DNA of 64,000 nt from Candidatus Spongiisociaceae bacterium (GCA_965219685.1 CBDCOH010000002.1:3424001-3488000); one strand, 5' to 3'; shown: positions 1-64,000, counted from the stretch's first letter. Notes: generated by a model not told the origin, from the sequence alone. Made by a program: numbers and translations.

Positions 1-1202
1 ATCGCCAGAAGTCTGGCGGCTGCTGCCTGAGAGAAGGCCGGATCGTTGATGTGGGTGTCCAGCCGGACCACCTCGGTGTCCGAACCGGCGAGCGACTCCC
101 GCAACCCTTCGGCCAGAGCCGCGTCGGCCGCCGGGTCATGGAAGGGGCCCCCGTCCACGGCGATCGCGGACGACCCGCGCAACGGGACCATGAGGACCGC
201 CGGACCCATCGCCTCCGCCAGGCGCGCTCCGATCACGCGGCCGATCACGCGGCACTCCTCCGGGGAGGTCCGCATCAGCGTGACGAGGTCGTTGTGAACG
301 TGGAACACCCGGTTGCCGAAGTGCTCCGGGACCGTGTCCCGTGGTCCGAAGCGCACCATGTCGGTACCCCCGGTGGACACGACCTGGGGAACCCCGAGCC
401 GCCCTGCCGTCCTGAGGCGGTCGTCCCCCGCCGGCTTCGTCCCGCCCACCACCTCGTCGGCTATCTCCACGGTGGTCAGGTCCAGCATGGCGCTCACGCC
501 CATCGGTCCGATCAGTCGCTCCATCGTCCGTCCACCCTCCCCTGTGGCATGGAAGGTCACGACCTCGTGGCCGGCCTCCTGTAGCCGGGCCCGGGCGCCG
601 GTGACCCCCCTGGTGGTAAGGCCCAGCATGGTCGCGAAGGCGAGGCTCCGGTCGCCGGCGGGCACGGGCGCAGCCCGGACCGCCCCCGCGATGGCTGCTG
701 CCGCGTTCGAGAGCACCCTGCGGGTGAGACGATTCAAGCCTGCTACGTCGGCAACGGACGACATGAGCAGAAGGTCCGAGCCACCGGCCAGGGCCCCGCC
801 CGCGGAGGCCACCTGCGTGGACACGATCATCTTGGGCAATCCGAAGGGCAGTCGTGAGAAGGCTCGGACGGCCACGGAGGTGCCCCCGGAACCTCCGGCG
901 GCCAGCACCCCCGAGCAACGTCCCGTTTCGACGAGTTCCGCAAGGATCTTCCCGGCCCCGTGGCCCATGACTCCCAGGGCCATGGCCCGGTCCCCGGCCG
1001 CTGCCAGGTCAGCGACCCTCCGGCCTGCCGCTTCCGCCACTGCTTGGCGGGTGATGTCGGGAGTTACTCCAGGGCAGCCCAGAACCCCCGCATCGATCAG
1101 TAGCGACGACACCCCCGCTTCCCGGATCCGGTCGCGGAGGTACGCGTACTCGTCACCCTTGGTGTCGAGCGTGCCCACGAGGGCGACGACGGGAGATGTC
1201 AC
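1..1202 (-). CDS. UPF0261 / Tm-1-like ATP-binding domain protein (3' end runs off window)
   Basis: Not in ORF track (no stop in window). Manual translation from GTG 1202: MTSPVVALVGTLDTKGDEYAYL...; near position 1 reads DTHINDPAFSQAAAARLL. Both termini are typical of the family. GTG overlaps the upstream TGA. Confidence 0.85.
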   Translation of the reverse strand, partial: MTSPVVALVGTLDTKGDEYAYLRDRIREAGVSSLLIDAGVLGCPGVTPDITRQAVAEAAGRRVADLAAAGDRAMALGVMGHGAGKILAELVETGRCSGVLAAGGSGGTSVAVRAFSRLPFGLPKMIVSTQVASAGGALAGGSDLLLMSSVADVAGLNRLTRRVLSNAAAAIAGAVRAAPVPAGDRSLAFATMLGLTTRGVTGARARLQEAGHEVVTFHATGEGGRTMERLIGPMGVSAMLDLTTVEIADEVVGGTKPAGDDRLRTAGRLGVPQVVSTGGTDMVRFGPRDTVPEHFGNRVFHVHNDLVTLMRTSPEECRVIGRVIGARLAEAMGPAVLMVPLRGSSAIAVDGGPFHDPAADAALAEGLRESLAGSDTEVVRLDTHINDPAFSQAAAARLLA

Positions 1203-1525
1203 TGCAGGGGCGAGAAGTCCGTGGGAACCCAGATCTCGTTGGTCATACCCGTGAGCAGCGGACCGTTCTCCTCACTCTTCTTGCGGGCGGCAACCCATTC
1301 CGGGTTCACCCGGAACCCCTCCCAGACCTCCTCGCGGCGGCCGAGATCCTCCCACTTGAGAAGGTAGTGAAGCACGTTCGGATCCCCGATCCTGGGCTCG
1401 AAGAAGGCCACCGGCTCGATACCGGCCTTCTTCCACATCGGGACGGTAGCTTCGGCGAAGCGGTCCTTGAGTTCTTCCATCCGTCCGTGAACCACCTGAT
1501 AGCGCCGGTATTCGTAGAACGCCAT
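1199..1525 (-). CDS. NIPSNAP family protein
   Basis: YEYRRY..HGRM, LHYLLKWEDL..REEVW, PTDFSPLQ C-terminus. Confidence 0.85.
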   Translation of the reverse strand: MAFYEYRRYQVVHGRMEELKDRFAEATVPMWKKAGIEPVAFFEPRIGDPNVLHYLLKWEDLGRREEVWEGFRVNPEWVAARKKSEENGPLLTGMTNEIWVPTDFSPLQ

Positions 1526-1876
1526 CTACTCTCCTTCCTCTATCGACACCAACTCGCCCGTGGCGGCCCGCCGCAGTCTCGCCACGCCGGAGACGGCTTC
1601 GGGGGCGATAGAACCGTAGATATGGGGAAACAGCTCGCCCACGGCATTCGGCTCCCACTTCACTTCGCTGCGCAGTAGGGAGGTGTCGATGGTCACCACT
1701 ATCACGCTGTCCATGGCGGCGTACCACTTGGCCAAGGTCCCCGGGACTTGCTCCGGCGACGAGCAGTGAAGGTATCCGTCTCTCAGATCGGCTTCGGATA
1801 CCGCAACGTACTGCTTGCCCGCGGCGATCGATGCGTCCCACTCCTCCGGGGTTATGATCTTGCACACTTGCGCCAT
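1526..1876 (-). CDS. DUF952 domain protein
   Basis: DLRDGYLHCS, VKWE, ELFPHIYG motifs; AAGGAGG RBS before ATG 1876. Confidence 0.85.
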   Translation of the reverse strand: MAQVCKIITPEEWDASIAAGKQYVAVSEADLRDGYLHCSSPEQVPGTLAKWYAAMDSVIVVTIDTSLLRSEVKWEPNAVGELFPHIYGSIAPEAVSGVARLRRAATGELVSIEEGE

Positions 1877-2103
1877 AGCCACCTCCTTGTCTCCTCGCGG
1901 TCCGCGAAACGGCCGCCCGTTACAGCGGTAGGTCGCCTGAGCACGGTTGGTCCGAGACTATGGGGGCAGTCCCGCTTTGGCTTGGTCAGCGTAGCGAGGG
2001 CCCGGGTCTCGCCTCGGTAAGCCGCCTGAACGGCCCTTCCGGACCCTCCCGACATCCCCGGCAGGGATGGGGCAAACGTCCGGACCCCGCTCGCGGCGTT
2101 GGT

Positions 2104-3519
2104 TCACTCTCCGTATCGGCGCCAGTGGTCGCCGAAGAGCGCCTCCTCGCTGGGTCGGTCCTCGGGGATCGTGGTCGACAGGTGGGTCAGGTTGATGAAG
2201 TGGCGGTAGTTGAGGTTCTCACTGATGCTGTTTCCCGCCCAGGTGCCGCAACCCATCGTCAGGGTGAAGGGGAGCCCGTTGGTGAAGCTGCCCCCGTTGC
2301 CGATGGCGTGGGCCTGGTTGACGAGCACCCTGACCACGTCCAACTCGTCGGCGAGGAGGCGGGCGTGGTCCATAGACGACGTGTAGATGCCACAGGAGTG
2401 GCCGCGTCCCCTGACCGCGAGGACGGCCCGTACCGTCTCGATCGCCTCTCTGATCCCGGCAGCCCGGTAGACGGTGAGCACCAGCGAGAGTTTCTCGTCC
2501 GCGAAGGATCCGGCTTCGGCGGGGAGCCGGTCCTCGACCAGGAACAACCGCGCCTCGCCGGCTTTCCCACCGAGTCCGGCCCGGCGGGCGAGGACACGGG
2601 CGTCCTTGGCGATCATCTCCCGGTTGAGCTTCCCGTCCACCCACAGGGCGTCCCGGACCGCTCGCTTCTCGCGTTCGTCGACCACGTAAGCCCCGGCCGC
2701 GCGGAGTTGCTCCAGTGCCGAGTCGTAGACATCGTCGAGGATGACCAGCGAGTTCTCCGATGAGCACGACGTGGCGTTGTCGAAGGTCTTGGAAGCCATG
2801 ACGCCCTCGGCCGCCTGCCGGAGGTCGGCGGTGCTGTCGACGATCACGGGCACGTTGCCTGCGCCCACCCCGATCGCGGGCTTGCCGCTCTGGTAGGCGG
2901 AGCGCACGTTGTTCTGCGATCCGGTGACGACGGACAGGTCGCAGGCCTCCATCAACCCGGTGGTGGCGCGCCTGGTGACCGGTGCAGGAAGGATTTGCAC
3001 GAGGTCCGCGGGCGCTCCGGCGGTTTCCAGGGCCGCCCGCATCAAATCGACCGCCCGGCTCGTGGTGGGGTAGGCCAGCGGGGAGGGCGCGACGATGACC
3101 GCGTTGCGGCCCTTAACGGCCATCATCGCCTTGTTGACGGGGGTAGCGGCGGGGTTCGTGGACGGCGTGACGGCGGCAACCACCCCCACCGGCTTGGCGT
3201 AGATCGCGAGCCCCCGGGACGGGTCCTCCTCCACCAGTCCCACGGTCCTGGCACGGCTGAGGTCGCGTAGCGTCCCGAACGTCTTGCGCCGGTTCTTGAC
3301 GATCTTGTCCTCGACGTTCCCGAGGCCGGTGGTCCTGACCGCGATCTCCGCCAGTTCTCGGGCATGGTCGGGCTTGTAGAGCGACCAGGCCAGGGCGGTC
3401 ACCACCTCGTCCACCCGTTCCTGGTCCGAATCGACGAACCCGGCCATGGCCGACCTCGCCCGAGCCACGAGGGTCACAACGGCTTCGGCGTCCGTGGCGT
3501 TCGCAACCAGGGTTGTCAT
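2104..3519 (-). CDS. sauS: CoA-acylating aldehyde dehydrogenase, SauS (sulfoacetaldehyde dehydrogenase)-like
   Basis: TGLGNVEDKIVKNRRKT, PVGVVAAVTPSTNPAATP, SKTFDNATSCSSENS, NGLPFTLTMGCGTWAGNS. Start placed at ATG 3519 (MTTLVAN). Substrate inferred. Confidence 0.7.
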   Translation of the reverse strand: MTTLVANATDAEAVVTLVARARSAMAGFVDSDQERVDEVVTALAWSLYKPDHARELAEIAVRTTGLGNVEDKIVKNRRKTFGTLRDLSRARTVGLVEEDPSRGLAIYAKPVGVVAAVTPSTNPAATPVNKAMMAVKGRNAVIVAPSPLAYPTTSRAVDLMRAALETAGAPADLVQILPAPVTRRATTGLMEACDLSVVTGSQNNVRSAYQSGKPAIGVGAGNVPVIVDSTADLRQAAEGVMASKTFDNATSCSSENSLVILDDVYDSALEQLRAAGAYVVDEREKRAVRDALWVDGKLNREMIAKDARVLARRAGLGGKAGEARLFLVEDRLPAEAGSFADEKLSLVLTVYRAAGIREAIETVRAVLAVRGRGHSCGIYTSSMDHARLLADELDVVRVLVNQAHAIGNGGSFTNGLPFTLTMGCGTWAGNSISENLNYRHFINLTHLSTTIPEDRPSEEALFGDHWRRYGE

Positions 3520-3529
3520 GCGCTGGTGC

Positions 3530-4330
3530 TCATCGGTCGGACCGCGTCCGCCAGTGGGCGACCGCGACGGTGGCATTGTCCCTGAGGCCCAGACCTCGTG
3601 CCGTGGCCAGCACGGTTCCGGCGATGGCTGCTGCGTCGCCGGACTCGGGACCGCATGCCGACCCGATGCCGGCAGGTGACGTGTCCCACAGCCATTCGAT
3701 GTCGCCGTAATCGGCGGCGAGCGGCTCCCAGGCGCCGTCACTGGCGATGATCACCGCCTCGGGTATCTCGGCGTCCTCGAAGTCACCGATCACGTCCACC
3801 TCTACCAGCCCTGCGCCGTACCCCTCGTCCTCGGGAGGCATTCCCAGGCATAGATCGATACCCCCAAACAGGCCCCTGTGGGGAGTCCCGCAGCAGTATC
3901 CCGCGAAACCGTCCGGCCCCGACTTCACCGAGAACGCCATCGTGTCACCCATCCACCCGATCAACAGACCGCCCTCGGGGGTCCAGGCCGATACGCACAG
4001 GGTGCTCATCGGAATCTCGGGCAGGGGAACCGGGCGGCTCCGAGATCCGGACAGCGCGAGCACCCGCTCGTTGGCCTCCGTGAACGCCGCCGCCATCTCG
4101 GCCTCGCCGTCGATCCGCCGCGGTAGGCCCTCGACGGCCGCCTCGGCCGCCTCGGCGCCGCGTGGATGACCCCCCAGCCCATCGGCCACTGCGATCACCC
4201 AGGCGCCGTCGTCCGACACGGCCGTGAACGCCCGATCCTGGTTCTCGCCACGCGGGCCGATGTCAGTCACCGAAGCGACCGTCACCGCCCTCCGCGACCG
4301 GTCTGGCTCGTTGGATCCTGCATCCGACAT
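3530..4330 (-). CDS. PP2C/SpoIIE-like protein phosphatase
   Basis: GPRGENQD, AVADGLGGH, WMGD, IASDG, RDNATV motifs; start approximate. Confidence 0.8.
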   Translation of the reverse strand: MSDAGSNEPDRSRRAVTVASVTDIGPRGENQDRAFTAVSDDGAWVIAVADGLGGHPRGAEAAEAAVEGLPRRIDGEAEMAAAFTEANERVLALSGSRSRPVPLPEIPMSTLCVSAWTPEGGLLIGWMGDTMAFSVKSGPDGFAGYCCGTPHRGLFGGIDLCLGMPPEDEGYGAGLVEVDVIGDFEDAEIPEAVIIASDGAWEPLAADYGDIEWLWDTSPAGIGSACGPESGDAAAIAGTVLATARGLGLRDNATVAVAHWRTRSDR

Positions 4331-4399
4331 AGGCGACATCATGCCAGATACCGGAGACCCAGGAGTTTGTCTCGGCGGACTACCCCGGGCAGACTGACC

Positions 4400-4420
4400 A
4401 CCATCCACCAATCACCAGCC
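4400..4420 (+). repeat. Degenerate C-rich heptamer array (ACCATCC ACCAATC ACCAGCC) abutting ATG 4421
   Basis: Read directly. Confidence 0.6.
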
Positions 4421-5557
4421 ATGAACATCCCTGAACATGTAGCCAAGGCCGTGCTGGCGGAGGCGGGCGTGCGCGTACCGGGCGGCGCATTCGCGACAAC
4501 GCCGGAGGGCGCCGCAAGGGCGGCTCGCCGCCTCGGGCCGGTGATGGTCAAGGCACAGGTGCCGATGGGAGGCCGCGGGAAGTCCGGCGGCATCAGGTCA
4601 GCACAGACCCCTGAAGAGGCCTACTCGGTCACCGCCGAGTTGATCGGAAGCCGCCTCGGCGGGTACCACGTTGCCGAGGTCCTGGTCGAGGAATGGATCC
4701 GGGCTGGTCAGGAACTCTACGCAGCGGTCCTCAACGATCCCGCCGGACCCGCGCGGCGCGTCGTGCTCTCGGAGCGTGGCGGGGTGGACATCGAGGCAAC
4801 ATCCCGTTCCGATCCCGGGTCGATCCTGACCCTGGACCTCGATCCGAGGATGGATCTGCACCCGGAGACCGCCCAGCGGTTCGCGACCGATGCAGGGTTC
4901 GCCTCGGCTGCGCCCGCCGTGGCCGATGCCCTAGTGCGGCTCTACCGGCTGCACCGTGACTCGGACGCCACGCTCCTGGAGGTCAACCCGCTGGCCGTCA
5001 CGGATGCAGGCGACGTGGTGGCGCTCGACTGCAAGCTCGTCTTGGATGGCGCGGCCGCCGCCCGCCAGCCATCGCTCGCCGCAGTTGCCGCCCCGGAGCC
5101 GCTGACCGGACTGGAGAAGGCCGCCCGGGAACTCGGGCTCCAGTTCGTCGAACTCGACGGCGACATCGGCGTGCTCGCCAACGGCGCCGGCCTCACGATG
5201 ACCACGATGGACGTGATCACTCACCTGGGGGGCCGGCCCGCCAACTTCCTCGAGATAGGCGGCGACGCGTACACCAAGGCCCGCCCGGCGCTCGAACTGG
5301 TACTCGCTCACGACTCGGTGCGCAGCCTGGTGGTCAACTTCTGCGGCGCCTTCGCCCGCACGGACGTGATGATCGACGGCTTGACCCGCGCATGGCTCGA
5401 CCTTCGCCCGCAGGTCCCCGCCTTCTTCACCGTCGACGGCACCGGTTCGTCGGAGGCCAGGCGCCTGTTGAAGGAGCGGTTGGGCCTCGATCCGTACCCG
5501 ACGATGGATGAAGCGATCGCGGCGGCCATCCGAGCAGCCGGAGGTCGGAGCGCATGA
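4421..5557 (+). CDS. ADP-forming acyl-CoA ligase beta subunit (SucC-like, ATP-grasp)
   Basis: MNIPEHVAK, VKAQVPMGGRGKSGGI, LEVNPL, NGAGLTMTTMD, PANFLEIGG; NFCGAFARTD replaces canonical NIFGGIVRCD. Confidence 0.85.
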   Translation: MNIPEHVAKAVLAEAGVRVPGGAFATTPEGAARAARRLGPVMVKAQVPMGGRGKSGGIRSAQTPEEAYSVTAELIGSRLGGYHVAEVLVEEWIRAGQELYAAVLNDPAGPARRVVLSERGGVDIEATSRSDPGSILTLDLDPRMDLHPETAQRFATDAGFASAAPAVADALVRLYRLHRDSDATLLEVNPLAVTDAGDVVALDCKLVLDGAAAARQPSLAAVAAPEPLTGLEKAARELGLQFVELDGDIGVLANGAGLTMTTMDVITHLGGRPANFLEIGGDAYTKARPALELVLAHDSVRSLVVNFCGAFARTDVMIDGLTRAWLDLRPQVPAFFTVDGTGSSEARRLLKERLGLDPYPTMDEAIAAAIRAAGGRSA

Positions 5558-6423
5558 TCGTCCGCGGCCACGAGCGCGTGCTGGTCCAGGGCATCACCGG
5601 ACGCCAGGCGACCTACTGGACCGCCCGGATGCAGGAGTACGGAACCCGGATCGTGGCGGGCGTAAGCCCCCGCAAGCCGGGGATCACCCACTGCGGGGTC
5701 CCGGTCCATGAAACCGCTCGGGCGGCAATGGAGGCCACCGGGTTCGAGGTGGCGGTCCTGTTCGTGCCTCCGCTCAGCGTGGAGGTTGCAGCCCTCGATG
5801 CCATCGAGGCGGGCGCTTCGAAGCTGGTCATCCTCACCGAACACGTCCCCGTGCGGGACGTGATGAACCTGATCTCGGCCGCCCGCGCAGCCGGGACGGA
5901 AGTGGTCGGCCCCAACACGGCCGGGCTCGTCACGCCCCGGGAGTGCTTCGTCGGATTCATGCCGGCCTTCGATGCCTCGATCTTCCGGCCGGGCCGGATC
6001 GGGGTGGTGTCGCGCAGCGGCAGCCTCGGCACCCTGGCCTGCCTCAACATCGTCCGGGCCGGTTACGGCCAGTCGGCGTTCATCGGTATAGGGGGTGACC
6101 CTGTGCCGGGTACCCGCACCCGCGACGCTCTTCAGGTCCTGGAGCAGGATCGGCGCACCGAAGCCGTGGTGCTGATCGGCGAGATCGGCGGTGACATGGA
6201 AGAGGACGCCGCCTCGTGTGTGAGGGAGATGAGCAAGCCGGTCGTGACGTTCGTGGCCGGACGGTCCGCTCCACCCGACCGGAGGATGGGTCACGCCGGC
6301 GCGATCTTCCAGGGAAGCCGGGGTTCGTACGCCTCCAAGAGGGCAGCCCTGGAGGCATCCGGCGCCGGCGTTCTGGAGACCCCTTCGGAGATCGGGCCGG
6401 CCCTGGCCCGAGTTCTCGGCTAA
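5554..6423 (+). CDS. ADP-forming acyl-CoA ligase alpha subunit (SucD-like)
   Basis: VLVQGITG, GPNTAG, VSRSGSL, IGEIGG, phospho-His motif RMGHAGA; ATGA overlap with beta subunit. Confidence 0.85.
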   Translation: MIVRGHERVLVQGITGRQATYWTARMQEYGTRIVAGVSPRKPGITHCGVPVHETARAAMEATGFEVAVLFVPPLSVEVAALDAIEAGASKLVILTEHVPVRDVMNLISAARAAGTEVVGPNTAGLVTPRECFVGFMPAFDASIFRPGRIGVVSRSGSLGTLACLNIVRAGYGQSAFIGIGGDPVPGTRTRDALQVLEQDRRTEAVVLIGEIGGDMEEDAASCVREMSKPVVTFVAGRSAPPDRRMGHAGAIFQGSRGSYASKRAALEASGAGVLETPSEIGPALARVLG

Positions 6424-6432
6424 CGGGCGCTG

Positions 6433-7785
6433 CTATCCGGCGTTCAACTCGATCAGCCGCTCCAGCACGTCGGGAACGCCTCCCGGAGTCACCACGATGA
6501 GTCGAAGGCCCCGGGCTTCCAGGAAGGCGCTGGCGGCGAAGGCCCGGTAGCCGCTCCCGCAGGCCACCCAGACGTCTTCCGACCGATCCAACCCTGCGGG
6601 AAGGCCGTCCTTGAGCCCGGGCACGTACCGGTAGACGGATCCCTCGATGTGGCCCTCCTCCCACTCCCCCGGAGACCGGACGTCCAGCACCTGGACCTCC
6701 TCCCCTGCTGCCAGGGCTGCGGCCAGATCGTCGGTGGTCCTGGTCTCGAAGGACGCCAGAGCGCCCCCGGCGTCGACCCAACCGGAGACCCCGTACACGA
6801 CGCCCAGCACGTTGTCGAAGCCGATCCGCCCGAACTGCCGGGCCACCTCCGCCACGTCCTGTCCTGGCTCGGCCACGAGGACCACCGGACTGTCGAAGGG
6901 CAGGAGCCACCCGGCCCACACCGCCACCTGGTCGCTCATCTCCAGCCCGAGAGAACCCGGTATGTGTCCAGCGGCATAGACAGGGCAGGGCCGTATGTCG
7001 ACGAGCCTCGCCCCCTCCGGCAGGTCCGACGGGTCCAGGACCTCGAGTTCCGGATACGCCAGGGGCTCCGGTCCCATGAGGTTGATGGGTCCCATGTGGG
7101 CGTAGTAGGCCGGGAAGGGTTGCAGGCCGGCCAGTTGCCCCACTACGAACGCGTCTGCGTCCGGGTATGCCAGCGCCGGGTTGGTCCGCCGCTCCAAGCC
7201 AATCGTCGACGTCGACCTCCCTGCTCCCGAGGCGGTACAGAAGGAGCCCTCACCGTGGGTGGGAAAAAGGCCGGTTCCGTCGGGAAGCCCGGCCAGCCGG
7301 TGGACCGACAGGTACTGGAGCCGGGCCAGCTGGCAGGCCCGGTCGTCTCCGAGGAGGTCGGACCGTCCGGCGGAGCCCACCAGCAGGCTTCCTCCGGAGA
7401 ACACCGCCACGATCTCCCCTTCCAGGAGGATCACGTAGCTCATGTGCTCGGGCGTGTGGCCGGGCGTGTGCACCGGCCGGATCGCGACCGGGCCACCGGG
7501 GAGGTCCTCGTTGTGGAAGGCGGGATGGTGATCGAAGGCCACGCCCGCCGCGGCAGGAAGCACGAGACGGGCGCCGGTGCGCCGGGCAAGATCACGTCCG
7601 CCCGACACGTAGTCGTTGTGGATATGGGTCTCGAGGACATGGGTGAGTCCTATGCCCGCGTCGACGACGGCTCGCTCGAACCGCTCCACGTCCCGCTGCG
7701 GATCGACGACCACCCCGCCCCCGTCGTGGGTCAGCAGGTAGGTGCTGTCTCCCAACCCGTCGGTCCGAAACGTCGTGATCTGCAT
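6433..7785 (-). CDS. MBL-fold hydrolase / persulfide dioxygenase fused to two rhodanese domains
   Basis: ETHIHNDYVSG, TPGHTPEH, PTHGEGSFC; C-terminal rhodanese DVRSPGEWEEGHI...VACGSGYRA. Confidence 0.85.
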   Translation of the reverse strand: MQITTFRTDGLGDSTYLLTHDGGGVVVDPQRDVERFERAVVDAGIGLTHVLETHIHNDYVSGGRDLARRTGARLVLPAAAGVAFDHHPAFHNEDLPGGPVAIRPVHTPGHTPEHMSYVILLEGEIVAVFSGGSLLVGSAGRSDLLGDDRACQLARLQYLSVHRLAGLPDGTGLFPTHGEGSFCTASGAGRSTSTIGLERRTNPALAYPDADAFVVGQLAGLQPFPAYYAHMGPINLMGPEPLAYPELEVLDPSDLPEGARLVDIRPCPVYAAGHIPGSLGLEMSDQVAVWAGWLLPFDSPVVLVAEPGQDVAEVARQFGRIGFDNVLGVVYGVSGWVDAGGALASFETRTTDDLAAALAAGEEVQVLDVRSPGEWEEGHIEGSVYRYVPGLKDGLPAGLDRSEDVWVACGSGYRAFAASAFLEARGLRLIVVTPGGVPDVLERLIELNAG

Positions 7786-7878
7786 ATGCCTCCCCGGTCC
7801 CGCGACCTGTCGGTCGGTCCCCCACCTTATCCGACCCCGGTCCCAGGTTTCGTCACCCGAAAGTACAGTGTTCGCGAC

Positions 7879-8907
7879 GTGGGTGACACCCTTGGGAATG
7901 GGAGCATCGTGTATCGCCCGGTGAGTGTAGGTGGTCGGCTTCTGGCGCGTGTGATCGACTGGGTGCTGTACATGGTGGTCGGTTTGGGCTTGGTGCTGGC
8001 GCTGGTCCTAGGGCTGAGATTCCTGGAGGCCCGGTTTGTCGAGCTAGGTGATGAAGGGCTCGTCGATGATGTTGATCACCTCACTGTGCCGGGGCTAGAC
8101 CAGGATGGTGCTATCGCAGTCAAGGCAGTGATCGAAGATTACGAGACGCGTCTTGATCGCTATTTCGACGACACCACATGGGTGGCTGAGGATATGGGTA
8201 TCTCTGTTGACGAGGCGATCGAGAAGTTTGCCTGGCAATCACCGTTTTCGGCTCTTGTCAGCGAGATCCGCAAAGAGCTACCCGACGACTTCTCAGGTGC
8301 CGCAATCAGGGACGATTACACTGCATGGATCGGGTTTGCTGGAGAGGCGCCTCCCGCTGCGGTAGAAGCTATCCGAGCCTTCTCTCGCTCGGTCAACCCA
8401 ATAGAGATAGTCGAGCACCGCGGGTTCTCGGAGAGAGAGGTACTCGACCGGCAGCACCAGATCCGGCGCCGGCAACAATCCTTCGGGATCGATGATCATC
8501 CGGAGTCGCTTGAAGGCGTCGAGCAGGCAATAATCGCCCTGTTGTTCGATCTTCCGCCACCTCTCAATATGGTATCTATCCTACAGTTGGGCCTCGCTGG
8601 TTTGGTTCTCCTGTTCATAGTGGAGATACCACTTACGGCAGTCGCCGGGCAGACCATCGGGAAGACACTGGTTAACATCAAAGTCGTACGTATAGATGAT
8701 GGAAGGTATCCGGGATGGAGCCGTTCTATGGCGAGGTGGGTTGTCCTGTACCTTCCTCTCGCTGTTCCCCTCATCGGACCGTTGTTGTTTGTCCTGATGG
8801 TCGTGTCACCACTATTCGACTCCGGCCGCCGCGGTTGGTACGACAGGGCCGCCGGTACGGTCGTCATAAGCAATACAGATTTCGGACGGACGGCAGACCA
8901 TGATTAG
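7879..8907 (+). CDS. RDD family membrane protein with large inserted soluble domain
   Basis: GRLLARVID ... GQTIGKTLVNIKVV ... RRGWYDRAAGTVV. Start placed at GTG 7879; the track ORF from 6649 is antisense run-through. Confidence 0.75.
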   Translation: MGDTLGNGSIVYRPVSVGGRLLARVIDWVLYMVVGLGLVLALVLGLRFLEARFVELGDEGLVDDVDHLTVPGLDQDGAIAVKAVIEDYETRLDRYFDDTTWVAEDMGISVDEAIEKFAWQSPFSALVSEIRKELPDDFSGAAIRDDYTAWIGFAGEAPPAAVEAIRAFSRSVNPIEIVEHRGFSEREVLDRQHQIRRRQQSFGIDDHPESLEGVEQAIIALLFDLPPPLNMVSILQLGLAGLVLLFIVEIPLTAVAGQTIGKTLVNIKVVRIDDGRYPGWSRSMARWVVLYLPLAVPLIGPLLFVLMVVSPLFDSGRRGWYDRAAGTVVISNTDFGRTADHD

Positions 8908-9562
8908 CGGTAGTGATCACCAAGAGTCAACGGATGCACTAGATTGCCGCCCGGTTACAATCGGTACCCGTATACGGGCTCGTGTCGTTGACAGCCTGCT
9001 CTATTTGGCAGCTGGTATCGGACTCTTGATCGCTGCTGATTGGTTCGTACTACCAGGATTCGGTGTACAATTCTCCTCCTTAGGAGTAAGGGATTCAGAT
9101 CCTCCACAACTCTCGGCTGGTTACAGGACCCTCGCCATACCCGACTCGGACCTCTGGGCAGCCGTCTTCTTGCTCTACTGGCCGATCGTATTCCTGGTAC
9201 CAGCCCTTCTCTACGAGGTACCGATGGTCGCCCTCCGCGGGCAAACACCGGGAAAGATACTGAACAACATGAATGTGGTCGCTTTCGAGGACGGTAGACC
9301 CCCCGGCTGGGGCAGATCCTGCGCCAGGTGGGCCGTTCTCTGGGTTCCCCTATTCATACCCCTCGGAGTTGTCCTCACCCTCTTGATAGCCAGTTCACCG
9401 CTGTTCGACCCCGATCGCCGCGGATGGCATGACAGAATCGCCGGCACGATGGTGGTCAGCGGACGTACGGGAACGGCGCCGTCTCGGACGCCCGGGGTTG
9501 GTAGCCGACGGGCGCGGTCACCGGGGTTGGGCGAGGATGGCCTACCGCCGACCCGGGCCTGA
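8900..9562 (+). CDS. RDD family membrane protein
   Basis: TRIRARVVD, GQTPGK, RRGWHDRIAGTMVV; overlaps upstream RDD gene. Confidence 0.8.
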   Translation: MISGSDHQESTDALDCRPVTIGTRIRARVVDSLLYLAAGIGLLIAADWFVLPGFGVQFSSLGVRDSDPPQLSAGYRTLAIPDSDLWAAVFLLYWPIVFLVPALLYEVPMVALRGQTPGKILNNMNVVAFEDGRPPGWGRSCARWAVLWVPLFIPLGVVLTLLIASSPLFDPDRRGWHDRIAGTMVVSGRTGTAPSRTPGVGSRRARSPGLGEDGLPPTRA

Positions 9563-10138
9563 CGACCGATCCTCGAGGGACCTGAGCTCCAGCGCCAGGC
9601 CGGCCACCATCAGGTAGGCCCTATCCGCCCTTGATGCGACCAGTTGATTCACGCGCCCGAGCACGTCCCTGTACTCCCTTGCAAGCGCTGATGCGGGCAC
9701 TATGCCTTGCCCGACCTCGTTGCTGACCAGGATCCACCGGCCGCCCGCCTCGTCGATCAGGTCGAGTAGGCGCCTCACCGTCTCGAGGATCGTGCCCTCC
9801 ACGCCCGAATCCTCCTCGCCCGCGAGCAGGAGGTTGCTCACCCACAGGGTCAGGCAGTCCAGGACGAACGTGTCGTGGCGCTCGACGAGCGGCCGGACCG
9901 CATCGCTGACGTGGATCGGCTCCTCGAGCGTATCCCAGTGCTCCGGCCGGTAGCGACGGTGATCAGCGATACGCCGGCGCATCCCTTCGTCAAGGGCTTC
10001 GGCGGTGGCGATGAAGAGCACCCTTCCCCGATGCCTCGCCATGCGCTCCGCTGCGGTGCTCTTTCCTGAGCGGGCGCCACCGAGGATCAGGACGAGTTCG
10101 CCCGGGCGAGCCGCGGACCCGTCCGAGCTGTCAGGCAT
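9542..10138 (-). CDS. cobU: Adenosylcobinamide kinase / GDP-cobinamide guanylyltransferase
   Basis: LILGGARSGKS, W.TLEEP, LDCLTLWVSN, VSNEVG.GIVP, RDVLGRVNQ. Confidence 0.95.
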   Translation of the reverse strand: MPDSSDGSAARPGELVLILGGARSGKSTAAERMARHRGRVLFIATAEALDEGMRRRIADHRRYRPEHWDTLEEPIHVSDAVRPLVERHDTFVLDCLTLWVSNLLLAGEEDSGVEGTILETVRRLLDLIDEAGGRWILVSNEVGQGIVPASALAREYRDVLGRVNQLVASRADRAYLMVAGLALELRSLEDRSSGPGRR

Positions 10139-10766
10139 CGAAGCCCGACCCCAGATGGCTGGTGTCGTTGAGCAGGTCGAGGGTCACGCCGCCCTCCTCG
10201 TACACAGTGACAACCGACAGGCCGGCGTTCGACAGCCGGAGCCTCCACATTGCATCGACGGGCAACCCGAGCATTGACACCATCATGGCGCGCAGGATGC
10301 CTCCGTGGGAAACGACCAGGAGATTCCCGCCGGCACCGTCATGGCGGGCCGTGATCCGCGCCACCGCGCCGGCTGCCCTGCTCAGCAGCGTCCGGTCGCT
10401 CTCGCCTCCCGGTGGGGCGAAATCCGGCCTCTCGTCGAACAACTCCTCCAACATGCGGGGGTAAAGGCTCCTGACCTCCTCGTAGGTCATCCCCTCCCAC
10501 TCGCCGAAGTTCTTCTCCCTCAGATCGCGCCGGTAGGTGATCGGAGTCTCCCGGCCTCGCATCACGGGCTCCGCCGTGTCCACGGCCCGGACCAGGTCGC
10601 TGGAGTAGGCCGCCTCGAAGGCCACCGGGGCCAGCCGGACCCCCACGGCCTCCGCCTGCTCGAGTCCCTCCCGATTCAAGGGCGGGTCCGCCTGGCCCTG
10701 GGCACGCCCGACCCTGTTCCACTCGGTCTGCCCATGCCGTACCAGGAACCATCTACGCATGTGCAT
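10131..10766 (-). CDS. cobC: Histidine phosphatase, probable alpha-ribazole/adenosylcobalamin-5'-phosphate phosphatase
   Basis: LVRHGQTEWN, YSSDL.RA, LREKNFGEWEG, VSHGG; cob operon context. Confidence 0.75.
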   Translation of the reverse strand: MHMRRWFLVRHGQTEWNRVGRAQGQADPPLNREGLEQAEAVGVRLAPVAFEAAYSSDLVRAVDTAEPVMRGRETPITYRRDLREKNFGEWEGMTYEEVRSLYPRMLEELFDERPDFAPPGGESDRTLLSRAAGAVARITARHDGAGGNLLVVSHGGILRAMMVSMLGLPVDAMWRLRLSNAGLSVVTVYEEGGVTLDLLNDTSHLGSGFDA

Positions 10767-10843
10767 CCCTCAGGATCCGCCCGCCCGCGTCACCGGCTAC
10801 GGGCCGCCGTAGGGCTCCCCCACGACCGGCCAACCTCCCGTCG

Positions 10844-12322
10844 CTAACGAGCCGGCTCCGCGCTGAAGAGTGCGTCGACGTCGACCGCGGCCTCGAGAGC
10901 CGAGGCCACCTCGTCGAGGGCGTCCTCCACAACGACCGAGAATTCGAGCTCGGGGTCGGACGCGGCGCCGAGGCGAGCCAGCCAGGCCCGCCGGTACGCA
11001 TCGCTGTTGAAGAGCCCGTGCAGGTGGACCCCGCCGATCCGCCCGTCCGGGCTCTGCGCGCCATCGGGGCCGTATGTTATTTGGAGCAGGGGCCGGCCGA
11101 GATCGGGGCCGGTGACCCGGCCGTTGTGGATCTCGTATCCGTGGACCGGCGCGCCGGACAGAGCGCACCTCCCCGAGACCTCCCGCACGATCTTGGTGTC
11201 CGCCATGGTGGTCTCGATGTCGAGCAGCCCGAAGCCTGCAATGCTGCGGGCCGGCCCGTCCACACCGTTCGGGTCGTGAACCGCCCTTCCCAGCATCTGC
11301 ATCCCGCCGCAGATACCGAACACTCGCCCGCCCCCGCGGGCGTGGGCGATTATGTCGTGGTCCCATCCCTGCTGCCTGCAGAGGTCGAGATCGCCGATCG
11401 TCGACTTGGTCCCGGGGAGCAGGATGAGGTCGACATCCCTCGGAATCGATCGACCGGGCCGCACGAGCAGGCACTCCACACCGGGTTCCGCGAGAAGCGG
11501 ATCGAGGTCGTCGTGGTTGGCGATACGGCCCAGCAGGGGAACGGCCACCCGCAAAAGGCGGGGATCACCGTACGACCGAGCCACCGGGCCGACCGACTCG
11601 GGCAGGGCTACCGCGTCCTCCGACGGCAACCGGGACGCCGCCGCTATCCAGGGGACCACCCCTAAGCAATTCCAGCCGGTCCGCCGCTCGATCAGCTCGA
11701 CACCGGGTTCGAAGATGCTGCGGGCCCCCCGAAACTTGTTGATCACGAACCCGGTCACCATCGCCGCGTCGGCCGGATCCAGGACCGCGTGGGTTCCAAC
11801 GAGCGAAGCGATAACCCCGCCCCGGTCGATGTCGCCGACGATGCAGACCGGCACACCGGCCCGGCGGGCGAAGCCCATGTTGGCGATGTCGCGGCAACGG
11901 AGGTTGGTCTCGGCCGGGCTTCCGGCGCCCTCCACTATGACCAGGTCGTGGGTGGCGACCAGCCTGTTGAAACTGTCGGTGACCACGTCGAGCAGGCCAC
12001 CGCGGTCACCGATGTAGTCACCCGGTTCGAGAAGACCGTACGGCTCCCCGCGGACGACCAGCTGGGCGGTGCGATCGGACTGCGGCTTGATCAGGACCGG
12101 GTTGAGATCGGGCCGTGCCGGGACCCCTGCGGCGCGGGCCTGCAGTGCCTGGGCCCGGCCGATCTCCCCACCGCCCGGGCACGCCGCGGCGTTGTTGGAC
12201 ATGTTCTGGGGCTTGAAGGGGGACACGGCAATGCCGCGCTGGGCGGCCAGGCGGCAGAGCCCCGCCACGATCAGGGACTTGCCGGCACTCGAGGCGGTTC
12301 CCTGGATCATGATGGCGCGCAT
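10844..12322 (-). CDS. cobQ: Cobyric acid synthase
   Basis: IMIQGTASSAGKS, PFKPQNMSNN, EGAGSPAE, DIDRGGV, GICGGMQMLG, HLHGLF; start ATG 12322. Confidence 0.95.
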   Translation of the reverse strand: MRAIMIQGTASSAGKSLIVAGLCRLAAQRGIAVSPFKPQNMSNNAAACPGGGEIGRAQALQARAAGVPARPDLNPVLIKPQSDRTAQLVVRGEPYGLLEPGDYIGDRGGLLDVVTDSFNRLVATHDLVIVEGAGSPAETNLRCRDIANMGFARRAGVPVCIVGDIDRGGVIASLVGTHAVLDPADAAMVTGFVINKFRGARSIFEPGVELIERRTGWNCLGVVPWIAAASRLPSEDAVALPESVGPVARSYGDPRLLRVAVPLLGRIANHDDLDPLLAEPGVECLLVRPGRSIPRDVDLILLPGTKSTIGDLDLCRQQGWDHDIIAHARGGGRVFGICGGMQMLGRAVHDPNGVDGPARSIAGFGLLDIETTMADTKIVREVSGRCALSGAPVHGYEIHNGRVTGPDLGRPLLQITYGPDGAQSPDGRIGGVHLHGLFNSDAYRRAWLARLGAASDPELEFSVVVEDALDEVASALEAAVDVDALFSAEPAR

Positions 12323-12368
12323 GGATGGACAGACTAGATGCCGGGCCGGGGCCGCCACACCCTTCAAC

Positions 12369-12449
12369 TGCGCCGAGAAGTACGGCCAGGAGAAGTGGGC
12401 CGAGTACCAGGAGACGGTGCCGTACCGCATCATCCCCGGCATCTATTGA
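12369..12449 (+). pseudogene. C-terminal relic of an ERG4/ERG24 (sterol reductase)-type gene
   Basis: CAEKYGQEKWAEYQETVPYRIIPGIY* with coding-like GC3, antisense in the cobD-cobQ spacer; no plausible start. Confidence 0.6.
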
Positions 12450-12491
12450 TGCCGGCGGAGTTGCCCTGAGTTTACCGGAGAGCGCTCCGAT

Positions 12492-13556
12492 TCAAGCTAG
12501 AACGTCACGCAGCGCACCGATCAAGCGGCGGCTGTCCTCCATGCCTCTCACCCCGATCCGGATGTGCCCCGGCAACCCGAACGATGAGCAATCGCGTACG
12601 CACATCCGGCGGCGCGTGAGCAAGGCGTGGCGCACCTCCGGCGCGGCGCCCACCTCGACCAGCAGAAAGTTGGCGCTCGAGGGCGCGCATGCCAAGCCCA
12701 GCGCCCGGAGTTCGCGCACCAGGTACTCCCTGGCGGCCTTCACGACCCTGCGGCCCCCGTCCGCATGGTCCGGATCACCGAGCGCGGCGATCCCGGCGAC
12801 CTGAGCCGCCGCGTTCACGCTCCACGTGTACTGGAAACGCCTCGCCTCCCCCACCAGCCCGGCCGGCGCCAGCATGTACCCCAGCCGCAAGCCGGTGAGC
12901 CCATGGTCCTTGGTCATGGATCGCAGCAGCGCCACGTTGCCGGCATCCAGCAGCGCGGTCGCATCCCAGCGCTCGTCCACGAAGGACGCGTAGGCCTCGT
13001 CCACCACCAGCAACCCGGCATCCCCCACCGCCCGGGCGCAGGCTTCGACCTCGCCCTGTCCAAGATACGTCCCGGTCGGGTTGTTGGGATTGCAGATGAA
13101 GACCACGGCCGGCCGGAGTTCTGCCAGGCGACGCGCCGCTTCCGGTATGTCCCAGCGGAACCGCCCTCCCGGGGAGGCGGCGATCGGGACAGGCTCGACC
13201 TGCTGGAGACGGCATGCGGCCTCGTACTCGCCGAAGGTCGGCGCGAGGACGGCGGCGCGGTCGCCCGGACGGAGCCGCGCCCGGGCAATCAGGTGGATCA
13301 GCTCGGTGGACCCGTTCCCGACCAGAATGCGCTCCCGCCGGACTCCGAGTTCGGCGCCGAGTGCGGTCCGTAGCTCGAAGCACTCGGGATCGGGATAGGC
13401 GGACAACTCCACATGGCGGAGGGAGCCCTCCACCTGCGGGGAGACCCCGAGGGGATTGATGCTGGCGCTGAAGTCCACCACCTCGTCGCGACGCAGGCCG
13501 AGGGTCTTCAACTCGGCGTCGTTCAGGCCGCCGTGGAACGGGCGGGGGGTGGACAC
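12492..13556 (-). CDS. cobD: Threonine-phosphate decarboxylase (class I/II PLP fold)
   Basis: HGG, DFSASINPLG, GNGSTELI, CNPNNPTG, DEAY, RSMTKDHGLTGLRLGY; cob context. Confidence 0.85.
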   Translation of the reverse strand: MSTPRPFHGGLNDAELKTLGLRRDEVVDFSASINPLGVSPQVEGSLRHVELSAYPDPECFELRTALGAELGVRRERILVGNGSTELIHLIARARLRPGDRAAVLAPTFGEYEAACRLQQVEPVPIAASPGGRFRWDIPEAARRLAELRPAVVFICNPNNPTGTYLGQGEVEACARAVGDAGLLVVDEAYASFVDERWDATALLDAGNVALLRSMTKDHGLTGLRLGYMLAPAGLVGEARRFQYTWSVNAAAQVAGIAALGDPDHADGGRRVVKAAREYLVRELRALGLACAPSSANFLLVEVGAAPEVRHALLTRRRMCVRDCSSFGLPGHIRIGVRGMEDSRRLIGALRDVLA

Positions 13557-13560
13557 GCTT

Positions 13561-14517
13561 CTACCCGAAGACCGATCCGCGCAGTGCCAGGGCCGCCACT
13601 ACCACTGCCGCCGCGGCGGCGGCGACAGCGTTGGCGAGCCGGACAGAGGCGCCTATGTCGGCGGGCTCCGGATCGTCCAGCCCGTCCCCGATCCGGTAGT
13701 GACCGGTCTTCTCCAGCGCCACCCCCAGCAGTCCGGCCGCCGCGGCGATCGTCCACCCCGCGTTCGGGCTTTCGGTCAGCCGGTGGTCCCGCCGCGCGAT
13801 CCTCCACCCCCGGCCGGTCGGCATGCCGCATAACAGCCTGCCCGCCCCCAGCATCAGCAGGGCGCTCAGCCGGGCCGGTACCAGGTTGACCAGATCGTCG
13901 AGCCTGGCGGCGGCCTTGCCCAGGTGCTCGTACCTGCCCCGGTATCCGATCATGCTGTCCAGGGTGTTGATCGCCCGGTAGGCGAAGGCACCCGGCAGGC
14001 CGAACAGGGCGAAGGCCAGCCAAGGGCCGACGAAGCTGTCAGTGGTGTTCTCGGCCACCGACTCGATCGCCGCCATCGCCACCAGGGGAGGCGCCAGCGC
14101 CCGTGTATCGCGGCTGACCAGGCTGCCCAGGCTCCGCCGAGCCTTCTCCCGGTCATCTGACTCCATGGCCGAGCGGGTCCTGTTGGCGGCACGCCCCAGT
14201 TCCCTGACCGCGAATGTGCTGCTGAGAAGTACGGACCCCGCCGCCACATAGGCGATCCATCCCACCTCCCGAAGCGTCACCGCCGCCAGCCAGGCGAGCC
14301 CGCCGGCCGCCACCGGCACGAATACGGCCATTCCGATCCCGGCCACCAGCGAGGCCAACCTGCGACCGGGACCGGGCGAGAGTCGCTCGAGCCGCGCGAT
14401 CAGCCTCCCCATCCACACCACGGGGTGAAGGGAGGGTGGCGCCTCCCCGAGAGCCAGGTCCACCAATATCGCGACGAGCAAGGTCGCCGCCTCTACACGC
14501 CAATCGCCCGACCACAT
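13561..14517 (-). CDS. cbiB: Adenosylcobinamide-phosphate synthase
   Basis: HPVVWMG, LVSRDT, ESVAENTTD, YRAINTLDSMIGY, ARLDD, SPNAGW; start ATG 14517. Confidence 0.92.
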   Translation of the reverse strand: MWSGDWRVEAATLLVAILVDLALGEAPPSLHPVVWMGRLIARLERLSPGPGRRLASLVAGIGMAVFVPVAAGGLAWLAAVTLREVGWIAYVAAGSVLLSSTFAVRELGRAANRTRSAMESDDREKARRSLGSLVSRDTRALAPPLVAMAAIESVAENTTDSFVGPWLAFALFGLPGAFAYRAINTLDSMIGYRGRYEHLGKAAARLDDLVNLVPARLSALLMLGAGRLLCGMPTGRGWRIARRDHRLTESPNAGWTIAAAAGLLGVALEKTGHYRIGDGLDDPEPADIGASVRLANAVAAAAAAVVVAALALRGSVFG

Positions 14518-14528
14518 CCCGCAGAGAC

Positions 14529-15470
14529 TCAGACGGGCGCGTCCAGCAGAGCGAGCAACGGTGATCCGAGGGCCCCCGGATCCGCGACCGTCATGACCAC
14601 GGCCAGCACGAGAACCGCGGCTTCGCTCGTCTCGCACGCCGCCCCGTAGATGTCACCGGTGACGCCGCCGATGCGTCGCTTCGCCCATGTCCCGACCGCC
14701 GCAGCGGCGAGGCCGGCGGCGGCCATTAGCAGGAGACCCACGGGACCGGTCAGCATCACGGTCGCCGCCACCGCCATGACCGAGCCCAGCAGCAGACTCC
14801 GCCGGCTCCCGCCAACGAGGAACGGCGTACCGAGGCCCTCGCGACGCACGTACGGGAACCGGTCCATCACGACCAGCATGGCCCAGCGGGACAGGCAGGG
14901 AACCAGCATGATCGTCCAGAGACGGCTATGCGCGGGGAGGGCGGCCATCGACGACGACTTGACGAGCAGCAGGAGCACGACGCCGATGACCGCGTAGGCC
15001 CCCACATGCGGATCTCGGAGCAGTGCCAGCCGCCGCTCCCGGTCGTGCCCGCCCGCCAGCGCATCGAAGGTGTCCATGAAGCCGTCCAGGTGCAGACCGC
15101 GCGTCAGCACGGCCAGCACGGCTACCAGCAACACCCCCTCCAGAAGGAAAGGAACCCCGCGGTAGGAGATCGAAATGTCAGTGGTGGAGATCTCCGTGGT
15201 GCCAGCCGTGTGGATGATGGCCTCCACAGGGAACGCATGCTGCCAGAACCCGGGGAGGAAGTATTGGAGTTCGTCGGCGGACGGCACGAATCGGGCCTGG
15301 AGTACCAGGTATCCCAGGCGGAGCAACCCATCCACCATGGCAAGGATCACCCCCAGGAGCAGGCCAACAACCGGGAACCAGGCCGGCGCTCCCGACAAAC
15401 CGGCGGCAGGGGTCCGCGGCGCGCCCGGAAGGAGCGTCAGGAAGCCGATGGCTGCGCGCAGTCCTCTCAT
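14529..15470 (-). CDS. cobS: Adenosylcobinamide-GDP ribazoletransferase (cobalamin synthase), with ~50-aa insertion
   Basis: FLTLLP, FPVVG, GLHLDGFMDTFD, RDPHVG, IGGVTGDIYGA. Confidence 0.92.
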   Translation of the reverse strand: MRGLRAAIGFLTLLPGAPRTPAAGLSGAPAWFPVVGLLLGVILAMVDGLLRLGYLVLQARFVPSADELQYFLPGFWQHAFPVEAIIHTAGTTEISTTDISISYRGVPFLLEGVLLVAVLAVLTRGLHLDGFMDTFDALAGGHDRERRLALLRDPHVGAYAVIGVVLLLLVKSSSMAALPAHSRLWTIMLVPCLSRWAMLVVMDRFPYVRREGLGTPFLVGGSRRSLLLGSVMAVAATVMLTGPVGLLLMAAAGLAAAAVGTWAKRRIGGVTGDIYGAACETSEAAVLVLAVVMTVADPGALGSPLLALLDAPV

Positions 15471-16567
15471 TCCCCCGCATCCGCCGCCGCGTCGTCACCG
15501 GGACGGTCCGAGACTCCTGCCTCGCCGAACGTGGCCATCCCGGTGAGGCAAGCCGCGGCCGCTTCGATGATGCCCATGGCCAAGACGGCTCCGGTGCCTT
15601 CGCCGAGACGCATCCCGAGGTCCAGGAGCGGGTCGAGCCCCAGATGGGCCAGCACCACCCCGTGCCCGTTCTCGGCGGAACGGTGCGAGGCGATCATGTA
15701 GTCGCTGACCGCCGGGCTGAGGCCGTGGGCGATGAGTGCCGCTGCTCCCGAGATGAACCCGTCGAGCACTACCGCACGCCGCTCGGCGGCCGCCCCCAGC
15801 ACCACCCCGGCCAGCACCCCGATCTCGAACCCGCCCACCTTGGCGAGCACGTCGACCGGGTCGACCGGGTCAGGCGTGTTGACCTCCAGTGCCCTTCCCA
15901 CCACGGCGATCTTGTGCCCCAGCTCCTCGGGGCTGCGACCGGTGCCCTCCCCGGTTGTCTCTGCGGGCGGCTTGCCGGTCATCGCAGCGGCGATGGCGCT
16001 GGACGCGGTGGTGTTGCCGATGCCCATGTCCCCGGTCGCTATCAGGTCCGCCCCCGACTCCGCCACTTCGGTAGCCAGGGCCGCGCCGTCCTCGAGGCAG
16101 CGGACCGCCTGCTCCCTCGACATGGCCGGACCCCGACTCATGTCGGCCGTTCCGCGCCCGATCCGCAGGTTCCGGAGTCCGGGATGGTCGGGGAGCCTGG
16201 CCGCAGCGATCCCCGCGTCCACAACTATCTGGCGCACGCCGCCGAGACGCGCCATGACGCTAATCGCAGCCCCTCCGTCGAGGAAGTTCCGTACCATCTG
16301 GGCGGTCACCGCCTGGGGATAACCCGTGACCCCCTGAGCGACCACGCCGTGGTCCCCCGCCGCAACTATCACCGCCTTGCCCCGGATCGCCGGCTGCTCC
16401 GTCCCGAAGATCCCGGCCAGCTGCACCGAGACGTCCTCCAGCCGTCCGAGGCTGCCGGGAGGCTTGGTCAGGGACATCTGCCTCGCCATCGCACTTTCGG
16501 CCGCGCCTCGGTCTGCGGGACGTATCCGCTCCAGCATCGAGGCCAGGTTAGGGGTGAGGATGGTCAT
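15467..16567 (-). CDS. cobT: Nicotinate-nucleotide--dimethylbenzimidazole phosphoribosyltransferase
   Basis: LTKPPGSLGRLE, DHGV, GDMGIGNTT, GGFEI, LDGFI, MRLGEGTGA, MATF. Confidence 0.95.
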   Translation of the reverse strand: MTILTPNLASMLERIRPADRGAAESAMARQMSLTKPPGSLGRLEDVSVQLAGIFGTEQPAIRGKAVIVAAGDHGVVAQGVTGYPQAVTAQMVRNFLDGGAAISVMARLGGVRQIVVDAGIAAARLPDHPGLRNLRIGRGTADMSRGPAMSREQAVRCLEDGAALATEVAESGADLIATGDMGIGNTTASSAIAAAMTGKPPAETTGEGTGRSPEELGHKIAVVGRALEVNTPDPVDPVDVLAKVGGFEIGVLAGVVLGAAAERRAVVLDGFISGAAALIAHGLSPAVSDYMIASHRSAENGHGVVLAHLGLDPLLDLGMRLGEGTGAVLAMGIIEAAAACLTGMATFGEAGVSDRPGDDAAADAGE

Positions 16568-16730
16568 GATGGAAGCCCGGTGCCCTTGGTCCTGGGAGGG
16601 CGAGTTCTCCGACCTAACACCGGCGACACGTTGCCCCTGCCGGTGACGCCACGCCCGCCGGGTCTCCCCGGTTGTGCGGGCGTCGCCGTCTGCGGTTACG
16701 CCTTGCGCGTTGACGCGATCCGGCGACCCT

Positions 16731-17570
16731 CTAGGTGGTCGTGGCGAGGAACTCCGAGAGGACCGTGTTGAATCGATCCGGGTACTCCCAGAACATCATG
16801 TGACCGCCAAAGGCCTCGACGCGCGAATTCGGGCAATGCGTGGCGAGGTACCGCTTGGCCGTCGCCGCCCAGTGATCAGCTACGACGAACAACGACGGCA
16901 CGTCACCGTCCACCGCTTTGGCTTCCTCCTGATAGTTCGAAAAACATGCATCGGCGAGCAGGCCGGCAGCCATCAGAGGCGGTGTCGAGAGCGTCTGCTC
17001 GACGATCCAGGCGGTCAGCTCAGGTGACATCTCCTGCTCGATCATGACGTTGTCGGCATACCACGTTATGAGAGCGCGCAGCCCCTGTGATGTCTGGATC
17101 CCCTGATAGAAGCCTGCCAGTTCGGCTATCGAACCTTCCATCCACACGTCGTCGCAGCTCATCCCGATCGGCGGCATATCCACAGAGACATGGGCTCGTA
17201 GACCGGAGGCGCCGTGATCTCGGACATAATGCCAGGTGGTCGACGATCCGGTCGACCATCCGAGGAGCACCGGGTTCTCGACATCGAGATGCGCCAGCAG
17301 CTTGGCCAGGTCCGCGGCTTGGGTGGCGTAGTTGTTGCCCTCCAGCGTCACCGTCGAGCGACCCTGGCTTCGAGGGTCGAAGGATATGACCCGATGGCTC
17401 TTGGAGAACTCCGCGAACTGGTGGTCAAAGACCTTTGTCGTAAACGTCCAGCCGGGGACAAGAACTAGAGGGACACCGTCGCCTTCCTCTTCGTAATAGA
17501 TCTCGACGCCTGGTGCCACCTCTACGTAGTCGTGAATACGGTGACTTTGCGCGCTGACTGCTCCCGACAT
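16731..17570 (-). CDS. Alpha/beta hydrolase (non-heme haloperoxidase/arylesterase-like)
   Basis: LVPGW, DPRSQGRS, nucleophile GWSTG, GGHMMFWE; start ATG 17570 after GGAGG. Confidence 0.85.
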   Translation of the reverse strand: MSGAVSAQSHRIHDYVEVAPGVEIYYEEEGDGVPLVLVPGWTFTTKVFDHQFAEFSKSHRVISFDPRSQGRSTVTLEGNNYATQAADLAKLLAHLDVENPVLLGWSTGSSTTWHYVRDHGASGLRAHVSVDMPPIGMSCDDVWMEGSIAELAGFYQGIQTSQGLRALITWYADNVMIEQEMSPELTAWIVEQTLSTPPLMAAGLLADACFSNYQEEAKAVDGDVPSLFVVADHWAATAKRYLATHCPNSRVEAFGGHMMFWEYPDRFNTVLSEFLATTT

Positions 17571-17822
17571 TTGTTCGTACCTCCCGAGTGATGTGGCAAG
17601 GGCATGTACGACGTTAGACCGACTGTGCACATCTCGTCGGGCGCCTCCGTGGTGACCGTTCGGGGGACGGCACTTCCCTTCCTTCTTCGCGATGCCTCGA
17701 AGGTTGCCGCCATTGCGCGGATCGGACAGCCTGAGGAGCGCAGGGCGCGTGCCTCGTCATCTAAGTGAACAGGGCCGGGCCTCCGCTTGTCGACCAGCCA
17801 CCAGCCACCGGCCCCGCTATAG

Positions 17823-17960
17823 TTCGTGCCCGGCCCGGGGAGACAACCGGGCGCCATGGGGAACAGCGAAGTCCGGTGGAAGCCCGGCGCTGTCCCGCAA
17901 CTGTCATGCCTCTCTCGCGCAGGGAGGACGAGCCAGGACGCCTGACCCCATGGTCACGAA
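17823..17960 (+). ncRNA. Cobalamin riboswitch
   Basis: GAAGTCCGGTGGAAGCCCGGCGCTGTCCCGCAACTGT core, GAGCCAGGACGCCTG B12-box, closing helix CCATGGGG/CCCCATGG; directly upstream of Btu-type importer. Confidence 0.9.
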
Positions 17961-18043
17961 TCAGCTCTCGGAGGAAGGGTTGGTCGTGCAGGGGCTCATA
18001 GCGAGAACCCGGACGATCTCTCTTCATCCTCCGATCAAGGAGG

Positions 18044-19081
18044 ATGTTTTCTATGCGGCGGACACAGCTGCTGGTTGTAGTCCTGCTGCTCGCCACGGCG
18101 TGCGGCGGGCAGGAAGCGGCAACCACCCGGGCGAGCACCACCCTCGCCACCACGACTACCACCGGCGCGGTCGCCACGACCGCCGTGGCGGTCTCGACCA
18201 CCAGCCCGCCCACGACGGCGGCATCGACCACCACCGTTCCACCGGCGGAGGAGGCGCCGGAGCCGGACTTCCCGGTGACCGTGTCGGGCGCCGAGATCCG
18301 GGCGCGTCCCGAGGCGATCGTGTCCCTGTCGCCGACCGCCACCGAGACGCTCTTCGCCATCGGAGCCAGCGACCAGGTCATCGCTGTAGACCGGACTTCG
18401 GACTATCCGGAGGAAGCCCCGCTCACGGACCTGGACGGTTTCAACCCCAACCTGGAGGCCATCGCCTCCTACGACCCGGACCTGGTGGTGATCGCATTCG
18501 ATCCCGGCGAACTGGTCTCCGGGCTCGGCGCTCTCGATATCCCGGTGATCCTGCATCCGGCCGCACCCGACATCGACACCGCCTACTCGCAGATGGCGGA
18601 GCTAGGCACGGCAACCGGACATGCCGAGGCTGCCGCCGACCTGGTGGCTGCGCTCCAAGCGGAGATCGACCAGATAGTGACCGGGTTCGGAAGCGGTACC
18701 GAGGGCATCACCTATTACCACGAGGTGGACAACACTTTCTACACGGCTACCTCGGCCACGTTCATCGGCCAGGTCTACTCCCTGTTCGGCCTGGAGAACA
18801 TCGCCGACCCGGCCGACACCGAGGGCTGGGGCTACCCGCAGCTGTCGGTCGAGTACATCCTGGAGTCGGATCCGGACGTCATCTTCTTCGGGTGCGCCGT
18901 CTGGTGCGGCACCACTGCCGACAGCCTGGCCGAACGCCCCGGTTGGAGCGGCCTGACCGCCGTGCAGAACGGTCTGCTGGTGGAGGTGGATGACGACATC
19001 AGCAGCCGGTGGGGTCCTCGCCTGATCCAGTTCGTCCGCCTGATCGGGTACACGCTGGCCGACATGTACGGGATCGGTTGA
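18044..19081 (+). CDS. Cobalamin/siderophore-type ABC substrate-binding lipoprotein (BtuF-like)
   Basis: Lipobox LATAC, Thr-rich linker, IVSLSPTATETLFAIG, SRWGPR; riboswitch upstream. Confidence 0.85.
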   Translation: MFSMRRTQLLVVVLLLATACGGQEAATTRASTTLATTTTTGAVATTAVAVSTTSPPTTAASTTTVPPAEEAPEPDFPVTVSGAEIRARPEAIVSLSPTATETLFAIGASDQVIAVDRTSDYPEEAPLTDLDGFNPNLEAIASYDPDLVVIAFDPGELVSGLGALDIPVILHPAAPDIDTAYSQMAELGTATGHAEAAADLVAALQAEIDQIVTGFGSGTEGITYYHEVDNTFYTATSATFIGQVYSLFGLENIADPADTEGWGYPQLSVEYILESDPDVIFFGCAVWCGTTADSLAERPGWSGLTAVQNGLLVEVDDDISSRWGPRLIQFVRLIGYTLADMYGIG

Positions 19082-19085
19082 CGAC

Positions 19086-20117
19086 TTGGCCGTCCCACCG
19101 CCCCCGCTTCGTGATCCCACCCGGCTCCGGTGGGGATGGTTCCTGGCCGCCTGTGCGGCGCTGCTCGTCTCGGCCCTCGCCGGAATCACCGTCGGACCGG
19201 CCGGATTGACTCCCGGACAGGTGATTGGTGAGCTGGTCGCCGGCGGATCGGAACTGTCCGCCACCCAGCGGGCGATCATCTGGGACATCCGGCTTCCCCG
19301 GGTGGTCCTGGGTGGGTTGGTGGGAAGCCTCCTCTCCCTGGCCGGGGCCTCCTACCAGGGTGTCTTCCGCAACCCCCTCGCCGATCCCTACCTCCTCGGA
19401 GTTGCGGCCGGAGGGGGCCTCGGCGCCACCGCCGCCATCGTGCTGTGGCCCTCGGCCGATGCCCGGTTGCTCCCCGTGGCCGCCTTCGCCGGGGCGCTGG
19501 CGGCGGCCGGCCTGACCTACGCGGTCGGGCGCTCGGTGGGCGGGCGGAGCGCGGTGTCACTTATCCTGGCCGGCGTTGCGGTAGCCGCCTTCTTCACCGC
19601 TCTCCAAACCTTCGTTCTCCAGCGGAACTCCGAAACCATCCGCCAGGTCTACTCCTGGATCCTCGGACGGCTGGCCACCACCGGCTGGAAGGAGGTTCTG
19701 GTGATGGTCCCGTACGCGCTGGCGTGCGGCGCCGGCCTGATGCTGCACCGGCGGCTGCTCGACGTGCTGAGCGTCGGTGACGAGGAGGCCGAGAGCCTCG
19801 GTGTCTCGTCGTCCCGGGTACGCACCACTGTGGTGGTACTGGCCACGCTGGCCACCGCAGCGGCGGTCGCGGTCAGCGGCCTGATCGCGTTCGTCGGCCT
19901 GGTGGTTCCCCATACCGTACGGTTGCTGGTCGGAACGAGTTACCGCTCCTTGATCCCGATCTCCGCCGTGGCCGGCGGCGCGTTCCTCATCCTGGCCGAT
20001 ATGGCCGCCAGAACCGTGCTGAGCCCGCTGGAGCTTCCCATCGGAGTGATTACCGCCTTCATCGGCGCCCCCTTCTTCATGGCGGTTCTCCGGACCAGCC
20101 GGCGGTACGTGACATGA
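19086..20117 (+). CDS. FecCD/BtuC-family ABC permease
   Basis: IRLPRV, QGVFRNPLADPYLLGV, GLIAFVGLVVPH, ELPIGVITAFIGAPFF. Confidence 0.92.
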   Translation: MAVPPPPLRDPTRLRWGWFLAACAALLVSALAGITVGPAGLTPGQVIGELVAGGSELSATQRAIIWDIRLPRVVLGGLVGSLLSLAGASYQGVFRNPLADPYLLGVAAGGGLGATAAIVLWPSADARLLPVAAFAGALAAAGLTYAVGRSVGGRSAVSLILAGVAVAAFFTALQTFVLQRNSETIRQVYSWILGRLATTGWKEVLVMVPYALACGAGLMLHRRLLDVLSVGDEEAESLGVSSSRVRTTVVVLATLATAAAVAVSGLIAFVGLVVPHTVRLLVGTSYRSLIPISAVAGGAFLILADMAARTVLSPLELPIGVITAFIGAPFFMAVLRTSRRYVT

Positions 20118-20890
20118 TCTCCGTCGACGCTCTCACCATCGCCTACCAGGCAGGACAACCGGTGCTGCGGGACGTGGGCTTCGCGGTGGAGGAAGGAGAG
20201 TGGCTGGGCCTGCTGGGGCCGAACGGCGCCGGGAAGTCGACCCTGCTCAGGGCGATTGCCGGGCTCCTCCCCCATCAAGGCTCCATCCGGCTCGGCTCGG
20301 CCGACTCCGGCTCGCTGCGCCGCCGGGATCGCGCCCGGTCGGTAGCGCTTGTGCCGCAGGAACCGGTCATGCCCGGGGGAATGACGGTGATCGAGTACGT
20401 CTTGCTGGGACGCACTCCGCACCTGCACTATCTCGGGTCGGAAGGCGCGGCCGACCTGGCGCAGGCGCAACTCGCGATGGAAATGCTCGACCTCAAGCGC
20501 CTGGCGGACCGCATGCTCTCGCAGCTGAGCGGCGGCGAGCGGCGCCGCGTCGCCCTGGCCCGCGCCATCTGCCAGCAGGCGGAGGTCCTGCTCCTGGACG
20601 AACCGACCGGCGCGCTGGACATCGGCCAGGGCCAGAAGGCTCTGGAACTGATCGCCCATCTGCGCAGCCTTCGGCCGATGACCATCATCACGGCCATGCA
20701 CGACCTCACCCTGGCAGGACAGTTCCCGGACCGCCTGATACTGCTTGCGGATGGTCGGGTCGTGGCGGACGGGCCTCCGGCCCGCGTGCTCACCCCGGAA
20801 CACATCCGGGCCATCTACCGGGCTAGCGTGGAGGTGGTGAACGTAAACGGAGGACTCGCCGTAGTCCCGATGAGGACCGGTACTCGATGA
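20114..20890 (+). CDS. ABC ATP-binding subunit (BtuD/FepC-like)
   Basis: GPNGAGKST, LSGGERRR, LLDEPT, MHDL. Confidence 0.92.
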   Translation: MISVDALTIAYQAGQPVLRDVGFAVEEGEWLGLLGPNGAGKSTLLRAIAGLLPHQGSIRLGSADSGSLRRRDRARSVALVPQEPVMPGGMTVIEYVLLGRTPHLHYLGSEGAADLAQAQLAMEMLDLKRLADRMLSQLSGGERRRVALARAICQQAEVLLLDEPTGALDIGQGQKALELIAHLRSLRPMTIITAMHDLTLAGQFPDRLILLADGRVVADGPPARVLTPEHIRAIYRASVEVVNVNGGLAVVPMRTGTR

Positions 20891-21453
20891 CCAGCGCACC
20901 ACTCGCCGACGACCCCCGCCGTCCGGACACCCGCCGGGCCCGCTCCGTGTTGATCGTCAACACCGGGGACGGGAAGGGTAAGAGCACCGCCGCCATGGGC
21001 ATGGTGATGCGATCGGTGGCGCGTGGATGGAAGGTCGCTGTGGTCCAGTTCATCAAGTCGGGCGATTGGAAAGTGGGCGAGGAGAAGATGGGGCGACGGC
21101 TTGGCGTCGACTGGGACGCCGGGGGTGACGGGTTCTCCTGGGATAGCGAGGACCTCGACCGCTCGGCTGATCTGAACCGGGACGCCTGGCGACTGGCCAA
21201 GATGCGGATCGAGGAGGGAAAGCACCGCCTCGTGGTCCTCGACGAGATCACCTACCCCATCAACTGGGGCTGGATCGAAGAGGACGAGGTGGTCTCCACC
21301 CTCGCCGGCAGGCCGGCCAACGTCAACGTGGTCGTCACCGGCCGCGACGCCCCGGCCGGCCTGATCGAGATCGCCGACACCGTCACCGAGATGACCCTCG
21401 TCAAGCATGCCTATGACCAAGGCATCAGTGCTATCCGCGGTATCGATTTCTGA
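20887..21453 (+). CDS. cobO: Cob(I)yrinic acid a,c-diamide adenosyltransferase
   Basis: NTGDGKGKSTAA, VQFIK, VLDEI, VTGRDAP, ADTVTEM, KH, GIDF. Confidence 0.95.
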   Translation: MTSAPLADDPRRPDTRRARSVLIVNTGDGKGKSTAAMGMVMRSVARGWKVAVVQFIKSGDWKVGEEKMGRRLGVDWDAGGDGFSWDSEDLDRSADLNRDAWRLAKMRIEEGKHRLVVLDEITYPINWGWIEEDEVVSTLAGRPANVNVVVTGRDAPAGLIEIADTVTEMTLVKHAYDQGISAIRGIDF

Positions 21454-21512
21454 CCGCTTTGCCGGGCCAAATGCAATCGAACGTCCCCGTTTCGATTGCC
21501 GTCAGTGCACTG

Positions 21513-21947
21513 TCATGCAGGACATGGCATCTCACGAAGGCCGTTTCTCGTTACGGCATACATCCACGGTGGCTTCTCGTCCAACAGTTTCTGTATGGCG
21601 TCCCATCGCGCCACGAACACGCGAAGTTGCTCCCATACAGCGAGATTACCGACTGTCGTGAGCACGAGAACGCGTAGCGGATGCGAGGCGAGGGCCTCCC
21701 GCTCAGCGGGTCGATGACGAATCTTCTTGTCCCGGGCCACGACGACCCACCCCTGCGCGGACGCCACCGGTATCCGCTCCACGTCCTCAGTACCGACCGG
21801 CACGGGCGAGCGATCATGACCCGGGTAGATACAGTCGCCACGTGCTACAGCCATCACCTGCCCGATGCCGAGCGCGCTCTCGTCGAAGAAGAATCGGATG
21901 GGACCCTCCCGTCTGACGCGCCAGGGGAGTTCGACCGGCCCCGTCAC
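21513..21947 (-). CDS. PIN-like domain toxin (VapC45-type)
   Basis: FFFDES, ED..I, GWVVVARDKKIRHRP.E; translationally coupled to upstream antitoxin. Confidence 0.75.
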   Translation of the reverse strand: MTGPVELPWRVRREGPIRFFFDESALGIGQVMAVARGDCIYPGHDRSPVPVGTEDVERIPVASAQGWVVVARDKKIRHRPAEREALASHPLRVLVLTTVGNLAVWEQLRVFVARWDAIQKLLDEKPPWMYAVTRNGLREMPCPA

Positions 21948-22636
21948 GCCGCCCGGAGATACCGTGTCTCGAACTCGACTGCCGTGTTGATGTCCAGTCC
22001 GGTGACTCCGTAATCGCGATAGATGTCTCTGATCGCGGAGGGCGGCTCGCCAGCAAGGTACAGCTCAGTTATGACCTCGGTGCGAACCCTCCTAACAGTC
22101 GGGACTCCGAACGAGAAACGGGGGTTCACGTAGACGGGCACCTGTACTTCCATGACGACGTAGCGCACGGCTTCTTCCGTTGCCTCGTCAAACTCGACGC
22201 GCCTGCAGAAGGTCGCTGCAGGTTCGCTGAGCACGAGCTGACCGGAACCGACAACCATCCATAAGTCCTCAGGGATCTCCAGCCGGTGCTGCATCTCCGC
22301 AACGAGTTCGCGGCCCGCTATGAGAGGTCTTGAGACAGCAAACGGGAAAGCCGTGTCGAACTCGCGGCTAAGCACCTCCCGCAAGGGGCGAAGGCGTTGC
22401 AGAGGTAGGTGCTCGCGGTATTCTCGAAGGTAGGCCGCTTCGACGAACTCGCCCCACGACACCCGAGAGTCGCCGGTGGGGCTGCTGCGAAGGACGGGCG
22501 GATACTGCTTCGAGCCCCGAGTGGCGCCCTCAAGCCACCACCGGAGTTTCGAGGGTGAGATGCGGAGCAGCCGCGCTGCTTCGGAGAGACTGTAGGTGGG
22601 TCGGGCCAGCAGGGAGATCATCCTTCGCTCCTCCAT
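21944..22636 (-). CDS. HTH + DUF433 antitoxin (VapB45-type)
   Basis: YSLSEAARLL..SPSKLRWW, VSWGEFVEA, NPRFSFGVP.V..VRTE, AVEFE. Confidence 0.8.
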   Translation of the reverse strand: MEERRMISLLARPTYSLSEAARLLRISPSKLRWWLEGATRGSKQYPPVLRSSPTGDSRVSWGEFVEAAYLREYREHLPLQRLRPLREVLSREFDTAFPFAVSRPLIAGRELVAEMQHRLEIPEDLWMVVGSGQLVLSEPAATFCRRVEFDEATEEAVRYVVMEVQVPVYVNPRFSFGVPTVRRVRTEVITELYLAGEPPSAIRDIYRDYGVTGLDINTAVEFETRYLRAA

Positions 22637-22745
22637 GACAACCGAGAGCGTAGCCCTCCCGGTCAGCTGATGGAAGAACCCTTCAGCCGAGACAGCATTT
22701 CACGCTCGCGCCACATTGGTTGTGAACTTCTCTAAACTGCCGCCC

Positions 22746-22874
22746 ATGAAGTTCCGTTTCGTGCTCGTTCTAGTGGCCTTCGTCGTGGTCGCCATCTTCG
22801 CCACTCGCCGACCTCGGATCGTAAAACCGCCCCCGGAACGCGGGACCTGGACACCGGTTCCATCCGATCGGTGA
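22746..22874 (+). CDS. Small (42 aa) single-pass membrane protein, below ORF-track cutoff
   Basis: MKFRFVLVLVAFVVVAIFATRRPRIVKPPPERGTWTPVPSDR*; TGA overlaps GTG of next gene. Confidence 0.6.
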   Translation: MKFRFVLVLVAFVVVAIFATRRPRIVKPPPERGTWTPVPSDR

Positions 22875-23623
22875 CCATCCACATTGCTCTCCACGTACCC
22901 GGTCCGCCGGGGATCCGCGTGCGAAAGGCGCTGCTTGCCGAACCGGACGTCGAAACCCGCATCCTCCATGAAGAGCCTGGTCAGCAAGGAACCGCCGGCG
23001 GGGCCTCGGGCGTGTCCGGCTGCGATGTGCTCGCGGTGCACAGGATTTCCAGCAGGACGCGTCCGCTTATGGACGAAGCCGTCTCCAAGGGCATCCCTGT
23101 GGTGGTCGCCGAGGACCTTACGGCTCGATACCCGATAGGCGGCGGCACATTCGTGACGCGGGCGCGCCGGGAGGCCGGTCTGGCCGCCGCCGTAGCGCTG
23201 TCGATAGTCGATCGGGCCGCCCCGCCCGTCGAAACCCGCCTTGCTTGGACGGTCCCGGGTCGTCCGCTGGGGGCCGGCCTACCGGTCACTTTCCCGGAGC
23301 CTATGGGTCCCCAATGGGCGGGTCGGGACGAGAGCCCTCTGCCCTGGCCGTCGGTGACCTGCCTCGCAGCACCGGTCCATTCCCAGTGGATGGGTATCGC
23401 GATCCGCATGAGAACCAACGAGGACGGTAGAGAACGGGTCCGTACGCTCGGCATCACTGACGAGGCGGCATTTCTCAAAGGACTCTGCATGGTATCCGCC
23501 ACTCTCGCTGCCGCCCGCGGTGCGTACCCACCGGGAGTGAGTACTCCGGGCGATCCCGGCGGAGTATTCATGAAGCTGGCCCGGGCCGCAGGTCTGGAGA
23601 TAGCCGAATTCACACCCGATTGA
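22871..23623 (+). CDS. Hypothetical protein, possibly degenerate Rossmann-fold
   Basis: 250-aa ORF filling the gap; IHIALHVPGPPG..VRKALL resembles a beta-alpha-beta start. Confidence 0.6.
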   Translation: MTIHIALHVPGPPGIRVRKALLAEPDVETRILHEEPGQQGTAGGASGVSGCDVLAVHRISSRTRPLMDEAVSKGIPVVVAEDLTARYPIGGGTFVTRARREAGLAAAVALSIVDRAAPPVETRLAWTVPGRPLGAGLPVTFPEPMGPQWAGRDESPLPWPSVTCLAAPVHSQWMGIAIRMRTNEDGRERVRTLGITDEAAFLKGLCMVSATLAAARGAYPPGVSTPGDPGGVFMKLARAAGLEIAEFTPD

Positions 23624-23812
23624 GTGGTGGCTGGTGGCTGGTGGGCCGACCGGACAGTCGACCACGAACCTGGAGCCCCCAGCGGTCGTCGGTGACCGGC
23701 GCTTTCGTCGTTTGTTCTTGAACGGTATTAGGCCGGATTTACTGGACAGTAACGTTTGTACCACGTCGTACCATTATTGACAGTTGGTTTATTCACCACT
23801 CACCACTCACTA
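23621..23812. repeat. Inward-facing heptamer arrays TGAGTGG(TGGCTGG)2 ... ATTCACC ACTCACC ACTCACT around ~145 bp spacer
   Basis: Read directly; each array begins at the stop codon of a convergent gene. Confidence 0.75.
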
Positions 23813-24676
23813 CAACCGCGGGTTGATCCGTTCCTCCAGCGAGAATGCGATGAGGGCGAACCCGAGAGATGCAAGCATGATCAGCAGGCCCGGGGGCAGA
23901 ACCCACCACTTCCAGGCCGGCGTCAGGAAGGCGCCGCGCGCTTGGGCCCAGAACAAGGTCGAGCCCCAGCTCTTCTGGATGGGATCACCGAGACCGAGGA
24001 AGCTCAGCGCGGCCTCCAGCAGTATCGCGCTCGAGACCGCCCGGACGAAAGATCCAGTCGCCAGCAGCGCCGTACGGGGAACGATGTGCCGGAGGATCGT
24101 CCAGCGGTCCGGCGCCCCCATCGAACGAGCCGCCAGCACGTACTCCCTCGACCTGAGGGACAGGACCTGCGAACGGATGATCCGGGCGGGCTCGGCCCAG
24201 ATGAGCACCGCGATGACCAGGATCGTGTTCAGAAGGCTCCTGCCCAGGTAGGCGGCCAGCACTATGAGCAGCGGCAGGAACGGCAGGATGAGGATCACGT
24301 CGACCCCCCGCATCAGGGCCGCCCCCAACCGTCTGGGGTAGTAACCGGCCAGAACCCCGACCGTCGTCCCGATCAGCAGGGCGACCGCCGCCGCGACTAT
24401 CCCCACCGACAGGGACACCCGTGTTCCGAACATGATCTCCGAGAGGAGGTCCTGGCCGACATCGTTGGTACCCAGCAGGTGCTCGCCGCTGGGGGGCAGG
24501 AAGGGTGTGGCAACCCGCTCGGAAGGGTCGTACGGCGCCAACCACGGCGCCAGGATCGCCGTGAATAGCAACGCACCCACGATCACCGCGCCAGCCACAC
24601 CGAGGATCCTGGGGAGCCGGGAACGTCGCCGCATGGTGCGCTTGGCCGCTCTACCCTCGATGCCGGTAGCGGTCAC
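23810..24676 (-). CDS. Peptide/nickel ABC permease (DppC-like)
   Basis: APWLAPYDP, HLLGTNDVGQD, EYVLAARSMGA, LSFLGLG. Confidence 0.92.
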   Translation of the reverse strand: MTATGIEGRAAKRTMRRRSRLPRILGVAGAVIVGALLFTAILAPWLAPYDPSERVATPFLPPSGEHLLGTNDVGQDLLSEIMFGTRVSLSVGIVAAAVALLIGTTVGVLAGYYPRRLGAALMRGVDVILILPFLPLLIVLAAYLGRSLLNTILVIAVLIWAEPARIIRSQVLSLRSREYVLAARSMGAPDRWTILRHIVPRTALLATGSFVRAVSSAILLEAALSFLGLGDPIQKSWGSTLFWAQARGAFLTPAWKWWVLPPGLLIMLASLGFALIAFSLEERINPRL

Positions 24677-25647
24677 GACGCCCTGGTCCTAGGGTCTATC
24701 AGCGGGTACAGGAGGTCGGCCGCCAGGTTCGCGATCAGCACCGCCCCCGTAAAGACCAGAAAGGCCGCCTGCATCACGGGATAGTCACGGCCCGAGACCG
24801 CTTCAAAGACCAGTCGACCGAGCCCCGGATACGAGAACACCGTTTCGATGATCACCGTGCCCCCGAAGGCAAACCCGAGCCGGATGGCGAGAACCGTGAC
24901 CACCGGAGCGATTGTGTTGCGGGCGACATGCCCGAACAGCACCCTGCGCTCGCCGACGCCCTTCGCTCTCGCGGTACGGATGTAGTCCTCTCCCAGCGTT
25001 TCGAGCATCGCGTAGCGCATCGTCATGTAGACACCCGGCGTGGCGAGGATCGACAGGGTGACCACCGGAAGTGCGGCGTGGCTGACAATGTCCAAGGCGT
25101 ACGCCCAGCCCTCCAAGTCGGCCGCGGGGGTGACGGCACCGTACGACGGCAACAGCCGCCATTGGACCGCGAAGATCGAGATCAGCATCATACCCAACCA
25201 GAAGGAGGGCAGAGACTCGATCGATATCATCCCCGACAACAGGCTCAAGTCGCCCTTCGTACCTCGCCGCCAAGCGGAGAGCGCCCCCAGCACCACCCCG
25301 ACGATCGATGACACCACCAGCGAAAGGCCCGTGATCAGCAACGTCCAGGGAAGCCGGTCGAGGATCATGTCGACGATCGGCCGCTTCGACCGGAACGAGT
25401 AGCCGAAGTCGCCGGTGAGGATGTCGCCCCAGTACCGGAGGTACTGCTTCCAGAGGGGAGCGTCCAGCCCCACCCGGGCCACGATCTCCGCCCTGTCCTC
25501 GGGGCTGAGGAGACCGACGTCCACCCCGGCGATCAGGGCGAGCGGATTCCCCGGCATCAACCTGGGCAGCAGGAAGTTGAGCGTCACCGCCACCACCACG
25601 ACCGTCCCGTACTGGGCCAGCCGACGGAGATCGATGCGCCGTCTCAA
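24673..25647 (-). CDS. Peptide/nickel ABC permease (DppB-like)
   Basis: RLMPGNP, GDFGYS, PSFWLG, EDYIRTARAKG, ETVFSYPGLG, RDYPVMQ. Confidence 0.92.
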   Translation of the reverse strand: MRRRIDLRRLAQYGTVVVVAVTLNFLLPRLMPGNPLALIAGVDVGLLSPEDRAEIVARVGLDAPLWKQYLRYWGDILTGDFGYSFRSKRPIVDMILDRLPWTLLITGLSLVVSSIVGVVLGALSAWRRGTKGDLSLLSGMISIESLPSFWLGMMLISIFAVQWRLLPSYGAVTPAADLEGWAYALDIVSHAALPVVTLSILATPGVYMTMRYAMLETLGEDYIRTARAKGVGERRVLFGHVARNTIAPVVTVLAIRLGFAFGGTVIIETVFSYPGLGRLVFEAVSGRDYPVMQAAFLVFTGAVLIANLAADLLYPLIDPRTRAS

Positions 25648-25788
25648 GCCGGCGGCTCAGCCTTGCCTGCGGCCTCCCGTGATCCCCGGAGGGGGCCGGG
25701 CAATCCCCCGGCGGCCCGTCCCTCGGCCATGGAATACCTCGTCAGCGTGCGGGCGGGCCACCGAATATCACCGTCATTCGGCCCTTCC

Positions 25789-27801
25789 CTAAGGACGCGC
25801 CGACGGAGCAAGCAGGGACAGCTTGCTGACGATGCCCTGTCCGGCGATGAACTCCCAATCCGAATAGACGCTCGAGTCGTACACGTAGGCCCCATCGGGA
25901 TACAGCAGCAGCACGAAGGGCAACTCCTCGGCGATTATCTCCTGCATCCGAAGCAGGATGGCGATGCGCTCCGCCGGGTCGGGCTCGACGGGCAGCGCCT
26001 CGGAGAGCGCATCCATCTCGTCGTTGCCGAAGCCGGTCAGGTTGAGGAACCCGCTGGCCGTGGAGCTGTGGACCAACCAAGGCAGTCGCAGCGGGTCGGC
26101 CTGCACGGGCGCCGACCATCCCCACATCGCGATGTCGTAGTTGCGGCCGTTGTTCACGTCGAAGCCCGGCCAAACCGCCTGCTCCCAGGTCGCGGTCTCG
26201 ACCGACGCAACCGAGGTCTCTATCCCGATCGCGGCCAGCATCTCCACGGTCAACTCGGCGATCCGGAGCCGCAGCGAGTCAGGCGCGTTGGTGATGATCT
26301 CGAACGACATGGGCTGTCCGTCAAACTCGCGCACCCCGTCGCCGTCGCTGTCGGCGTACCCTGCTTCGTCGAGAAGGGCGTTGGCCGCGGCCGGGTCGTA
26401 CACGGGGATGATCGACGGGTTGTAGGACCGGTGCTCGGGATGTATCCAGCCCGGACTCCCCACGGTCGCCGCACCCAGGTATACGGTGTCGACGATGTCC
26501 TGGCGGTTCATGGCCAGGTTGATGGCCTGGCGGACCGCAACGTCGTCGAAGGGACGCTTCGAGGCGTCGTAGTTGATCATCTGGGTGGTGAACTCGGGTC
26601 CTAGGACGATGTCCAGCGGGTCCTGGGCGTCCAGCAGATCGATCTGCTCCGGAGGTATGCGCTCGAAGATCACGTCGACCTCGCCTGTGCGGATGGCGGC
26701 CTGCGCTCCTGCGTCGTCGGCGAAGACGATGACCACCAGCTCCCCGACCGCCGGCGCGCCCCGGAAATAGTCGGGATTGGCCTCGAATCGGTAACTCTGG
26801 CCCTCGACGTACTCGACCAGCTTGTACGGACCGGTCCCGATGTTGGTGGCGCCGAAGTCGTGCTCCGACGGAAGCGGGACCGACTCCCAGACGTGGCGCG
26901 GGATGATGGGCGCGTCAGCCAGCGCCACCAAGTCGAATCCGGCGTTGGGCCTGCTGAGGACGAAGGTCAGGTTGTGGTCGTCGCTCACCACCACGTCCGC
27001 TACGCCGCTGAAGTCGCGGGCGAACCGGCTCGCCTCGGGGTTGTTCACGTAGTAGTCGACGCTGAAAGCCACATCAGCGGCGGTCAGGGGCTGCCCGTCG
27101 TGGAACGTCACCCCTTCGACCAAGGTCACGGAGTATTCGGTCAGGTCGTCGTTCACGGCGACGCTGGACGCCAGCCACGGCTGCGGGATGCCGTCGGCGT
27201 CGAGCTGCATGAGCGAGTCGTACTGGATCATCAGCAGGTTCCATCCGGGGAAGCCGCTGATGTAGGTGTACGGGTTGAGGGTTCCCTCGTCGCCGGTGAC
27301 CGCCGCCCGTACCGTGACCGGTCCCGCGGCCGCCTCCTGCTCCATCATCGCCTCGTCGAGCATCTGCTCGGCCTCTTCGAGAGCGGACTCCGCGGCGGCC
27401 AGCGCCTGCTCGGAGGCTTCAGCCGCCTCCGCGGCCCTCTGCTCGGCCTCCTCGAGGGCAGCCTGCGCATCTGCCAGCGCCGACTGGGATGTCTCGTCCC
27501 CCTCCATGGCTGCGGCGGCCGCTGCCGCGGCTGCTTCCAGATCGGCTTGCGCCTGGGCCAGCGCATCCGCCGCCGCTTCGGCCTCCGCCTGGGCCGACGC
27601 CGCCTCGGACTGGGCGGCGGCAGCTTCAGACTGGGCGGCCGCAGCCTGTGCCTGCGCGGCGGTCACTTCCTCCGCCGACGCGTCCTCGCCGCCGTCACCG
27701 CACGCAGTGGCAACCAACGAAAGAGCAGCCAGCAGCACGAAGAGCTTCCGCCTCCGGCGCGATCGTCCGCGCGAGTGAACTACGGGGTCTCCCGATGACA
27801 T
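25789..27801 (-). CDS. Peptide/nickel ABC substrate-binding lipoprotein (family 5) with N-terminal Ala/Glu/Gln-rich coiled coil
   Basis: Lipobox VATAC; GVTFHDG.PLTAADVAFS, GTGPYKL, NPDYF, VRQAINLA. Confidence 0.9.
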   Translation of the reverse strand: MSSGDPVVHSRGRSRRRRKLFVLLAALSLVATACGDGGEDASAEEVTAAQAQAAAAQSEAAAAQSEAASAQAEAEAAADALAQAQADLEAAAAAAAAAMEGDETSQSALADAQAALEEAEQRAAEAAEASEQALAAAESALEEAEQMLDEAMMEQEAAAGPVTVRAAVTGDEGTLNPYTYISGFPGWNLLMIQYDSLMQLDADGIPQPWLASSVAVNDDLTEYSVTLVEGVTFHDGQPLTAADVAFSVDYYVNNPEASRFARDFSGVADVVVSDDHNLTFVLSRPNAGFDLVALADAPIIPRHVWESVPLPSEHDFGATNIGTGPYKLVEYVEGQSYRFEANPDYFRGAPAVGELVVIVFADDAGAQAAIRTGEVDVIFERIPPEQIDLLDAQDPLDIVLGPEFTTQMINYDASKRPFDDVAVRQAINLAMNRQDIVDTVYLGAATVGSPGWIHPEHRSYNPSIIPVYDPAAANALLDEAGYADSDGDGVREFDGQPMSFEIITNAPDSLRLRIAELTVEMLAAIGIETSVASVETATWEQAVWPGFDVNNGRNYDIAMWGWSAPVQADPLRLPWLVHSSTASGFLNLTGFGNDEMDALSEALPVEPDPAERIAILLRMQEIIAEELPFVLLLYPDGAYVYDSSVYSDWEFIAGQGIVSKLSLLAPSARP

Positions 27802-27907
27802 GGATCCGCCTCCCTATCCGAGGAAAAGCATCATACCCTATGGGCTCGGAAGCATTAGGGGCCGAAAGCCGTCGACGGCCCCGTAGCGGTCGGCAGGAGA
27901 TGCGACC

Positions 27908-28232
27908 TAGACGGCTAGTCGCTAGTCTGTAGTTGGTGAGCGGTGGTTAGCGTTAGCGCGCGACAGTCCGAGCACGGTAGCAGTAGTGCCGGTCCGTTCC
28001 GTGGTCGCGCGGAGGAGGATTCACGGAGTAGAAGCGCGGGGATCCGAACTCACCTACAGATGTGTTGTACGCCTGTTCCTGGACTCGGACCTCTGGCTGG
28101 CACTTCGTGAAGAGCCCACTGGGCGCAACCGCGAGACCTAAACGGTGCTCCCGAGGATGGCCAATGATGCGATCTATCGTTAACCGCTGCCTACCAACTA
28201 GTAACTACAGACTACCGACTAGGAACTAATCA
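27908..28232. repeat. Inverted degenerate heptamer arrays (TAGTCGC TAGTCTG TAGTTGG... / ...CCAACTA GTAACTA CAGACTA CCGACTA) enclosing ~230 bp
   Basis: CTAGTCGCTAGTCTGTAGTT (27915-27934) is 19/20 reverse-complementary to AACTACAGACTACCGACTAG (28203-28222). Confidence 0.8.
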
Positions 28233-30293
28233 TCCGGACGGACCCGCGAGGTGGCACGAGACCCATCGTCCTGGAGTCACCTCGACCAGTTCGGGCTTGA
28301 CGGTCGAGCACAAACCTTCCACCGCGACCGGGCAGCGGGTATGGAAGCGGCAACCGGGTGGGGGATCCGTCGGGCTGGGCAGGTCCCCTACCAGCTTGGC
28401 GCTCCGGCTCGACCTCGCGCTCGGGTCCGGAACCGGCACCGCAGCGAGCAGCGCCTCGGTGTACGGGTGCAGGGGGGCCTCGTAGATCCGGTCGCGGGGC
28501 GCCCGCTCCACGATCTCCCCCAGATACATCACGGCCACCTCGTGCGAGATGTGACGTACCACCGCCAAGTCGTGGGCGATGAATACGATGGCCATGCCGG
28601 TCCTCGACTGGAGATCGGCCAGAAGGTTGACCACCTGCGCCTGAACCGAAACGTCCAGGGACGATACGGGCTCGTCGCACACCACCACCGCCGGCTCGGC
28701 GGCCAGGGCGCGGGCTACGGCGATCCGTTGCCTCTGCCCTCCGCTGAACTCATGGGGATGCCGTCGGCCCGCGTCGGCCGGGAGGCCCACCTGCGTGAGG
28801 AGTTCGGCTACCCGGTCCTGGATCCCTTGAGCGTCGGCAAGCCGGTGGATGCGCAGCGGCTCGCTCACGACATCGGCTACCCGCATCCCCGGGTTCATAG
28901 CCGAGAAGGGATCCTGGAAGACCATCTGCACCACCCGCCGGTGCCGTCCGCTGCGGTGGTCGATCGGCTCGCCGTTGATCTCGATCGTCCCTCCGGTGGG
29001 CCGTACCAGCGCCACCAGCGCCCGGCCCAGCGTGGTCTTCCCGCATCCGCTCTCGCCGACGACGCCCAGTGTCCTCCCCCTGCGCACGTCCAGATCGACG
29101 CCGTCCACGGCCCGGATCGTCCCCTTCCGCGACCGGCCGAACCCCCGCACGACCGGGAAGTGAACCCGCAGGTCCCGTATCGAAACCACCACGCCGCCGT
29201 CCCCGCCGCCGTCCGTACGGCCCCCGGCGGTGGACCCCTCTGGCCACAGAACGGAGGCCGGCCCCATCTGGTGGTGGTGCACGCACGCCGACCGGTGCCC
29301 GGCGGGCCCGACCGGGGTCAACTCCGGGAGTTCGTCCTGGCAGCCCTGACCCACCAACGGGCAGCGGGCATCGAAGGGGCAAGCCGCCAAATCCCGGGTG
29401 ACTCGGAACGGCGTTCCCGGTATCTCGGCCAGGCGGGTGGTGGCCGGGCGGTCCAGCCGGGGGATCGAACGGAGCAGCCCGGACGTGTACGGGTGGCGGG
29501 TCGCCCGGTAGAGATCGGACGCCTGACCGGTCTCGAGTATCCGGCCCGCGTACATCACGGCCACCCGATCGGCTATCTCCGCCACCACCCCGAGGTCATG
29601 GGTGATCCAGACCACCGCCAACCGGTACTCGGACTGGAGCTCGCGGACGAGGTCGACGATCTGGGCCTGGACGGTCACATCGAGAGCCGTGGTCGGCTCA
29701 TCGGCGATCAGCAGCTTCGGGTCGCACGCGAGGGCCATGGCGATCATGGCCCGCTGGCGCATCCCTCCCGAGAACTCGTGCGGGTAGTCGTCCACCCTGG
29801 CGGCGGCGGACGGTATGCCCACCCGGTCCAGGAGCCGGATAGCCCGGCGCCGCGCCTCGGCCCGCGTGAAGCCGCGGTGTATCCGGAGGCTCTCACCGAT
29901 CTGCCGACCGACCCGGTGGACAGGGTTCAGCGACGACATGGGTTCCTGGAAGACCATCGCCACGTCGCGACCCCGGAAACGGTTCATCTCTCGCCCGGAC
30001 ATGCCCAGAACCTCGCGGCCCCGTAGCCGGATGGATCCCGACACGACCGCGGGCGGTGTCGCCAGCAGGCCCATCACTGCGAGCATCGATACGCTCTTGC
30101 CGGATCCGGACTCCCCCACCAGGGCGAACGTCTCGCCGGCACCGACGGTGAGGCTCACGCCGCTTACAGCCCGGACCGTCTCGGTGGGAAGCTCGAAGCG
30201 GACCGCCAGGTCCGCGATGTCCAGCAGGCTCGCGCCGAAGTCCGTTTCATCCCGCGATGGCTCGCCCCTTCCGACAGCGGTGGCCGTGGTCAT
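28230..30293 (-). CDS. Dual-domain dipeptide ABC ATP-binding protein (DppD-DppF fusion)
   Basis: Two Walker A (GESGSGKS, GESGCGKT), two HEFSGG signatures, two oligopeptide C-terminal Cys motifs; start ATG 30293. Confidence 0.92.
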   Translation of the reverse strand: MTTATAVGRGEPSRDETDFGASLLDIADLAVRFELPTETVRAVSGVSLTVGAGETFALVGESGSGKSVSMLAVMGLLATPPAVVSGSIRLRGREVLGMSGREMNRFRGRDVAMVFQEPMSSLNPVHRVGRQIGESLRIHRGFTRAEARRRAIRLLDRVGIPSAAARVDDYPHEFSGGMRQRAMIAMALACDPKLLIADEPTTALDVTVQAQIVDLVRELQSEYRLAVVWITHDLGVVAEIADRVAVMYAGRILETGQASDLYRATRHPYTSGLLRSIPRLDRPATTRLAEIPGTPFRVTRDLAACPFDARCPLVGQGCQDELPELTPVGPAGHRSACVHHHQMGPASVLWPEGSTAGGRTDGGGDGGVVVSIRDLRVHFPVVRGFGRSRKGTIRAVDGVDLDVRRGRTLGVVGESGCGKTTLGRALVALVRPTGGTIEINGEPIDHRSGRHRRVVQMVFQDPFSAMNPGMRVADVVSEPLRIHRLADAQGIQDRVAELLTQVGLPADAGRRHPHEFSGGQRQRIAVARALAAEPAVVVCDEPVSSLDVSVQAQVVNLLADLQSRTGMAIVFIAHDLAVVRHISHEVAVMYLGEIVERAPRDRIYEAPLHPYTEALLAAVPVPDPSARSSRSAKLVGDLPSPTDPPPGCRFHTRCPVAVEGLCSTVKPELVEVTPGRWVSCHLAGPSG

Positions 30294-30343
30294 CCGGACA
30301 CCTGCCCCGGCATAAGATCGCGCCGAGCGACTCGTAGGCAAGG

Positions 30344-31276
30344 ATGGGGGCGCCGATGTCCATTCATACAGGGCAACATACACAAACCGGGGACAGCGCG
30401 GCGGGCAGCGACGGGTGGGGCGTCCCGGTTCCTGTCGACTTGAAGGCGCTCAACGCCGGCCTGGAGGATGGCCGGGCCACTGTCGACATCGGCATCTTCT
30501 ATCCGGACAACCTGGAACGGGCCCACCGTCGCAGAGTACAACTCGAAACGGTCATCGACGGCGTGCTCGAAGCTCGACGTATCTTCGGCAAGGTCGGCGT
30601 CCAGTTGGCCCTCGTCTCGGTCAGGACCGGGCCTGTCGATCCGACCCTGCTGGTCGTCCTGGCCGAGGAGCCGGGCACGGAACTTCCCGGGGGACGATAC
30701 GCAAACCTGTACGTGGAGCGACAGAAGCGGCCATCCCGGCTGTCGCCCGCGGCCCGGGCAGCGTTCGAGAGCGTGATCGACGCCCGGGCGGGGCACCACC
30801 GCCGTATCCATCTCCTAGTCCTCGAGGACGTCTTCATATCGTTCCACGACAGGATCGACGAACGTACCTGGCAGTTGAAGACCGTCGCCACCAGTGCAAT
30901 GTCCTTCCCGGGCTACTCGTACCGGGACACGATCCCGCGCCATCTCCGGGGTGTCATCACGCTCACCGACCTCGCACGGCCCCGGTCCTGGAAGACGGTC
31001 GCCCACGAACTCGGACACAAGTTGATCAACGCCAGCCACGAGTACCGCGACATCGACCCTCAACACGAGGTCTACGCCGAGGGGGGCCTGCTGCTGTACG
31101 GAGACGGAACCGACATCCCATCCGGTCCCGAAGGGCGGTTCCACCGGGAGAGGCTGCTCCGGTCACCGTTCATCCACCGCAAGGACGCAGATGGGACCAA
31201 AGTGTGGAACCCCGACTACCTGGACGGCGGCGGCTACTACGACCGTATATACGAAGGGCTGACGGTGGAGTGGTGA
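30344..31276 (+). CDS. Hypothetical zinc metallopeptidase-like protein
   Basis: VAHELGHKLINASHE (HExxH plus third His); coding-like codon usage. Confidence 0.6.
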   Translation: MGAPMSIHTGQHTQTGDSAAGSDGWGVPVPVDLKALNAGLEDGRATVDIGIFYPDNLERAHRRRVQLETVIDGVLEARRIFGKVGVQLALVSVRTGPVDPTLLVVLAEEPGTELPGGRYANLYVERQKRPSRLSPAARAAFESVIDARAGHHRRIHLLVLEDVFISFHDRIDERTWQLKTVATSAMSFPGYSYRDTIPRHLRGVITLTDLARPRSWKTVAHELGHKLINASHEYRDIDPQHEVYAEGGLLLYGDGTDIPSGPEGRFHRERLLRSPFIHRKDADGTKVWNPDYLDGGGYYDRIYEGLTVEW

Positions 31277-31457
31277 ATGGTGGCGACGTGGCGGAGTTGC
31301 AGGGTTGTCTATGCCCTTTGAGGGGCGTCGGTTGCCGGATCGTCCCGTCGTCAGACGCCGGTGGTTAGGTACCACGGGCCCCGGTGAACTGCTACCACCG
31401 CCCTCCGTCAGCAGAAACCAGGTCTCGGGAGCCGGATACCCTCAAGAGTTGCCAACC

Positions 31458-31485
31458 ACTCACCACTCACCACTCACCACTCACC
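31458..31485 (-). repeat. (GGTGAGT)4 array downstream of DUF3566 stop
   Basis: 4 exact ACTCACC units on + strand; short opposing GGTGAATGGTGG at the stop at 31276. Confidence 0.9.
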
Positions 31486-31488
31486 AAC

Positions 31489-31956
31489 CTACTGGGCGAG
31501 TGTGGGGAGGTCGGCCTGGTCGTAGGGCACTGCAAGGGGATCCGGGTCAAGCTCCGGAAAGGTCACCGGCACCCCTGCTTCCGGCGCTCGAAGTGTCTCC
31601 TCCAACATCACCACCTCCACGCCGCCCACCACATCGGAAGTCAGGTTGTAGAACACGGCGGCAAGGGTCGACAGCAGCGTCATCGCCACCCCGAAGACCA
31701 CGGACCCGAACACCGCCACTCTCACGAACCTGGCGCCGTTGTTGAAGATGACCGCGCCATCGTCTATGAGGCTTATGAGCACGAGGAAGTTGTCCAGGGC
31801 CTGCGGGATACCGACCCGCACCAGCAAGGACCAGAGGATCAGGAGCCCGATCAGCGTGGCGATGGCGAAGACAACGTGCAGGAGGAGCGACACCTTGAAG
31901 ACGGTCCATGGGTCGAACTTGCGGATGACCCGCCTTACACGCCGGACAGTCACCAT
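31489..31956 (-). CDS. DUF3566 membrane protein (copy 2)
   Basis: RRVRRVIRKFDPWTVFKVS, FYNLTSDVVGGVEV. Confidence 0.85.
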   Translation of the reverse strand: MVTVRRVRRVIRKFDPWTVFKVSLLLHVVFAIATLIGLLILWSLLVRVGIPQALDNFLVLISLIDDGAVIFNNGARFVRVAVFGSVVFGVAMTLLSTLAAVFYNLTSDVVGGVEVVMLEETLRAPEAGVPVTFPELDPDPLAVPYDQADLPTLAQ

Positions 31957-32417
31957 CAGATATCCGTCCGGACGCCGGCCGCGGCCTCCTCATCGTGGCC
32001 GCCGGAAATCACAGGCACCTCTTCGTAGACGGTGAACTCCACCCCTCCGACCAGTTCCGCCAGCAGGTTGTAAAGGACCGAGGCGAGGGTGAGCCCGGCA
32101 GTGGCGCTCATCATCCAAGTGCCTGCCAGCAGGACGATGCCCCGCAGGTATTCGCCGCCCGTCTTGAAGAGCGACTCGTCCGGTTCGATGAGAGCCACCC
32201 GCTGCGCCGCCGAATCGAAGGCGCTGGTAAAGCCCAAGCGGCTTATCACCGCCCAACCGATCACCGACAGCAGCACCAAGGCCAGGGCGGCCAGCCCCGT
32301 CAGCACCGCCGACACCTTCAGAACGGTCCAGGGGTCGAACTTGCGCACGATCCGGCGGACCCGCCGCCTCGTGGTCGCCGGCCCGGGTGCGGCAGCGGCG
32401 GCTCCGTCGCCGATCAT
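31956..32417 (-). CDS. DUF3566 membrane protein (copy 1)
   Basis: RRVRRIVRKFDPWTVLKVS, LYNLLAELVGGVEF; directly after gyrA as in other actinobacteria. Confidence 0.85.
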   Translation of the reverse strand: MIGDGAAAAAPGPATTRRRVRRIVRKFDPWTVLKVSAVLTGLAALALVLLSVIGWAVISRLGFTSAFDSAAQRVALIEPDESLFKTGGEYLRGIVLLAGTWMMSATAGLTLASVLYNLLAELVGGVEFTVYEEVPVISGGHDEEAAAGVRTDI

Positions 32418-32454
32418 GCGAGCCGCGCCCCTGTGATGCCGCCTTGCCGGTGGC

Positions 32455-34896
32455 TCAATCCCTGTCCTTAGGCACAGGAGCGAACGAACTGACCCGGGCG
32501 CCCTCCGGCAGATCCATTACCTTCACCCCGCTCGCGTAGCGTCCCTGGCGGCTTATATCGTCCGTCCTCATCCTGATCGCGACCCCCTCCGATGAGACCA
32601 CGAACGCTTCGCTCCCTTCCGTCACCGCCTGTGCCCCGACCAACTCCCCCGGGACCCGGGTCAGATGGATAGCCTTCAGACCCCGGCCGCCTCTCTTCTG
32701 GGGTCTGAACAAGGCGACCCTCACCCGCTTGCCGAGGCCACTCGACGTCAGCAGCAGGACCTCGTCGCCATCCAGCGTCACCGTACCGCCGACGACCTCG
32801 TCCTCCTCGCCGAGCCTGATGCCCTTGACACCGCGCGTGGCTCGACCCGTCGGGCGGATGTCGTCCTCGGCGAAGCGGATTCCGAAGCCTTGGCGCGTGA
32901 AGAGCAGGATGTCGCTCTTCCCATCAGTCGACCGGACCGCGACCACTTCGTCGTCACCCACCAGGCTGATGGCCACGAGCCTCGAAACCCGGCTGTCGTA
33001 CTCCCGGAAGGCGGTCCGCTTGACCTGACCCTTCCTGGTGATCATGACCATGTACTTGAAGGACTCGTAGTCACGCGTGTCCACCAGCGCCTCTATCCGC
33101 TCGTCCGGCTCCAGGGGAAGCACCGCCTGTGCGAGTACCCCCTTGGCGGTCCGGGCCTTGCGTGGGATCTCGTGCGCCCGGATACGGTAGACCCGGCCCC
33201 GGTTGGTGAAGAAGAGCAGGTATGCCAGCGCCGTCGTGTGGATCACGTGGGTGAGGTAGTCGCCGCCGCGGAGAGCCGCCGCCTTGACTCCTCTCCCCCC
33301 GCGACCCTGCGACCGGTAGCTGCCGGCCTTGACAGACTTGACATAGCCCTTCTCGGACACGGTAACGATCAACTCGTCGTCGGCTATCAGATCCTCCAGC
33401 GAGAGTTCGGCCTCCGCCGGGAGGATGCGTGTGCGGCGGACATCCCCGTGCGCGTCCCGCACCGCCACGAGCTCATCGGCGATTATCTCCCGGCGCCGGG
33501 CCGGGTCGGCCAGGATCGCCCCCAACTCGCCGATCAGGGTCTGCAGGGCGGCGTGCTCGTCCCGGAGCTTGGTGGTCTCGAGCGAGGTGAGGCGCCGGAG
33601 GGGCATGTCCAGGATGGCCCGGGCCTGTATCTCGGACAGGGAGAACCGCTCCACCAGCGCCGATCTCGCCGCGCCGACATCCGGGCTCCTACGGATGATC
33701 ATGATCACCTCGTCGATGTTGTCGACCGCGGTGATCAGGCCCTCGAGGATGTGGGCCCGGGCCAGCGCTCGGTCGAGGCGGAAGCGGGTGCGTCTTTCGA
33801 TCACTTCCATCTGGTGGTCGAGGAAGTACTGGACCATCTCGGCCACGTTCAGGGTGCGCGGTACGCCGTCCACCAGGGCCACTGCGTTGACACCGAAGCT
33901 CTCCTGCAGCTTCGTGTGCTTGAACAGCTGGTTCAGTACCACGCGCGGGTAGGCGTCCTTCTTCAACTCGATCACCAGGCGGACGCCGACCCGGGAGGAC
34001 GACTCGTTACGGAGGTCCGCGATGCCGGTCACCGTCTTGCGCTGCACGAGCAGGGCGATCCGCTCCATCACCCGATCCTGGCTCACCTGGTAGGGCAGTT
34101 CCGTCACGACGATCGCCGTGCGCCGCTTGCGTGTCTGCTCTATGTCGGTGACCGCACGCATCTTGATGGAGCCGCGGCCGGAGACGAGAGCCTGCTTGAT
34201 CTCCTTGGTTCCGATCACGTAACCACCCGTGGGGAAATCGGGGCCCTTGACGATGGAGAGGTAGTCCTCGGCGCCGGCGTCGGGATGTTCGAGCCCGAAC
34301 AGGCAGGCCTCCACGATCTCGTCCAGGTTGTGGGGAGGGATGTTGGTCGCCATACCCACCGCGATCCCCTGGCACCCATTGACGAGAAGGTTCGGGAACC
34401 GGGCAGGAAGCACGACCGGCTCCGACTCCGATCCGTCGAAGTTGTCCGCGAAGTCGACGGTGTCCTCGTCGATCCCGTCGAGCAATACGGACGCCAACTC
34501 CGCCAGCCGGCACTCCGTGTACCGCATCGCCGCGGCCGGATCGTCGGTCGTACCGAAGTTGCCCTGCGGGTGGACGAGTGGGTACCGCAGTGAGAAGGGT
34601 TGGCCCATCCGCACCAGCGCGTCGTATATCGAGTCGTTGGAGTGCGGGTGGTACTTGCCGATCACTTCCCCGACCACCGTGGCCGACTTGCGGTGGGCGG
34701 ATCTAGGACCGACCCCCATGTCGTCCATTGCGTAGATGATCCTGCGCTGCACCGGTTTCAGCCCGTCCCGCACATCCGGTAGCGCTCGCGAGACGATCAC
34801 CGACATGGCGTACTCGACGAAGGACTTGGCCATCTCGTCGTTTATGTCGACCGCTCTCGGCATCTCGGACCTGCTGTCGGTGGTCCGGTCGGTCAC
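32455..34896 (-). CDS. gyrA: DNA gyrase subunit A
   Basis: YAMSVIVSRALPDVRDGLKPVQRR, KYHPH, AAMRYTE, GyrA-box-like QGRGGRG, beta-pinwheel repeats. Confidence 0.97.
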   Translation of the reverse strand: MTDRTTDSRSEMPRAVDINDEMAKSFVEYAMSVIVSRALPDVRDGLKPVQRRIIYAMDDMGVGPRSAHRKSATVVGEVIGKYHPHSNDSIYDALVRMGQPFSLRYPLVHPQGNFGTTDDPAAAMRYTECRLAELASVLLDGIDEDTVDFADNFDGSESEPVVLPARFPNLLVNGCQGIAVGMATNIPPHNLDEIVEACLFGLEHPDAGAEDYLSIVKGPDFPTGGYVIGTKEIKQALVSGRGSIKMRAVTDIEQTRKRRTAIVVTELPYQVSQDRVMERIALLVQRKTVTGIADLRNESSSRVGVRLVIELKKDAYPRVVLNQLFKHTKLQESFGVNAVALVDGVPRTLNVAEMVQYFLDHQMEVIERRTRFRLDRALARAHILEGLITAVDNIDEVIMIIRRSPDVGAARSALVERFSLSEIQARAILDMPLRRLTSLETTKLRDEHAALQTLIGELGAILADPARRREIIADELVAVRDAHGDVRRTRILPAEAELSLEDLIADDELIVTVSEKGYVKSVKAGSYRSQGRGGRGVKAAALRGGDYLTHVIHTTALAYLLFFTNRGRVYRIRAHEIPRKARTAKGVLAQAVLPLEPDERIEALVDTRDYESFKYMVMITRKGQVKRTAFREYDSRVSRLVAISLVGDDEVVAVRSTDGKSDILLFTRQGFGIRFAEDDIRPTGRATRGVKGIRLGEEDEVVGGTVTLDGDEVLLLTSSGLGKRVRVALFRPQKRGGRGLKAIHLTRVPGELVGAQAVTEGSEAFVVSSEGVAIRMRTDDISRQGRYASGVKVMDLPEGARVSSFAPVPKDRD

Positions 34897-34914
34897 GGGC
34901 TGTCTCCTTCCCGC

Positions 34915-36822
34915 TCAGATGTCCAGGAACCGGACGTCTCCGGCGTTCTGCTGGATGAAGCTCTTGCGGGCGGCCACGTCTCCGCCCATGAGCGTCGAGA
35001 AGATCTGGTCGGCTTCGGCCGCGTCGACCATATCCACCTGCACGAGGGTACGGGTATCCGGATCAAGCGCGGTCTCGCCCAACTCGCCGTCGTTCATCTC
35101 ACCCAGACCCTTGAAACGGGTGGGCCGGGCCTTTCGGTGGCGTGTCTTGAAGGCCTCGAGGGCTGCATCGTCAGCCAGGTAGTGGACCTTCCTCCCGATC
35201 TTCACCCTGTACAGGGGCGGTACGGATATGTACACGAAGCCCGCCTCTATCAACGGACGCATGTGCCGGAAGAAGAAGGTGAGCAACAGCGTCCGGATGT
35301 GGGCCCCGTCCACATCGGCGTCCGTGAGCAGGATCACCTTGTGGTAGCGGGCCTTGCCTATCTCGAACTCCTCGCCGATCCCGGTACCGATCGCCGTTAT
35401 CAGCGCCTGGATCTCGTTGTTCTGGAGAGCCCGTGCAAGGCGTGCCTTCTCGACGTTCAGGATCTTCCCCCGGATCGGCAACACCGCCTGGAAACTCGAG
35501 TCCCGCCCGTTCTTCGCCGGACCCGCGGCCGAGTCACCCTCGACGATGAACAGTTCAGCGCGCTCGGGATCCCGCGACGAGCAGTCCACCAGCTTGCCCG
35601 GAAGCCGGGAGGAGTCGAGCAGCGACTTGCGGCGGATCACGTCCCGCACCTTGCGGGCGGCCTCCCTCGCGTGCTGCGCCTGGCGGGCCTTCTCCACGAC
35701 CCGGCGGGAGTCCTTCGAATGCCTCTCCAGCCACTCGGGGAGCATCCGGTTGAGGGTCTTCTGGACGTAACTCCTTATCTCGGTATTCCCCAACTTGGTC
35801 TTGGTCTGACCCTCGAACTGCGGGTTCCGCACCTTGATCGAGATCACCGCGGTCAGGCCCTCGCGCACGTCCTCCCCGCTCAGGTTGGCGTCCTTCTCCT
35901 TCAGCAGGTTCTTGGATCGCGCGAACTCGTTGATCGCCTTGGTCACCGCGGTCCGGAAGCCTTCCTCGTGGGTGCCGCCTTCGTGGGTATTGATGTTGTT
36001 GGCGAAGCTCAACACGTTCTCGCTGAACGAAGCCGTCCATTGCATTGCCACTTCCAACTCGGCCTCGGCGCTCTCGTTGTGCAGATACATCACGCGGCCG
36101 TGGAGAGGCTCCCTGGGGGCGTTGAGATGCAGGATGAAGTCCCGTATCCCACCCTTGTAACGGAACACGTCCGACTTTCCGCCATCGCGGTGGTCGGTCA
36201 GCCTTACCTCAAGGCCACGGTTGAGGAAGGCGAGCTCGCGCAGGCGTTGGGAGATAGTGTTGTAGCTGAAGGCGACGGTATCGGTGAATATCTCGGGGTC
36301 GGGCCAGAATGTGATGGTCGTCCTGGTGCGCCGGGCGGCGGGTCCCTTCTTCACCCGGGTCTCCGGCTTGCCCCGCTCGAAGGCCTGGGACCATCTGAAG
36401 CCATCCCGTACCACCTCAGCCTCGAGGCGTTGGGACAGCGCGTTGACGACCGACACCCCCACGCCGTGGAGCCCTCCGGAGACGGTGTAGGCACCTTCCT
36501 CGAACTTTCCCCCCGCGTGGAGGGTGGTGAGAACGGTGGTAAGGGCGGACCTGCGGGTTCGAGCATGCCTGGCCACCGGGATGCCACGCCCGTTGTCGGT
36601 GACCCGGCATCCCCCGTCGGCCTGCAGTTCCACATCGATGTGGCTGGCAAAGCCGGCCATCGCCTCGTCCACGGAGTTGTCCACCACCTCCCAGACGAGA
36701 TGGTGCAGGCCGCGCGGGCCTGTGGTGCCTATGTACATGCCCGGACGGCGCCGGACGGCCTCCAGACCTGGGAGGACCTTTATGTCCTTGGCGCCATAGC
36801 TCGACGCTTGCTTCGAAGTCAC
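34915..36822 (-). CDS. gyrB: DNA gyrase subunit B
   Basis: GLEAVRRRPGMYIG, EVVDNSVDE, SGGLHGVG, VEGDSA, PIRGKILN, DADVDG, RFKGLGEM. Confidence 0.97.
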   Translation of the reverse strand: MTSKQASSYGAKDIKVLPGLEAVRRRPGMYIGTTGPRGLHHLVWEVVDNSVDEAMAGFASHIDVELQADGGCRVTDNGRGIPVARHARTRRSALTTVLTTLHAGGKFEEGAYTVSGGLHGVGVSVVNALSQRLEAEVVRDGFRWSQAFERGKPETRVKKGPAARRTRTTITFWPDPEIFTDTVAFSYNTISQRLRELAFLNRGLEVRLTDHRDGGKSDVFRYKGGIRDFILHLNAPREPLHGRVMYLHNESAEAELEVAMQWTASFSENVLSFANNINTHEGGTHEEGFRTAVTKAINEFARSKNLLKEKDANLSGEDVREGLTAVISIKVRNPQFEGQTKTKLGNTEIRSYVQKTLNRMLPEWLERHSKDSRRVVEKARQAQHAREAARKVRDVIRRKSLLDSSRLPGKLVDCSSRDPERAELFIVEGDSAAGPAKNGRDSSFQAVLPIRGKILNVEKARLARALQNNEIQALITAIGTGIGEEFEIGKARYHKVILLTDADVDGAHIRTLLLTFFFRHMRPLIEAGFVYISVPPLYRVKIGRKVHYLADDAALEAFKTRHRKARPTRFKGLGEMNDGELGETALDPDTRTLVQVDMVDAAEADQIFSTLMGGDVAARKSFIQQNAGDVRFLDI

Positions 36823-36928
36823 GTCTCCCCTCGGTGATCCGCTCCGGCGGCCGGACTCTCCGCTGTTCCGACCGGGCCGGTAGCGCCGCCGCGCGGTGTT
36901 GTCCAGCCCGGAACGGCGGGTCGCTCCA

Positions 36929-36957
36929 ATTGTACTTCAAGGCCGTGACTTATCCAA
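36929..36957 (-). promoter_or_regulatory. Putative sigma70-type promoter for gyrB: TTGGAT-N17-TACAAT
   Basis: -35 at 36957-36952, -10 at 36934-36929, exact 17-bp spacer. Confidence 0.55.
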
Positions 36958-37025
36958 GGTTCTCCGTCAGGAGAGCCCCCCGGAAAAGCCCGTTGACCTG
37001 GCCTTTTACTCACGTTGTAAGGTTG

Positions 37026-37454
37026 CTACCAACCTTTTCTCCCCGTGGGGCCGACGACCCGTACCCTCGTCACGAACCCGTGACCGAAGTATCCGGCGAG
37101 GCGCTCCACGAGTTGGTCCGTGTCGTGCTGCAACCACCGGACGATTCGCCGATCGGCAGCCTCGACGAGCAACTCACCATGTCTTACCACGATCGGGGAC
37201 GCCCTGGAACCCCATCGGGCTCCGGCGAGTTCGGGCCAACGCTCGTTCAATTCCTCCAGCAAGGCGATCGGGGGCAGGCCGAGGCTGGAGGCAACTCGCT
37301 GGACGCCCTCGGCGACCGGAAACAATCCATCCTCCTCGTCCTCGGTCTCCTGGCCTTCTTCCCATATGAGCCGGACCACGCGTGCGGACAGGTCGTCCAA
37401 TCCCGCCAGCATCGCCTCCAGCTGCTCCGGCGACACCTGGCGGGTCACCGCCAC
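37026..37454 (-). CDS. DUF721 / DciA helicase loader-like protein
   Basis: Between recF and gyrB; RWPELAG...P.VVRHGELLVEA...W L. Confidence 0.75.
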   Translation of the reverse strand: MAVTRQVSPEQLEAMLAGLDDLSARVVRLIWEEGQETEDEEDGLFPVAEGVQRVASSLGLPPIALLEELNERWPELAGARWGSRASPIVVRHGELLVEAADRRIVRWLQHDTDQLVERLAGYFGHGFVTRVRVVGPTGRKGW

Positions 37455-38536
37455 ACTCCCCCGGTCAGCCGCCAGTTCCGTCCTTCGACCGGCACGTCCT
37501 CCTCGCGCGCGGTCGTGATGAACGTCTGGGTGGCCGGCAGGAACCTCGCCAGTGCCCTCGCCCGGTGGCGGTCGAGCTCGGAGAAGACATCATCGAGTAA
37601 CAGGAGGGGCTCCTCTGAGGTTGCATCCCGCACCGCCCTGTGGGCCGCCAACCGCAGCGCGAGAGTCAGGGTCCGCTGCTCTCCCTGGCTCGCCCTCAGC
37701 CGGGCGTCCCGCTCATCCAGCATCAGGACCACATCATCCCGGTGCGGTCCCACCGTCGACACCCGTCGTTCCAGATCCTTAGGTCGCGCTGCTTGCAGGG
37801 CCCCCCTGAGGGCACTTTCCCAGCCGGGCACGTCCCCCTCCAGTTCGGCGCCCCAACCGGAGCGGTACGCGACCGTCACCCGCGTCGCCTCCCCGGCCAG
37901 GTCCTGGTAGAACGCGCCCGCCCGCGGCTCGGTGGCGGCGACGGCCGCTTGGCGCCGCGCCATCATCCGCGCCCCGGCCGCCGCCACTCGCTCGTCCCAG
38001 ACATCCAAGGAGACCGGATCCGCCCGCCGGCCCATCTGCTTCAACAGGACGTTGCGCTGCCTGAGGGCCCGTTCGTATTCCTTCTGATCCCCGTACGCGC
38101 CCGGCCACAGTTGCACCGCGATCGCGTCCAGGAGATCCCGCCGGTGTGCCGGCCCCCGCTTCACCAGATCCAGGTCGTCGGGCAGGAACACGACGCTTCG
38201 CACCTTGCCCAGAAGGTCGGCCAGCCGAGTGAGGCGGGCACGATTCACCTGAGCCCGCCGCCTCCGTCCCGAAGGCAACTCGACCTCTATCAGCGTGGAC
38301 GTGTTCGCCGAGGCAACCTCCCCCCGTACCACCGCACGTTCCGCTCCCATCCTGATCAGGACCGCGTCCGGGACCTTCCGGAAGGAGCGGAGCGACGACA
38401 GGTACCCGATCGCCTCGAGCAGGTTGGTCTTGCCCGCCGCGTTCCTGGCGACCAGCACGTTGGTTCCGGGCGACGGCTCCCAGTGCAGCCGGCTGTAGCT
38501 ACGGAAGTCCGCCAGTTCTATCCACTTCAACTTCAT
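37445..38536 (-). CDS. recF: DNA replication/repair protein RecF
   Basis: FRSY, NAAGKTNLLEAI, QRNVLLK, GPHRDD, SQGEQR, LLLDDVFSELD. Confidence 0.97.
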   Translation of the reverse strand: MKLKWIELADFRSYSRLHWEPSPGTNVLVARNAAGKTNLLEAIGYLSSLRSFRKVPDAVLIRMGAERAVVRGEVASANTSTLIEVELPSGRRRRAQVNRARLTRLADLLGKVRSVVFLPDDLDLVKRGPAHRRDLLDAIAVQLWPGAYGDQKEYERALRQRNVLLKQMGRRADPVSLDVWDERVAAAGARMMARRQAAVAATEPRAGAFYQDLAGEATRVTVAYRSGWGAELEGDVPGWESALRGALQAARPKDLERRVSTVGPHRDDVVLMLDERDARLRASQGEQRTLTLALRLAAHRAVRDATSEEPLLLLDDVFSELDRHRARALARFLPATQTFITTAREEDVPVEGRNWRLTGGVWR

Positions 38537-38696
38537 CGGGTCGTCGTCCCGAAAGGAGATCCCCGCATCCCGCCCACCAGGCCACCCGATCCCCCGGGTG
38601 CTCCCGTTGAGTTGGACATACGCCTCGTGGCCGGCAGGGGGTGGCTCCGCCTACCCCGTCGTCGAACCGACCGGCACCAGGGGTGAGCGCGCCTGG

Positions 38697-39782
38697 TCAA
38701 ACACGTACCGGCATCAACAGGTAGAGGAAGTCCTCATGTCCCTCCGACCTGATGATGCTCGGCTTGAAGCTGTCCACCACCTCGACCTTCACCTCGTCCC
38801 CCTCCAAGGCCGAGACCCCGTCGCTCAGATAACGGGAGTTGAACGCGATGTCGACCTCGGCCGCCTCTCCGCGGTACTCCCCCGGGATTAGTTCGCTCTC
38901 CCCACCCACATCTCGCCGGCTGACCGCTATTTGGACCCCACCCTCGGTGAGCTTCAAGCGGATCGGTATGTGATCCTCCGCGACGAGGGAGGCTCTACCG
39001 ACGGCCTCCAGCAACCGGTCCCTCCGGAGGACGACCTCATTCGGGTAACTCTGTGGGAGGAGTTGGCGGTAGTTCGGAAAACTGCCTTCGATCAGCCGGA
39101 TGCTCAACGAGCCCCGCTCGGAGACAAAGACGACCTCGCGTTCGTGGATGGCCACGCTGATGACATCGGCGGCGACTGTACGGCCCAACTCTCGCAGGCC
39201 GCGCGCAGGCACCAGGCCGGACCCGCCCACCTCCGTATCGGCCAGGTCGCGCACGGCCAACCGGTAGCTGTCGGTCGCCACCAGCCGCAGACCACGGTCC
39301 CCGTCCTCTATCAGCACTCCCGTCAGGATTGGCCGGGCCGAGTCGTTGGAGGCAGCCACGGTCACCTGGCCAACGGCCGCCACCAGTGACTTCCCATCCA
39401 CCTCGACGGCCCCACCGAGATCCGGCTCCGCCAGATCCGGGTAGTCCTCCAAGGCCAGTTGCCGGATCGTGAATCGCGGACCGTTCCCGGATAGTTCGAC
39501 CTCACCGTCGTCCGAGCGGATGGTGATCGCACCCTCCGGCATCCGCCGGATCGCATCCGTCATCAGCCGACCCGGCACCACGAAGCTGCCCTCCTCCACC
39601 ACCTCGACTTCAACCGACGTCCTCACGGTGATCTCGGTGTCGCTTCCTGTCACTCGAAGCTTGCTACCGCCCGCCTGGCAGAGAACACCCCGTAGGATCG
39701 GCAGAGCCGTTTTGACGCCCACCGCTCGGTTGGCGCGACCGAAGGCCTCGGCCAGGTCATCACGATCAGCTCGGATATGCAC
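38697..39782 (-). CDS. dnaN: DNA polymerase III beta clamp
   Basis: LPILRGV, RPILTGV, VATDSYRLA, EGSFPNY, FNSRYL, YLLMPVR; start GTG 39782 after GAAAGGAA. Confidence 0.95.
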   Translation of the reverse strand: MHIRADRDDLAEAFGRANRAVGVKTALPILRGVLCQAGGSKLRVTGSDTEITVRTSVEVEVVEEGSFVVPGRLMTDAIRRMPEGAITIRSDDGEVELSGNGPRFTIRQLALEDYPDLAEPDLGGAVEVDGKSLVAAVGQVTVAASNDSARPILTGVLIEDGDRGLRLVATDSYRLAVRDLADTEVGGSGLVPARGLRELGRTVAADVISVAIHEREVVFVSERGSLSIRLIEGSFPNYRQLLPQSYPNEVVLRRDRLLEAVGRASLVAEDHIPIRLKLTEGGVQIAVSRRDVGGESELIPGEYRGEAAEVDIAFNSRYLSDGVSALEGDEVKVEVVDSFKPSIIRSEGHEDFLYLLMPVRV

Positions 39783-39807
39783 GGCTTGTCCGGTTCCTTT
39801 CTCGACA

Positions 39808-39975
39808 TTGGTTTCTTGTTTTAAATCTAGTTGTAGTGGTAGGGGCTGTGGATTGGGGATAGAGAGGGTGTTCTCCCTGGTCGACGGTGGTTCTGGTTTC
39901 ACCGGTCGGTGTGGAGAAGAACGGGTGCCCTGCGGATGGCGTGACGCGGGGCTGGGGGCGGCTGGGGAAAAGACC
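39808..39975. other. oriC unwinding region (dnaA-dnaN intergenic)
   Basis: AT-rich tract, TAG-TTG-TAG-TGG-TAG trios (39828-39842), GGGC, then DnaA-box-like TGTGGATTG 39847, TGGGGATAG 39854, TGTGGAGAA 39910, TGCGGATGG 39931, TGGGGAAAA 39963. Confidence 0.75.
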
Positions 39976-39977
39976 CG

Positions 39978-41336
39978 TCATGGTGCCCAGAGTTTTTCCG
40001 ACAGCCGGGCGATAGCCCCGGCCGTTTCCGGCTCGGACGTGATCAGTTTTCCGATCTTGTCGATAGCGTGGCTCACGGTTGAATGGTCTCGGCCGCCGAA
40101 GAGCTTGCCGATCTTGGGTAGTGACAGGTCCGTGAGGCTGCGGCAAAGGTACATGGCGGAGTGACGGGCCAGTACTACCGGCCCGCGCCGGCTGGGACCT
40201 TGCAGATCCGCAACCGAGAATCCGTGTGTGGCCGCGGTCATGGCGAGGATCTCGGGGCCGGTCGGTGGCCGGCCGGGATTAGCGGGGATGAGATCGCGGA
40301 GTTGATCCTTCGCCAGGTCCAGTGTTATCCGCTGGTCGGTGAGTGCTGCGTAAGCGGTTACGCGCGTGAGCGCTCCTTCGAGTTCGCGAATGTTGTCCGT
40401 GACGTGCTGTGCAATGAACTCGAGCACCATCGCGGGAACCGGAGTGGGGGCGTAGTCGGCGTTTCGCTGCAGGATCGCGAGCCGGGTCTCGACATCCGGC
40501 GGCCCGATGTCGGCGAGCAGTCCCCATTGGAAACGCGACCGGAGGCGATCCTCGATGCCCAGATCCTTGGGTGGCCTGTCGCAGGAGAGGACGATCTGGC
40601 GGTCCAGATCGTAGAGGGTGTTGAAGGTATGGAAGACCTCCTCGAGTACCTGCTCCTTGCCCTGGAAGAACTGGACGTCGTCCAGCAACAGCAGATCGAT
40701 GGAACGGTAGCGTTGCTTGAACGCATCCATACGTTTACGACGGATCCCGTCGACGAATTCGTTGAAGAAGTTCTCCGAGTTTATGTAGCGCACGGAGGCT
40801 GACGGTCGGTGGGTTCGAGCATGGTGCCCTATGGCATGGAGCAGGTGTGTCTTGCCGAGGCCGGCGCCTCCGTAGATGAACAGCGGGTTGTAGTGCTGTC
40901 CGGGCTTGTCCGCGACCGCCTTGGCGGCCGCCCGGGCGAGGCGGTTCGACTGGCCTACCACGTAGGTGTCGAAGACGTATTTTCTCTCGAACCGGGAAGT
41001 GGAGGTCGGTCCGGCCTCGGTCCGGTCCGTCAAGTCTGTCTGGACGGCCGGTACAGGCTCGCCGCGGGGTGACTCGGTCGGCGCCGGTTCGTCGACGGCG
41101 TAATGGACGACCACCTCAGGTCCGAGGTGGTCGGCAGCCAGGGACTCGATCACATCCCGGTAGTGGTCCTGAAGCCAGTGCAGATGGAAGTCCGAGGGAG
41201 CGACCACCTGAAGGGTCTGATCGGTGAACTCTATCCGGACGGCCGAGAACCAGGTTGTCCACTTGCTGGGAGCGACGATGGATCTCAGATTGGCTACGAA
41301 TCGAGCATTGCCGGTGACGCTATGTGCTTCTGTCAC
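39978..41336 (-). CDS. dnaA: Chromosomal replication initiator DnaA
   Basis: YNPLFIYGGAGLGKTHLL, LLLDDVQF, RLRSRF, NIRELEGAL, GGRDHSTV. Confidence 0.98.
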   Translation of the reverse strand: MTEAHSVTGNARFVANLRSIVAPSKWTTWFSAVRIEFTDQTLQVVAPSDFHLHWLQDHYRDVIESLAADHLGPEVVVHYAVDEPAPTESPRGEPVPAVQTDLTDRTEAGPTSTSRFERKYVFDTYVVGQSNRLARAAAKAVADKPGQHYNPLFIYGGAGLGKTHLLHAIGHHARTHRPSASVRYINSENFFNEFVDGIRRKRMDAFKQRYRSIDLLLLDDVQFFQGKEQVLEEVFHTFNTLYDLDRQIVLSCDRPPKDLGIEDRLRSRFQWGLLADIGPPDVETRLAILQRNADYAPTPVPAMVLEFIAQHVTDNIRELEGALTRVTAYAALTDQRITLDLAKDQLRDLIPANPGRPPTGPEILAMTAATHGFSVADLQGPSRRGPVVLARHSAMYLCRSLTDLSLPKIGKLFGGRDHSTVSHAIDKIGKLITSEPETAGAIARLSEKLWAP

Positions 41337-41372
41337 GTCTCGCGGCCCCTCCTGCAGCCTAAGGGTAAGGTG

Positions 41373-41404
41373 TTATCCACGTAGATATCCACGGTTGTGG
41401 ATAA
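41373..41404. promoter_or_regulatory. DnaA-box cluster upstream of dnaA
   Basis: TTATCCACG 41373, ATATCCACG 41385, perfect TGTGGATAA 41396; further TGTGGATTG at 41829. Confidence 0.85.
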
Positions 41405-41939
41405 AGCCCTCACCTGACTATCTACTCCGCCCCGCCGACCCTGCTCTCACTCCGTGACTTGCCTCAGTGCCGGGTGCTCCCTCACCCGCGCCCCTGGGAA
41501 ATTATCGGGTGCCGACTGGGTACGTTTCCAATCATACGCGGTCGGACAGGGCTGCCCGGGACACGCGGAGTTGCCATGCTGAACTTCGAGTCCTTGTCTA
41601 CCCGGAGGTAAACCCCCAGGTAAACAGCCCTTTCATGAGTGCCGCCGGCCATGGCTCCGAATGTGGTGGTGATCGCTGGGTCAAGGATTTTCTTCGCGTT
41701 CCGGGTAGTCGGGACCGTCTCCCGACGAGTCACGCAACGGTGAGGGCGGGCCACCGGTTGCGGCGACGCACGGCCATGGGAGGGTGGCGGAGAGTGGCAC
41801 CCTTGCAAATCGTCGGCCAGAGCCGTATTGTGGATTGCTGCCGCGCGACCCTTGAGGGTGTCCCGCAATCGAACCGGTCGTAACCGGCGCTCGCGGGGGT
41901 CGCCCCAACCTCTGGGTTCCCCGAGTAGAAGAATTCCCC

Positions 41940-42074
41940 ATGAAGCGTACTTACCAACCCAACAACCGCCGCAGGAAGCGCAAGCACGGGTTCCGCCGCC
42001 GGGCGAGTACCCGTCAGGGACGAGCCATTCTGAAGCGACGCCGCAGGAAAGGACGTCGTCGGCTGGCCGCGTGA
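41940..42074 (+). CDS. rpmH: 50S ribosomal protein L34
   Basis: Manual translation [44 protein letters not shown]. Confidence 0.97.
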
Positions 42075-42237
42075 CCCGGCCTGTCCGCTCGGCCCGCTAA
42101 ACGATGACGACGAGGTGCCATGCGGCGCTGCGCCGGCTCCTTCCCGCTCGTGCGGGGTGGCCCAAATCGCCGGCCGGGCTTCCGACGTGGACGGCGTCGG
42201 AAGCGGAAGAACGCTTCCCGAGGGCCGGAGGTGGCTC

Positions 42238-42570
42238 GTGTTCGCCAGCTTGAGCGGCTCGCGCGCCTTCGATCGTGTCCTACGAAGCGGGGTCCGGTGC
42301 CGCCGCGGGGGTATTACGGTAGTGGGGCTGGAACGGGGATCCGGCCCGGCCCGGGTGGGGCTGGTGGTCGGACGTCGGGTGGGCAAGGCCGTGGAACGGA
42401 ACCGAGTGAAACGCCGTCTCCGGGCCGGTTTGCGGGAGAGCGGTTTGGAGGATGGCATCGATTACGTCGTGATAGGTAGGGCGGCGGTCGCCGGTGTACC
42501 GTTTCGTACGTTGCGCGCGTGGCTGCGGGAGGCGGTCGCGGTGATCGGCTCGGGAAAGAAAGGCCAGTGA
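42238..42570 (+). CDS. rnpA: Ribonuclease P protein component
   Basis: RVGLVVGRRVGKAVERNRVKRRLR; GTG 42238 after GGAGG. Confidence 0.9.
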   Translation: MFASLSGSRAFDRVLRSGVRCRRGGITVVGLERGSGPARVGLVVGRRVGKAVERNRVKRRLRAGLRESGLEDGIDYVVIGRAAVAGVPFRTLRAWLREAVAVIGSGKKGQ

Positions 42571-42833
42571 TGGAAGTCCGATCATCAGCACGGATACCGA
42601 GCCCGCTGGCGCTCGTGGGGAGGTCGCTGATCGTGCTGTACCAGCACACGGTGGGTCCCATGATCCCGAGTTCGTGCCGCTTCGTGCCGTCGTGCTCACG
42701 CTACGCGCATGACGCGCTGGGGACACATGGGTTCTTCAAGGGCACGTGGCTCGCCACCAAGAGAATCGGCCGCTGCCACCCCTTCGCGGGTGGAGGTTTC
42801 GATCCGGTTCCCGAGCGTGAGGCCGGGTCGTGA
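42570..42833 (+). CDS. yidD: Membrane protein insertion efficiency factor
   Basis: YQ...CRFVPSCSRYA..A...HG..KG.WL...RIGRCHPF..GGFDPVP. Confidence 0.95.
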   Translation: MEVRSSARIPSPLALVGRSLIVLYQHTVGPMIPSSCRFVPSCSRYAHDALGTHGFFKGTWLATKRIGRCHPFAGGGFDPVPEREAGS

Positions 42834-43669
42834 GCGAACTGTGGAACGGCCTCCAAGCTGGCTTGGGCGGCGTCCTTTCGTTCTTCTATGACCTTGTACC
42901 CAACTATGGTATAGCCATCATCCTGTTAACTATCGTAGTTAACTTATTAGTATTTCCGCTCACGTTGAAGCAGGTGCGCTCGACCCGTGCCATGCAGGAG
43001 CTGCAACCCGAGATGGAGCGTATCCGGCGCGAGCATCAGGGTGATCAGCAGGCGATGAACGAGAAGGTGATGGAGCTCTACAAGCAGAGGGGTGTGAGCC
43101 CGTTCGGCTGCTTTCTCCCCTTGCTGGTGCAGATGCCCATCTGGTTCGCGCTGTTCCGGGTTCTGAGAGAGCCCGCGAGTAGCCTGCCGTCCGGGTCGAC
43201 GTTGCTGGAGGCGGCGGGAGAGGGGACCCTGCGATTCTTGACGATGGACCTGGACTTGGCTCCGTCGGAGGTCGTAGGCACGGAGGGCCTGTTCTCGCTC
43301 ACCACCATTCCGTACCTCTTGCTGGTTGGGGTCGTTGTGGCGACCGGTTTCCTGCAGCAGAAGCTGCTCAGTCCCCCAGGCCAGGCTCAGAGCACGAACC
43401 CACAGGCCGAGACCGTTCAGCGGGTTACGAAGATCCTGCCGTTCGTGTTCGGTGCGATTTCCTATGTGTGGCCGTCCGGTCTGAACCTCTACTTCGCTAC
43501 CAGCAACTTGTTTCGCACTGCCCAGCAACTGCTCATATTCAAGATCGATGGCAGGCCGGGCACGACGAGCGGTGAGATAAGGCCGGCCCCGGAGCCGCCA
43601 GAAGACGGCAGCAAGCCGTCGAAACCCCAGGGCTCGCGGAAGAAGCGGCGCCGACGGAGGAGAAGGTAA
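42830..43669 (+). CDS. yidC: YidC/Oxa1 membrane insertase
   Basis: YGIAIILLT, MQELQP, GCFLPLLVQMPIW, GLNLYF. Confidence 0.95.
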   Translation: MSELWNGLQAGLGGVLSFFYDLVPNYGIAIILLTIVVNLLVFPLTLKQVRSTRAMQELQPEMERIRREHQGDQQAMNEKVMELYKQRGVSPFGCFLPLLVQMPIWFALFRVLREPASSLPSGSTLLEAAGEGTLRFLTMDLDLAPSEVVGTEGLFSLTTIPYLLLVGVVVATGFLQQKLLSPPGQAQSTNPQAETVQRVTKILPFVFGAISYVWPSGLNLYFATSNLFRTAQQLLIFKIDGRPGTTSGEIRPAPEPPEDGSKPSKPQGSRKKRRRRRRR

Positions 43670-43674
43670 GAAAG

Positions 43675-44565
43675 ATGGTCGAGTGGGTCGAGGTAAAGGG
43701 CATATCGGTCGAGGTTGCGGTCAAGGCAGCGCTTGAAGAACTCGGGATAGAGGACGAGTCACGCGCCGAAGTGAAGGTGCTGCAGGAGCCGCAGCGCGGC
43801 TTCCTCGGCATCGGACGGCAGGACGCGATAGTGCGGGTGAAGCCGGGCCGGAAGCGGAAACGCTCGCGTAAGGGCTCGAAGTCCACGAAGAAGAAGCGCC
43901 CGTCCGGGCAATCGACTCCGAAGAAGAAGCACCCGCCCCAGAAGAAGTCCGGCGGTAAGGCGGCGCCGAAGGCTAAGAAACCTGCGGGCGGCCATGAACG
44001 GAGCAAGGCGCGTGGTGGCCGGCGATCAGGGCCCGGGCGCAAGGCAGGCGGTGATCGAGTTGCGGAAAGAGAGGTCAAAACCATGGTTGGCGATGAGCGG
44101 ACGGCACAGGTCGTAGGAGATGAGCAGGCCGCTGTGGTGAAGGACTTTCTCAGCGGGCTGCTGAACGAGTTCGGACTAGAAGGGCAAGTGGAGACGAGGT
44201 TCGATGGCCGGATCCTCCACGCCAACGTTATCGGCGACCAGACCGAAGCCCTCATAGGTCCCAAGGCATCCGTCATGCAGTCGGTGCACGAGTTGACGAA
44301 GACGGTGGTCCAGCGACGGACAGCTAGGAACTGCCGGTTGCGGCTCGATATCGCGGGCTACGGAGAGAGGCGGCGCCGGGCGCTGGCAATCTACGCTGGT
44401 CAACTAGCTGAACAGGTTCTTGGCGAAGGCGGGGAAATCATGCTGGAGCCCATGAACGCTGCTGATCGCAAGGTGGTCCACGACGCGGTCGCTGGAGTTG
44501 ACGGGGTCAGATCCTACTCGGAAGGGGTCGAGCCGCGCCGTTCGGTAGTCATCTCGCTGGAGTAG
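43675..44565 (+). CDS. jag: Jag/EloR (KhpB) RNA-binding protein with long Lys-rich linker
   Basis: Jag_N (GISVEVAVKAAL..L, RGFLGIG), KH-like LIG.K, R3H PMNAADRKVVHD...SEGVEPRRSVVI. Confidence 0.9.
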   Translation: MVEWVEVKGISVEVAVKAALEELGIEDESRAEVKVLQEPQRGFLGIGRQDAIVRVKPGRKRKRSRKGSKSTKKKRPSGQSTPKKKHPPQKKSGGKAAPKAKKPAGGHERSKARGGRRSGPGRKAGGDRVAEREVKTMVGDERTAQVVGDEQAAVVKDFLSGLLNEFGLEGQVETRFDGRILHANVIGDQTEALIGPKASVMQSVHELTKTVVQRRTARNCRLRLDIAGYGERRRRALAIYAGQLAEQVLGEGGEIMLEPMNAADRKVVHDAVAGVDGVRSYSEGVEPRRSVVISLE

Positions 44566-44624
44566 CCAGCGCGAAGGCAGGGATCCGTCCGGCTGTGGGT
44601 GCTCTACACCTGCTCTAGAAGTTT

Positions 44625-44644
44625 GAGGTTTCACGTGAAACCTC
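44625..44644. promoter_or_regulatory. parS centromere site
   Basis: Perfect 20-bp palindrome GAGGTTTCACGTGAAACCTC containing consensus GTTTCACGTGAAAC, just upstream of parA. Confidence 0.92.
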
Positions 44645-44705
44645 CGGGCAGTGGACGGGCCGGGTTCGTTGCACCTGGATCCCGCATCGGTATGATGGCG
44701 ACAGT

Positions 44706-45512
44706 ATGGTCGCAGCGACGGAGCAGCTCGGTTCGGAGGACGCTCGGGTAGTTGCCGTCGCCAACCAGAAGGGCGGCGTAGGGAAGACCACATCAGCCAC
44801 GAACCTGGGCGCGGCTCTCGCTCTCCTAGGCGAGAAGGTATTGCTTGTCGACTTCGACCCCCAGGCAAACGCCAGCGCGGGCCTGGGTGTGCCCGTGTTC
44901 GAGGTCAAGAAGTCCATCTACGACGTGCTGGTCGGCGGCAAGGCCCTTCTGGATGTGGTGATTCCTACCGCTGTGGGAGGTCTGTCGATCGCTCCTGCGA
45001 ACATCGACCTGGCAGGCGCCGAGCTCGAGTTGGTGTCGATGCTCAGCAGGGAGATGCGACTAGCCAGCGGTCTCCGGCCTGCCCTGGGAGCCTTCGACTT
45101 CGTATTGATCGACTGCCCACCGAGCCTCGGCCTACTCACGGTCAACGCCCTGGCAGCGGCAGACGAGGTGCTGATCCCCGTTCAGTGCGAATACTATGCC
45201 CTTGAGGGTCTCGGTCAACTAATGCAGAACATCGACCGGGTTCGTAATAGCTTGAACCCACGGCTCCATATCGGTGGTGTGCTTCTGACGATGTTCGATG
45301 GCCGGACGCGGCTGTCGAGCGACGTGGCAACACAGATCAGGGAGTACTTCGGGGATTCTGCGTACCGGACGGTGGTCCCCCGATCCGTGAGGCTGTCCGA
45401 AGCCCCCTCCTACGGCGAGCCCATCGAACTCTATGACGCTATGAGCGCGGGCGCTGTGGCTTACAGATACTTGGCAAGGGAATTCCGTCAACGGCATCAA
45501 CGGCAGGAGTGA
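44706..45512 (+). CDS. parA: Chromosome partitioning ATPase
   Basis: NQKGGVGKTT, DFDPQAN, IDCPPSLG, QCEYYALEG, LSEAPSYG. Confidence 0.95.
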   Translation: MVAATEQLGSEDARVVAVANQKGGVGKTTSATNLGAALALLGEKVLLVDFDPQANASAGLGVPVFEVKKSIYDVLVGGKALLDVVIPTAVGGLSIAPANIDLAGAELELVSMLSREMRLASGLRPALGAFDFVLIDCPPSLGLLTVNALAAADEVLIPVQCEYYALEGLGQLMQNIDRVRNSLNPRLHIGGVLLTMFDGRTRLSSDVATQIREYFGDSAYRTVVPRSVRLSEAPSYGEPIELYDAMSAGAVAYRYLAREFRQRHQRQE

Positions 45513-45515
45513 ACC

Positions 45516-46364
45516 ATGGCAGCTCGACGTTCCGGACTGGGCAAAGGCCTGGAGGCCCTGATTCCGCTGAGCAGGGTGGGCAATCTCCAGAGTATCTCTG
45601 TGGCGCGGGTTCGCCCTAACCCGAACCAGCCTAGGAAGTCCTTCGATCCCACCGCGATGGAGGCCCTCACCGCATCCATCCGTACGGTCGGGCTCCTGCA
45701 ACCGGTAGTCGTCCGGCCCGAGGGGCTCGACTACGTGCTGATTGCCGGCGAGAGAAGGTGGCGGGCTGCTCAGGGAGCCGGGCTCGAGGAGATCCCGGCC
45801 TTGATCCGGCAAACCGACGAACTGGGTTCCCTCACCGAAGCGCTGATAGAGAACCTCCAGCGGGAGGACCTGACTCCGCTGGAGGAGGCAGCCGCGTTCC
45901 AGCAACTGGAAGAAGACTTCGGGATGACCCATGCGGAGATCGGAGAGCGGGTGGGGCGTAGCAGGTCGGCGGTTTCCAACACGCTACGGCTGTTGAACCT
46001 GAGCGCTCCCATACAGGAGGCCCTAGAGGCGGGCGACCTGTCGGCGGGCCACGCGCGTGCACTGCTGGGAGTCGAGGATACAGCCCTGGCGGAGCATCTG
46101 GCCGAGCGAACCGTGGCCGAGGGATGGTCTGTACGTCGCCTCGAGGAGGCTGTACGGGCGGGGAGGCCCGCGGAGGACAAGGAGTCGCCGGGAAGAGAAG
46201 TCCCGCCGCGTCCCGCTGCGATCATCGAACTGGAACACCGCTTGGCCGAGCAACTGGGCACGAAGGTCCGTATCAACTACCGGAACAACAAGGGTCAGGT
46301 CGTCCTGGGGTTTGCCGGACTCGACCAACTGGAGCAGATCTACCGGAGGTTTTTCACTTCCTGA
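45516..46364 (+). CDS. parB: Chromosome partitioning protein
   Basis: GLGKGLEALI, PNPNQPRK, IAGERRWRAA, ENLQREDL, HTH GRSRSAVSNTLRLL. Confidence 0.95.
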   Translation: MAARRSGLGKGLEALIPLSRVGNLQSISVARVRPNPNQPRKSFDPTAMEALTASIRTVGLLQPVVVRPEGLDYVLIAGERRWRAAQGAGLEEIPALIRQTDELGSLTEALIENLQREDLTPLEEAAAFQQLEEDFGMTHAEIGERVGRSRSAVSNTLRLLNLSAPIQEALEAGDLSAGHARALLGVEDTALAEHLAERTVAEGWSVRRLEEAVRAGRPAEDKESPGREVPPRPAAIIELEHRLAEQLGTKVRINYRNNKGQVVLGFAGLDQLEQIYRRFFTS

Positions 46365-46409
46365 CGCCGCCGGTACGGGAACGGAAACCGCCCGGTAGAG
46401 CGGTGACGA

Positions 46410-46437
46410 CCGATCACCAACTACCGACTAGAAACCA
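46410..46437 (-). repeat. Degenerate heptamer array after trxA stop (TGGTTTC TAGTCGG TAGTTGG TGATCGG)
   Basis: Read directly; same unit family as 28187-28228. Confidence 0.6.
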
Positions 46438-46438
46438 G

Positions 46439-46762
46439 TCAGTTGATCCACTCGGTCAGTTGGGCGAGGAGGGCCGCCTTGGGCCGGGCTCCGACGATCC
46501 GCTTCTTCTCGACCCCGTCCTGGAACACCACCATGGTGGGGATGCTCATCACGTCGTACGAGAACGGAGTCTGCTGGTTCTCGTCGATGTTCAGCTTGGC
46601 AACGGTGATCTTGTCGGCGTGCTCGTCCGCGATCTCGGCGAGCACGGGCGCCACCAGCCGGCAGGGCCCGCACCACTCGGCCCAGAAGTCGACAAGTACC
46701 GGCTTGCTACCGGCGACTGCCTGGGCGAAGGTGGCATCGGTGAGGGTCAATAGATCTGCCAT
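46439..46762 (-). CDS. trxA: Thioredoxin
   Basis: VDFWAEWCGPC, MSIPT. Confidence 0.97.
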   Translation of the reverse strand: MADLLTLTDATFAQAVAGSKPVLVDFWAEWCGPCRLVAPVLAEIADEHADKITVAKLNIDENQQTPFSYDVMSIPTMVVFQDGVEKKRIVGARPKAALLAQLTEWIN

Positions 46763-46866
46763 TGTTCGATTCCTTCCTGGCTTATAGATAGTTACGTTGG
46801 TGAATACACGGTTCCGGAGTCGCGATCAGCATCCGGCTTGGGGACCTACCCCGTGGCGGGGCCACC

Positions 46867-47808
46867 TCATCCGCCGGTGGGCGCGCCGGCGTGCTGCGAC
46901 TCCAGCCACCGTTCGGCATCGATCGCGGCTGCGCAGCCGGTACCGGCCGCAGTTACGGCCTGACGGTACACGGTGTCGGCTACGTCGCCTGAAGCGAAGA
47001 CCCCCTCGACGCTGGTCCTCGTGCCGGGCCCTGGCACGAGGACGTATCCCTGGGCGTCGAGGTCGAGTTGGCCCTTGAAGAGGCCCGTGTTGGGATCGTG
47101 ACCTATGGCGATGAACACGCCGTCGGTCGGGTGCTCCCGCGTACGGCCGGTCGGTACATCTCGGAGTACGACCCCGGTGACGCTGTCGCGGCCCAGGATC
47201 TCCTCGACCGTCGTATCCCACAGAACGTCGATCTTGTCGTTGGCGAGAGCGCGGTTCGCCATGATCCGCGAGGCGCGGAACTGGTCACGGCGGTGGACGA
47301 TCGTGACCCGTGAGGCGAACTTGGTGAGGAAGAGCGACTCCTCCATGGCCGAGTCCCCGCCGCCCACCACGAGGATGTCCTTGCCGCGGAAGAAGAACCC
47401 GTCGCAGGTCGCGCAGGCCGAGACGCCGCGACCGACGAGCCGTTCCTCGCCCGGGATGCCGAGAAAGCGGGCAGTGGCACCCGTGGCGATGATGACGGAC
47501 CGGGCCCGGTGGCGCTCGTCCCCGACGTACACCTCGAAGGGGCGGCGGGAAAGGTCGACCGATGTCACGTCGGTGGCCACGAGGCGGGCGCCGAACCGGG
47601 CAGCCTGCTTGCGGAACAGATCCATGAGCTCGGGACCCATTATCCCGTCCGGGAATCCGGGATAGTTCTCGACGTCTGTGGTGATCATCAACTGGCCACC
47701 CGCTTGGATTCCCTCGAACACCAAAGGCCGGAGGTCGGCCCGCGCCGCGTAGAGCGCCGCGGTCAGGCCGGCCGGACCTGACCCGATGATTATTACGTTC
47801 TCAGGCAC
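46867..47808 (-). CDS. trxB: Thioredoxin reductase
   Basis: [41 protein letters not shown]. Confidence 0.97.
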
Positions 47809-48094
47809 TCGACTCCTCTGATGCCGGGGTACGTCTCCTCCAGGTCAACCATCCGGCCGCCAGAAAAAGTCCACCGAGTATCGCGTAGGCCGCCGTCGTG
47901 CCCACGCCCACGGCCAAGAGCCTGAAGATGCCCACGCAAGCAAGCACCAGGGCCGCCACAACCAGCAGCACGACCCCCATCCCGAGGGCCGTGAAGGTGA
48001 TCGCGGTGGCCAACCGCTCCACGGTGAGCGCCCGAACCCTGCGGGCGATCCCTTCGACGAGGTCGGCAAAGCGAGCGGAATAGCTCTGGTCCAC
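47801..48094 (-). CDS. Small two-TM membrane protein, unknown function
   Basis: Two hydrophobic segments; overlaps trxB start. Confidence 0.65.
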
Positions 48095-48136
48095 GGCTTC
48101 AGAATAGCTGGCGAGGGGAGTACCGCCGGGCCCGGA

Positions 48137-49195
48137 TCACCCGGTCCGGAAGTCGACGGGGCGGCACTCCGGATAGACGAACAGGAGGATTGCAGCACCC
48201 TCCCCGTCGTCGCCTTCCGGTGAGCGCGTGGGGCCGGGTTCGATGCGGTAGGCCTCCCCCTCCTCCCCGTCTACGAGCCCGTAGCCGAAGAAGGACACAC
48301 TGTCGTCCGCACGGGCCGCTTCGGCCACGTATTCCCAGCACACCAGTCCCCCCGTGGCGGCCCTATCGGCGAACTGGGCCACCGGGATAGCCGGTTCCCC
48401 GCCCTCGGCGATGACCGCATCCGTGAACAGGAGAGCGTCGTCCCTCCGGTCGGTCGAGAACGCGAAGGCGAGGTCGGGCCGGCTCTCAGCCGCTAAGGGC
48501 TCCGTTGTGTCCGCCACGCCGGCGTGGTCCGTCTCCCGGGTCGCGACCGCCGCGGTCGTAGGCGGTGCGTGGTCGGCTGCCGCTTCTTCGGCAAAGGCCT
48601 CAGCTTCCTCCATTGCAGCCTCTGCCTCGTCAACGGCAACCGCGGCAACGGCGGCCGCGGCCACTTCGGCCTGCGCTTCCTCAAGCATCGGTTCCTCTGC
48701 CATGGCGGTCGTCGTGGTCGCTTCGACAACGGCGAGGGTGCCGGCGGCTGCCGTGGTGGCCGGTGCGGCGGTGGGCGCCGGGGCCTCAGAGGCTGCCGCT
48801 GCGGCCGTGGTCGCTGCCGCCTCGTCCTCGCTCAACCGGCCGTCGGTCAGGTTCACGGCGATGGCTACCACGGCGACCAGCGAAGCGGCCGCCGCCAGGG
48901 CGGGCAGCGCTCTGGCGAACCACCGCCGGGGCAGGCGTTGCGATCGGGCTGCATACATGTGGCCGGGATCCAGGCCGAGTTCCAGGCGTACGGCCGAGCG
49001 CAGGCGTCGGCTCTCCTCCGGACTCATCGCCGGCCGCCGGAGCTCGCCGAGCGCGGCGAGCGCGGCCCGCTGGGCCGCCAGTTCGGCGCGCGCCTCGGGA
49101 CCCAGTCGCGACTCGATCCGCGCGGCCTCCTCGTGCGGCAACTCCCCGCCCGCCAGGGCGATGATGAGTTCCATATCGGGGTGATGCTCAGTCAT
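48137..49195 (-). CDS. Putative membrane anti-sigma factor
   Basis: N-terminal H-P-D..L...A.GEL, single TM, Ala/Thr/Glu-rich extracytoplasmic part; overlaps ECF sigma stop; start ATG 49195. Confidence 0.7.
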   Translation of the reverse strand: MTEHHPDMELIIALAGGELPHEEAARIESRLGPEARAELAAQRAALAALGELRRPAMSPEESRRLRSAVRLELGLDPGHMYAARSQRLPRRWFARALPALAAAASLVAVVAIAVNLTDGRLSEDEAAATTAAAAASEAPAPTAAPATTAAAGTLAVVEATTTTAMAEEPMLEEAQAEVAAAAVAAVAVDEAEAAMEEAEAFAEEAAADHAPPTTAAVATRETDHAGVADTTEPLAAESRPDLAFAFSTDRRDDALLFTDAVIAEGGEPAIPVAQFADRAATGGLVCWEYVAEAARADDSVSFFGYGLVDGEEGEAYRIEPGPTRSPEGDDGEGAAILLFVYPECRPVDFRTG

Positions 49196-49778
49196 GTCCG
49201 TCACCCTTCGGATAGTCGGGGGGGTCGAAAAGGTTCCCGAGCTTCGCGGCCAGCAGCTTGCGGCCCCTGAACACGCGGGACTTGACCGTCCCGAGCGGTA
49301 CGTCGAGGATCTCCGCCACCTGCTTGAGCGGCAGGCCCTCGACATCGCTTAGAACCACCGCCGCGCCGAACTCCTCGGGCAATTCAGCCAGGGCTTCCTC
49401 GATGGCAGGGCGAAGCTCGACGGCTTCGAGACTTCCGTTGACGGAGGTGTCGCGGGGGTCGTACCCCTCAGGTAGGCGGCCGGCGCGCCGGCGTTTCTTC
49501 TTCCGCAACTGGTCGTAGCATGTATTCACGGCGACGCGGTACAGCCAGGTGGAGAATGCCGCCCTGCCCTGGAAGCTGCCGGCCTTGCGAAGGACGGTTA
49601 TGAATGTCTCCTGGGTTGCGTCGAGTGCCTCCTCCCGATCCCGGAGGATCCTGAGGCAGACGGCGAAAACCCGACGCTCGTGTGCCTCCATGAGCAAGTC
49701 GAAGGCGTGCGCGTCGCCGGCCAGGTATCGGCCGATCAACAGATCGTCAGGACTACGGCCGGTGCGTCGAAGGTTCAA
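49188..49778 (-). CDS. ECF RNA polymerase sigma factor (SigM-like by position)
   Basis: DATQETF, FSTWLYRVAVN, EILDVPLGTVKSRVFRGR; TTG 49778 overlaps upstream TGA. Confidence 0.9.
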   Translation of the reverse strand: MNLRRTGRSPDDLLIGRYLAGDAHAFDLLMEAHERRVFAVCLRILRDREEALDATQETFITVLRKAGSFQGRAAFSTWLYRVAVNTCYDQLRKKKRRRAGRLPEGYDPRDTSVNGSLEAVELRPAIEEALAELPEEFGAAVVLSDVEGLPLKQVAEILDVPLGTVKSRVFRGRKLLAAKLGNLFDPPDYPKGDGHD

Positions 49779-51094
49779 TCGTGGAATTGTACTTCGGCGA
49801 CGCGCGTCAGGTAGCCATCGTCCTCCGCCGGCAGGTCGGTAAGCCACACGAGCCAGATGCCGTCGCTCCGGTCGGGGAGCGGGATGCTCACGGCCGTGCT
49901 CCCGGCCAGTTCCTCGGCCAGAACGTCCCACCCTTCGTCCTCGATGTCCAGCAGGGAGCCCGCCCACATGACTCGGAAGGTCGTGCCCACCGAGACGCCC
50001 AACAGTTCGACGGAGGACGGAGAGCCAGTCACTTCGAAGGCCAGGCCCACCCCCTCCTTGAGCAGCGGGAGGGGATCGAAGTAGCGCTCGGTCCGCCAGG
50101 TAGTGGCCGGATCGCCGTCAATCAGGCGACCGACGGTTCCCGAGTGTTCCTGGCCGTCGCCGAGAGGGTCGAACGCGGCGACGCTCCTGACCTCGACGGG
50201 CTCGGGTGGAGCGGGCGCCACGGCGAACTCGACCGTGGGCTCGGTGGTGCTGGTTGTGGTAGGGATCGGTCTGGTGACCGTCGGTCCGGGGATGGCCGGG
50301 GCCAGTACCCGGGATGTCGGGCTGACATCGAGCAGGCTTCCCCACCAGACCAGGCCGATCGCCGCGGCGGCGAGCAGGGCCGCCGGTGTCAGCCATCGCC
50401 AAGACCAGCGCGAGGCTCGTCTGAGCGGGGGTGAGTAGGGGGTCGACACTATCAACTCGGCGAGCCTCCGGGCGTCGATCCTTCCCTCCTGGGAGAGCCT
50501 CAGCGCTTCGTCGACGCTCGGAGGCAGGGCGTCGATCACCTGCGAGGGAGCCAGGATCCCGGCCGGCCGTCCGGTCAGGGCGGTCTCGAGGGCGGAGCCC
50601 AGAGCCCGGACATCCGCTTCGGCCGTGTCGGTGCGGCCGGGCCTTCCGAAGCCGGCGAGCTTGGCCGGGTGGGCCCCCGAGTAGAGGATGGCGCCGGGAT
50701 CGATGGCGCCGTGTATGACGTTCTCCTCGTGGAGCGCGGCGAGACCGTCGGCGAGACCGGCGGCATTCGACAGGAACTCCGCTATCGGCGGGATGCTCCC
50801 AGCGCTGATGCGGTTGGCGAGGGTTATGCCTCCGGTCCACTCGGTTGCCGCGTAAGCGGAACCATCCAACTCCGCGGCTGCGAAAACACCCGCCACATGG
50901 TTGTGGCTGACCCGCGAGGCCATCTGAACCGCCTCCAAGAAGGACCCCCTCCGCGAGGTCGGAGCTTCGGGACCTACCACCCGTATGAGGACCGGACGGT
51001 TGAGTTCCAGATCGGTGGCGAGCCACTCCTCGACATCCTCATCGCGGCCGAGACGTATCTCGCGCCGGTAGCGGGGCGGCAGAGGGGGCGGCAT
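49775..51094 (-). CDS. Ser/Thr pseudokinase + TM + extracellular beta-sandwich (MviN kinase-homology-like)
   Basis: D.ELNRPV.IR, HNHVAGV, IHGAIDP (HRD lost), KLAGFG (DFG lost), TM, FDPLGDG.E..DGD..T.W.TE.Y. Confidence 0.75.
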   Translation of the reverse strand: MPPPLPPRYRREIRLGRDEDVEEWLATDLELNRPVLIRVVGPEAPTSRRGSFLEAVQMASRVSHNHVAGVFAAAELDGSAYAATEWTGGITLANRISAGSIPPIAEFLSNAAGLADGLAALHEENVIHGAIDPGAILYSGAHPAKLAGFGRPGRTDTAEADVRALGSALETALTGRPAGILAPSQVIDALPPSVDEALRLSQEGRIDARRLAELIVSTPYSPPLRRASRWSWRWLTPAALLAAAAIGLVWWGSLLDVSPTSRVLAPAIPGPTVTRPIPTTTSTTEPTVEFAVAPAPPEPVEVRSVAAFDPLGDGQEHSGTVGRLIDGDPATTWRTERYFDPLPLLKEGVGLAFEVTGSPSSVELLGVSVGTTFRVMWAGSLLDIEDEGWDVLAEELAGSTAVSIPLPDRSDGIWLVWLTDLPAEDDGYLTRVAEVQFHD

Positions 51095-51095
51095 A

Positions 51096-51130
51096 TGTCA
51101 GGTGCCGGGTGTCAGGTGCCGGGTGTCAGT
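51096..51130. repeat. Alternating heptamer array TGTCAGG/TGCCGGG x2.5 immediately before the pseudokinase ATG (C-rich in mRNA sense)
   Basis: Read directly. Confidence 0.8.
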
Positions 51131-51354
51131 GGGCGACCTAGCGGTGCTCTTGGGGTGCATGGGAGCCTTTTGGCTGTGGTCGGTAGTCGCTTAGGCCTGA
51201 TGGTACTTAGTCACTGACCGCCCGTCGCCCTCCGGTCGCCGGTGGCTGGTGAAAACATTGGGTGGGCACCCAGGGCGACAATCAGGGGTGGGGTCGCTAG
51301 TGGCAACCGACGACGGCGAAGGCCCGATCCACCCAAGCCCGCCCAACAGGCCGC

Positions 51355-51381
51355 CTCACCATTCACCATTCACCATTCACC
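51355..51381 (-). repeat. (GGTGAAT)3+ array containing the stop codon of the 54-aa ORF
   Basis: CTCACC + 3x ATTCACC on + strand. Confidence 0.85.
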
Positions 51382-51541
51382 ATCTCATGGCCGCGACGAT
51401 GACAGCGGCGACGGCGATGCCTGTTCCGACGATCCACCGGGTCTGCTCGGCAAACCGTCGCTCTACCTCGGCAAACCGTCGCTCCATCTCGGCAAGCACC
51501 TGCGAGATCGCGGCGTCGAGGCGGTCCTGGGTGACGGCCAT
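51377..51541 (-). CDS. Small coiled-coil + C-terminal TM protein (DUF1640/CCDC90-like), copy A, 54 aa
   Basis: MAVTQDRLDAAISQVLAEMERRFAEVERRFAEQTRWIVGTGIAVAAVIVAAMRW*; clear paralogue at 63350-63520. Confidence 0.7.
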   Translation of the reverse strand: MAVTQDRLDAAISQVLAEMERRFAEVERRFAEQTRWIVGTGIAVAAVIVAAMRW

Positions 51542-51744
51542 TCAGTTACCCCACATCCGCCCGAGGCGCCACACCCCGGCGTTGTTGCTCGGTCGGTTCA
51601 CTTCACACCCCTTGGTTTGCTAACTCCTATTCTAGGCTATCTCCAACCGTTACATGCTAACTATTGCAACTGCTGATCCCGTCCGGACGCCGGCGGACAG
51701 TCCGAACCCAGCGGAGAAACCGGGAACTCCCAGGCGCTAGGCAC

Positions 51745-52446
51745 CTACCCATACCGCAGCACGGAGAGTCGGTCGGGGAGGCGGCGGAACCCGGTTCCTA
51801 GATACATTGCGGCTGCGGCCTCGTTGTTCGGTGCTGTATTCAGCAACATGGCCGCCGCCCCGTGGCGGGCTGCCCAGCGGATGGCAGCACACGTCAGCCG
51901 GGTGCCCCAACCTCGCCTCCTGTGCGAAGGCGATACGGCGATCCTCTGTAGGTAGGCAGTGATCCCGGAACATCCGACGATGGCGAAGCCCTCGGGCGGG
52001 GATGCGTCGGAGGTCACGATGACGGTTCGGCGGATGGTCGACACGTAGGACTCCCGCAGGGCGGTCTGCCCATTCCTCCAGAGTGGACCGAACGATCTCC
52101 GATCGACTTCGGCGAGCATCTCGAAGTCGGGCGGCGCTTCCCGGACTCCGGGCTCCTCCGGCGGTATCGAGCCGATGAGGCTGCGGCGGTACATATGAAG
52201 CTTGAGGAAGGGCTGGTAGCCCACCTGCAGCCAGGGGTCGGCAGCGCTGTCCAGCAACGGCTGGGACGCAACCTGCTCTACCCCGTAGCCGAGCACATGG
52301 CCGGTGGCCGCCTGCAGGAACCGGGCTCCCCCGCGCTCGAGACGTAGGTATCCGTAGGGGAGGTCGGAGTTCCAGGGCCGGGCGGTCGCCTTGGCCCACC
52401 CCTGCCGGATGGTTACCGGGCCCGGCCAGTCACCGCCGATCTTCAT
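51745..52446 (-). CDS. GNAT family N-acetyltransferase
   Basis: YLQRIAVSPSHRRRGWG, LNT...N.AA..MY...GF. Confidence 0.85.
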   Translation of the reverse strand: MKIGGDWPGPVTIRQGWAKATARPWNSDLPYGYLRLERGGARFLQAATGHVLGYGVEQVASQPLLDSAADPWLQVGYQPFLKLHMYRRSLIGSIPPEEPGVREAPPDFEMLAEVDRRSFGPLWRNGQTALRESYVSTIRRTVIVTSDASPPEGFAIVGCSGITAYLQRIAVSPSHRRRGWGTRLTCAAIRWAARHGAAAMLLNTAPNNEAAAAMYLGTGFRRLPDRLSVLRYG

Positions 52447-52859
52447 AAACCAAGGGCCTTGCTCACCACTTCTCGCTCGGCGGGGTAGGTGAGCTTGCCG
52501 ATGGCGGCTAGCGGCTCGAGGATCACCACCTCGTCGACCTCGTCATCGTGGAGCGCCGGATCACCACCGGTCACTGTGAACCTGAAGAAGTCCACCCGCT
52601 TCTTCACCCTCACACGATCGCGTACGAACCAGTATTCGACGACGCCGGCCCGGGCACGGTCGGCGGCTCGAACCTCGAGCCCGGTCTCCTCGGTCACCTC
52701 CCGGCGGGCGGCCTCGATAGCTTGCTCTCCGGCTTCCAGCAGCCCCTTTGGCAGCGTGACCACGGGCCGGCCCGCCAGGTTCCTGGCCTGCACGACCACC
52801 AGCCTCCCGTCGGCCGTCAGCACGACCCCGCCGGCCGAGTGCTCGAATACCGTCCTGAT
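52443..52859 (-). CDS. NUDIX hydrolase (start uncertain)
   Basis: HSAGGVV, LPKG, Nudix box GEQAIEAARREVTEETG; the natural N-terminus falls on an ATC codon. Confidence 0.85.
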   Translation of the reverse strand: MRTVFEHSAGGVVLTADGRLVVVQARNLAGRPVVTLPKGLLEAGEQAIEAARREVTEETGLEVRAADRARAGVVEYWFVRDRVRVKKRVDFFRFTVTGGDPALHDDEVDEVVILEPLAAIGKLTYPAEREVVSKALGL

Positions 52860-52961
52860 GACTCCCCCGATCCCCGGGCGTAGCCCGATCCTGGTCGGCG
52901 GGAACCCCGTCCGGCGGGTGGGCAGAGCGAATCCTAATTCGGGGGGGAGTAGCCTCAGGAC

Positions 52962-53981
52962 ATGGACGTCCTGCTCGTCACCCATCCGGTGTTCGGTGAG
53001 CATGACACCGGGCACGGCCATCCGGAGCGCCCGGCTCGCTTACCGGCGGCGCTGGCAGGCGTACGGGAGTCACCGGCCACGGTCGCCGAGGAGAGCGCCC
53101 CCGAGATCGACAGAGACCTCCTCGGGTTGGTTCACTCTCCCGGCTACGTGAACCGTATCGAACGATTCTGCGCAGCAGGCGGGGGCGCGCTGGATCCGGA
53201 CACGCGAGCGGTCCCCGCCTCGTGGGAGGCTGCCTTGAGAGCGGCGGGAGCGGGCCCTCTGGCCGTCCGGAGGCTGGAGGATGGCAGTGCTGACGCGGCC
53301 TTCTTGGCGGTTCGCCCCCCCGGTCACCACGCCCGGCGGTCGACCGCTATGGGTTTCTGCCTCTTCAACAGCGTCGCGGTGACGGCGGCCATGCTCGCCG
53401 AACGAGGCGAACGTGTGGCGATCATCGACTGGGACGTACATCACGGCAACGCCACGGAGGAGATGTTCCGCTCCCGGGAGGACATCCTCTACGTCTCGCT
53501 TCACCAGTATCCGTTCTACCCGGGGACGGGAGGCCTGGTCGACATGACCGCGGACCGGGCGGCGGCCACAACCCTGGATTTGCCCCTTCCCGCGGCTACG
53601 GCCGGAGACCTGTACCGCGTGGCCTTTCCCGGACTGGTCGCGCCGGTGGTCGCCGGGTTCCGTCCGGACTGGTTGCTTGTCAGCACCGGCTACGACGCCC
53701 ATGCCCACGATCCCTTGGCCGAGCTCCGCCTGCTGGCCTCCGACTACGCGTTCATGGCCGGGGCGCTGGCGGCGGTGACGCCGCCGGGACGCACCATCTT
53801 CTTCTTGGAGGGCGGCTACGACCTCGATGCGATCAGGGAGTCGGCCTCGGCGACCATCTCCGGGGCGGCGGGGATCGCAGTGCCCGACGAGGAGAGCCGT
53901 TTCCGGTCACCGGAGGTCGCCTTCCGGATACTCGAGGCGGTGGTCGATGAAGCGCGAAAGGCCTGGGACCTACCGTGGTGA
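52962..53981 (+). CDS. Histone deacetylase family amidohydrolase
   Basis: GHPERPARL, RPPGHHA, MGFCLFN, DWDVHHGN, SLHQ..FYPGTG, GYDAH..DPL, LEGGY. Confidence 0.93.
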   Translation: MDVLLVTHPVFGEHDTGHGHPERPARLPAALAGVRESPATVAEESAPEIDRDLLGLVHSPGYVNRIERFCAAGGGALDPDTRAVPASWEAALRAAGAGPLAVRRLEDGSADAAFLAVRPPGHHARRSTAMGFCLFNSVAVTAAMLAERGERVAIIDWDVHHGNATEEMFRSREDILYVSLHQYPFYPGTGGLVDMTADRAAATTLDLPLPAATAGDLYRVAFPGLVAPVVAGFRPDWLLVSTGYDAHAHDPLAELRLLASDYAFMAGALAAVTPPGRTIFFLEGGYDLDAIRESASATISGAAGIAVPDEESRFRSPEVAFRILEAVVDEARKAWDLPW

Positions 53982-54049
53982 GTGGTGAGCGGACACTGGT
54001 TACTGACTAACGTCCAGCAACCACCAACCACCAACCACCAACCACCACC
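53975..54049. repeat. (GTGGTGA)2 at HDAC stop and (CAACCAC)4 before the CCA-enzyme ATG
   Basis: Read directly; arms are near-complementary. Confidence 0.85.
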
Positions 54050-55453
54050 ATGATTCCTGAACGCCTGAAATGGCTGGATAGCGGCCCCACGCGTGCCCTG
54101 GCCGAGTTGTTCACTCGTGCAGGGCACGAGATCTATCTCGTCGGCGGCTCGGTTCGCGATGCTCTACTCGAAAGACCGGCCGACGACCTGGACCTCGCCA
54201 CCGACGCCCGACCCGACCGTCTCAAGGCGCTCCTGCGCGACTGGGCGGATTACCTGTACCTCATGGGCGAGCGGTTCGGGACCGTCGGTGCCCTCCGGCA
54301 GGGGACACGTTACGAGATAACCACGTTCCGGGCCGAGGCGTACGTATCGGACAGCCGCCAGCCGGTCGTGACGTTTGGGAACTCCATCGCGGCCGATCTC
54401 GAGCGGCGCGACTTCACGGTCAACGCCATGGCCCTGAAACTTGGGGAGGGCACTCCCTCCCTCGTGGACCCGTTCGGCGGCTTGACCGACCTCGCCGCCA
54501 GGACCCTCCGCACCCCGATCGGTCCGTCGGTCTCCTTTTCGGATGACCCGCTCCGGATGGTCCGCCTGTTCAGGTTCATGGCCGAACTCGGCTTCCATCC
54601 CAACCCCGAGGAAGTGGAGGCCGTGGCCGACATGAAGGAGCGCCTGGACATCGTGAGCGCCGAGCGGATCCGGGACGAGTTCTCGAAGCTGGTGCTGGGG
54701 GAGTGGGCGTCGCCTGCCCTGTCCCTGATGATCGAGTCGGGGCTGGCCGCCGGGTTCATCCCGGAGGTCCCGGCGCTGGCGATGACCGAGGATCCCGACC
54801 ACCGGCACAAGGATGTGCTGGCCCACTCGCTGGCCGTGATGGCCAAGACCGAGCGCGACCTGGTGCTCCGCCTGGCCGCCCTGTTCCACGACGTCGGCAA
54901 GCCGGACACCCGAAGGTTCGACGGTCCGAAGGTGACCTTCCACCATCACGAGGTGGTGGGGGCCGTCATGACCCGCAAACGCCTGCGCCGACTCCGCTAT
55001 CCGAAGGCCATAGTGGACCAAGTCGCCGAGTTGGTCTTCCTGCACATGAGGGCCCACACCTTCAAGATGGGATGGACGGACTCGGCCGTACGGCGCTACG
55101 TGCGCGACGCGGGGGAGTTGCTGCCGAAACTCAACCAACTCGCCAGATGCGACGTCACCACCCGGAGCGACCGGCGGGCACGGCGGATCCAGCGCCAACT
55201 GGACGAGTTGGACGAACGGATAGAGCAGCTACGAGCCCAGGAGGAGATCGATTCTCTGCGCCCGCCCATCGACGGGCATGATGTGATGGCCTACCTCGGG
55301 ATCGGTCCCGGTCCGATGGTGGGTTCCATGCTCCGGATGCTCCTCGCCAAGCGGATCGACGACGGCCCCTACGAGCGCTCGGAGGCCTTCGCTCTGGTAC
55401 GGGAGTTGGCCCTCGCGGAAGGCATGGACGATCCGGGCCCTGTGCCGTCGTAG
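54050..55453 (+). CDS. CCA tRNA nucleotidyltransferase with HD domain
   Basis: LVGGSVRD, DLDLATD, EITTFR, DL.RRDFTVNAMA, DDPLRM.R, ERIRDE, HKDV..H, LFHDVGKP. Confidence 0.93.
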   Translation: MIPERLKWLDSGPTRALAELFTRAGHEIYLVGGSVRDALLERPADDLDLATDARPDRLKALLRDWADYLYLMGERFGTVGALRQGTRYEITTFRAEAYVSDSRQPVVTFGNSIAADLERRDFTVNAMALKLGEGTPSLVDPFGGLTDLAARTLRTPIGPSVSFSDDPLRMVRLFRFMAELGFHPNPEEVEAVADMKERLDIVSAERIRDEFSKLVLGEWASPALSLMIESGLAAGFIPEVPALAMTEDPDHRHKDVLAHSLAVMAKTERDLVLRLAALFHDVGKPDTRRFDGPKVTFHHHEVVGAVMTRKRLRRLRYPKAIVDQVAELVFLHMRAHTFKMGWTDSAVRRYVRDAGELLPKLNQLARCDVTTRSDRRARRIQRQLDELDERIEQLRAQEEIDSLRPPIDGHDVMAYLGIGPGPMVGSMLRMLLAKRIDDGPYERSEAFALVRELALAEGMDDPGPVPS

Positions 55454-55561
55454 GAGGAGCTGGCTCTTGACGGCTGCTTGGGGACCGCCGCCACCGCTCG
55501 TCGGCGTCCGTGACCCCATCCCGGAACCGGACCGACGCCCGCGTGAACCGGGGGCGACGGC

Positions 55562-57046
55562 ATGAGGCGGGAGTGGAGGGTTCTGGTCGCCTGCACTCCG
55601 GCCATTATCATCCAGGGGTTGGACATCACGATGATCAACCTGGCCCTTCCTTCGATCGGTGAGGGGCTCTCGGCCGAACTAGCCGACCTTCAATGGGTCG
55701 TGGCAGCGTTCGCTCTCGCCATGGTCTCGCTGCTTCCCACATCGGCGGCCATAGGCGACCTCTACGGCCGGCGCCGAGCGCTGCTCCTCGGATACGGCAT
55801 CATGGCTGCCGGGGCGCTGCTCGCGTGGTCGGCGGCTTCGATACCTGTGCTGGTCATCGGGCGGATCGCCCAGGGGATCGGGCTGGCCCTCGGCGCGCCC
55901 AACTCCTTCGCGATAGTGGCGCTCTCCTTTCCGCCGGAGGAACGCGGTAGAGCGCTGGGACTGTGGACCGCCATCTCGGCGGTTGCGTTCACGCTGAGCC
56001 CGATAGTGGCGGGTTGGCTGGTGGAGTCGTACGGGTTCAACGCGGTATTCGTCCCACTGCTCATGTTCGCGGTGATCGGGGGTGCGGGCAGCTCGATTTG
56101 GTTGCCAGCGGACCCGCCCACGCACCGCGGCCGCCTCGACCTTGGAGGGATGGCGGTCGCAACCGGGGCGCTGGCCATGCTGAGCTACGGCTTGATCGAG
56201 GGCGGTCGCGACGGGTTCGGGCGTCCGCTCATCGTGGGATCCCTCCTCCTCGGCCTGGCGTGCGCAGGATGGTTCACCCGCCACGAACTCCAGGTCGAGC
56301 ACCCGATGCTCGACCTGCGCCTGATCGGCCGCCCACCGTTCGGGCAGGTGGTGCTGGCGTCCTTCGCCCTGCACACGGCCAGCGGGGCACTGGTCTTCTT
56401 CCTGACCATCTATCTCCAGGCCCTGCTCGGCTACTCCGCGTGGGACACCGCCTACGTGATGCTGGCCTACTCGGTGATGGCGCTGATCGGATCGCCGGTC
56501 GCCGGATACCTGACGGATCGAAGAGGTTTCTGGCTGCCTGTCGCGGTGGCGGCTCCCACCATAGGGCTGAGCGCGCTCCTCATGAGCCTCGCCGGCCTGG
56601 TATCGCCGGCCGTCGCGTATCTCGTGGTCGCCATGGCGCTGGCGGGGGCCGTGCACGGAGGATTCTTCGTGGGGGCCGGCGCGGCCGCCTCCACCAGGGT
56701 CCCCGAGGACCGGACCTCGACTGCGGGTGCCTCCCTATCGGTTTCCCGCCATCTCGGCAGCGGGTTCGGGATAGCGGTGTTCGGTGCCCTCGCCACGATG
56801 GTGACCAGAGCGAGGATCCGTTCGGCAATCGCCGACGACGCGGACGCCGAGGCGTTGGTCGCCTCGATGAGCTTCGGCGCGCCCCCCGAAGGCATCGAAG
56901 CAGCGGTGGCGGCCGCCCATACTGAGGCTTCGCTCACCGCCTTCGGAGTGGTGATGGTGGTGATCGGCGTCTGCTCCCTGGCGGTCGGAGCCCTGGTCGC
57001 GCGGCTGTTGCTGACCAAGGGTGGCTGGAGGAAAGCGCGGCGGTGA
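55562..57046 (+). CDS. MFS transporter, DHA2/EmrB-like
   Basis: LDITMINLALP, LQWVV, GDLYGRRR, GRIAQGIG, many TM segments. Confidence 0.9.
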   Translation: MRREWRVLVACTPAIIIQGLDITMINLALPSIGEGLSAELADLQWVVAAFALAMVSLLPTSAAIGDLYGRRRALLLGYGIMAAGALLAWSAASIPVLVIGRIAQGIGLALGAPNSFAIVALSFPPEERGRALGLWTAISAVAFTLSPIVAGWLVESYGFNAVFVPLLMFAVIGGAGSSIWLPADPPTHRGRLDLGGMAVATGALAMLSYGLIEGGRDGFGRPLIVGSLLLGLACAGWFTRHELQVEHPMLDLRLIGRPPFGQVVLASFALHTASGALVFFLTIYLQALLGYSAWDTAYVMLAYSVMALIGSPVAGYLTDRRGFWLPVAVAAPTIGLSALLMSLAGLVSPAVAYLVVAMALAGAVHGGFFVGAGAAASTRVPEDRTSTAGASLSVSRHLGSGFGIAVFGALATMVTRARIRSAIADDADAEALVASMSFGAPPEGIEAAVAAAHTEASLTAFGVVMVVIGVCSLAVGALVARLLLTKGGWRKARR

Positions 57047-57164
57047 GTGGTGAGTGGTGAGTGGTGAGTGGTGAGTGGTGAGTGGTGAGTGGTGAGTGGT
57101 GAGTGGTGAGTGGTGAGTGGTGAGTGGTGAGTGGTGAATGGTGAATGGTGAATGGTGAATGGTG
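57042..57164 (+). repeat. Perfect heptamer microsatellite (GGTGAGT)13(GGTGAAT)4
   Basis: Counted directly; first unit supplies the MFS TGA stop. Confidence 0.97.
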
Positions 57165-57329
57165 TTAACTCTGGGAGGGTACTCGACTACCGGGCTAGGA
57201 CCGACCACGATGAGCCAGCTAGAAGTGGTGGACCCCCATTAGGTGGGGTAGTCGTTCACGGGCAACCGGCAACCACAGGTAGCCTTGTGACCCTATGGAG
57301 AGGGCGTCCGACGAGGAAGGAACACGAGG

Positions 57330-57815
57330 ATGGCGGCGGTGACCGAAGAACTTCGGGAACTCGTGGGGCGGCGCGCTGTCTACACGGCCCCCGACGAAGT
57401 AGGCAGATCCGCGATCCGCTACTTTGCCCGGGCTGTCGGCGATCCGTGCCGGCTTTACGTCGACGCCGACTATGCCCGCGAGCACGGCTACGAGGACGTG
57501 ATCGCACCGCCCACCTTCGTGTGCGAAACCAACCAGTACATGCCGGGCGAACCCGATCGGGACGGCTACCCCGGACATTCGTGGGGTATCGAGTTGGAGG
57601 GTACCCGCATGATCCGGGGGGGTCACGAGTACGAGTTCCACCGGCCGCTATACCCCTCGGACGTCATCACGGCGACCTGGACCATCACCGACGTCTTCGC
57701 GAAGGAGGGTTCATCCGGTAGCTTGACCTTCCTCGTGTCGGAGGCCCGGTACACGAACCAGCGAGCCGAGCTGATCGCGGTGAACCGCGAGACGCTCATC
57801 TTCCAGGAGATCTGA
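57330..57815 (+). CDS. MaoC-like dehydratase, N-terminal type (hot-dog fold)
   Basis: AIRYFARAVGD, Y.D..YA, APPTF, GGHEYEFHRPL. Confidence 0.85.
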   Translation: MAAVTEELRELVGRRAVYTAPDEVGRSAIRYFARAVGDPCRLYVDADYAREHGYEDVIAPPTFVCETNQYMPGEPDRDGYPGHSWGIELEGTRMIRGGHEYEFHRPLYPSDVITATWTITDVFAKEGSSGSLTFLVSEARYTNQRAELIAVNRETLIFQEI

Positions 57816-57816
57816 T

Positions 57817-58224
57817 ATGCCGATGCAGGTCGAGGTGGGTGACCCGCTCCCCGGGTTCGGCCGGAACCTGGATCAGGCCCGGCTCGTGATGTACGCCGGC
57901 GCCACCTGGGACTGGCACCGCCTCCACTACGACACTGAGTACGTGAGGGAGCACAAGCTGGCTGCGCCCCTGGTCGACGGCCAGATGCTGGGAGCCCTGT
58001 TCGCCGAGCAGGTGTATCGTCACTTCGATCCCGGGGCCCGCATCACCGCCATGAAGCTCCGGTTCCGGTCGATGGTCTATGCCGGTGAGCGGGTCGAGAT
58101 CAGCGGCGAAGTCAGTTCTGTCGGGCATGCCGACGGTGGTCGGACAGTGGTCTGCAACCAGGCGGCCGCCGTTGGATCCCGGACCACCACCATCTGCCTC
58201 ACCGAGGTTCTCCTACCGGGGTAG
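57817..58224 (+). CDS. MaoC family dehydratase
   Basis: YAGATWDWHRLHYD, DGQMLG, RFRSMVYAGE. Confidence 0.85.
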   Translation: MPMQVEVGDPLPGFGRNLDQARLVMYAGATWDWHRLHYDTEYVREHKLAAPLVDGQMLGALFAEQVYRHFDPGARITAMKLRFRSMVYAGERVEISGEVSSVGHADGGRTVVCNQAAAVGSRTTTICLTEVLLPG

Positions 58225-58571
58225 GCGGGGCGGGACCACCCCGTCCCGACGCCAGGAGTCCGGAGCTCGCGAAAAACCGCGACCTCCGCTCAGCTCGATG
58301 GGCCCCTCCCCCGCGGCCACCACCGTCGTCCTGGAAGGCAGGTGTGCGCGGAGCTCCCCGTGTGGCCCCGGGGCCCTGCCTCTCCAGCCCCCGACAGGGC
58401 CAGAACATCATGGATGACCGCCGCGTCCGGACCGGCGTTGCTTGTGCTTCGGCAGGATCCATCATGCACGAGGGGTGTGACACGTTCAACCCCCTTGTGG
58501 CAGAGGGCGTCCTGAGGGGCGCTTTGCGGAGGGTGTCGAGCGGAATGCCGGTGGCCCTGGACGGTCGGCCG

Positions 58572-59270
58572 TCAGCCGCGCCTTCGCTCGATTGCCTTCA
58601 GAGCCTCCCGCCTGCTGAGAGTCGACAGGCGGTGGCGGTTCGCGGCCACGAAGTCGATCACGACCTCAGGGCCGGTCTTCGAGTACTCCCTCAGGGCCCA
58701 GCCGATCGCCTTCCGCAGGAAGAACTGCTTCTCGGCGATGGACGGTTCGATCAGGGCGAAGAGAAGGCCGGGGTCGGTGTCGGCCTTGAAGCGGAGCTGG
58801 GCGAGGATGGCCGTCCGGCGCCTCCAGATGTCGGCGTCCTCGGCCCACGACAGCAGTACCGGCCGGATGTCCGCGGGGTACGAAGCGAGGAGGTGACCCA
58901 TGTGCTTGCCCGCCAGTTGATCGACGTAGTCCCACCAGGCGCCGGTGACGATCATCTCCTCCAGCATCGGCAGGCAGGCGGGCCGCAGCCACGTCCGGTA
59001 GCGCGGCGCGTACGCCATTTCGATCGCTCCGTAGCGCTCCTCCCTGCGAGTAGCCGAACGCCATGTCTCAAGGATGACGTCCTCCCAGGAGGCCGGGTCC
59101 GGGATCGGGTGGGCCTTGATCACGGCTCGGGCAATGCGCCGGACCTCCGGAACCCTGACACCGTGAAAGGGCAGATCCGACTTCATGTACCGCTGCTGGC
59201 CCTTGGCACGCTCCGGGTCACCGGCGGCGGACAGGCGGGCGATCAGGTCGGCCCGCAGGGATAGGGTCAT
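58572..59270 (-). CDS. DNA alkylation repair protein (AlkD-like)
   Basis: YMKS..PFHGV, REERY, GAWWDYVD, W.RRTAIL.Q, FFLRKAIGWALREYSK, LSRREALK. Confidence 0.9.
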   Translation of the reverse strand: MTLSLRADLIARLSAAGDPERAKGQQRYMKSDLPFHGVRVPEVRRIARAVIKAHPIPDPASWEDVILETWRSATRREERYGAIEMAYAPRYRTWLRPACLPMLEEMIVTGAWWDYVDQLAGKHMGHLLASYPADIRPVLLSWAEDADIWRRRTAILAQLRFKADTDPGLLFALIEPSIAEKQFFLRKAIGWALREYSKTGPEVVIDFVAANRHRLSTLSRREALKAIERRRG

Positions 59271-59332
59271 CCAGGATCGGAGCGGTACTTCGGGCAGCGC
59301 CGGGGGGCACGGATCACGTGTCAGCCCACCGC

Positions 59333-59692
59333 CTAGTCGTCCAGAAAGCTCGCCACGCGGGTCTTGGGTCGTCCCACGATGGCGCGATCTCCACGAACTA
59401 CCACCGGTCTCTGCAGGAGTGCCTTGCGTCGCTCAAGCAGATCCACCACCGCAGCGGGGTTACCAACGTAGTCGCCGGCGACCAGGCCGAGCTTCCTGAA
59501 GTTGTAGTCCTTCCTCACCAGGTCCTCCACGGGATCCTCGAGGATCTGCGCCAGCCACTGGAGGGTGGCGCGGTCCGGGGGCGTCTTCATATACAGCACC
59601 AACTCCACGTCGAGCCCTCGCTCCTCGGCGACCGCCAAGGCGTTTCGCGACGAGCTTCAGTGGGGGTTGTGGAAGATCGTGACGTCAGCCAT
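59333..59692 (-). CDS. ArsC/Spx-family reductase, probable selenoprotein (Sec12)
   Basis: MADVTIFHNPH-UGA-SSSRNAL...LLQRPVVV...AIVGRP; the UGA (59659-59657) occupies the catalytic Cys of HNPxCSxSR; RBS-like GAAGGGG before ATG 59692. Confidence 0.85.
59620..59655 (-). promoter_or_regulatory. Candidate bacterial SECIS hairpin
   Basis: GCUC-G-UCG-CGA-AA-CGC[CUUG]GCG-G-UCG-C-CGA-G-GAGC starting 2 nt after the UGA; apical loop at +18 to +21. Confidence 0.55.
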
Positions 59693-59766
59693 CGGGAGCC
59701 CCTTCCGTTGCAGCAGGATCGAAATCCACCAATTCTCGGGCGGAGGCTAATACCGTCCCACCCCTG

Positions 59767-60612
59767 ATGACTTCCCGACCGGTCGCGGTGGGCGTCCTAG
59801 CGACTGTGCTCACCCTTTTCCTCGTGGCCGACCAGGCCGCGATCGCCACGCCCGACCAGTACCTGCCCGCCAATCCCGTGCTCCAGCCGGGCGAGTCGCT
59901 CGCGCCCGGCCAGGCGGTGGCGTCGTCCAACGGCCGTTTCCGGCTCGTCTTCCAGCGTGACGGGAACCTCGTCCTCCTCGGGGACGGTTCGGTCCAGTGG
60001 ACGTCGGGCACGGCGGGACTGGGTGCGGACAGAGTGGTCCTGCGCAACGGCGTGCTCGAGATGTCCCGGTCCCTTCAGTGGGGATCCGAGATGGTATGGA
60101 AGTCGAGAAGCGTCGGCGCTGGCGGGGCCGTACTCTCCGTCAGGGACGAGGGCGGGGTCGTCATCCGGCGCGAGGGCAGCCCGATATTCTGGTCGGCGGC
60201 ACTCCCGGCTCCCGACGTGGGCCTTGCGGGGATCAAGCACGTCGTCTACGCGCGGGGTGATCAGATGGTGTGGCTGGTGGGCGCCGACGGCACCCTCTTC
60301 GACTCCTATCCCGTGAGCGGCCGTGCCACCTGGCCGGTACCCGGGCGCTACAAGGTGTTGTCCAAGTCACCGCGGTCGCAGGCCCTGGCCGGACATGTGT
60401 GGATGGAGCACATGGTGCGTTTCATCCAACCGAAAGGCCGGGCGGCCACGGGCTTCCACTCCATCCCGGTCACGTGGAGCGGGAGACCGATCCAGACCGA
60501 GGAGCAACTGGGTACGTTCCGTTCCTTGGGCTGCGTGCGCCAGCGGAACGACAAGGCCGAACAGCTATACGACTGGGCACCCCTCGGCACGCCGGTCATC
60601 GTGGTCGCCTGA
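59767..60612 (+). CDS. Secreted bulb-type (B-)lectin + L,D-transpeptidase (YkuD) protein, copy 1
   Basis: Signal peptide; SSNGRFRLVFQRDGNLVL, W.SGT; YPVSG, GFHSIP...SLGCVR, PLGTPVIV. Confidence 0.8.
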   Translation: MTSRPVAVGVLATVLTLFLVADQAAIATPDQYLPANPVLQPGESLAPGQAVASSNGRFRLVFQRDGNLVLLGDGSVQWTSGTAGLGADRVVLRNGVLEMSRSLQWGSEMVWKSRSVGAGGAVLSVRDEGGVVIRREGSPIFWSAALPAPDVGLAGIKHVVYARGDQMVWLVGADGTLFDSYPVSGRATWPVPGRYKVLSKSPRSQALAGHVWMEHMVRFIQPKGRAATGFHSIPVTWSGRPIQTEEQLGTFRSLGCVRQRNDKAEQLYDWAPLGTPVIVVA

Positions 60613-60751
60613 CACCACTATCGGGTCCCGGTCGGTAGGGAGAGGGTTTCTCAAGCGGTAACCCCGCCGTAGAGCGCGAAAAATAGGGCGTGAAAATACC
60701 CTCATATAGAGGGCGCGCGGGTACCGCGAACCGATACGATTTCGCACTCTC

Positions 60752-61609
60752 ATGTCTTTTACGCGAGTGCGCGCGATGGCGATCAGCGCCCTGGCGGCAG
60801 CGGTGGCGCTGGCCTCAACGGTCGGTCCGGCGGCTTCCGCCCTACATCAAGCCGCACTGCCCGATAGATGGGTGCTGGAGGCAGGCGAGGTTCTGACCCC
60901 CGGTCAGGCGCTGGTCTCCCCGAACGGCCGCACGAAGCTCCGATTGGATCATGACGGGGATCTGGTCCTCTACCGGGATGGCGCGCCCACGTGGTCGTCC
61001 GGCACCACGGGCACCGGCGCCGACAGAGTGATCATGCAGGCCGACGGCGAATTGGCACTCTACGGGCCGCTTGCCTACGGCGCCCAGCCCGTCTGGAGGT
61101 CGAACAGCGGAGGATTCCCGGGGGCGGTTCTGTCGGTGCAGGACGAGGGTGGGGCGGTGGTTCGCGGGCCGGAAACCCCGATCCTCTGGTCGGCAGCCCT
61201 TCCGGCCCCCGACGTGGGCCTTGCGGGCGTGAGGCACATCGTCTACGGGCGGGGTGATCAGATGGTGTGGTTGGTGGCGGCCGACGGCACGCTGTTCGAC
61301 TCCTATCCGGTCAGCGGTAGGGCCACCTACCCGCGACCGGGCCGCTACAACGTGTTCTCAAAGTCACGGTACACGCAATCTCGAACGGGAACCGTCCTGA
61401 TGGAATACATGGTGCGCTTCCTGAAACACTTGCCGGCCAGGTCGGTGGGTTTCCACACCATCCCCGTGACTCGTTCGGGAAGGCCCGTCCAGACGGTCGA
61501 CGAGCTGGGACAGTTCCGTTCGGCGGGATGCGTGCGCCAGCGGACCGACAAGGCCGAGCAGCTCTTCCACTGGACGCCGGTCGGGACGCCCGTGGTGGTA
61601 CTCGCCTGA
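60752..61609 (+). CDS. Secreted bulb-type (B-)lectin + L,D-transpeptidase (YkuD) protein, copy 2
   Basis: Signal peptide; HDGDLVLY, MQADGELALY; GFHTIP...SAGCVR, PVGTPVVV. Confidence 0.8.
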   Translation: MSFTRVRAMAISALAAAVALASTVGPAASALHQAALPDRWVLEAGEVLTPGQALVSPNGRTKLRLDHDGDLVLYRDGAPTWSSGTTGTGADRVIMQADGELALYGPLAYGAQPVWRSNSGGFPGAVLSVQDEGGAVVRGPETPILWSAALPAPDVGLAGVRHIVYGRGDQMVWLVAADGTLFDSYPVSGRATYPRPGRYNVFSKSRYTQSRTGTVLMEYMVRFLKHLPARSVGFHTIPVTRSGRPVQTVDELGQFRSAGCVRQRTDKAEQLFHWTPVGTPVVVLA

Positions 61610-61690
61610 GGCCGTCCGAGGCTTGCGGTTGCCGGTAGCCCCTGTCCACTGATCTATTGTCTGGGGCCGAGCTAGTACGTAGGAGTTGCC

Positions 61691-62215
61691 ATGCCGTACA
61701 AGGAGACCTGGTTCGGGCGTTACTACGAGGACTTCGAGGTCGGTGACGTGTACCGCTCGCCGATCGGTCGCACCATCACCGAGGCGGACAACGTCTGGAT
61801 GACGTTGCTCACCATGAACACCAACCAGTCCCACTTCAACGACCATTACGCGGAGACCACCCCGTTCGGCAAACCGATCGTCAACTCGGGCGTGACGCTG
61901 GCCATCGTGCTGGGCATGAGCGTGATCGACACGTCACAGAAGGCTTTCGCCAACCTGGGCTGGGACCGGATCAAGCTGACCTATCCGGTGATGGTGGGCG
62001 ACACCCTCTACGTCGAGTCGCAGGTCCTCGACAAGCGGGAGTCGAAGTCCCGACCCTACGGCGGGATCGTGAAGGTCCGGACCCGAGGCCTCAACCAGGC
62101 GGGCAAGACGGTGCTGGTCTACGAGCGTTCGATCTTCATCTACAAACGGACCGCCACCCAGGACAAGGGCTACTGGCCGGAACCGGACGTTCCCATCGAG
62201 GAATTGGGCGTCTGA
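61691..62215 (+). CDS. MaoC family dehydratase
   Basis: GRYYEDFEVGD, GRTITEADN, TMNTNQSHF, ANLGWD. Confidence 0.9.
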   Translation: MPYKETWFGRYYEDFEVGDVYRSPIGRTITEADNVWMTLLTMNTNQSHFNDHYAETTPFGKPIVNSGVTLAIVLGMSVIDTSQKAFANLGWDRIKLTYPVMVGDTLYVESQVLDKRESKSRPYGGIVKVRTRGLNQAGKTVLVYERSIFIYKRTATQDKGYWPEPDVPIEELGV

Positions 62216-63225
62216 TGGACCTCGATCTGTACATCTGGTCCGACTCCTTCCCCGAGTTGGAACAGGTGGCTGCATCGGCGGAGCGGGCCGGTTTCCGTAC
62301 GCTGTGGTCGGCGGAGTTGGACCGTTCCGCCTTCATCCCCGTGGCGGTGATGGCCCGGGCGACCTCCGAGATTCGTCTCGGTACTGGAATCGCGTGGGCG
62401 TTCCCCCGCAGCCCGATGGTCACAGCCCTGACGGCGCTGGATCTCGACGAGTTGTGCGGCGGGAGGCTGGTGCTCGGCCTGGGAAGCGGGGTCCGTCGCC
62501 TCAACGAAGCATGGCTGGACGTTGAATGGGACCGTCCCGTCCTGCGCCTGGACGACACCGTCCGCATCGTGCGCGCCTTGGTGGCCGGAGCGCATGAAGG
62601 CCGGCCGATCCGCCACGACGGGGCCGCATCGATCGACCTGCGCGGCTACCGGCGCGCCTTCCATCCGGCGCGCACGGAGATCCCCGTGTATCTGGCGGCG
62701 GTGGGGGAGCAGATGACCCGGCTCGCGGGCCGCACCGCCGACGGATGGCTGGCCCACGAACTCGGCTCTCCCGAGTACGTCCGGCGGCGGATCCTGCCCA
62801 ACATCCTGGACGGTCTGGCCCGGGCAGGTCGAGAGCGTGACCGGATCGACCTGGTGGCGTCGGCCTGCGGCATGGTCCTACCCGACGGTAGGGAAGCCCT
62901 GCGCAACACAGCCGGGCTGGTGGCCTTCTACGCGTCGGTGAAGACCTACACCGCGTTCTTCGCCTTCCATGGATTCGAGCATGAGGCGCGACGCATCCAG
63001 GCTTTGTTCAGGCAGGGTGACATCCGGGGGATGATCGAAGCGGTCCCCGACGAGATGGTCGACACGCTCACGATCTCGGGAACGCCCGACCGTGCCAGGG
63101 AAAAACTCGCCGCCTACGAAGGCCTGGTAGACACGGTCAAGCTCAGCCCCCCCACGCACTTCGTATCGAAGGAAGTCACCCGAGCCGCCCAGCAGTCTCT
63201 GATAGATACGTTCGGTAGTCGGTAG
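62215..63225 (+). CDS. LLM-class flavin/F420-dependent oxidoreductase
   Basis: AERAGF, T.EIRLGTGIA, GGRLVLGLGSG, PVYLAAVG, AGRTADG. Confidence 0.88.
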   Translation: MDLDLYIWSDSFPELEQVAASAERAGFRTLWSAELDRSAFIPVAVMARATSEIRLGTGIAWAFPRSPMVTALTALDLDELCGGRLVLGLGSGVRRLNEAWLDVEWDRPVLRLDDTVRIVRALVAGAHEGRPIRHDGAASIDLRGYRRAFHPARTEIPVYLAAVGEQMTRLAGRTADGWLAHELGSPEYVRRRILPNILDGLARAGRERDRIDLVASACGMVLPDGREALRNTAGLVAFYASVKTYTAFFAFHGFEHEARRIQALFRQGDIRGMIEAVPDEMVDTLTISGTPDRAREKLAAYEGLVDTVKLSPPTHFVSKEVTRAAQQSLIDTFGSR

Positions 63226-63349
63226 TCGGTCGCACCGGTTGATCAGTGGGGCTGCAAGGAGAGGATGTTGCTCGCTGGCCAAGCGCAAAGTACGACCCCT
63301 CGCTTGAGCCTGTCAGTGGCCAGTGACCTGAATCCCTCCGCGACCCGAG

Positions 63350-63520
63350 TCACCTCAGCACCGCGATGATGATCGCCGCTGCGCTTGCCACTAGCCCGGT
63401 CATCCATCCGACGATCCACCGGGTCTGCTCGGCGAAGCGCTTCTCGATATCGGCGCGGAGGCCGGAGATGGCGGCGTCGAGCCGGTCCTGGCTCACGTAC
63501 CGATCAGTAGCGGTGGACAC
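63350..63520 (-). CDS. Small coiled-coil + C-terminal TM protein, copy B, 56 aa
   Basis: MSTATDRYVSQDRLDAAISGLRADIEKRFAEQTRWIVGWMTGLVASAAAIIIAVLR*; purine-rich RBS GAGGGAGGGAGAG before GTG. Confidence 0.75.
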   Translation of the reverse strand: MSTATDRYVSQDRLDAAISGLRADIEKRFAEQTRWIVGWMTGLVASAAAIIIAVLR

Positions 63521-63583
63521 AGACTCTCCCTCCCTCTCTTCCCCACCCTACCTAGCTACCAGCAGTAGTCAAAAGGAGTTATC

Positions 63584-63630
63584 ATTCACCATTCACCATT
63601 CACCATTCACCATTCACCATTCACCACTCA
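63584..63630 (-). repeat. (GGTGAAT)6 array starting at the acyl-CoA dehydrogenase stop; opposing (TCGGTAG)2 at 63212-63225
   Basis: 6 exact ATTCACC units on + strand. Confidence 0.95.
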
Positions 63631-64000
63631 ATCAATCACCGCTCGCTCCGACACCAGGCCCTTGGCGATCACCATCTTCATGATGTCGTTGGTGCCCTCG
63701 CCTATCACCATGAGGGGCGCATCGCGGTAGAGACGCTCGATGTCCAGTTCCTGGGAGTAGCCCATCCCGCCGTGGATCCGCATCGAGTCGAGGGAGTTCT
63801 CGACGCCGGCCTCGGATGCGAAGTACTTGGCCATTCCCGCCTCGATGTCGACCCGCTTGCCCTTGTCCGCCTCGGCGGCCGCCCACCAGGTGAGCAGCCG
63901 CGCCGCCTGCACCTTCGTGGCCATCTCGGCGAGCTTGAGCTGGATGGCCTGGAACCCGGAGATGGGCTTGCCGAACGCGTGCCGCTCCTTGCTGTACGCG
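63628..64000 (-). CDS. Acyl-CoA dehydrogenase (C-terminal part; 5' end beyond window)
   Basis: ERHAFGKPISGFQAIQLKLAEMAT, AGMAKYFASE, IHGGMGYS.E..IERLYRDA...IGEGT. Confidence 0.93.
   Translation of the reverse strand, partial: AYSKERHAFGKPISGFQAIQLKLAEMATKVQAARLLTWWAAAEADKGKRVDIEAGMAKYFASEAGVENSLDSMRIHGGMGYSQELDIERLYRDAPLMVIGEGTNDIMKMVIAKGLVSERAVID

Follow-up and report, generated by a model that had tools for sequence, protein, structure and literature searches.

Polarized heptanucleotide repeat arrays anchored at gene boundaries in a sponge-associated actinobacterium

Introduction

REP, BIME and REPIN sequences and bacterial MITEs are short, hairpin-capable extragenic repeats found at gene 3' ends and between convergent genes. 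Cyanobacteria also carry tandem heptamers, the STRRs, reportedly described by Mazel and colleagues in 1990. The closest described system consists of G-rich heptamers with the units GGGAATC in Xanthomonas and GGGGA(C/T)T in Nostoc PCC 7120; their G-rich strand is the coding strand at or over stop codons and, directly before ORFs, the non-coding one (Rehm et al. 2015, PMC4692102). In marine Beggiatoaceae, some Cyanobacteria and Bacteroidetes, TAACTGA direct repeats lie a few nucleotides upstream of the starts of unrelated genes, and have been suggested to act post-transcriptionally (MacGregor 2015, PMC4679880). Phase-variable heptamer simple-sequence repeats (SSRs) upstream of Haemophilus genes alter expression through their copy number (PMC12721329).

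Here we analyze heptamer arrays in a 64,000-nt stretch of DNA (the window) and in the whole genome of its host, a sponge-associated actinobacterium of the Acidimicrobiia (4.4 Mb, 86% coding, high-GC). The initial annotation of the window had named cyanobacterial STRRs as the precedent for these arrays. The class is indeed a known one, but the polarity rule itself had already been published by Rehm et al. (2015, PMC4692102).

Results

Heptamer arrays lie at gene boundaries

The initial annotation described the window's arrays as lying almost only at gene boundaries, and TRF places 11 of 12 period-7 rows at or between gene ends, the exception (48755-48777) lying inside a called gene. At each of the 11 stops listed in that annotation, a G/T-rich period-7 tract starts in or directly after the stop codon (Table 1), the tracts at 31276 and 46439 being short or degenerate. 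At the starts at 4421, 51094 and 54050 a C-rich array ends 0-2 nt before the ATG, and the arrays at 17793 and about 27915, which had been placed upstream of genes, are C-sense there. An intact small gene was also thought to be enclosed between arrays; the intervals 51377-51541 and 63350-63520 proved to score weakly as coding sequence and to match nothing in Pfam.

Table 1. Heptamer arrays and associated elements in the window (G007, closest relative).
Position	Strand	Feature	Context	Basis
4398..4420	+	CCACCAT CCACCAA TCACCAG CC, C-rich	ends at ATG (4421) of succinyl-CoA-ligase-like gene	sequence, Pfam
17793..17813	+	ACCAGCC x3	divergent spacer; C-sense towards gene at 18053	TRF
23625..23644	+	TGGTGGC x2.9	onset 1 nt past stop at 23623	TRF
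23793..23810	-	GGTGAGT/GGTGAAT array	directly after TAG of permease gene ending 23810	TRF
27915..27956	+	CTAGTCG-type array	enters core-B-like element; C-sense upstream of minus-strand gene starting 27738	
28068..28184	-	core C, partial copy	dispersed family of about 225-240 nt, 82 BLAST hits genome-wide	
28185..28232	-	TAGTCGG-type array	from TGA of ABC-ATPase gene (stop 28230), leads into core C	
31274..31290	+	weak tract, about 1.5 units, TGAATGGTGG	at stop 31276	
31385..31452	-	core A copy, AACTCTTGAGGGTATCCG...	follows array 31455-31486	sequence comparison
31455..31486	-	GGTGAGT x4.6	onset 2 nt past TAG of gene ending 31489	TRF
46395..46441	-	degenerate TAGTCGG/TAGTTGG/TGATCGG tract	after TGA of thioredoxin (stop 46439)	sequence, Pfam
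51096..51129	-	period-14 array of two 7-mers, CCTGACA/CCCGGCA (gene sense)	ends 1 nt before ATG 51094	TRF
51356..51383	-	GGTGAAT x4	overlaps stop (51377) of doubtful 54-aa ORF	TRF, Pfam
53975..53989	+	GTGGTGA x2.1	holds TGA of deacetylase-like gene (53981); G007 orthologue stops at same place	
54014..54047	+	CCACCAA x4.9	ends 2 nt before ATG (54050) of CCA-adding-enzyme-like gene; G007: (GGCAACT)n	
57042..57164	+	(GGTGAGT)13(GGTGAAT)4	first unit holds TGA of MFS gene (57046)	TRF
57165..57257	+	core A copy and second short dispersed module	motif GAAGTGGTGGACCCCCATTAGGT also in G007	
57258..57272	+	second short array, GGGCAAC CGGCAAC C	3' side of core A	
63212..63230	+	TCGGTAG x2.7	holds TAG of luciferase-like gene (63225); G007: TTTGGTG units	
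63583..63630	-	GGTGAGT then (GGTGAAT)6	from TGA of gene ending 63628; G007: (TGGCTGG)n, both flanks orthologous	TRF

Across the whole genome, 473 merged period-7 arrays were obtained, 263 of them intergenic, 185 across a gene edge and 25 within genes; with 448 not wholly inside called genes, non-coding DNA is over-represented, given a coding fraction of 86%. Among the 564 TRF rows with at least 4 copies, 360 have period 7, followed by period 6 with 52. Copy number has its mode at 4 (118 arrays; 102 have 3 and 57 have 5), a weak peak near the TRF detection threshold. About 6% of all genes are array-associated, mostly at their 3' ends and with housekeeping genes among them. A single array is all that 265 of the 353 array-bearing spacers contain, and array density per kb of spacer is 1.83 between convergent, 0.68 between tandem and 0.29 between divergent genes. 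Because genes were called with a crude codon-score caller made for this analysis, start codons are approximate.

Array polarity follows the adjoining gene

Strict stop/start polarity had been claimed for the window. We examined it genome-wide on 405 oriented arrays (omitting 43 with |GC skew| <= 0.2 and the 25 in-gene arrays), against a null of 1000 rounds in which every array was moved to a random position within its spacer and assigned a strand at random. The claim holds: the 5' end of the G/T-rich strand adjoins the nearer gene in 352 of the 405 arrays (null 202 ± 10), at a median of 1 nt from the gene, against 90 nt for the 3' end, and is flush with a gene in 227 cases where 79 ± 7 are expected. 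Among 242 stop-flush arrays, 221 are G-sense, 8 C-sense and 13 neutral in mRNA sense, the null giving 59 ± 6 for G-sense and 59 ± 6 for C-sense. Within 30 nt upstream of called starts there are 40 C-rich and 2 G-rich arrays. Random or replichore-following orientation had been named as the outcome that would speak against this polarity; stop-flush arrays number 123 G to 4 C at leading-strand genes and 98 G to 4 C at lagging-strand genes, so that polarity follows the gene and is the same on both replichores.

Of the 221 stop-flush G arrays, 121 begin up to 25 nt ahead of the stop codon, 54 within it and 46 just after it; overall, more than half of the arrays begin within 3 nt of a boundary. Since the orthologues of array-less relatives end within a few residues of the same position (± 0-2 aa), stop-flush placement is not an ORF-calling artefact, and arrays begin exactly at the ancestral, native stop codon. 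On the other side of genes, a TANNNT hexamer adjoins the array end at 21 of 98 start-facing arrays, compared with 33 of 405 opposite ends, often 12-13 nt before the ATG, as in a leaderless gene. The 5' end of the G/T strand thus anchors the array to the nearest constrained element, be it the native stop or the gene's promoter or start.

Unit families, triplet content and internal order

Among 270 stop-facing arrays, 236 have units with a stop triplet, compared with 91 among 135 start-facing ones (Fisher p = 4e-6); the corresponding values for letter-shuffled units are 56% and 46%. Because start-facing arrays also exceed shuffled units, stop content is partly a property of the unit family and not of position. 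Start triplets occur in 87-92% of units on the G strand and in 0.7% on the C strand, which is nearly devoid of G. GGG is present in only 13 of 405 units and 328 have GG only; the units are without G-tracts, and a G-quadruplex reading of the arrays therefore fails and was rejected.

Many different unit families coexist, most of them with TGA or TAG. Where GGTGAGT and GGTGAAT are mixed, GGTGAGT is gene-proximal in 51 of 57 arrays (16 of 16 with the dispersed element core A, described below, and 35 of 41 without it). The combined motif GGTGART makes up 189 of 650 period-7 rows in this genome and 3 of 66 in a sample of the closest relative, and three consecutive GGTGART units match 911 times here, 6 times in that relative and 0 times in 39 other relatives. 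Within one genome, then, a single unit family and a single internal order recur at many loci, and by these counts one unit family has taken over this genome alone.

Array positions and units in the closest relative

The closest relative, G007, is about 90% identical, no compared strain being closer, and has arrays at the same junctions with different units. Of the orthologous stops, 7 have arrays in both genomes, and at each of them the units are different. We counted 66 period-7 arrays in a 415-kb sample of G007, again with different units, a density that may be inflated because the contigs were picked for having matched earlier. Polarity in this sample is the same, with 18 G to 3 C at stops and 11 C to 0 G within 30 nt of starts. 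Array positions are thus kept between species while the unit sequence turns over. When orthologous spacers of the two closest genomes were compared, as proposed in the initial annotation, whole spacers differed and no site was seen to be cleanly filled with cargo in one and empty in the other.

Inverted pairs and RNA-level features

Inverted pairs had been interpreted as possible stems that loop cargo out of the mRNA. All 66 adjacent array pairs are G..C and 0 are C..G, but their arms, with 2.09 mismatches per unit against 2.12 ± 0.11 for permuted partners, are no more complementary than chance partners would be. The G..C pairing arises only because each array faces its own gene. Folding of 65 of the 66 G..C pair regions (one exceeding 400 nt was omitted) gave a median z of -3.9 relative to shuffles, with z < -2 in 71%.

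Pairing of array units with the 16S 3' tail was no better than that of shuffled units (-6.31 vs -6.25 kcal/mol), and 7 array/core stretches had 0 Rfam matches. HutP sites are NAG-N4 repeats; the HutP domain (PF09021) had 0 matches in this genome, the control matching in B. subtilis, and antiterminator sites of this type were rejected. Rho is present in this genome, and its domain had no match in a cyanobacterial control genome.

Dispersed cores next to arrays

The 3' flanks of the arrays, in G-strand sense, cluster into core A (29 arrays), core B (16) and core C (12). The 57 core-bearing arrays out of 405 always have their core in a fixed orientation, and each core has its unit family, A being accompanied by GGTGAAT and both B and C by TAGTYGG. 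Core C, whose 5' end reads TAGTTGG TGATCGG, has its 82 hits in spacers at 73-96% identity. In the comparison across genomes it had 31 hits here, 7 in G007 and 1 marginal hit each in G001 and G002, and was absent from the 22 other relatives searched. An alignment of 20 copies shows defined ends, with a weak end-to-end match of about 5-7 nt judged by eye and no TSD identified. RNAalifold on these copies gave -7.9 kcal/mol with a covariation term of -0.11 and compensatory change in 4 of 23 predicted pairs, and core C was rejected as a structured small RNA on this covariation. The 415-kb G007 sample, though dense in arrays, yielded no core A.

The Y1 (RAYT) transposase domain PF01797 was found in 0 of 8 genus genomes (the control matched 6 of 14 reference genomes), and a REP/REPIN-RAYT system was rejected on this basis. 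The TnpB-type domain PF07282 was not found in this genome or G007 and is present in 4 array-poor congeners; together with the lack of Rfam matches on the 7 stretches, this led us to reject IS200/IS605-derived elements (PATE, omega-RNA).

Discussion

We favor, with a probability of about 0.5, the reading that these arrays belong to the STRR/Rehm type of hypervariable heptanucleotide simple-sequence repeat, as opposed to being a dedicated insertion machine, and that they are shaped as follows. Slippage would make arrays grow and shrink. Homogenization between loci, through ectopic conversion or co-copying with the small dispersed cores, would overwrite older arrays in place and preserve their orientation. 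Orientation would then be filtered by selection: the G/T strand, with its stop and start triplets, would be tolerated or useful only immediately after an ORF, where translation would end in all frames at any copy number and the last 0-8 codons could be replaced, and the C/A strand, without start triplets and with rare stops, would be the sole orientation tolerated before promoters or start codons. This geometry would also bring about the G..C pairs, with their potential to form hairpins, and the cargo bracketed by arrays.

The initial annotation had favored an insertion or insulation mechanism over random slippage. It was right in that local slippage alone is insufficient, but neither cargo sites nor designed stems emerged. 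Some copying between loci, close to the recombination handles it had suggested, is likely because of the one-genome unit family, the shared internal order and the 57 core-joined arrays. We infer between-locus conversion from these patterns. A counterpoint to the slippage-and-homogenization reading is that a selection filter alone gives no account of the boundary onset, with over half of the arrays within 3 nt, which would need birth at the boundary or spacer erosion. Moreover, the all-frame-stop filter is not a universal cause, because the Xanthomonas and Nostoc units, GGGAATC and GGGGA(C/T)T, contain no stop triplets on inspection of the motifs, and the same polarity is reported for them.

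Directional copying anchored at gene ends, in which new units or whole arrays, sometimes with cores, would be laid gene-proximally over older arrays, is a possibility that we consider only tentatively. If true, about 10% sequence divergence would be enough for a unit family to sweep through hundreds of gene boundaries in a single species; this would be a transposase-free molecular drive specific to stop codons and promoters, with the fixed GAGT-to-GAAT order as its time stamp. It seems unlikely that the arrays are instead non-autonomous mobile composites of array, core and second array that insert at or next to gene ends, lone arrays being core-loss remnants. Such elements would fit the clustered, fixed-orientation core families with their own unit families, the dispersal of core C, its restriction to this genome and G007 with marginal hits in G001 and G002, and its heptamer-like 5' end. 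A recognizable core, however, accompanies only 57 of 405 arrays; Y1 and TnpB-type transposases were missing from the genomes searched, the junctions compared between this genome and G007 showed neither target duplications nor clean empty sites, core A is missing from the array-dense G007 sample, and a transposon alone leaves the flush placement at stop codons unexplained.

Polarity could also be mutational and not selected, if arrays expand where DNA is transcribed, untranslated and G-rich on the non-template strand. Such a state would be expected right after ribosome release at stops, or under divergent promoter transcription (e.g. R-loops). Although the sharp, replichore-independent onset at stop codons, the enrichment in convergent spacers and the same geometry at promoters (the TANNNT association) agree with this explanation, we judge it improbable: it accounts for neither the single-family takeover nor the GAGT-to-GAAT order, and arrays upstream of -10 boxes lie outside the sense transcript and would need putative divergent transcription. 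We give equally little credence to a dedicated RNA-level or protein-binding function, whether as terminator or stabilizer hairpins, as Rho-loading C-rich transcripts or as targets of a single-strand-binding protein whose footprint is 7 nt. In the Rho-loading version, C-rich transcripts would insulate genes from incoming transcription. The strong folding of pair regions, the almost G-free C strand, the presence of Rho and the conservation of array positions between the two genomes under changing sequence are all consistent with such a function, and binding of S1, Csp or CsrA is proposed for TAACTGA repeats by MacGregor (2015, PMC4679880). A hairpin of this kind is nevertheless impossible in the 265 of 353 spacers with a single array, and arm complementarity equals that of permuted partners. 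The 16S tail and HutP results also stand against it, as does the unmatched Rho domain in the cyanobacterial control when Nostoc has the same polarity, and the great diversity of units argues against one specific binder.

Comparison with known repeat systems

STRRs are likewise tandem, lineage-specific heptanucleotide families in spacers, and differ in phylum and units. The REP/BIME/REPIN/MITE group resembles the present arrays in its concentration at 3' ends and between convergent genes and in hairpin potential, and dispersed cores occur here too; those repeats are palindromic, whereas the units here are tandem, the genus has no RAYT/Y1 and no TIR or TSD was defined. Haemophilus SSRs are also heptamers in 5' regions but serve a few surface-protein contingency loci (PMC12721329), whereas arrays here involve about 6% of genes, including housekeeping genes, and mostly their 3' ends; TAACTGA repeats have a single, mostly start-proximal unit (PMC4679880), against diverse, mostly stop-flush units here.

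The heptamers of Rehm et al. (2015, PMC4692102) are the nearest match. Both systems comprise hundreds of almost exclusively non-coding tandem arrays with the same placement at stops and before ORFs, lie nearer the 5' neighboring ORF at any ORF orientation, are scarce between divergent genes, keep their positions in related genomes while length and sequence vary, form inverted pairs and flank ordinary housekeeping genes; the published repeats have a modal copy number of about four, and the weak peak here lies at 4. The arrays described here differ in that their units are without G3 tracts, many unit families coexist, most with TGA or TAG, placement is far more extreme (median 1 nt from the gene), and arrays are fused to dispersed cores in a high-GC actinobacterial host. 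The placement rule was therefore already known; what is new is the lack of G-tracts, the takeover by one family, the GGTGAGT-to-GGTGAAT order and the 57 core-fused arrays.

Period-7 arrays and their placement

In the genome studied (G000; 4.42 Mb in two contigs, C1 and C2, 65% G+C), which has its closest named records among uncultured Acidimicrobiia (Candidatus Spongiisocius included, and several associated with sponges), 360 of the 564 TRF rows with at least four copies had a period of 7, the runner-up being period 6 with 52. Twelve period-7 rows fell in the window, which also spans the origin region; cumulative GC skew reaches its minimum at about 3.45 Mb of C2, and the remaining window genes encode ordinary housekeeping and transport functions according to Pfam. 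Genes were called with our own codon log-odds caller (3843 genes, 86% coding), which gives reliable stop codons, as these are set by the reading frame, and approximate start codons. Merged arrays, counted at 2.8 or more copies, numbered 473, of which 263 were wholly intergenic, 185 lay across a gene edge and 25 were within genes. Copy number peaked at four units (118 arrays; three units, 102; five units, 57), a weak peak near the TRF detection threshold, and purity along the arrays showed both ends to be abrupt.

Features of the window, with array units in G000 and in its closest relative, G007
Feature	Window position	Strand	Genes or units in G000	Units in G007	Remark
Origin region	32455-43669	both	dnaA (39978-41336), dnaN, recF, gyrB, gyrA (minus); rnpA, yidD, yidC (plus)		
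Likely oriC	41337-42237				spacer
Core A	57165-57236				
Core A	~31385-31452	minus			
Core C	28068-28184	minus			
Period-7 array	48755-48777				inside called gene
Array at stop	57046		GGTGAGT	GGTAGGT/TAGTCGT	
Array before ATG	54050		(CCACCAA)n	(GGCAACT)n	
Array at stop	63225		TCGGTAG	TTTGGTG	
Array at stop	63628		(GGTGAAT)n	(TGGCTGG)n	orthologous sequence flanks array on both sides

The initial annotation had described a strict polarity in this window, with G-rich arrays at stops and C-rich arrays before starts in mRNA sense. We found a G/T-rich period-7 tract after or overlapping all 11 of the stops it named (short or degenerate at 31276 and 46439), and C-rich arrays ending 0-2 nt before the ATG at all three named starts (4421, 51094, and 54050). 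Genome-wide, arrays were called G-rich or C-rich from a plus-strand GC skew beyond +/-0.2, and the 43 neutral arrays among the 448 not wholly inside a gene were kept outside the oriented counts (n = 405). Arrays with an edge between -200 and +3 nt of a stop (n = 242) were G-rich in mRNA sense in 221 cases, C-rich in 8 and neutral in 13, and those lying 0-30 nt before called starts (n = 50) were C-rich in 40 cases, G-rich in 2 and neutral in 8. The rule can be stated regardless of gene direction: in 352 of the 405 oriented arrays, the G-rich strand had its 5' end toward the nearer gene. That end lay a median of 1 nt from the gene, vs 90 nt for the opposite end. When each array was placed 1000 times at random within its own spacer, with random strand, 202 +/- 10 arrays obeyed the rule and 79 +/- 7 had their 5' end flush with a gene (227 observed), and stop-flush arrays were expected at 59 +/- 6 in either sense, vs 221 G-sense and 8 C-sense observed. 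These counts, far from random placement, extend the proposed stop/start orientation to the whole genome. An orientation that follows the replichore alone is rejected, the G strand being leading in 199 arrays and lagging in 204; polarity at stops was 123 G to 4 C for leading-strand genes and 98 G to 4 C for lagging-strand genes, and thus tracks the gene rather than the replication fork. Per kilobase of spacer, arrays numbered 1.83 between convergent genes, 0.68 between tandem genes, and 0.29 between divergent genes.

Other repeats are present as well. Copies of 75, 21 and 12 bp, presumably coding for a low-complexity N-terminal linker, lie at 27363-27647 of the window within the 5' part of a solute-binding-protein gene (25789-27738, minus strand). 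C1 (30 kb, 59% GC, below the chromosome), which may be a plasmid or phage, carries a 32-bp repeat in 3.8 copies at 4245-4374, beside CCCCAAC heptamers. Short-read assemblies break within array-rich spacers, and a contig end of G007 (C13/C42) falls at the spacer orthologous to 53981-54050. The four runs holding this DNA derive from one sample; their contigs stop inside arrays, for example at 51354-51379 in the array 51356-51383 (the site of an about 100-fold rise in summed k-mer depth), and yielded no usable copy-number variants. No RNA run containing the sequence was found among public runs, and a JGI metagenome scan for closer strains returned a single distant match at 35% identity.

Array onset coincides with the ancestral stop

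Because G-rich units carry TGA or TAG, any frame entering an array would end there. We therefore compared orthologue ends to test whether the pattern at stops was an ORF-calling artefact. Congeners lacking arrays at these sites (G001, G002, and G004-G006) had proteins that ended at the identical position or 1-2 residues away, with a 6-residue tail in G002 as one exception, and unrelated unique sequence followed the orthologous stops. These C-termini exclude stops made by the arrays. Among 321 orthologue pairs between G000 and G007 (mean amino-acid identity 91.7%), unaligned C-terminal tails at array sites were mostly 0-8 residues long, with 13 and 10 at one site, differences that exclude stop loss extending ORFs up to the array. 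Since orthologue C-termini agree, array onset marks the ancestral stop.

The 221 stop-flush G-sense arrays began up to 25 nt upstream of the stop codon in 121 cases, within it in 54 and 0-3 nt after it in 46; in the first group, the final few residues are array-encoded because the array begins before the stop. Arrays thus provide stop codons and last few residues for about 6% of genes. TAG was enriched at array stops (134/242 vs 1103/3843 genome-wide), and a stop triplet was present in 236 of 270 units facing stops vs 91 of 135 facing starts (Fisher p = 4e-6), compared with 56% and 46%, respectively, after letter shuffling. Stop-triplet content is partly a property of the unit family and partly tied to position. 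Start triplets occurred in 0.7% of units on the C strand and in 87-92% on the G strand. By supplying stops and last residues, and by breaking short-read assemblies, the arrays affect the annotation and binning of uncultured symbionts.

Sites are kept while units are replaced

Three consecutive GGTGART units (GGTGAGT or GGTGAAT) occurred 911 times in G000, 6 times in G007 and 0 times in 39 other relatives searched, an absence that does not equal absence of arrays. Along a syntenic stretch at 84-93% nucleotide identity, G007 has period-7 arrays at the same junctions, built from different units. A 415-kb sample of G007, whose contigs were picked via earlier matches and whose array density may be biased upward, held 66 period-7 rows (runner-up period 9, with 7) and displayed the same polarity. 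Arrays at stops were G-rich in 18 cases and C-rich in 3, and those at most 30 nt from starts were C-rich in 11 and G-rich in 0; 37 arrays obeyed the rule and 12 broke it, and adjacent pairs had the order G..C in 7 cases and C..G in none. The commonest units there were ACCACTG (9) and AAGCCAC (6), and GGTGART made up 3 of 66 period-7 rows, vs 189 of 650 in G000. At orthologous stops, both genomes had arrays at 7 sites, with different units at all 7; at a strict threshold, an array was found only in G000 at 19, only in G007 at 9 and in neither at 286, many of the "empty" partners being short degenerate heptamer tracts. At syntenic loci, we found no period-7 arrays in G001 or G003-G006 and one in G002; the 100-kb samples of G002 and G004-G006 argue only weakly for a lack of arrays, as a same-sized stretch of G000 itself had just 1. 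G000 and G007 are a natural comparative pair for array birth and overwriting.

Units are ordered, and some arrays carry dispersed cores

In mixed arrays (two or more of either unit, GGTGAGT and GGTGAAT both being present), the GGTGAGT block was gene-proximal in 51 of 57 (p = 6e-10), where independent slippage at each locus would place it so in about half. Clustering the 80 nt past the 3' end of the G strand into families gave one cluster (n = 76) that was merely inverted partner arrays, and dispersed non-coding sequences that we call cores A, B, and C. Core A (~72 nt, 29 arrays) follows a GGTGAAT-type array, is usually followed in turn by a second array of NGGCAAC type, and was not found in the 415-kb G007 sample. 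Gene-proximal order held in 16/16 mixed arrays with core A and 35/41 without it, and in 34/36 at stops and 17/21 at starts. Cores B (16 arrays) and C (12 arrays) are both ~225-240 nt long, and each core is paired with its own unit family in fixed orientation to the array. Core C has defined ends (5' TAGTTGG..., 3' ...ACTCGTCTAG) and gave 82 BLAST hits in spacers genome-wide, in either orientation, at 73-96% identity. A search of 26 genomes returned 31 core C hits in G000 and 7 in G007; G001 and G002 had one marginal hit each, and the 22 other relatives had none. Rfam gave 0 matches for arrays and cores, and core C as a structured RNA was rejected, as it had no covariation-supported fold.

Start-facing arrays and inverted pairs

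A TANNNT hexamer started between -2 and +3 nt from the array end in 21 of 98 start-facing arrays, vs 33 of 405 opposite ends, and in 10 of these 21 it lay 12-15 nt ahead of the called start, the layout of leaderless genes. Because this spacing fits that layout, such arrays would sit upstream of the transcription start rather than within a 5' UTR, judging by motif spacing. Many genes beside C-rich arrays likewise have TANNNT 12-13 nt before the ATG and no Shine-Dalgarno sequence (17793-18053 and 54014-54050 in the window), which suggests that leaderless transcripts may be frequent in this organism.

Among 353 array-bearing spacers, 265 had one array and 83 had two. On the plus strand, 66 adjacent pairs were ordered G..C and none C..G, across every spacer class (median gap 28.5 nt), the order to be expected if every array is turned toward the gene beside it. 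Inverted pairs had been proposed to act as stems that loop out cargo. The pairs do occur and fold well, with a median z of -3.9 relative to mononucleotide shuffles for 65 of the 66 regions (one longer than 400 nt was excluded). However, arms had 2.09 mismatches per unit, vs 2.12 +/- 0.11 when paired randomly across loci, so selection of arms for complementarity is unsupported. Since arms match no better than random partners, hairpin potential is put down to the unit family they have in common rather than to arm co-selection. Nor did the suggested intact small gene hold up as cargo: two small ORFs between window arrays scored low for coding and matched nothing in Pfam.

Candidate mechanisms

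Several explanations were set aside. Pairing with the anti-Shine-Dalgarno sequence is not supported, as units matched the 16S 3' tail no better than shuffled units. A REP-type Y1 transposase was not found in any of the 8 genomes of the genus. Four congeners poor in arrays have TnpB-type genes; none was found in G000 or G007. G000 has Rho, and no HutP was found in it. All 8 congeners have NucS, so an origin of the arrays through lost NucS mismatch repair is rejected. With GGG in just 13 of 405 units, three-tetrad quadruplexes are excluded.

Our best reading, to which we give roughly even odds, is that these are slippage arrays homogenised between loci, with orientation filtered by strand effects on translation and initiation. 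Arrays would arise by slippage, would be made alike across loci by homogenisation, and would be filtered for orientation by the consequences that either strand has for translation and initiation. A bolder reading is polar copying anchored at gene ends, which we keep as a candidate because array onset falls exactly on the boundary and the GGTGAGT block is on the gene side. Any model, filtered slippage included, has to accommodate a rule that holds without G-quadruplex potential, a polarity independent of replichore, and sites that stay while one unit family displaces others genome-wide, with a common internal order.

Comparison with known heptamer repeats

That bacteria carry tandem heptamers has been known since 1990; to our knowledge, these repeats have no accepted function or origin. 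In our literature search, which covered journals outside subscription, we found no account of arrays of this kind from Acidimicrobiia or any other Actinomycetota. Rehm et al. 2015 (PMC4692102) describe a GGGAATC repeat from two Xanthomonas genomes and a GGGGA(C/T)T repeat from Nostoc, with repeats nearer the 5' neighbouring ORF regardless of its orientation, on the coding strand at stops (at most 50 bp away or overlapping), on the non-coding strand at most 50 bp upstream of ORFs, and scarce between divergent ORFs. Xcc and Xac share repeat positions, with length and sequence varying; four units are favoured, and they report that no function was found. MacGregor 2015 (PMC4679880) describes TAACTGA repeats directly ahead of start codons.

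The placement rule in G000 is the rule of Rehm et al. Its units lack the quadruplex feature that they held central. As the mode is still four units here without three-tetrad capacity, the four-unit preference of Xanthomonas and Nostoc may not be due to quadruplexes either. Beyond the rule of Rehm et al., G000 shows takeover by one unit family, blocks in a common order, and cores joined to arrays, and its arrays are not that exact family. With a median distance of 1 nt from the gene and a ratio of 221:8 at stops, G000 provides one of the cleanest cases of polarity, and ranks with the sharpest examples of a placement rule that is known but unexplained.
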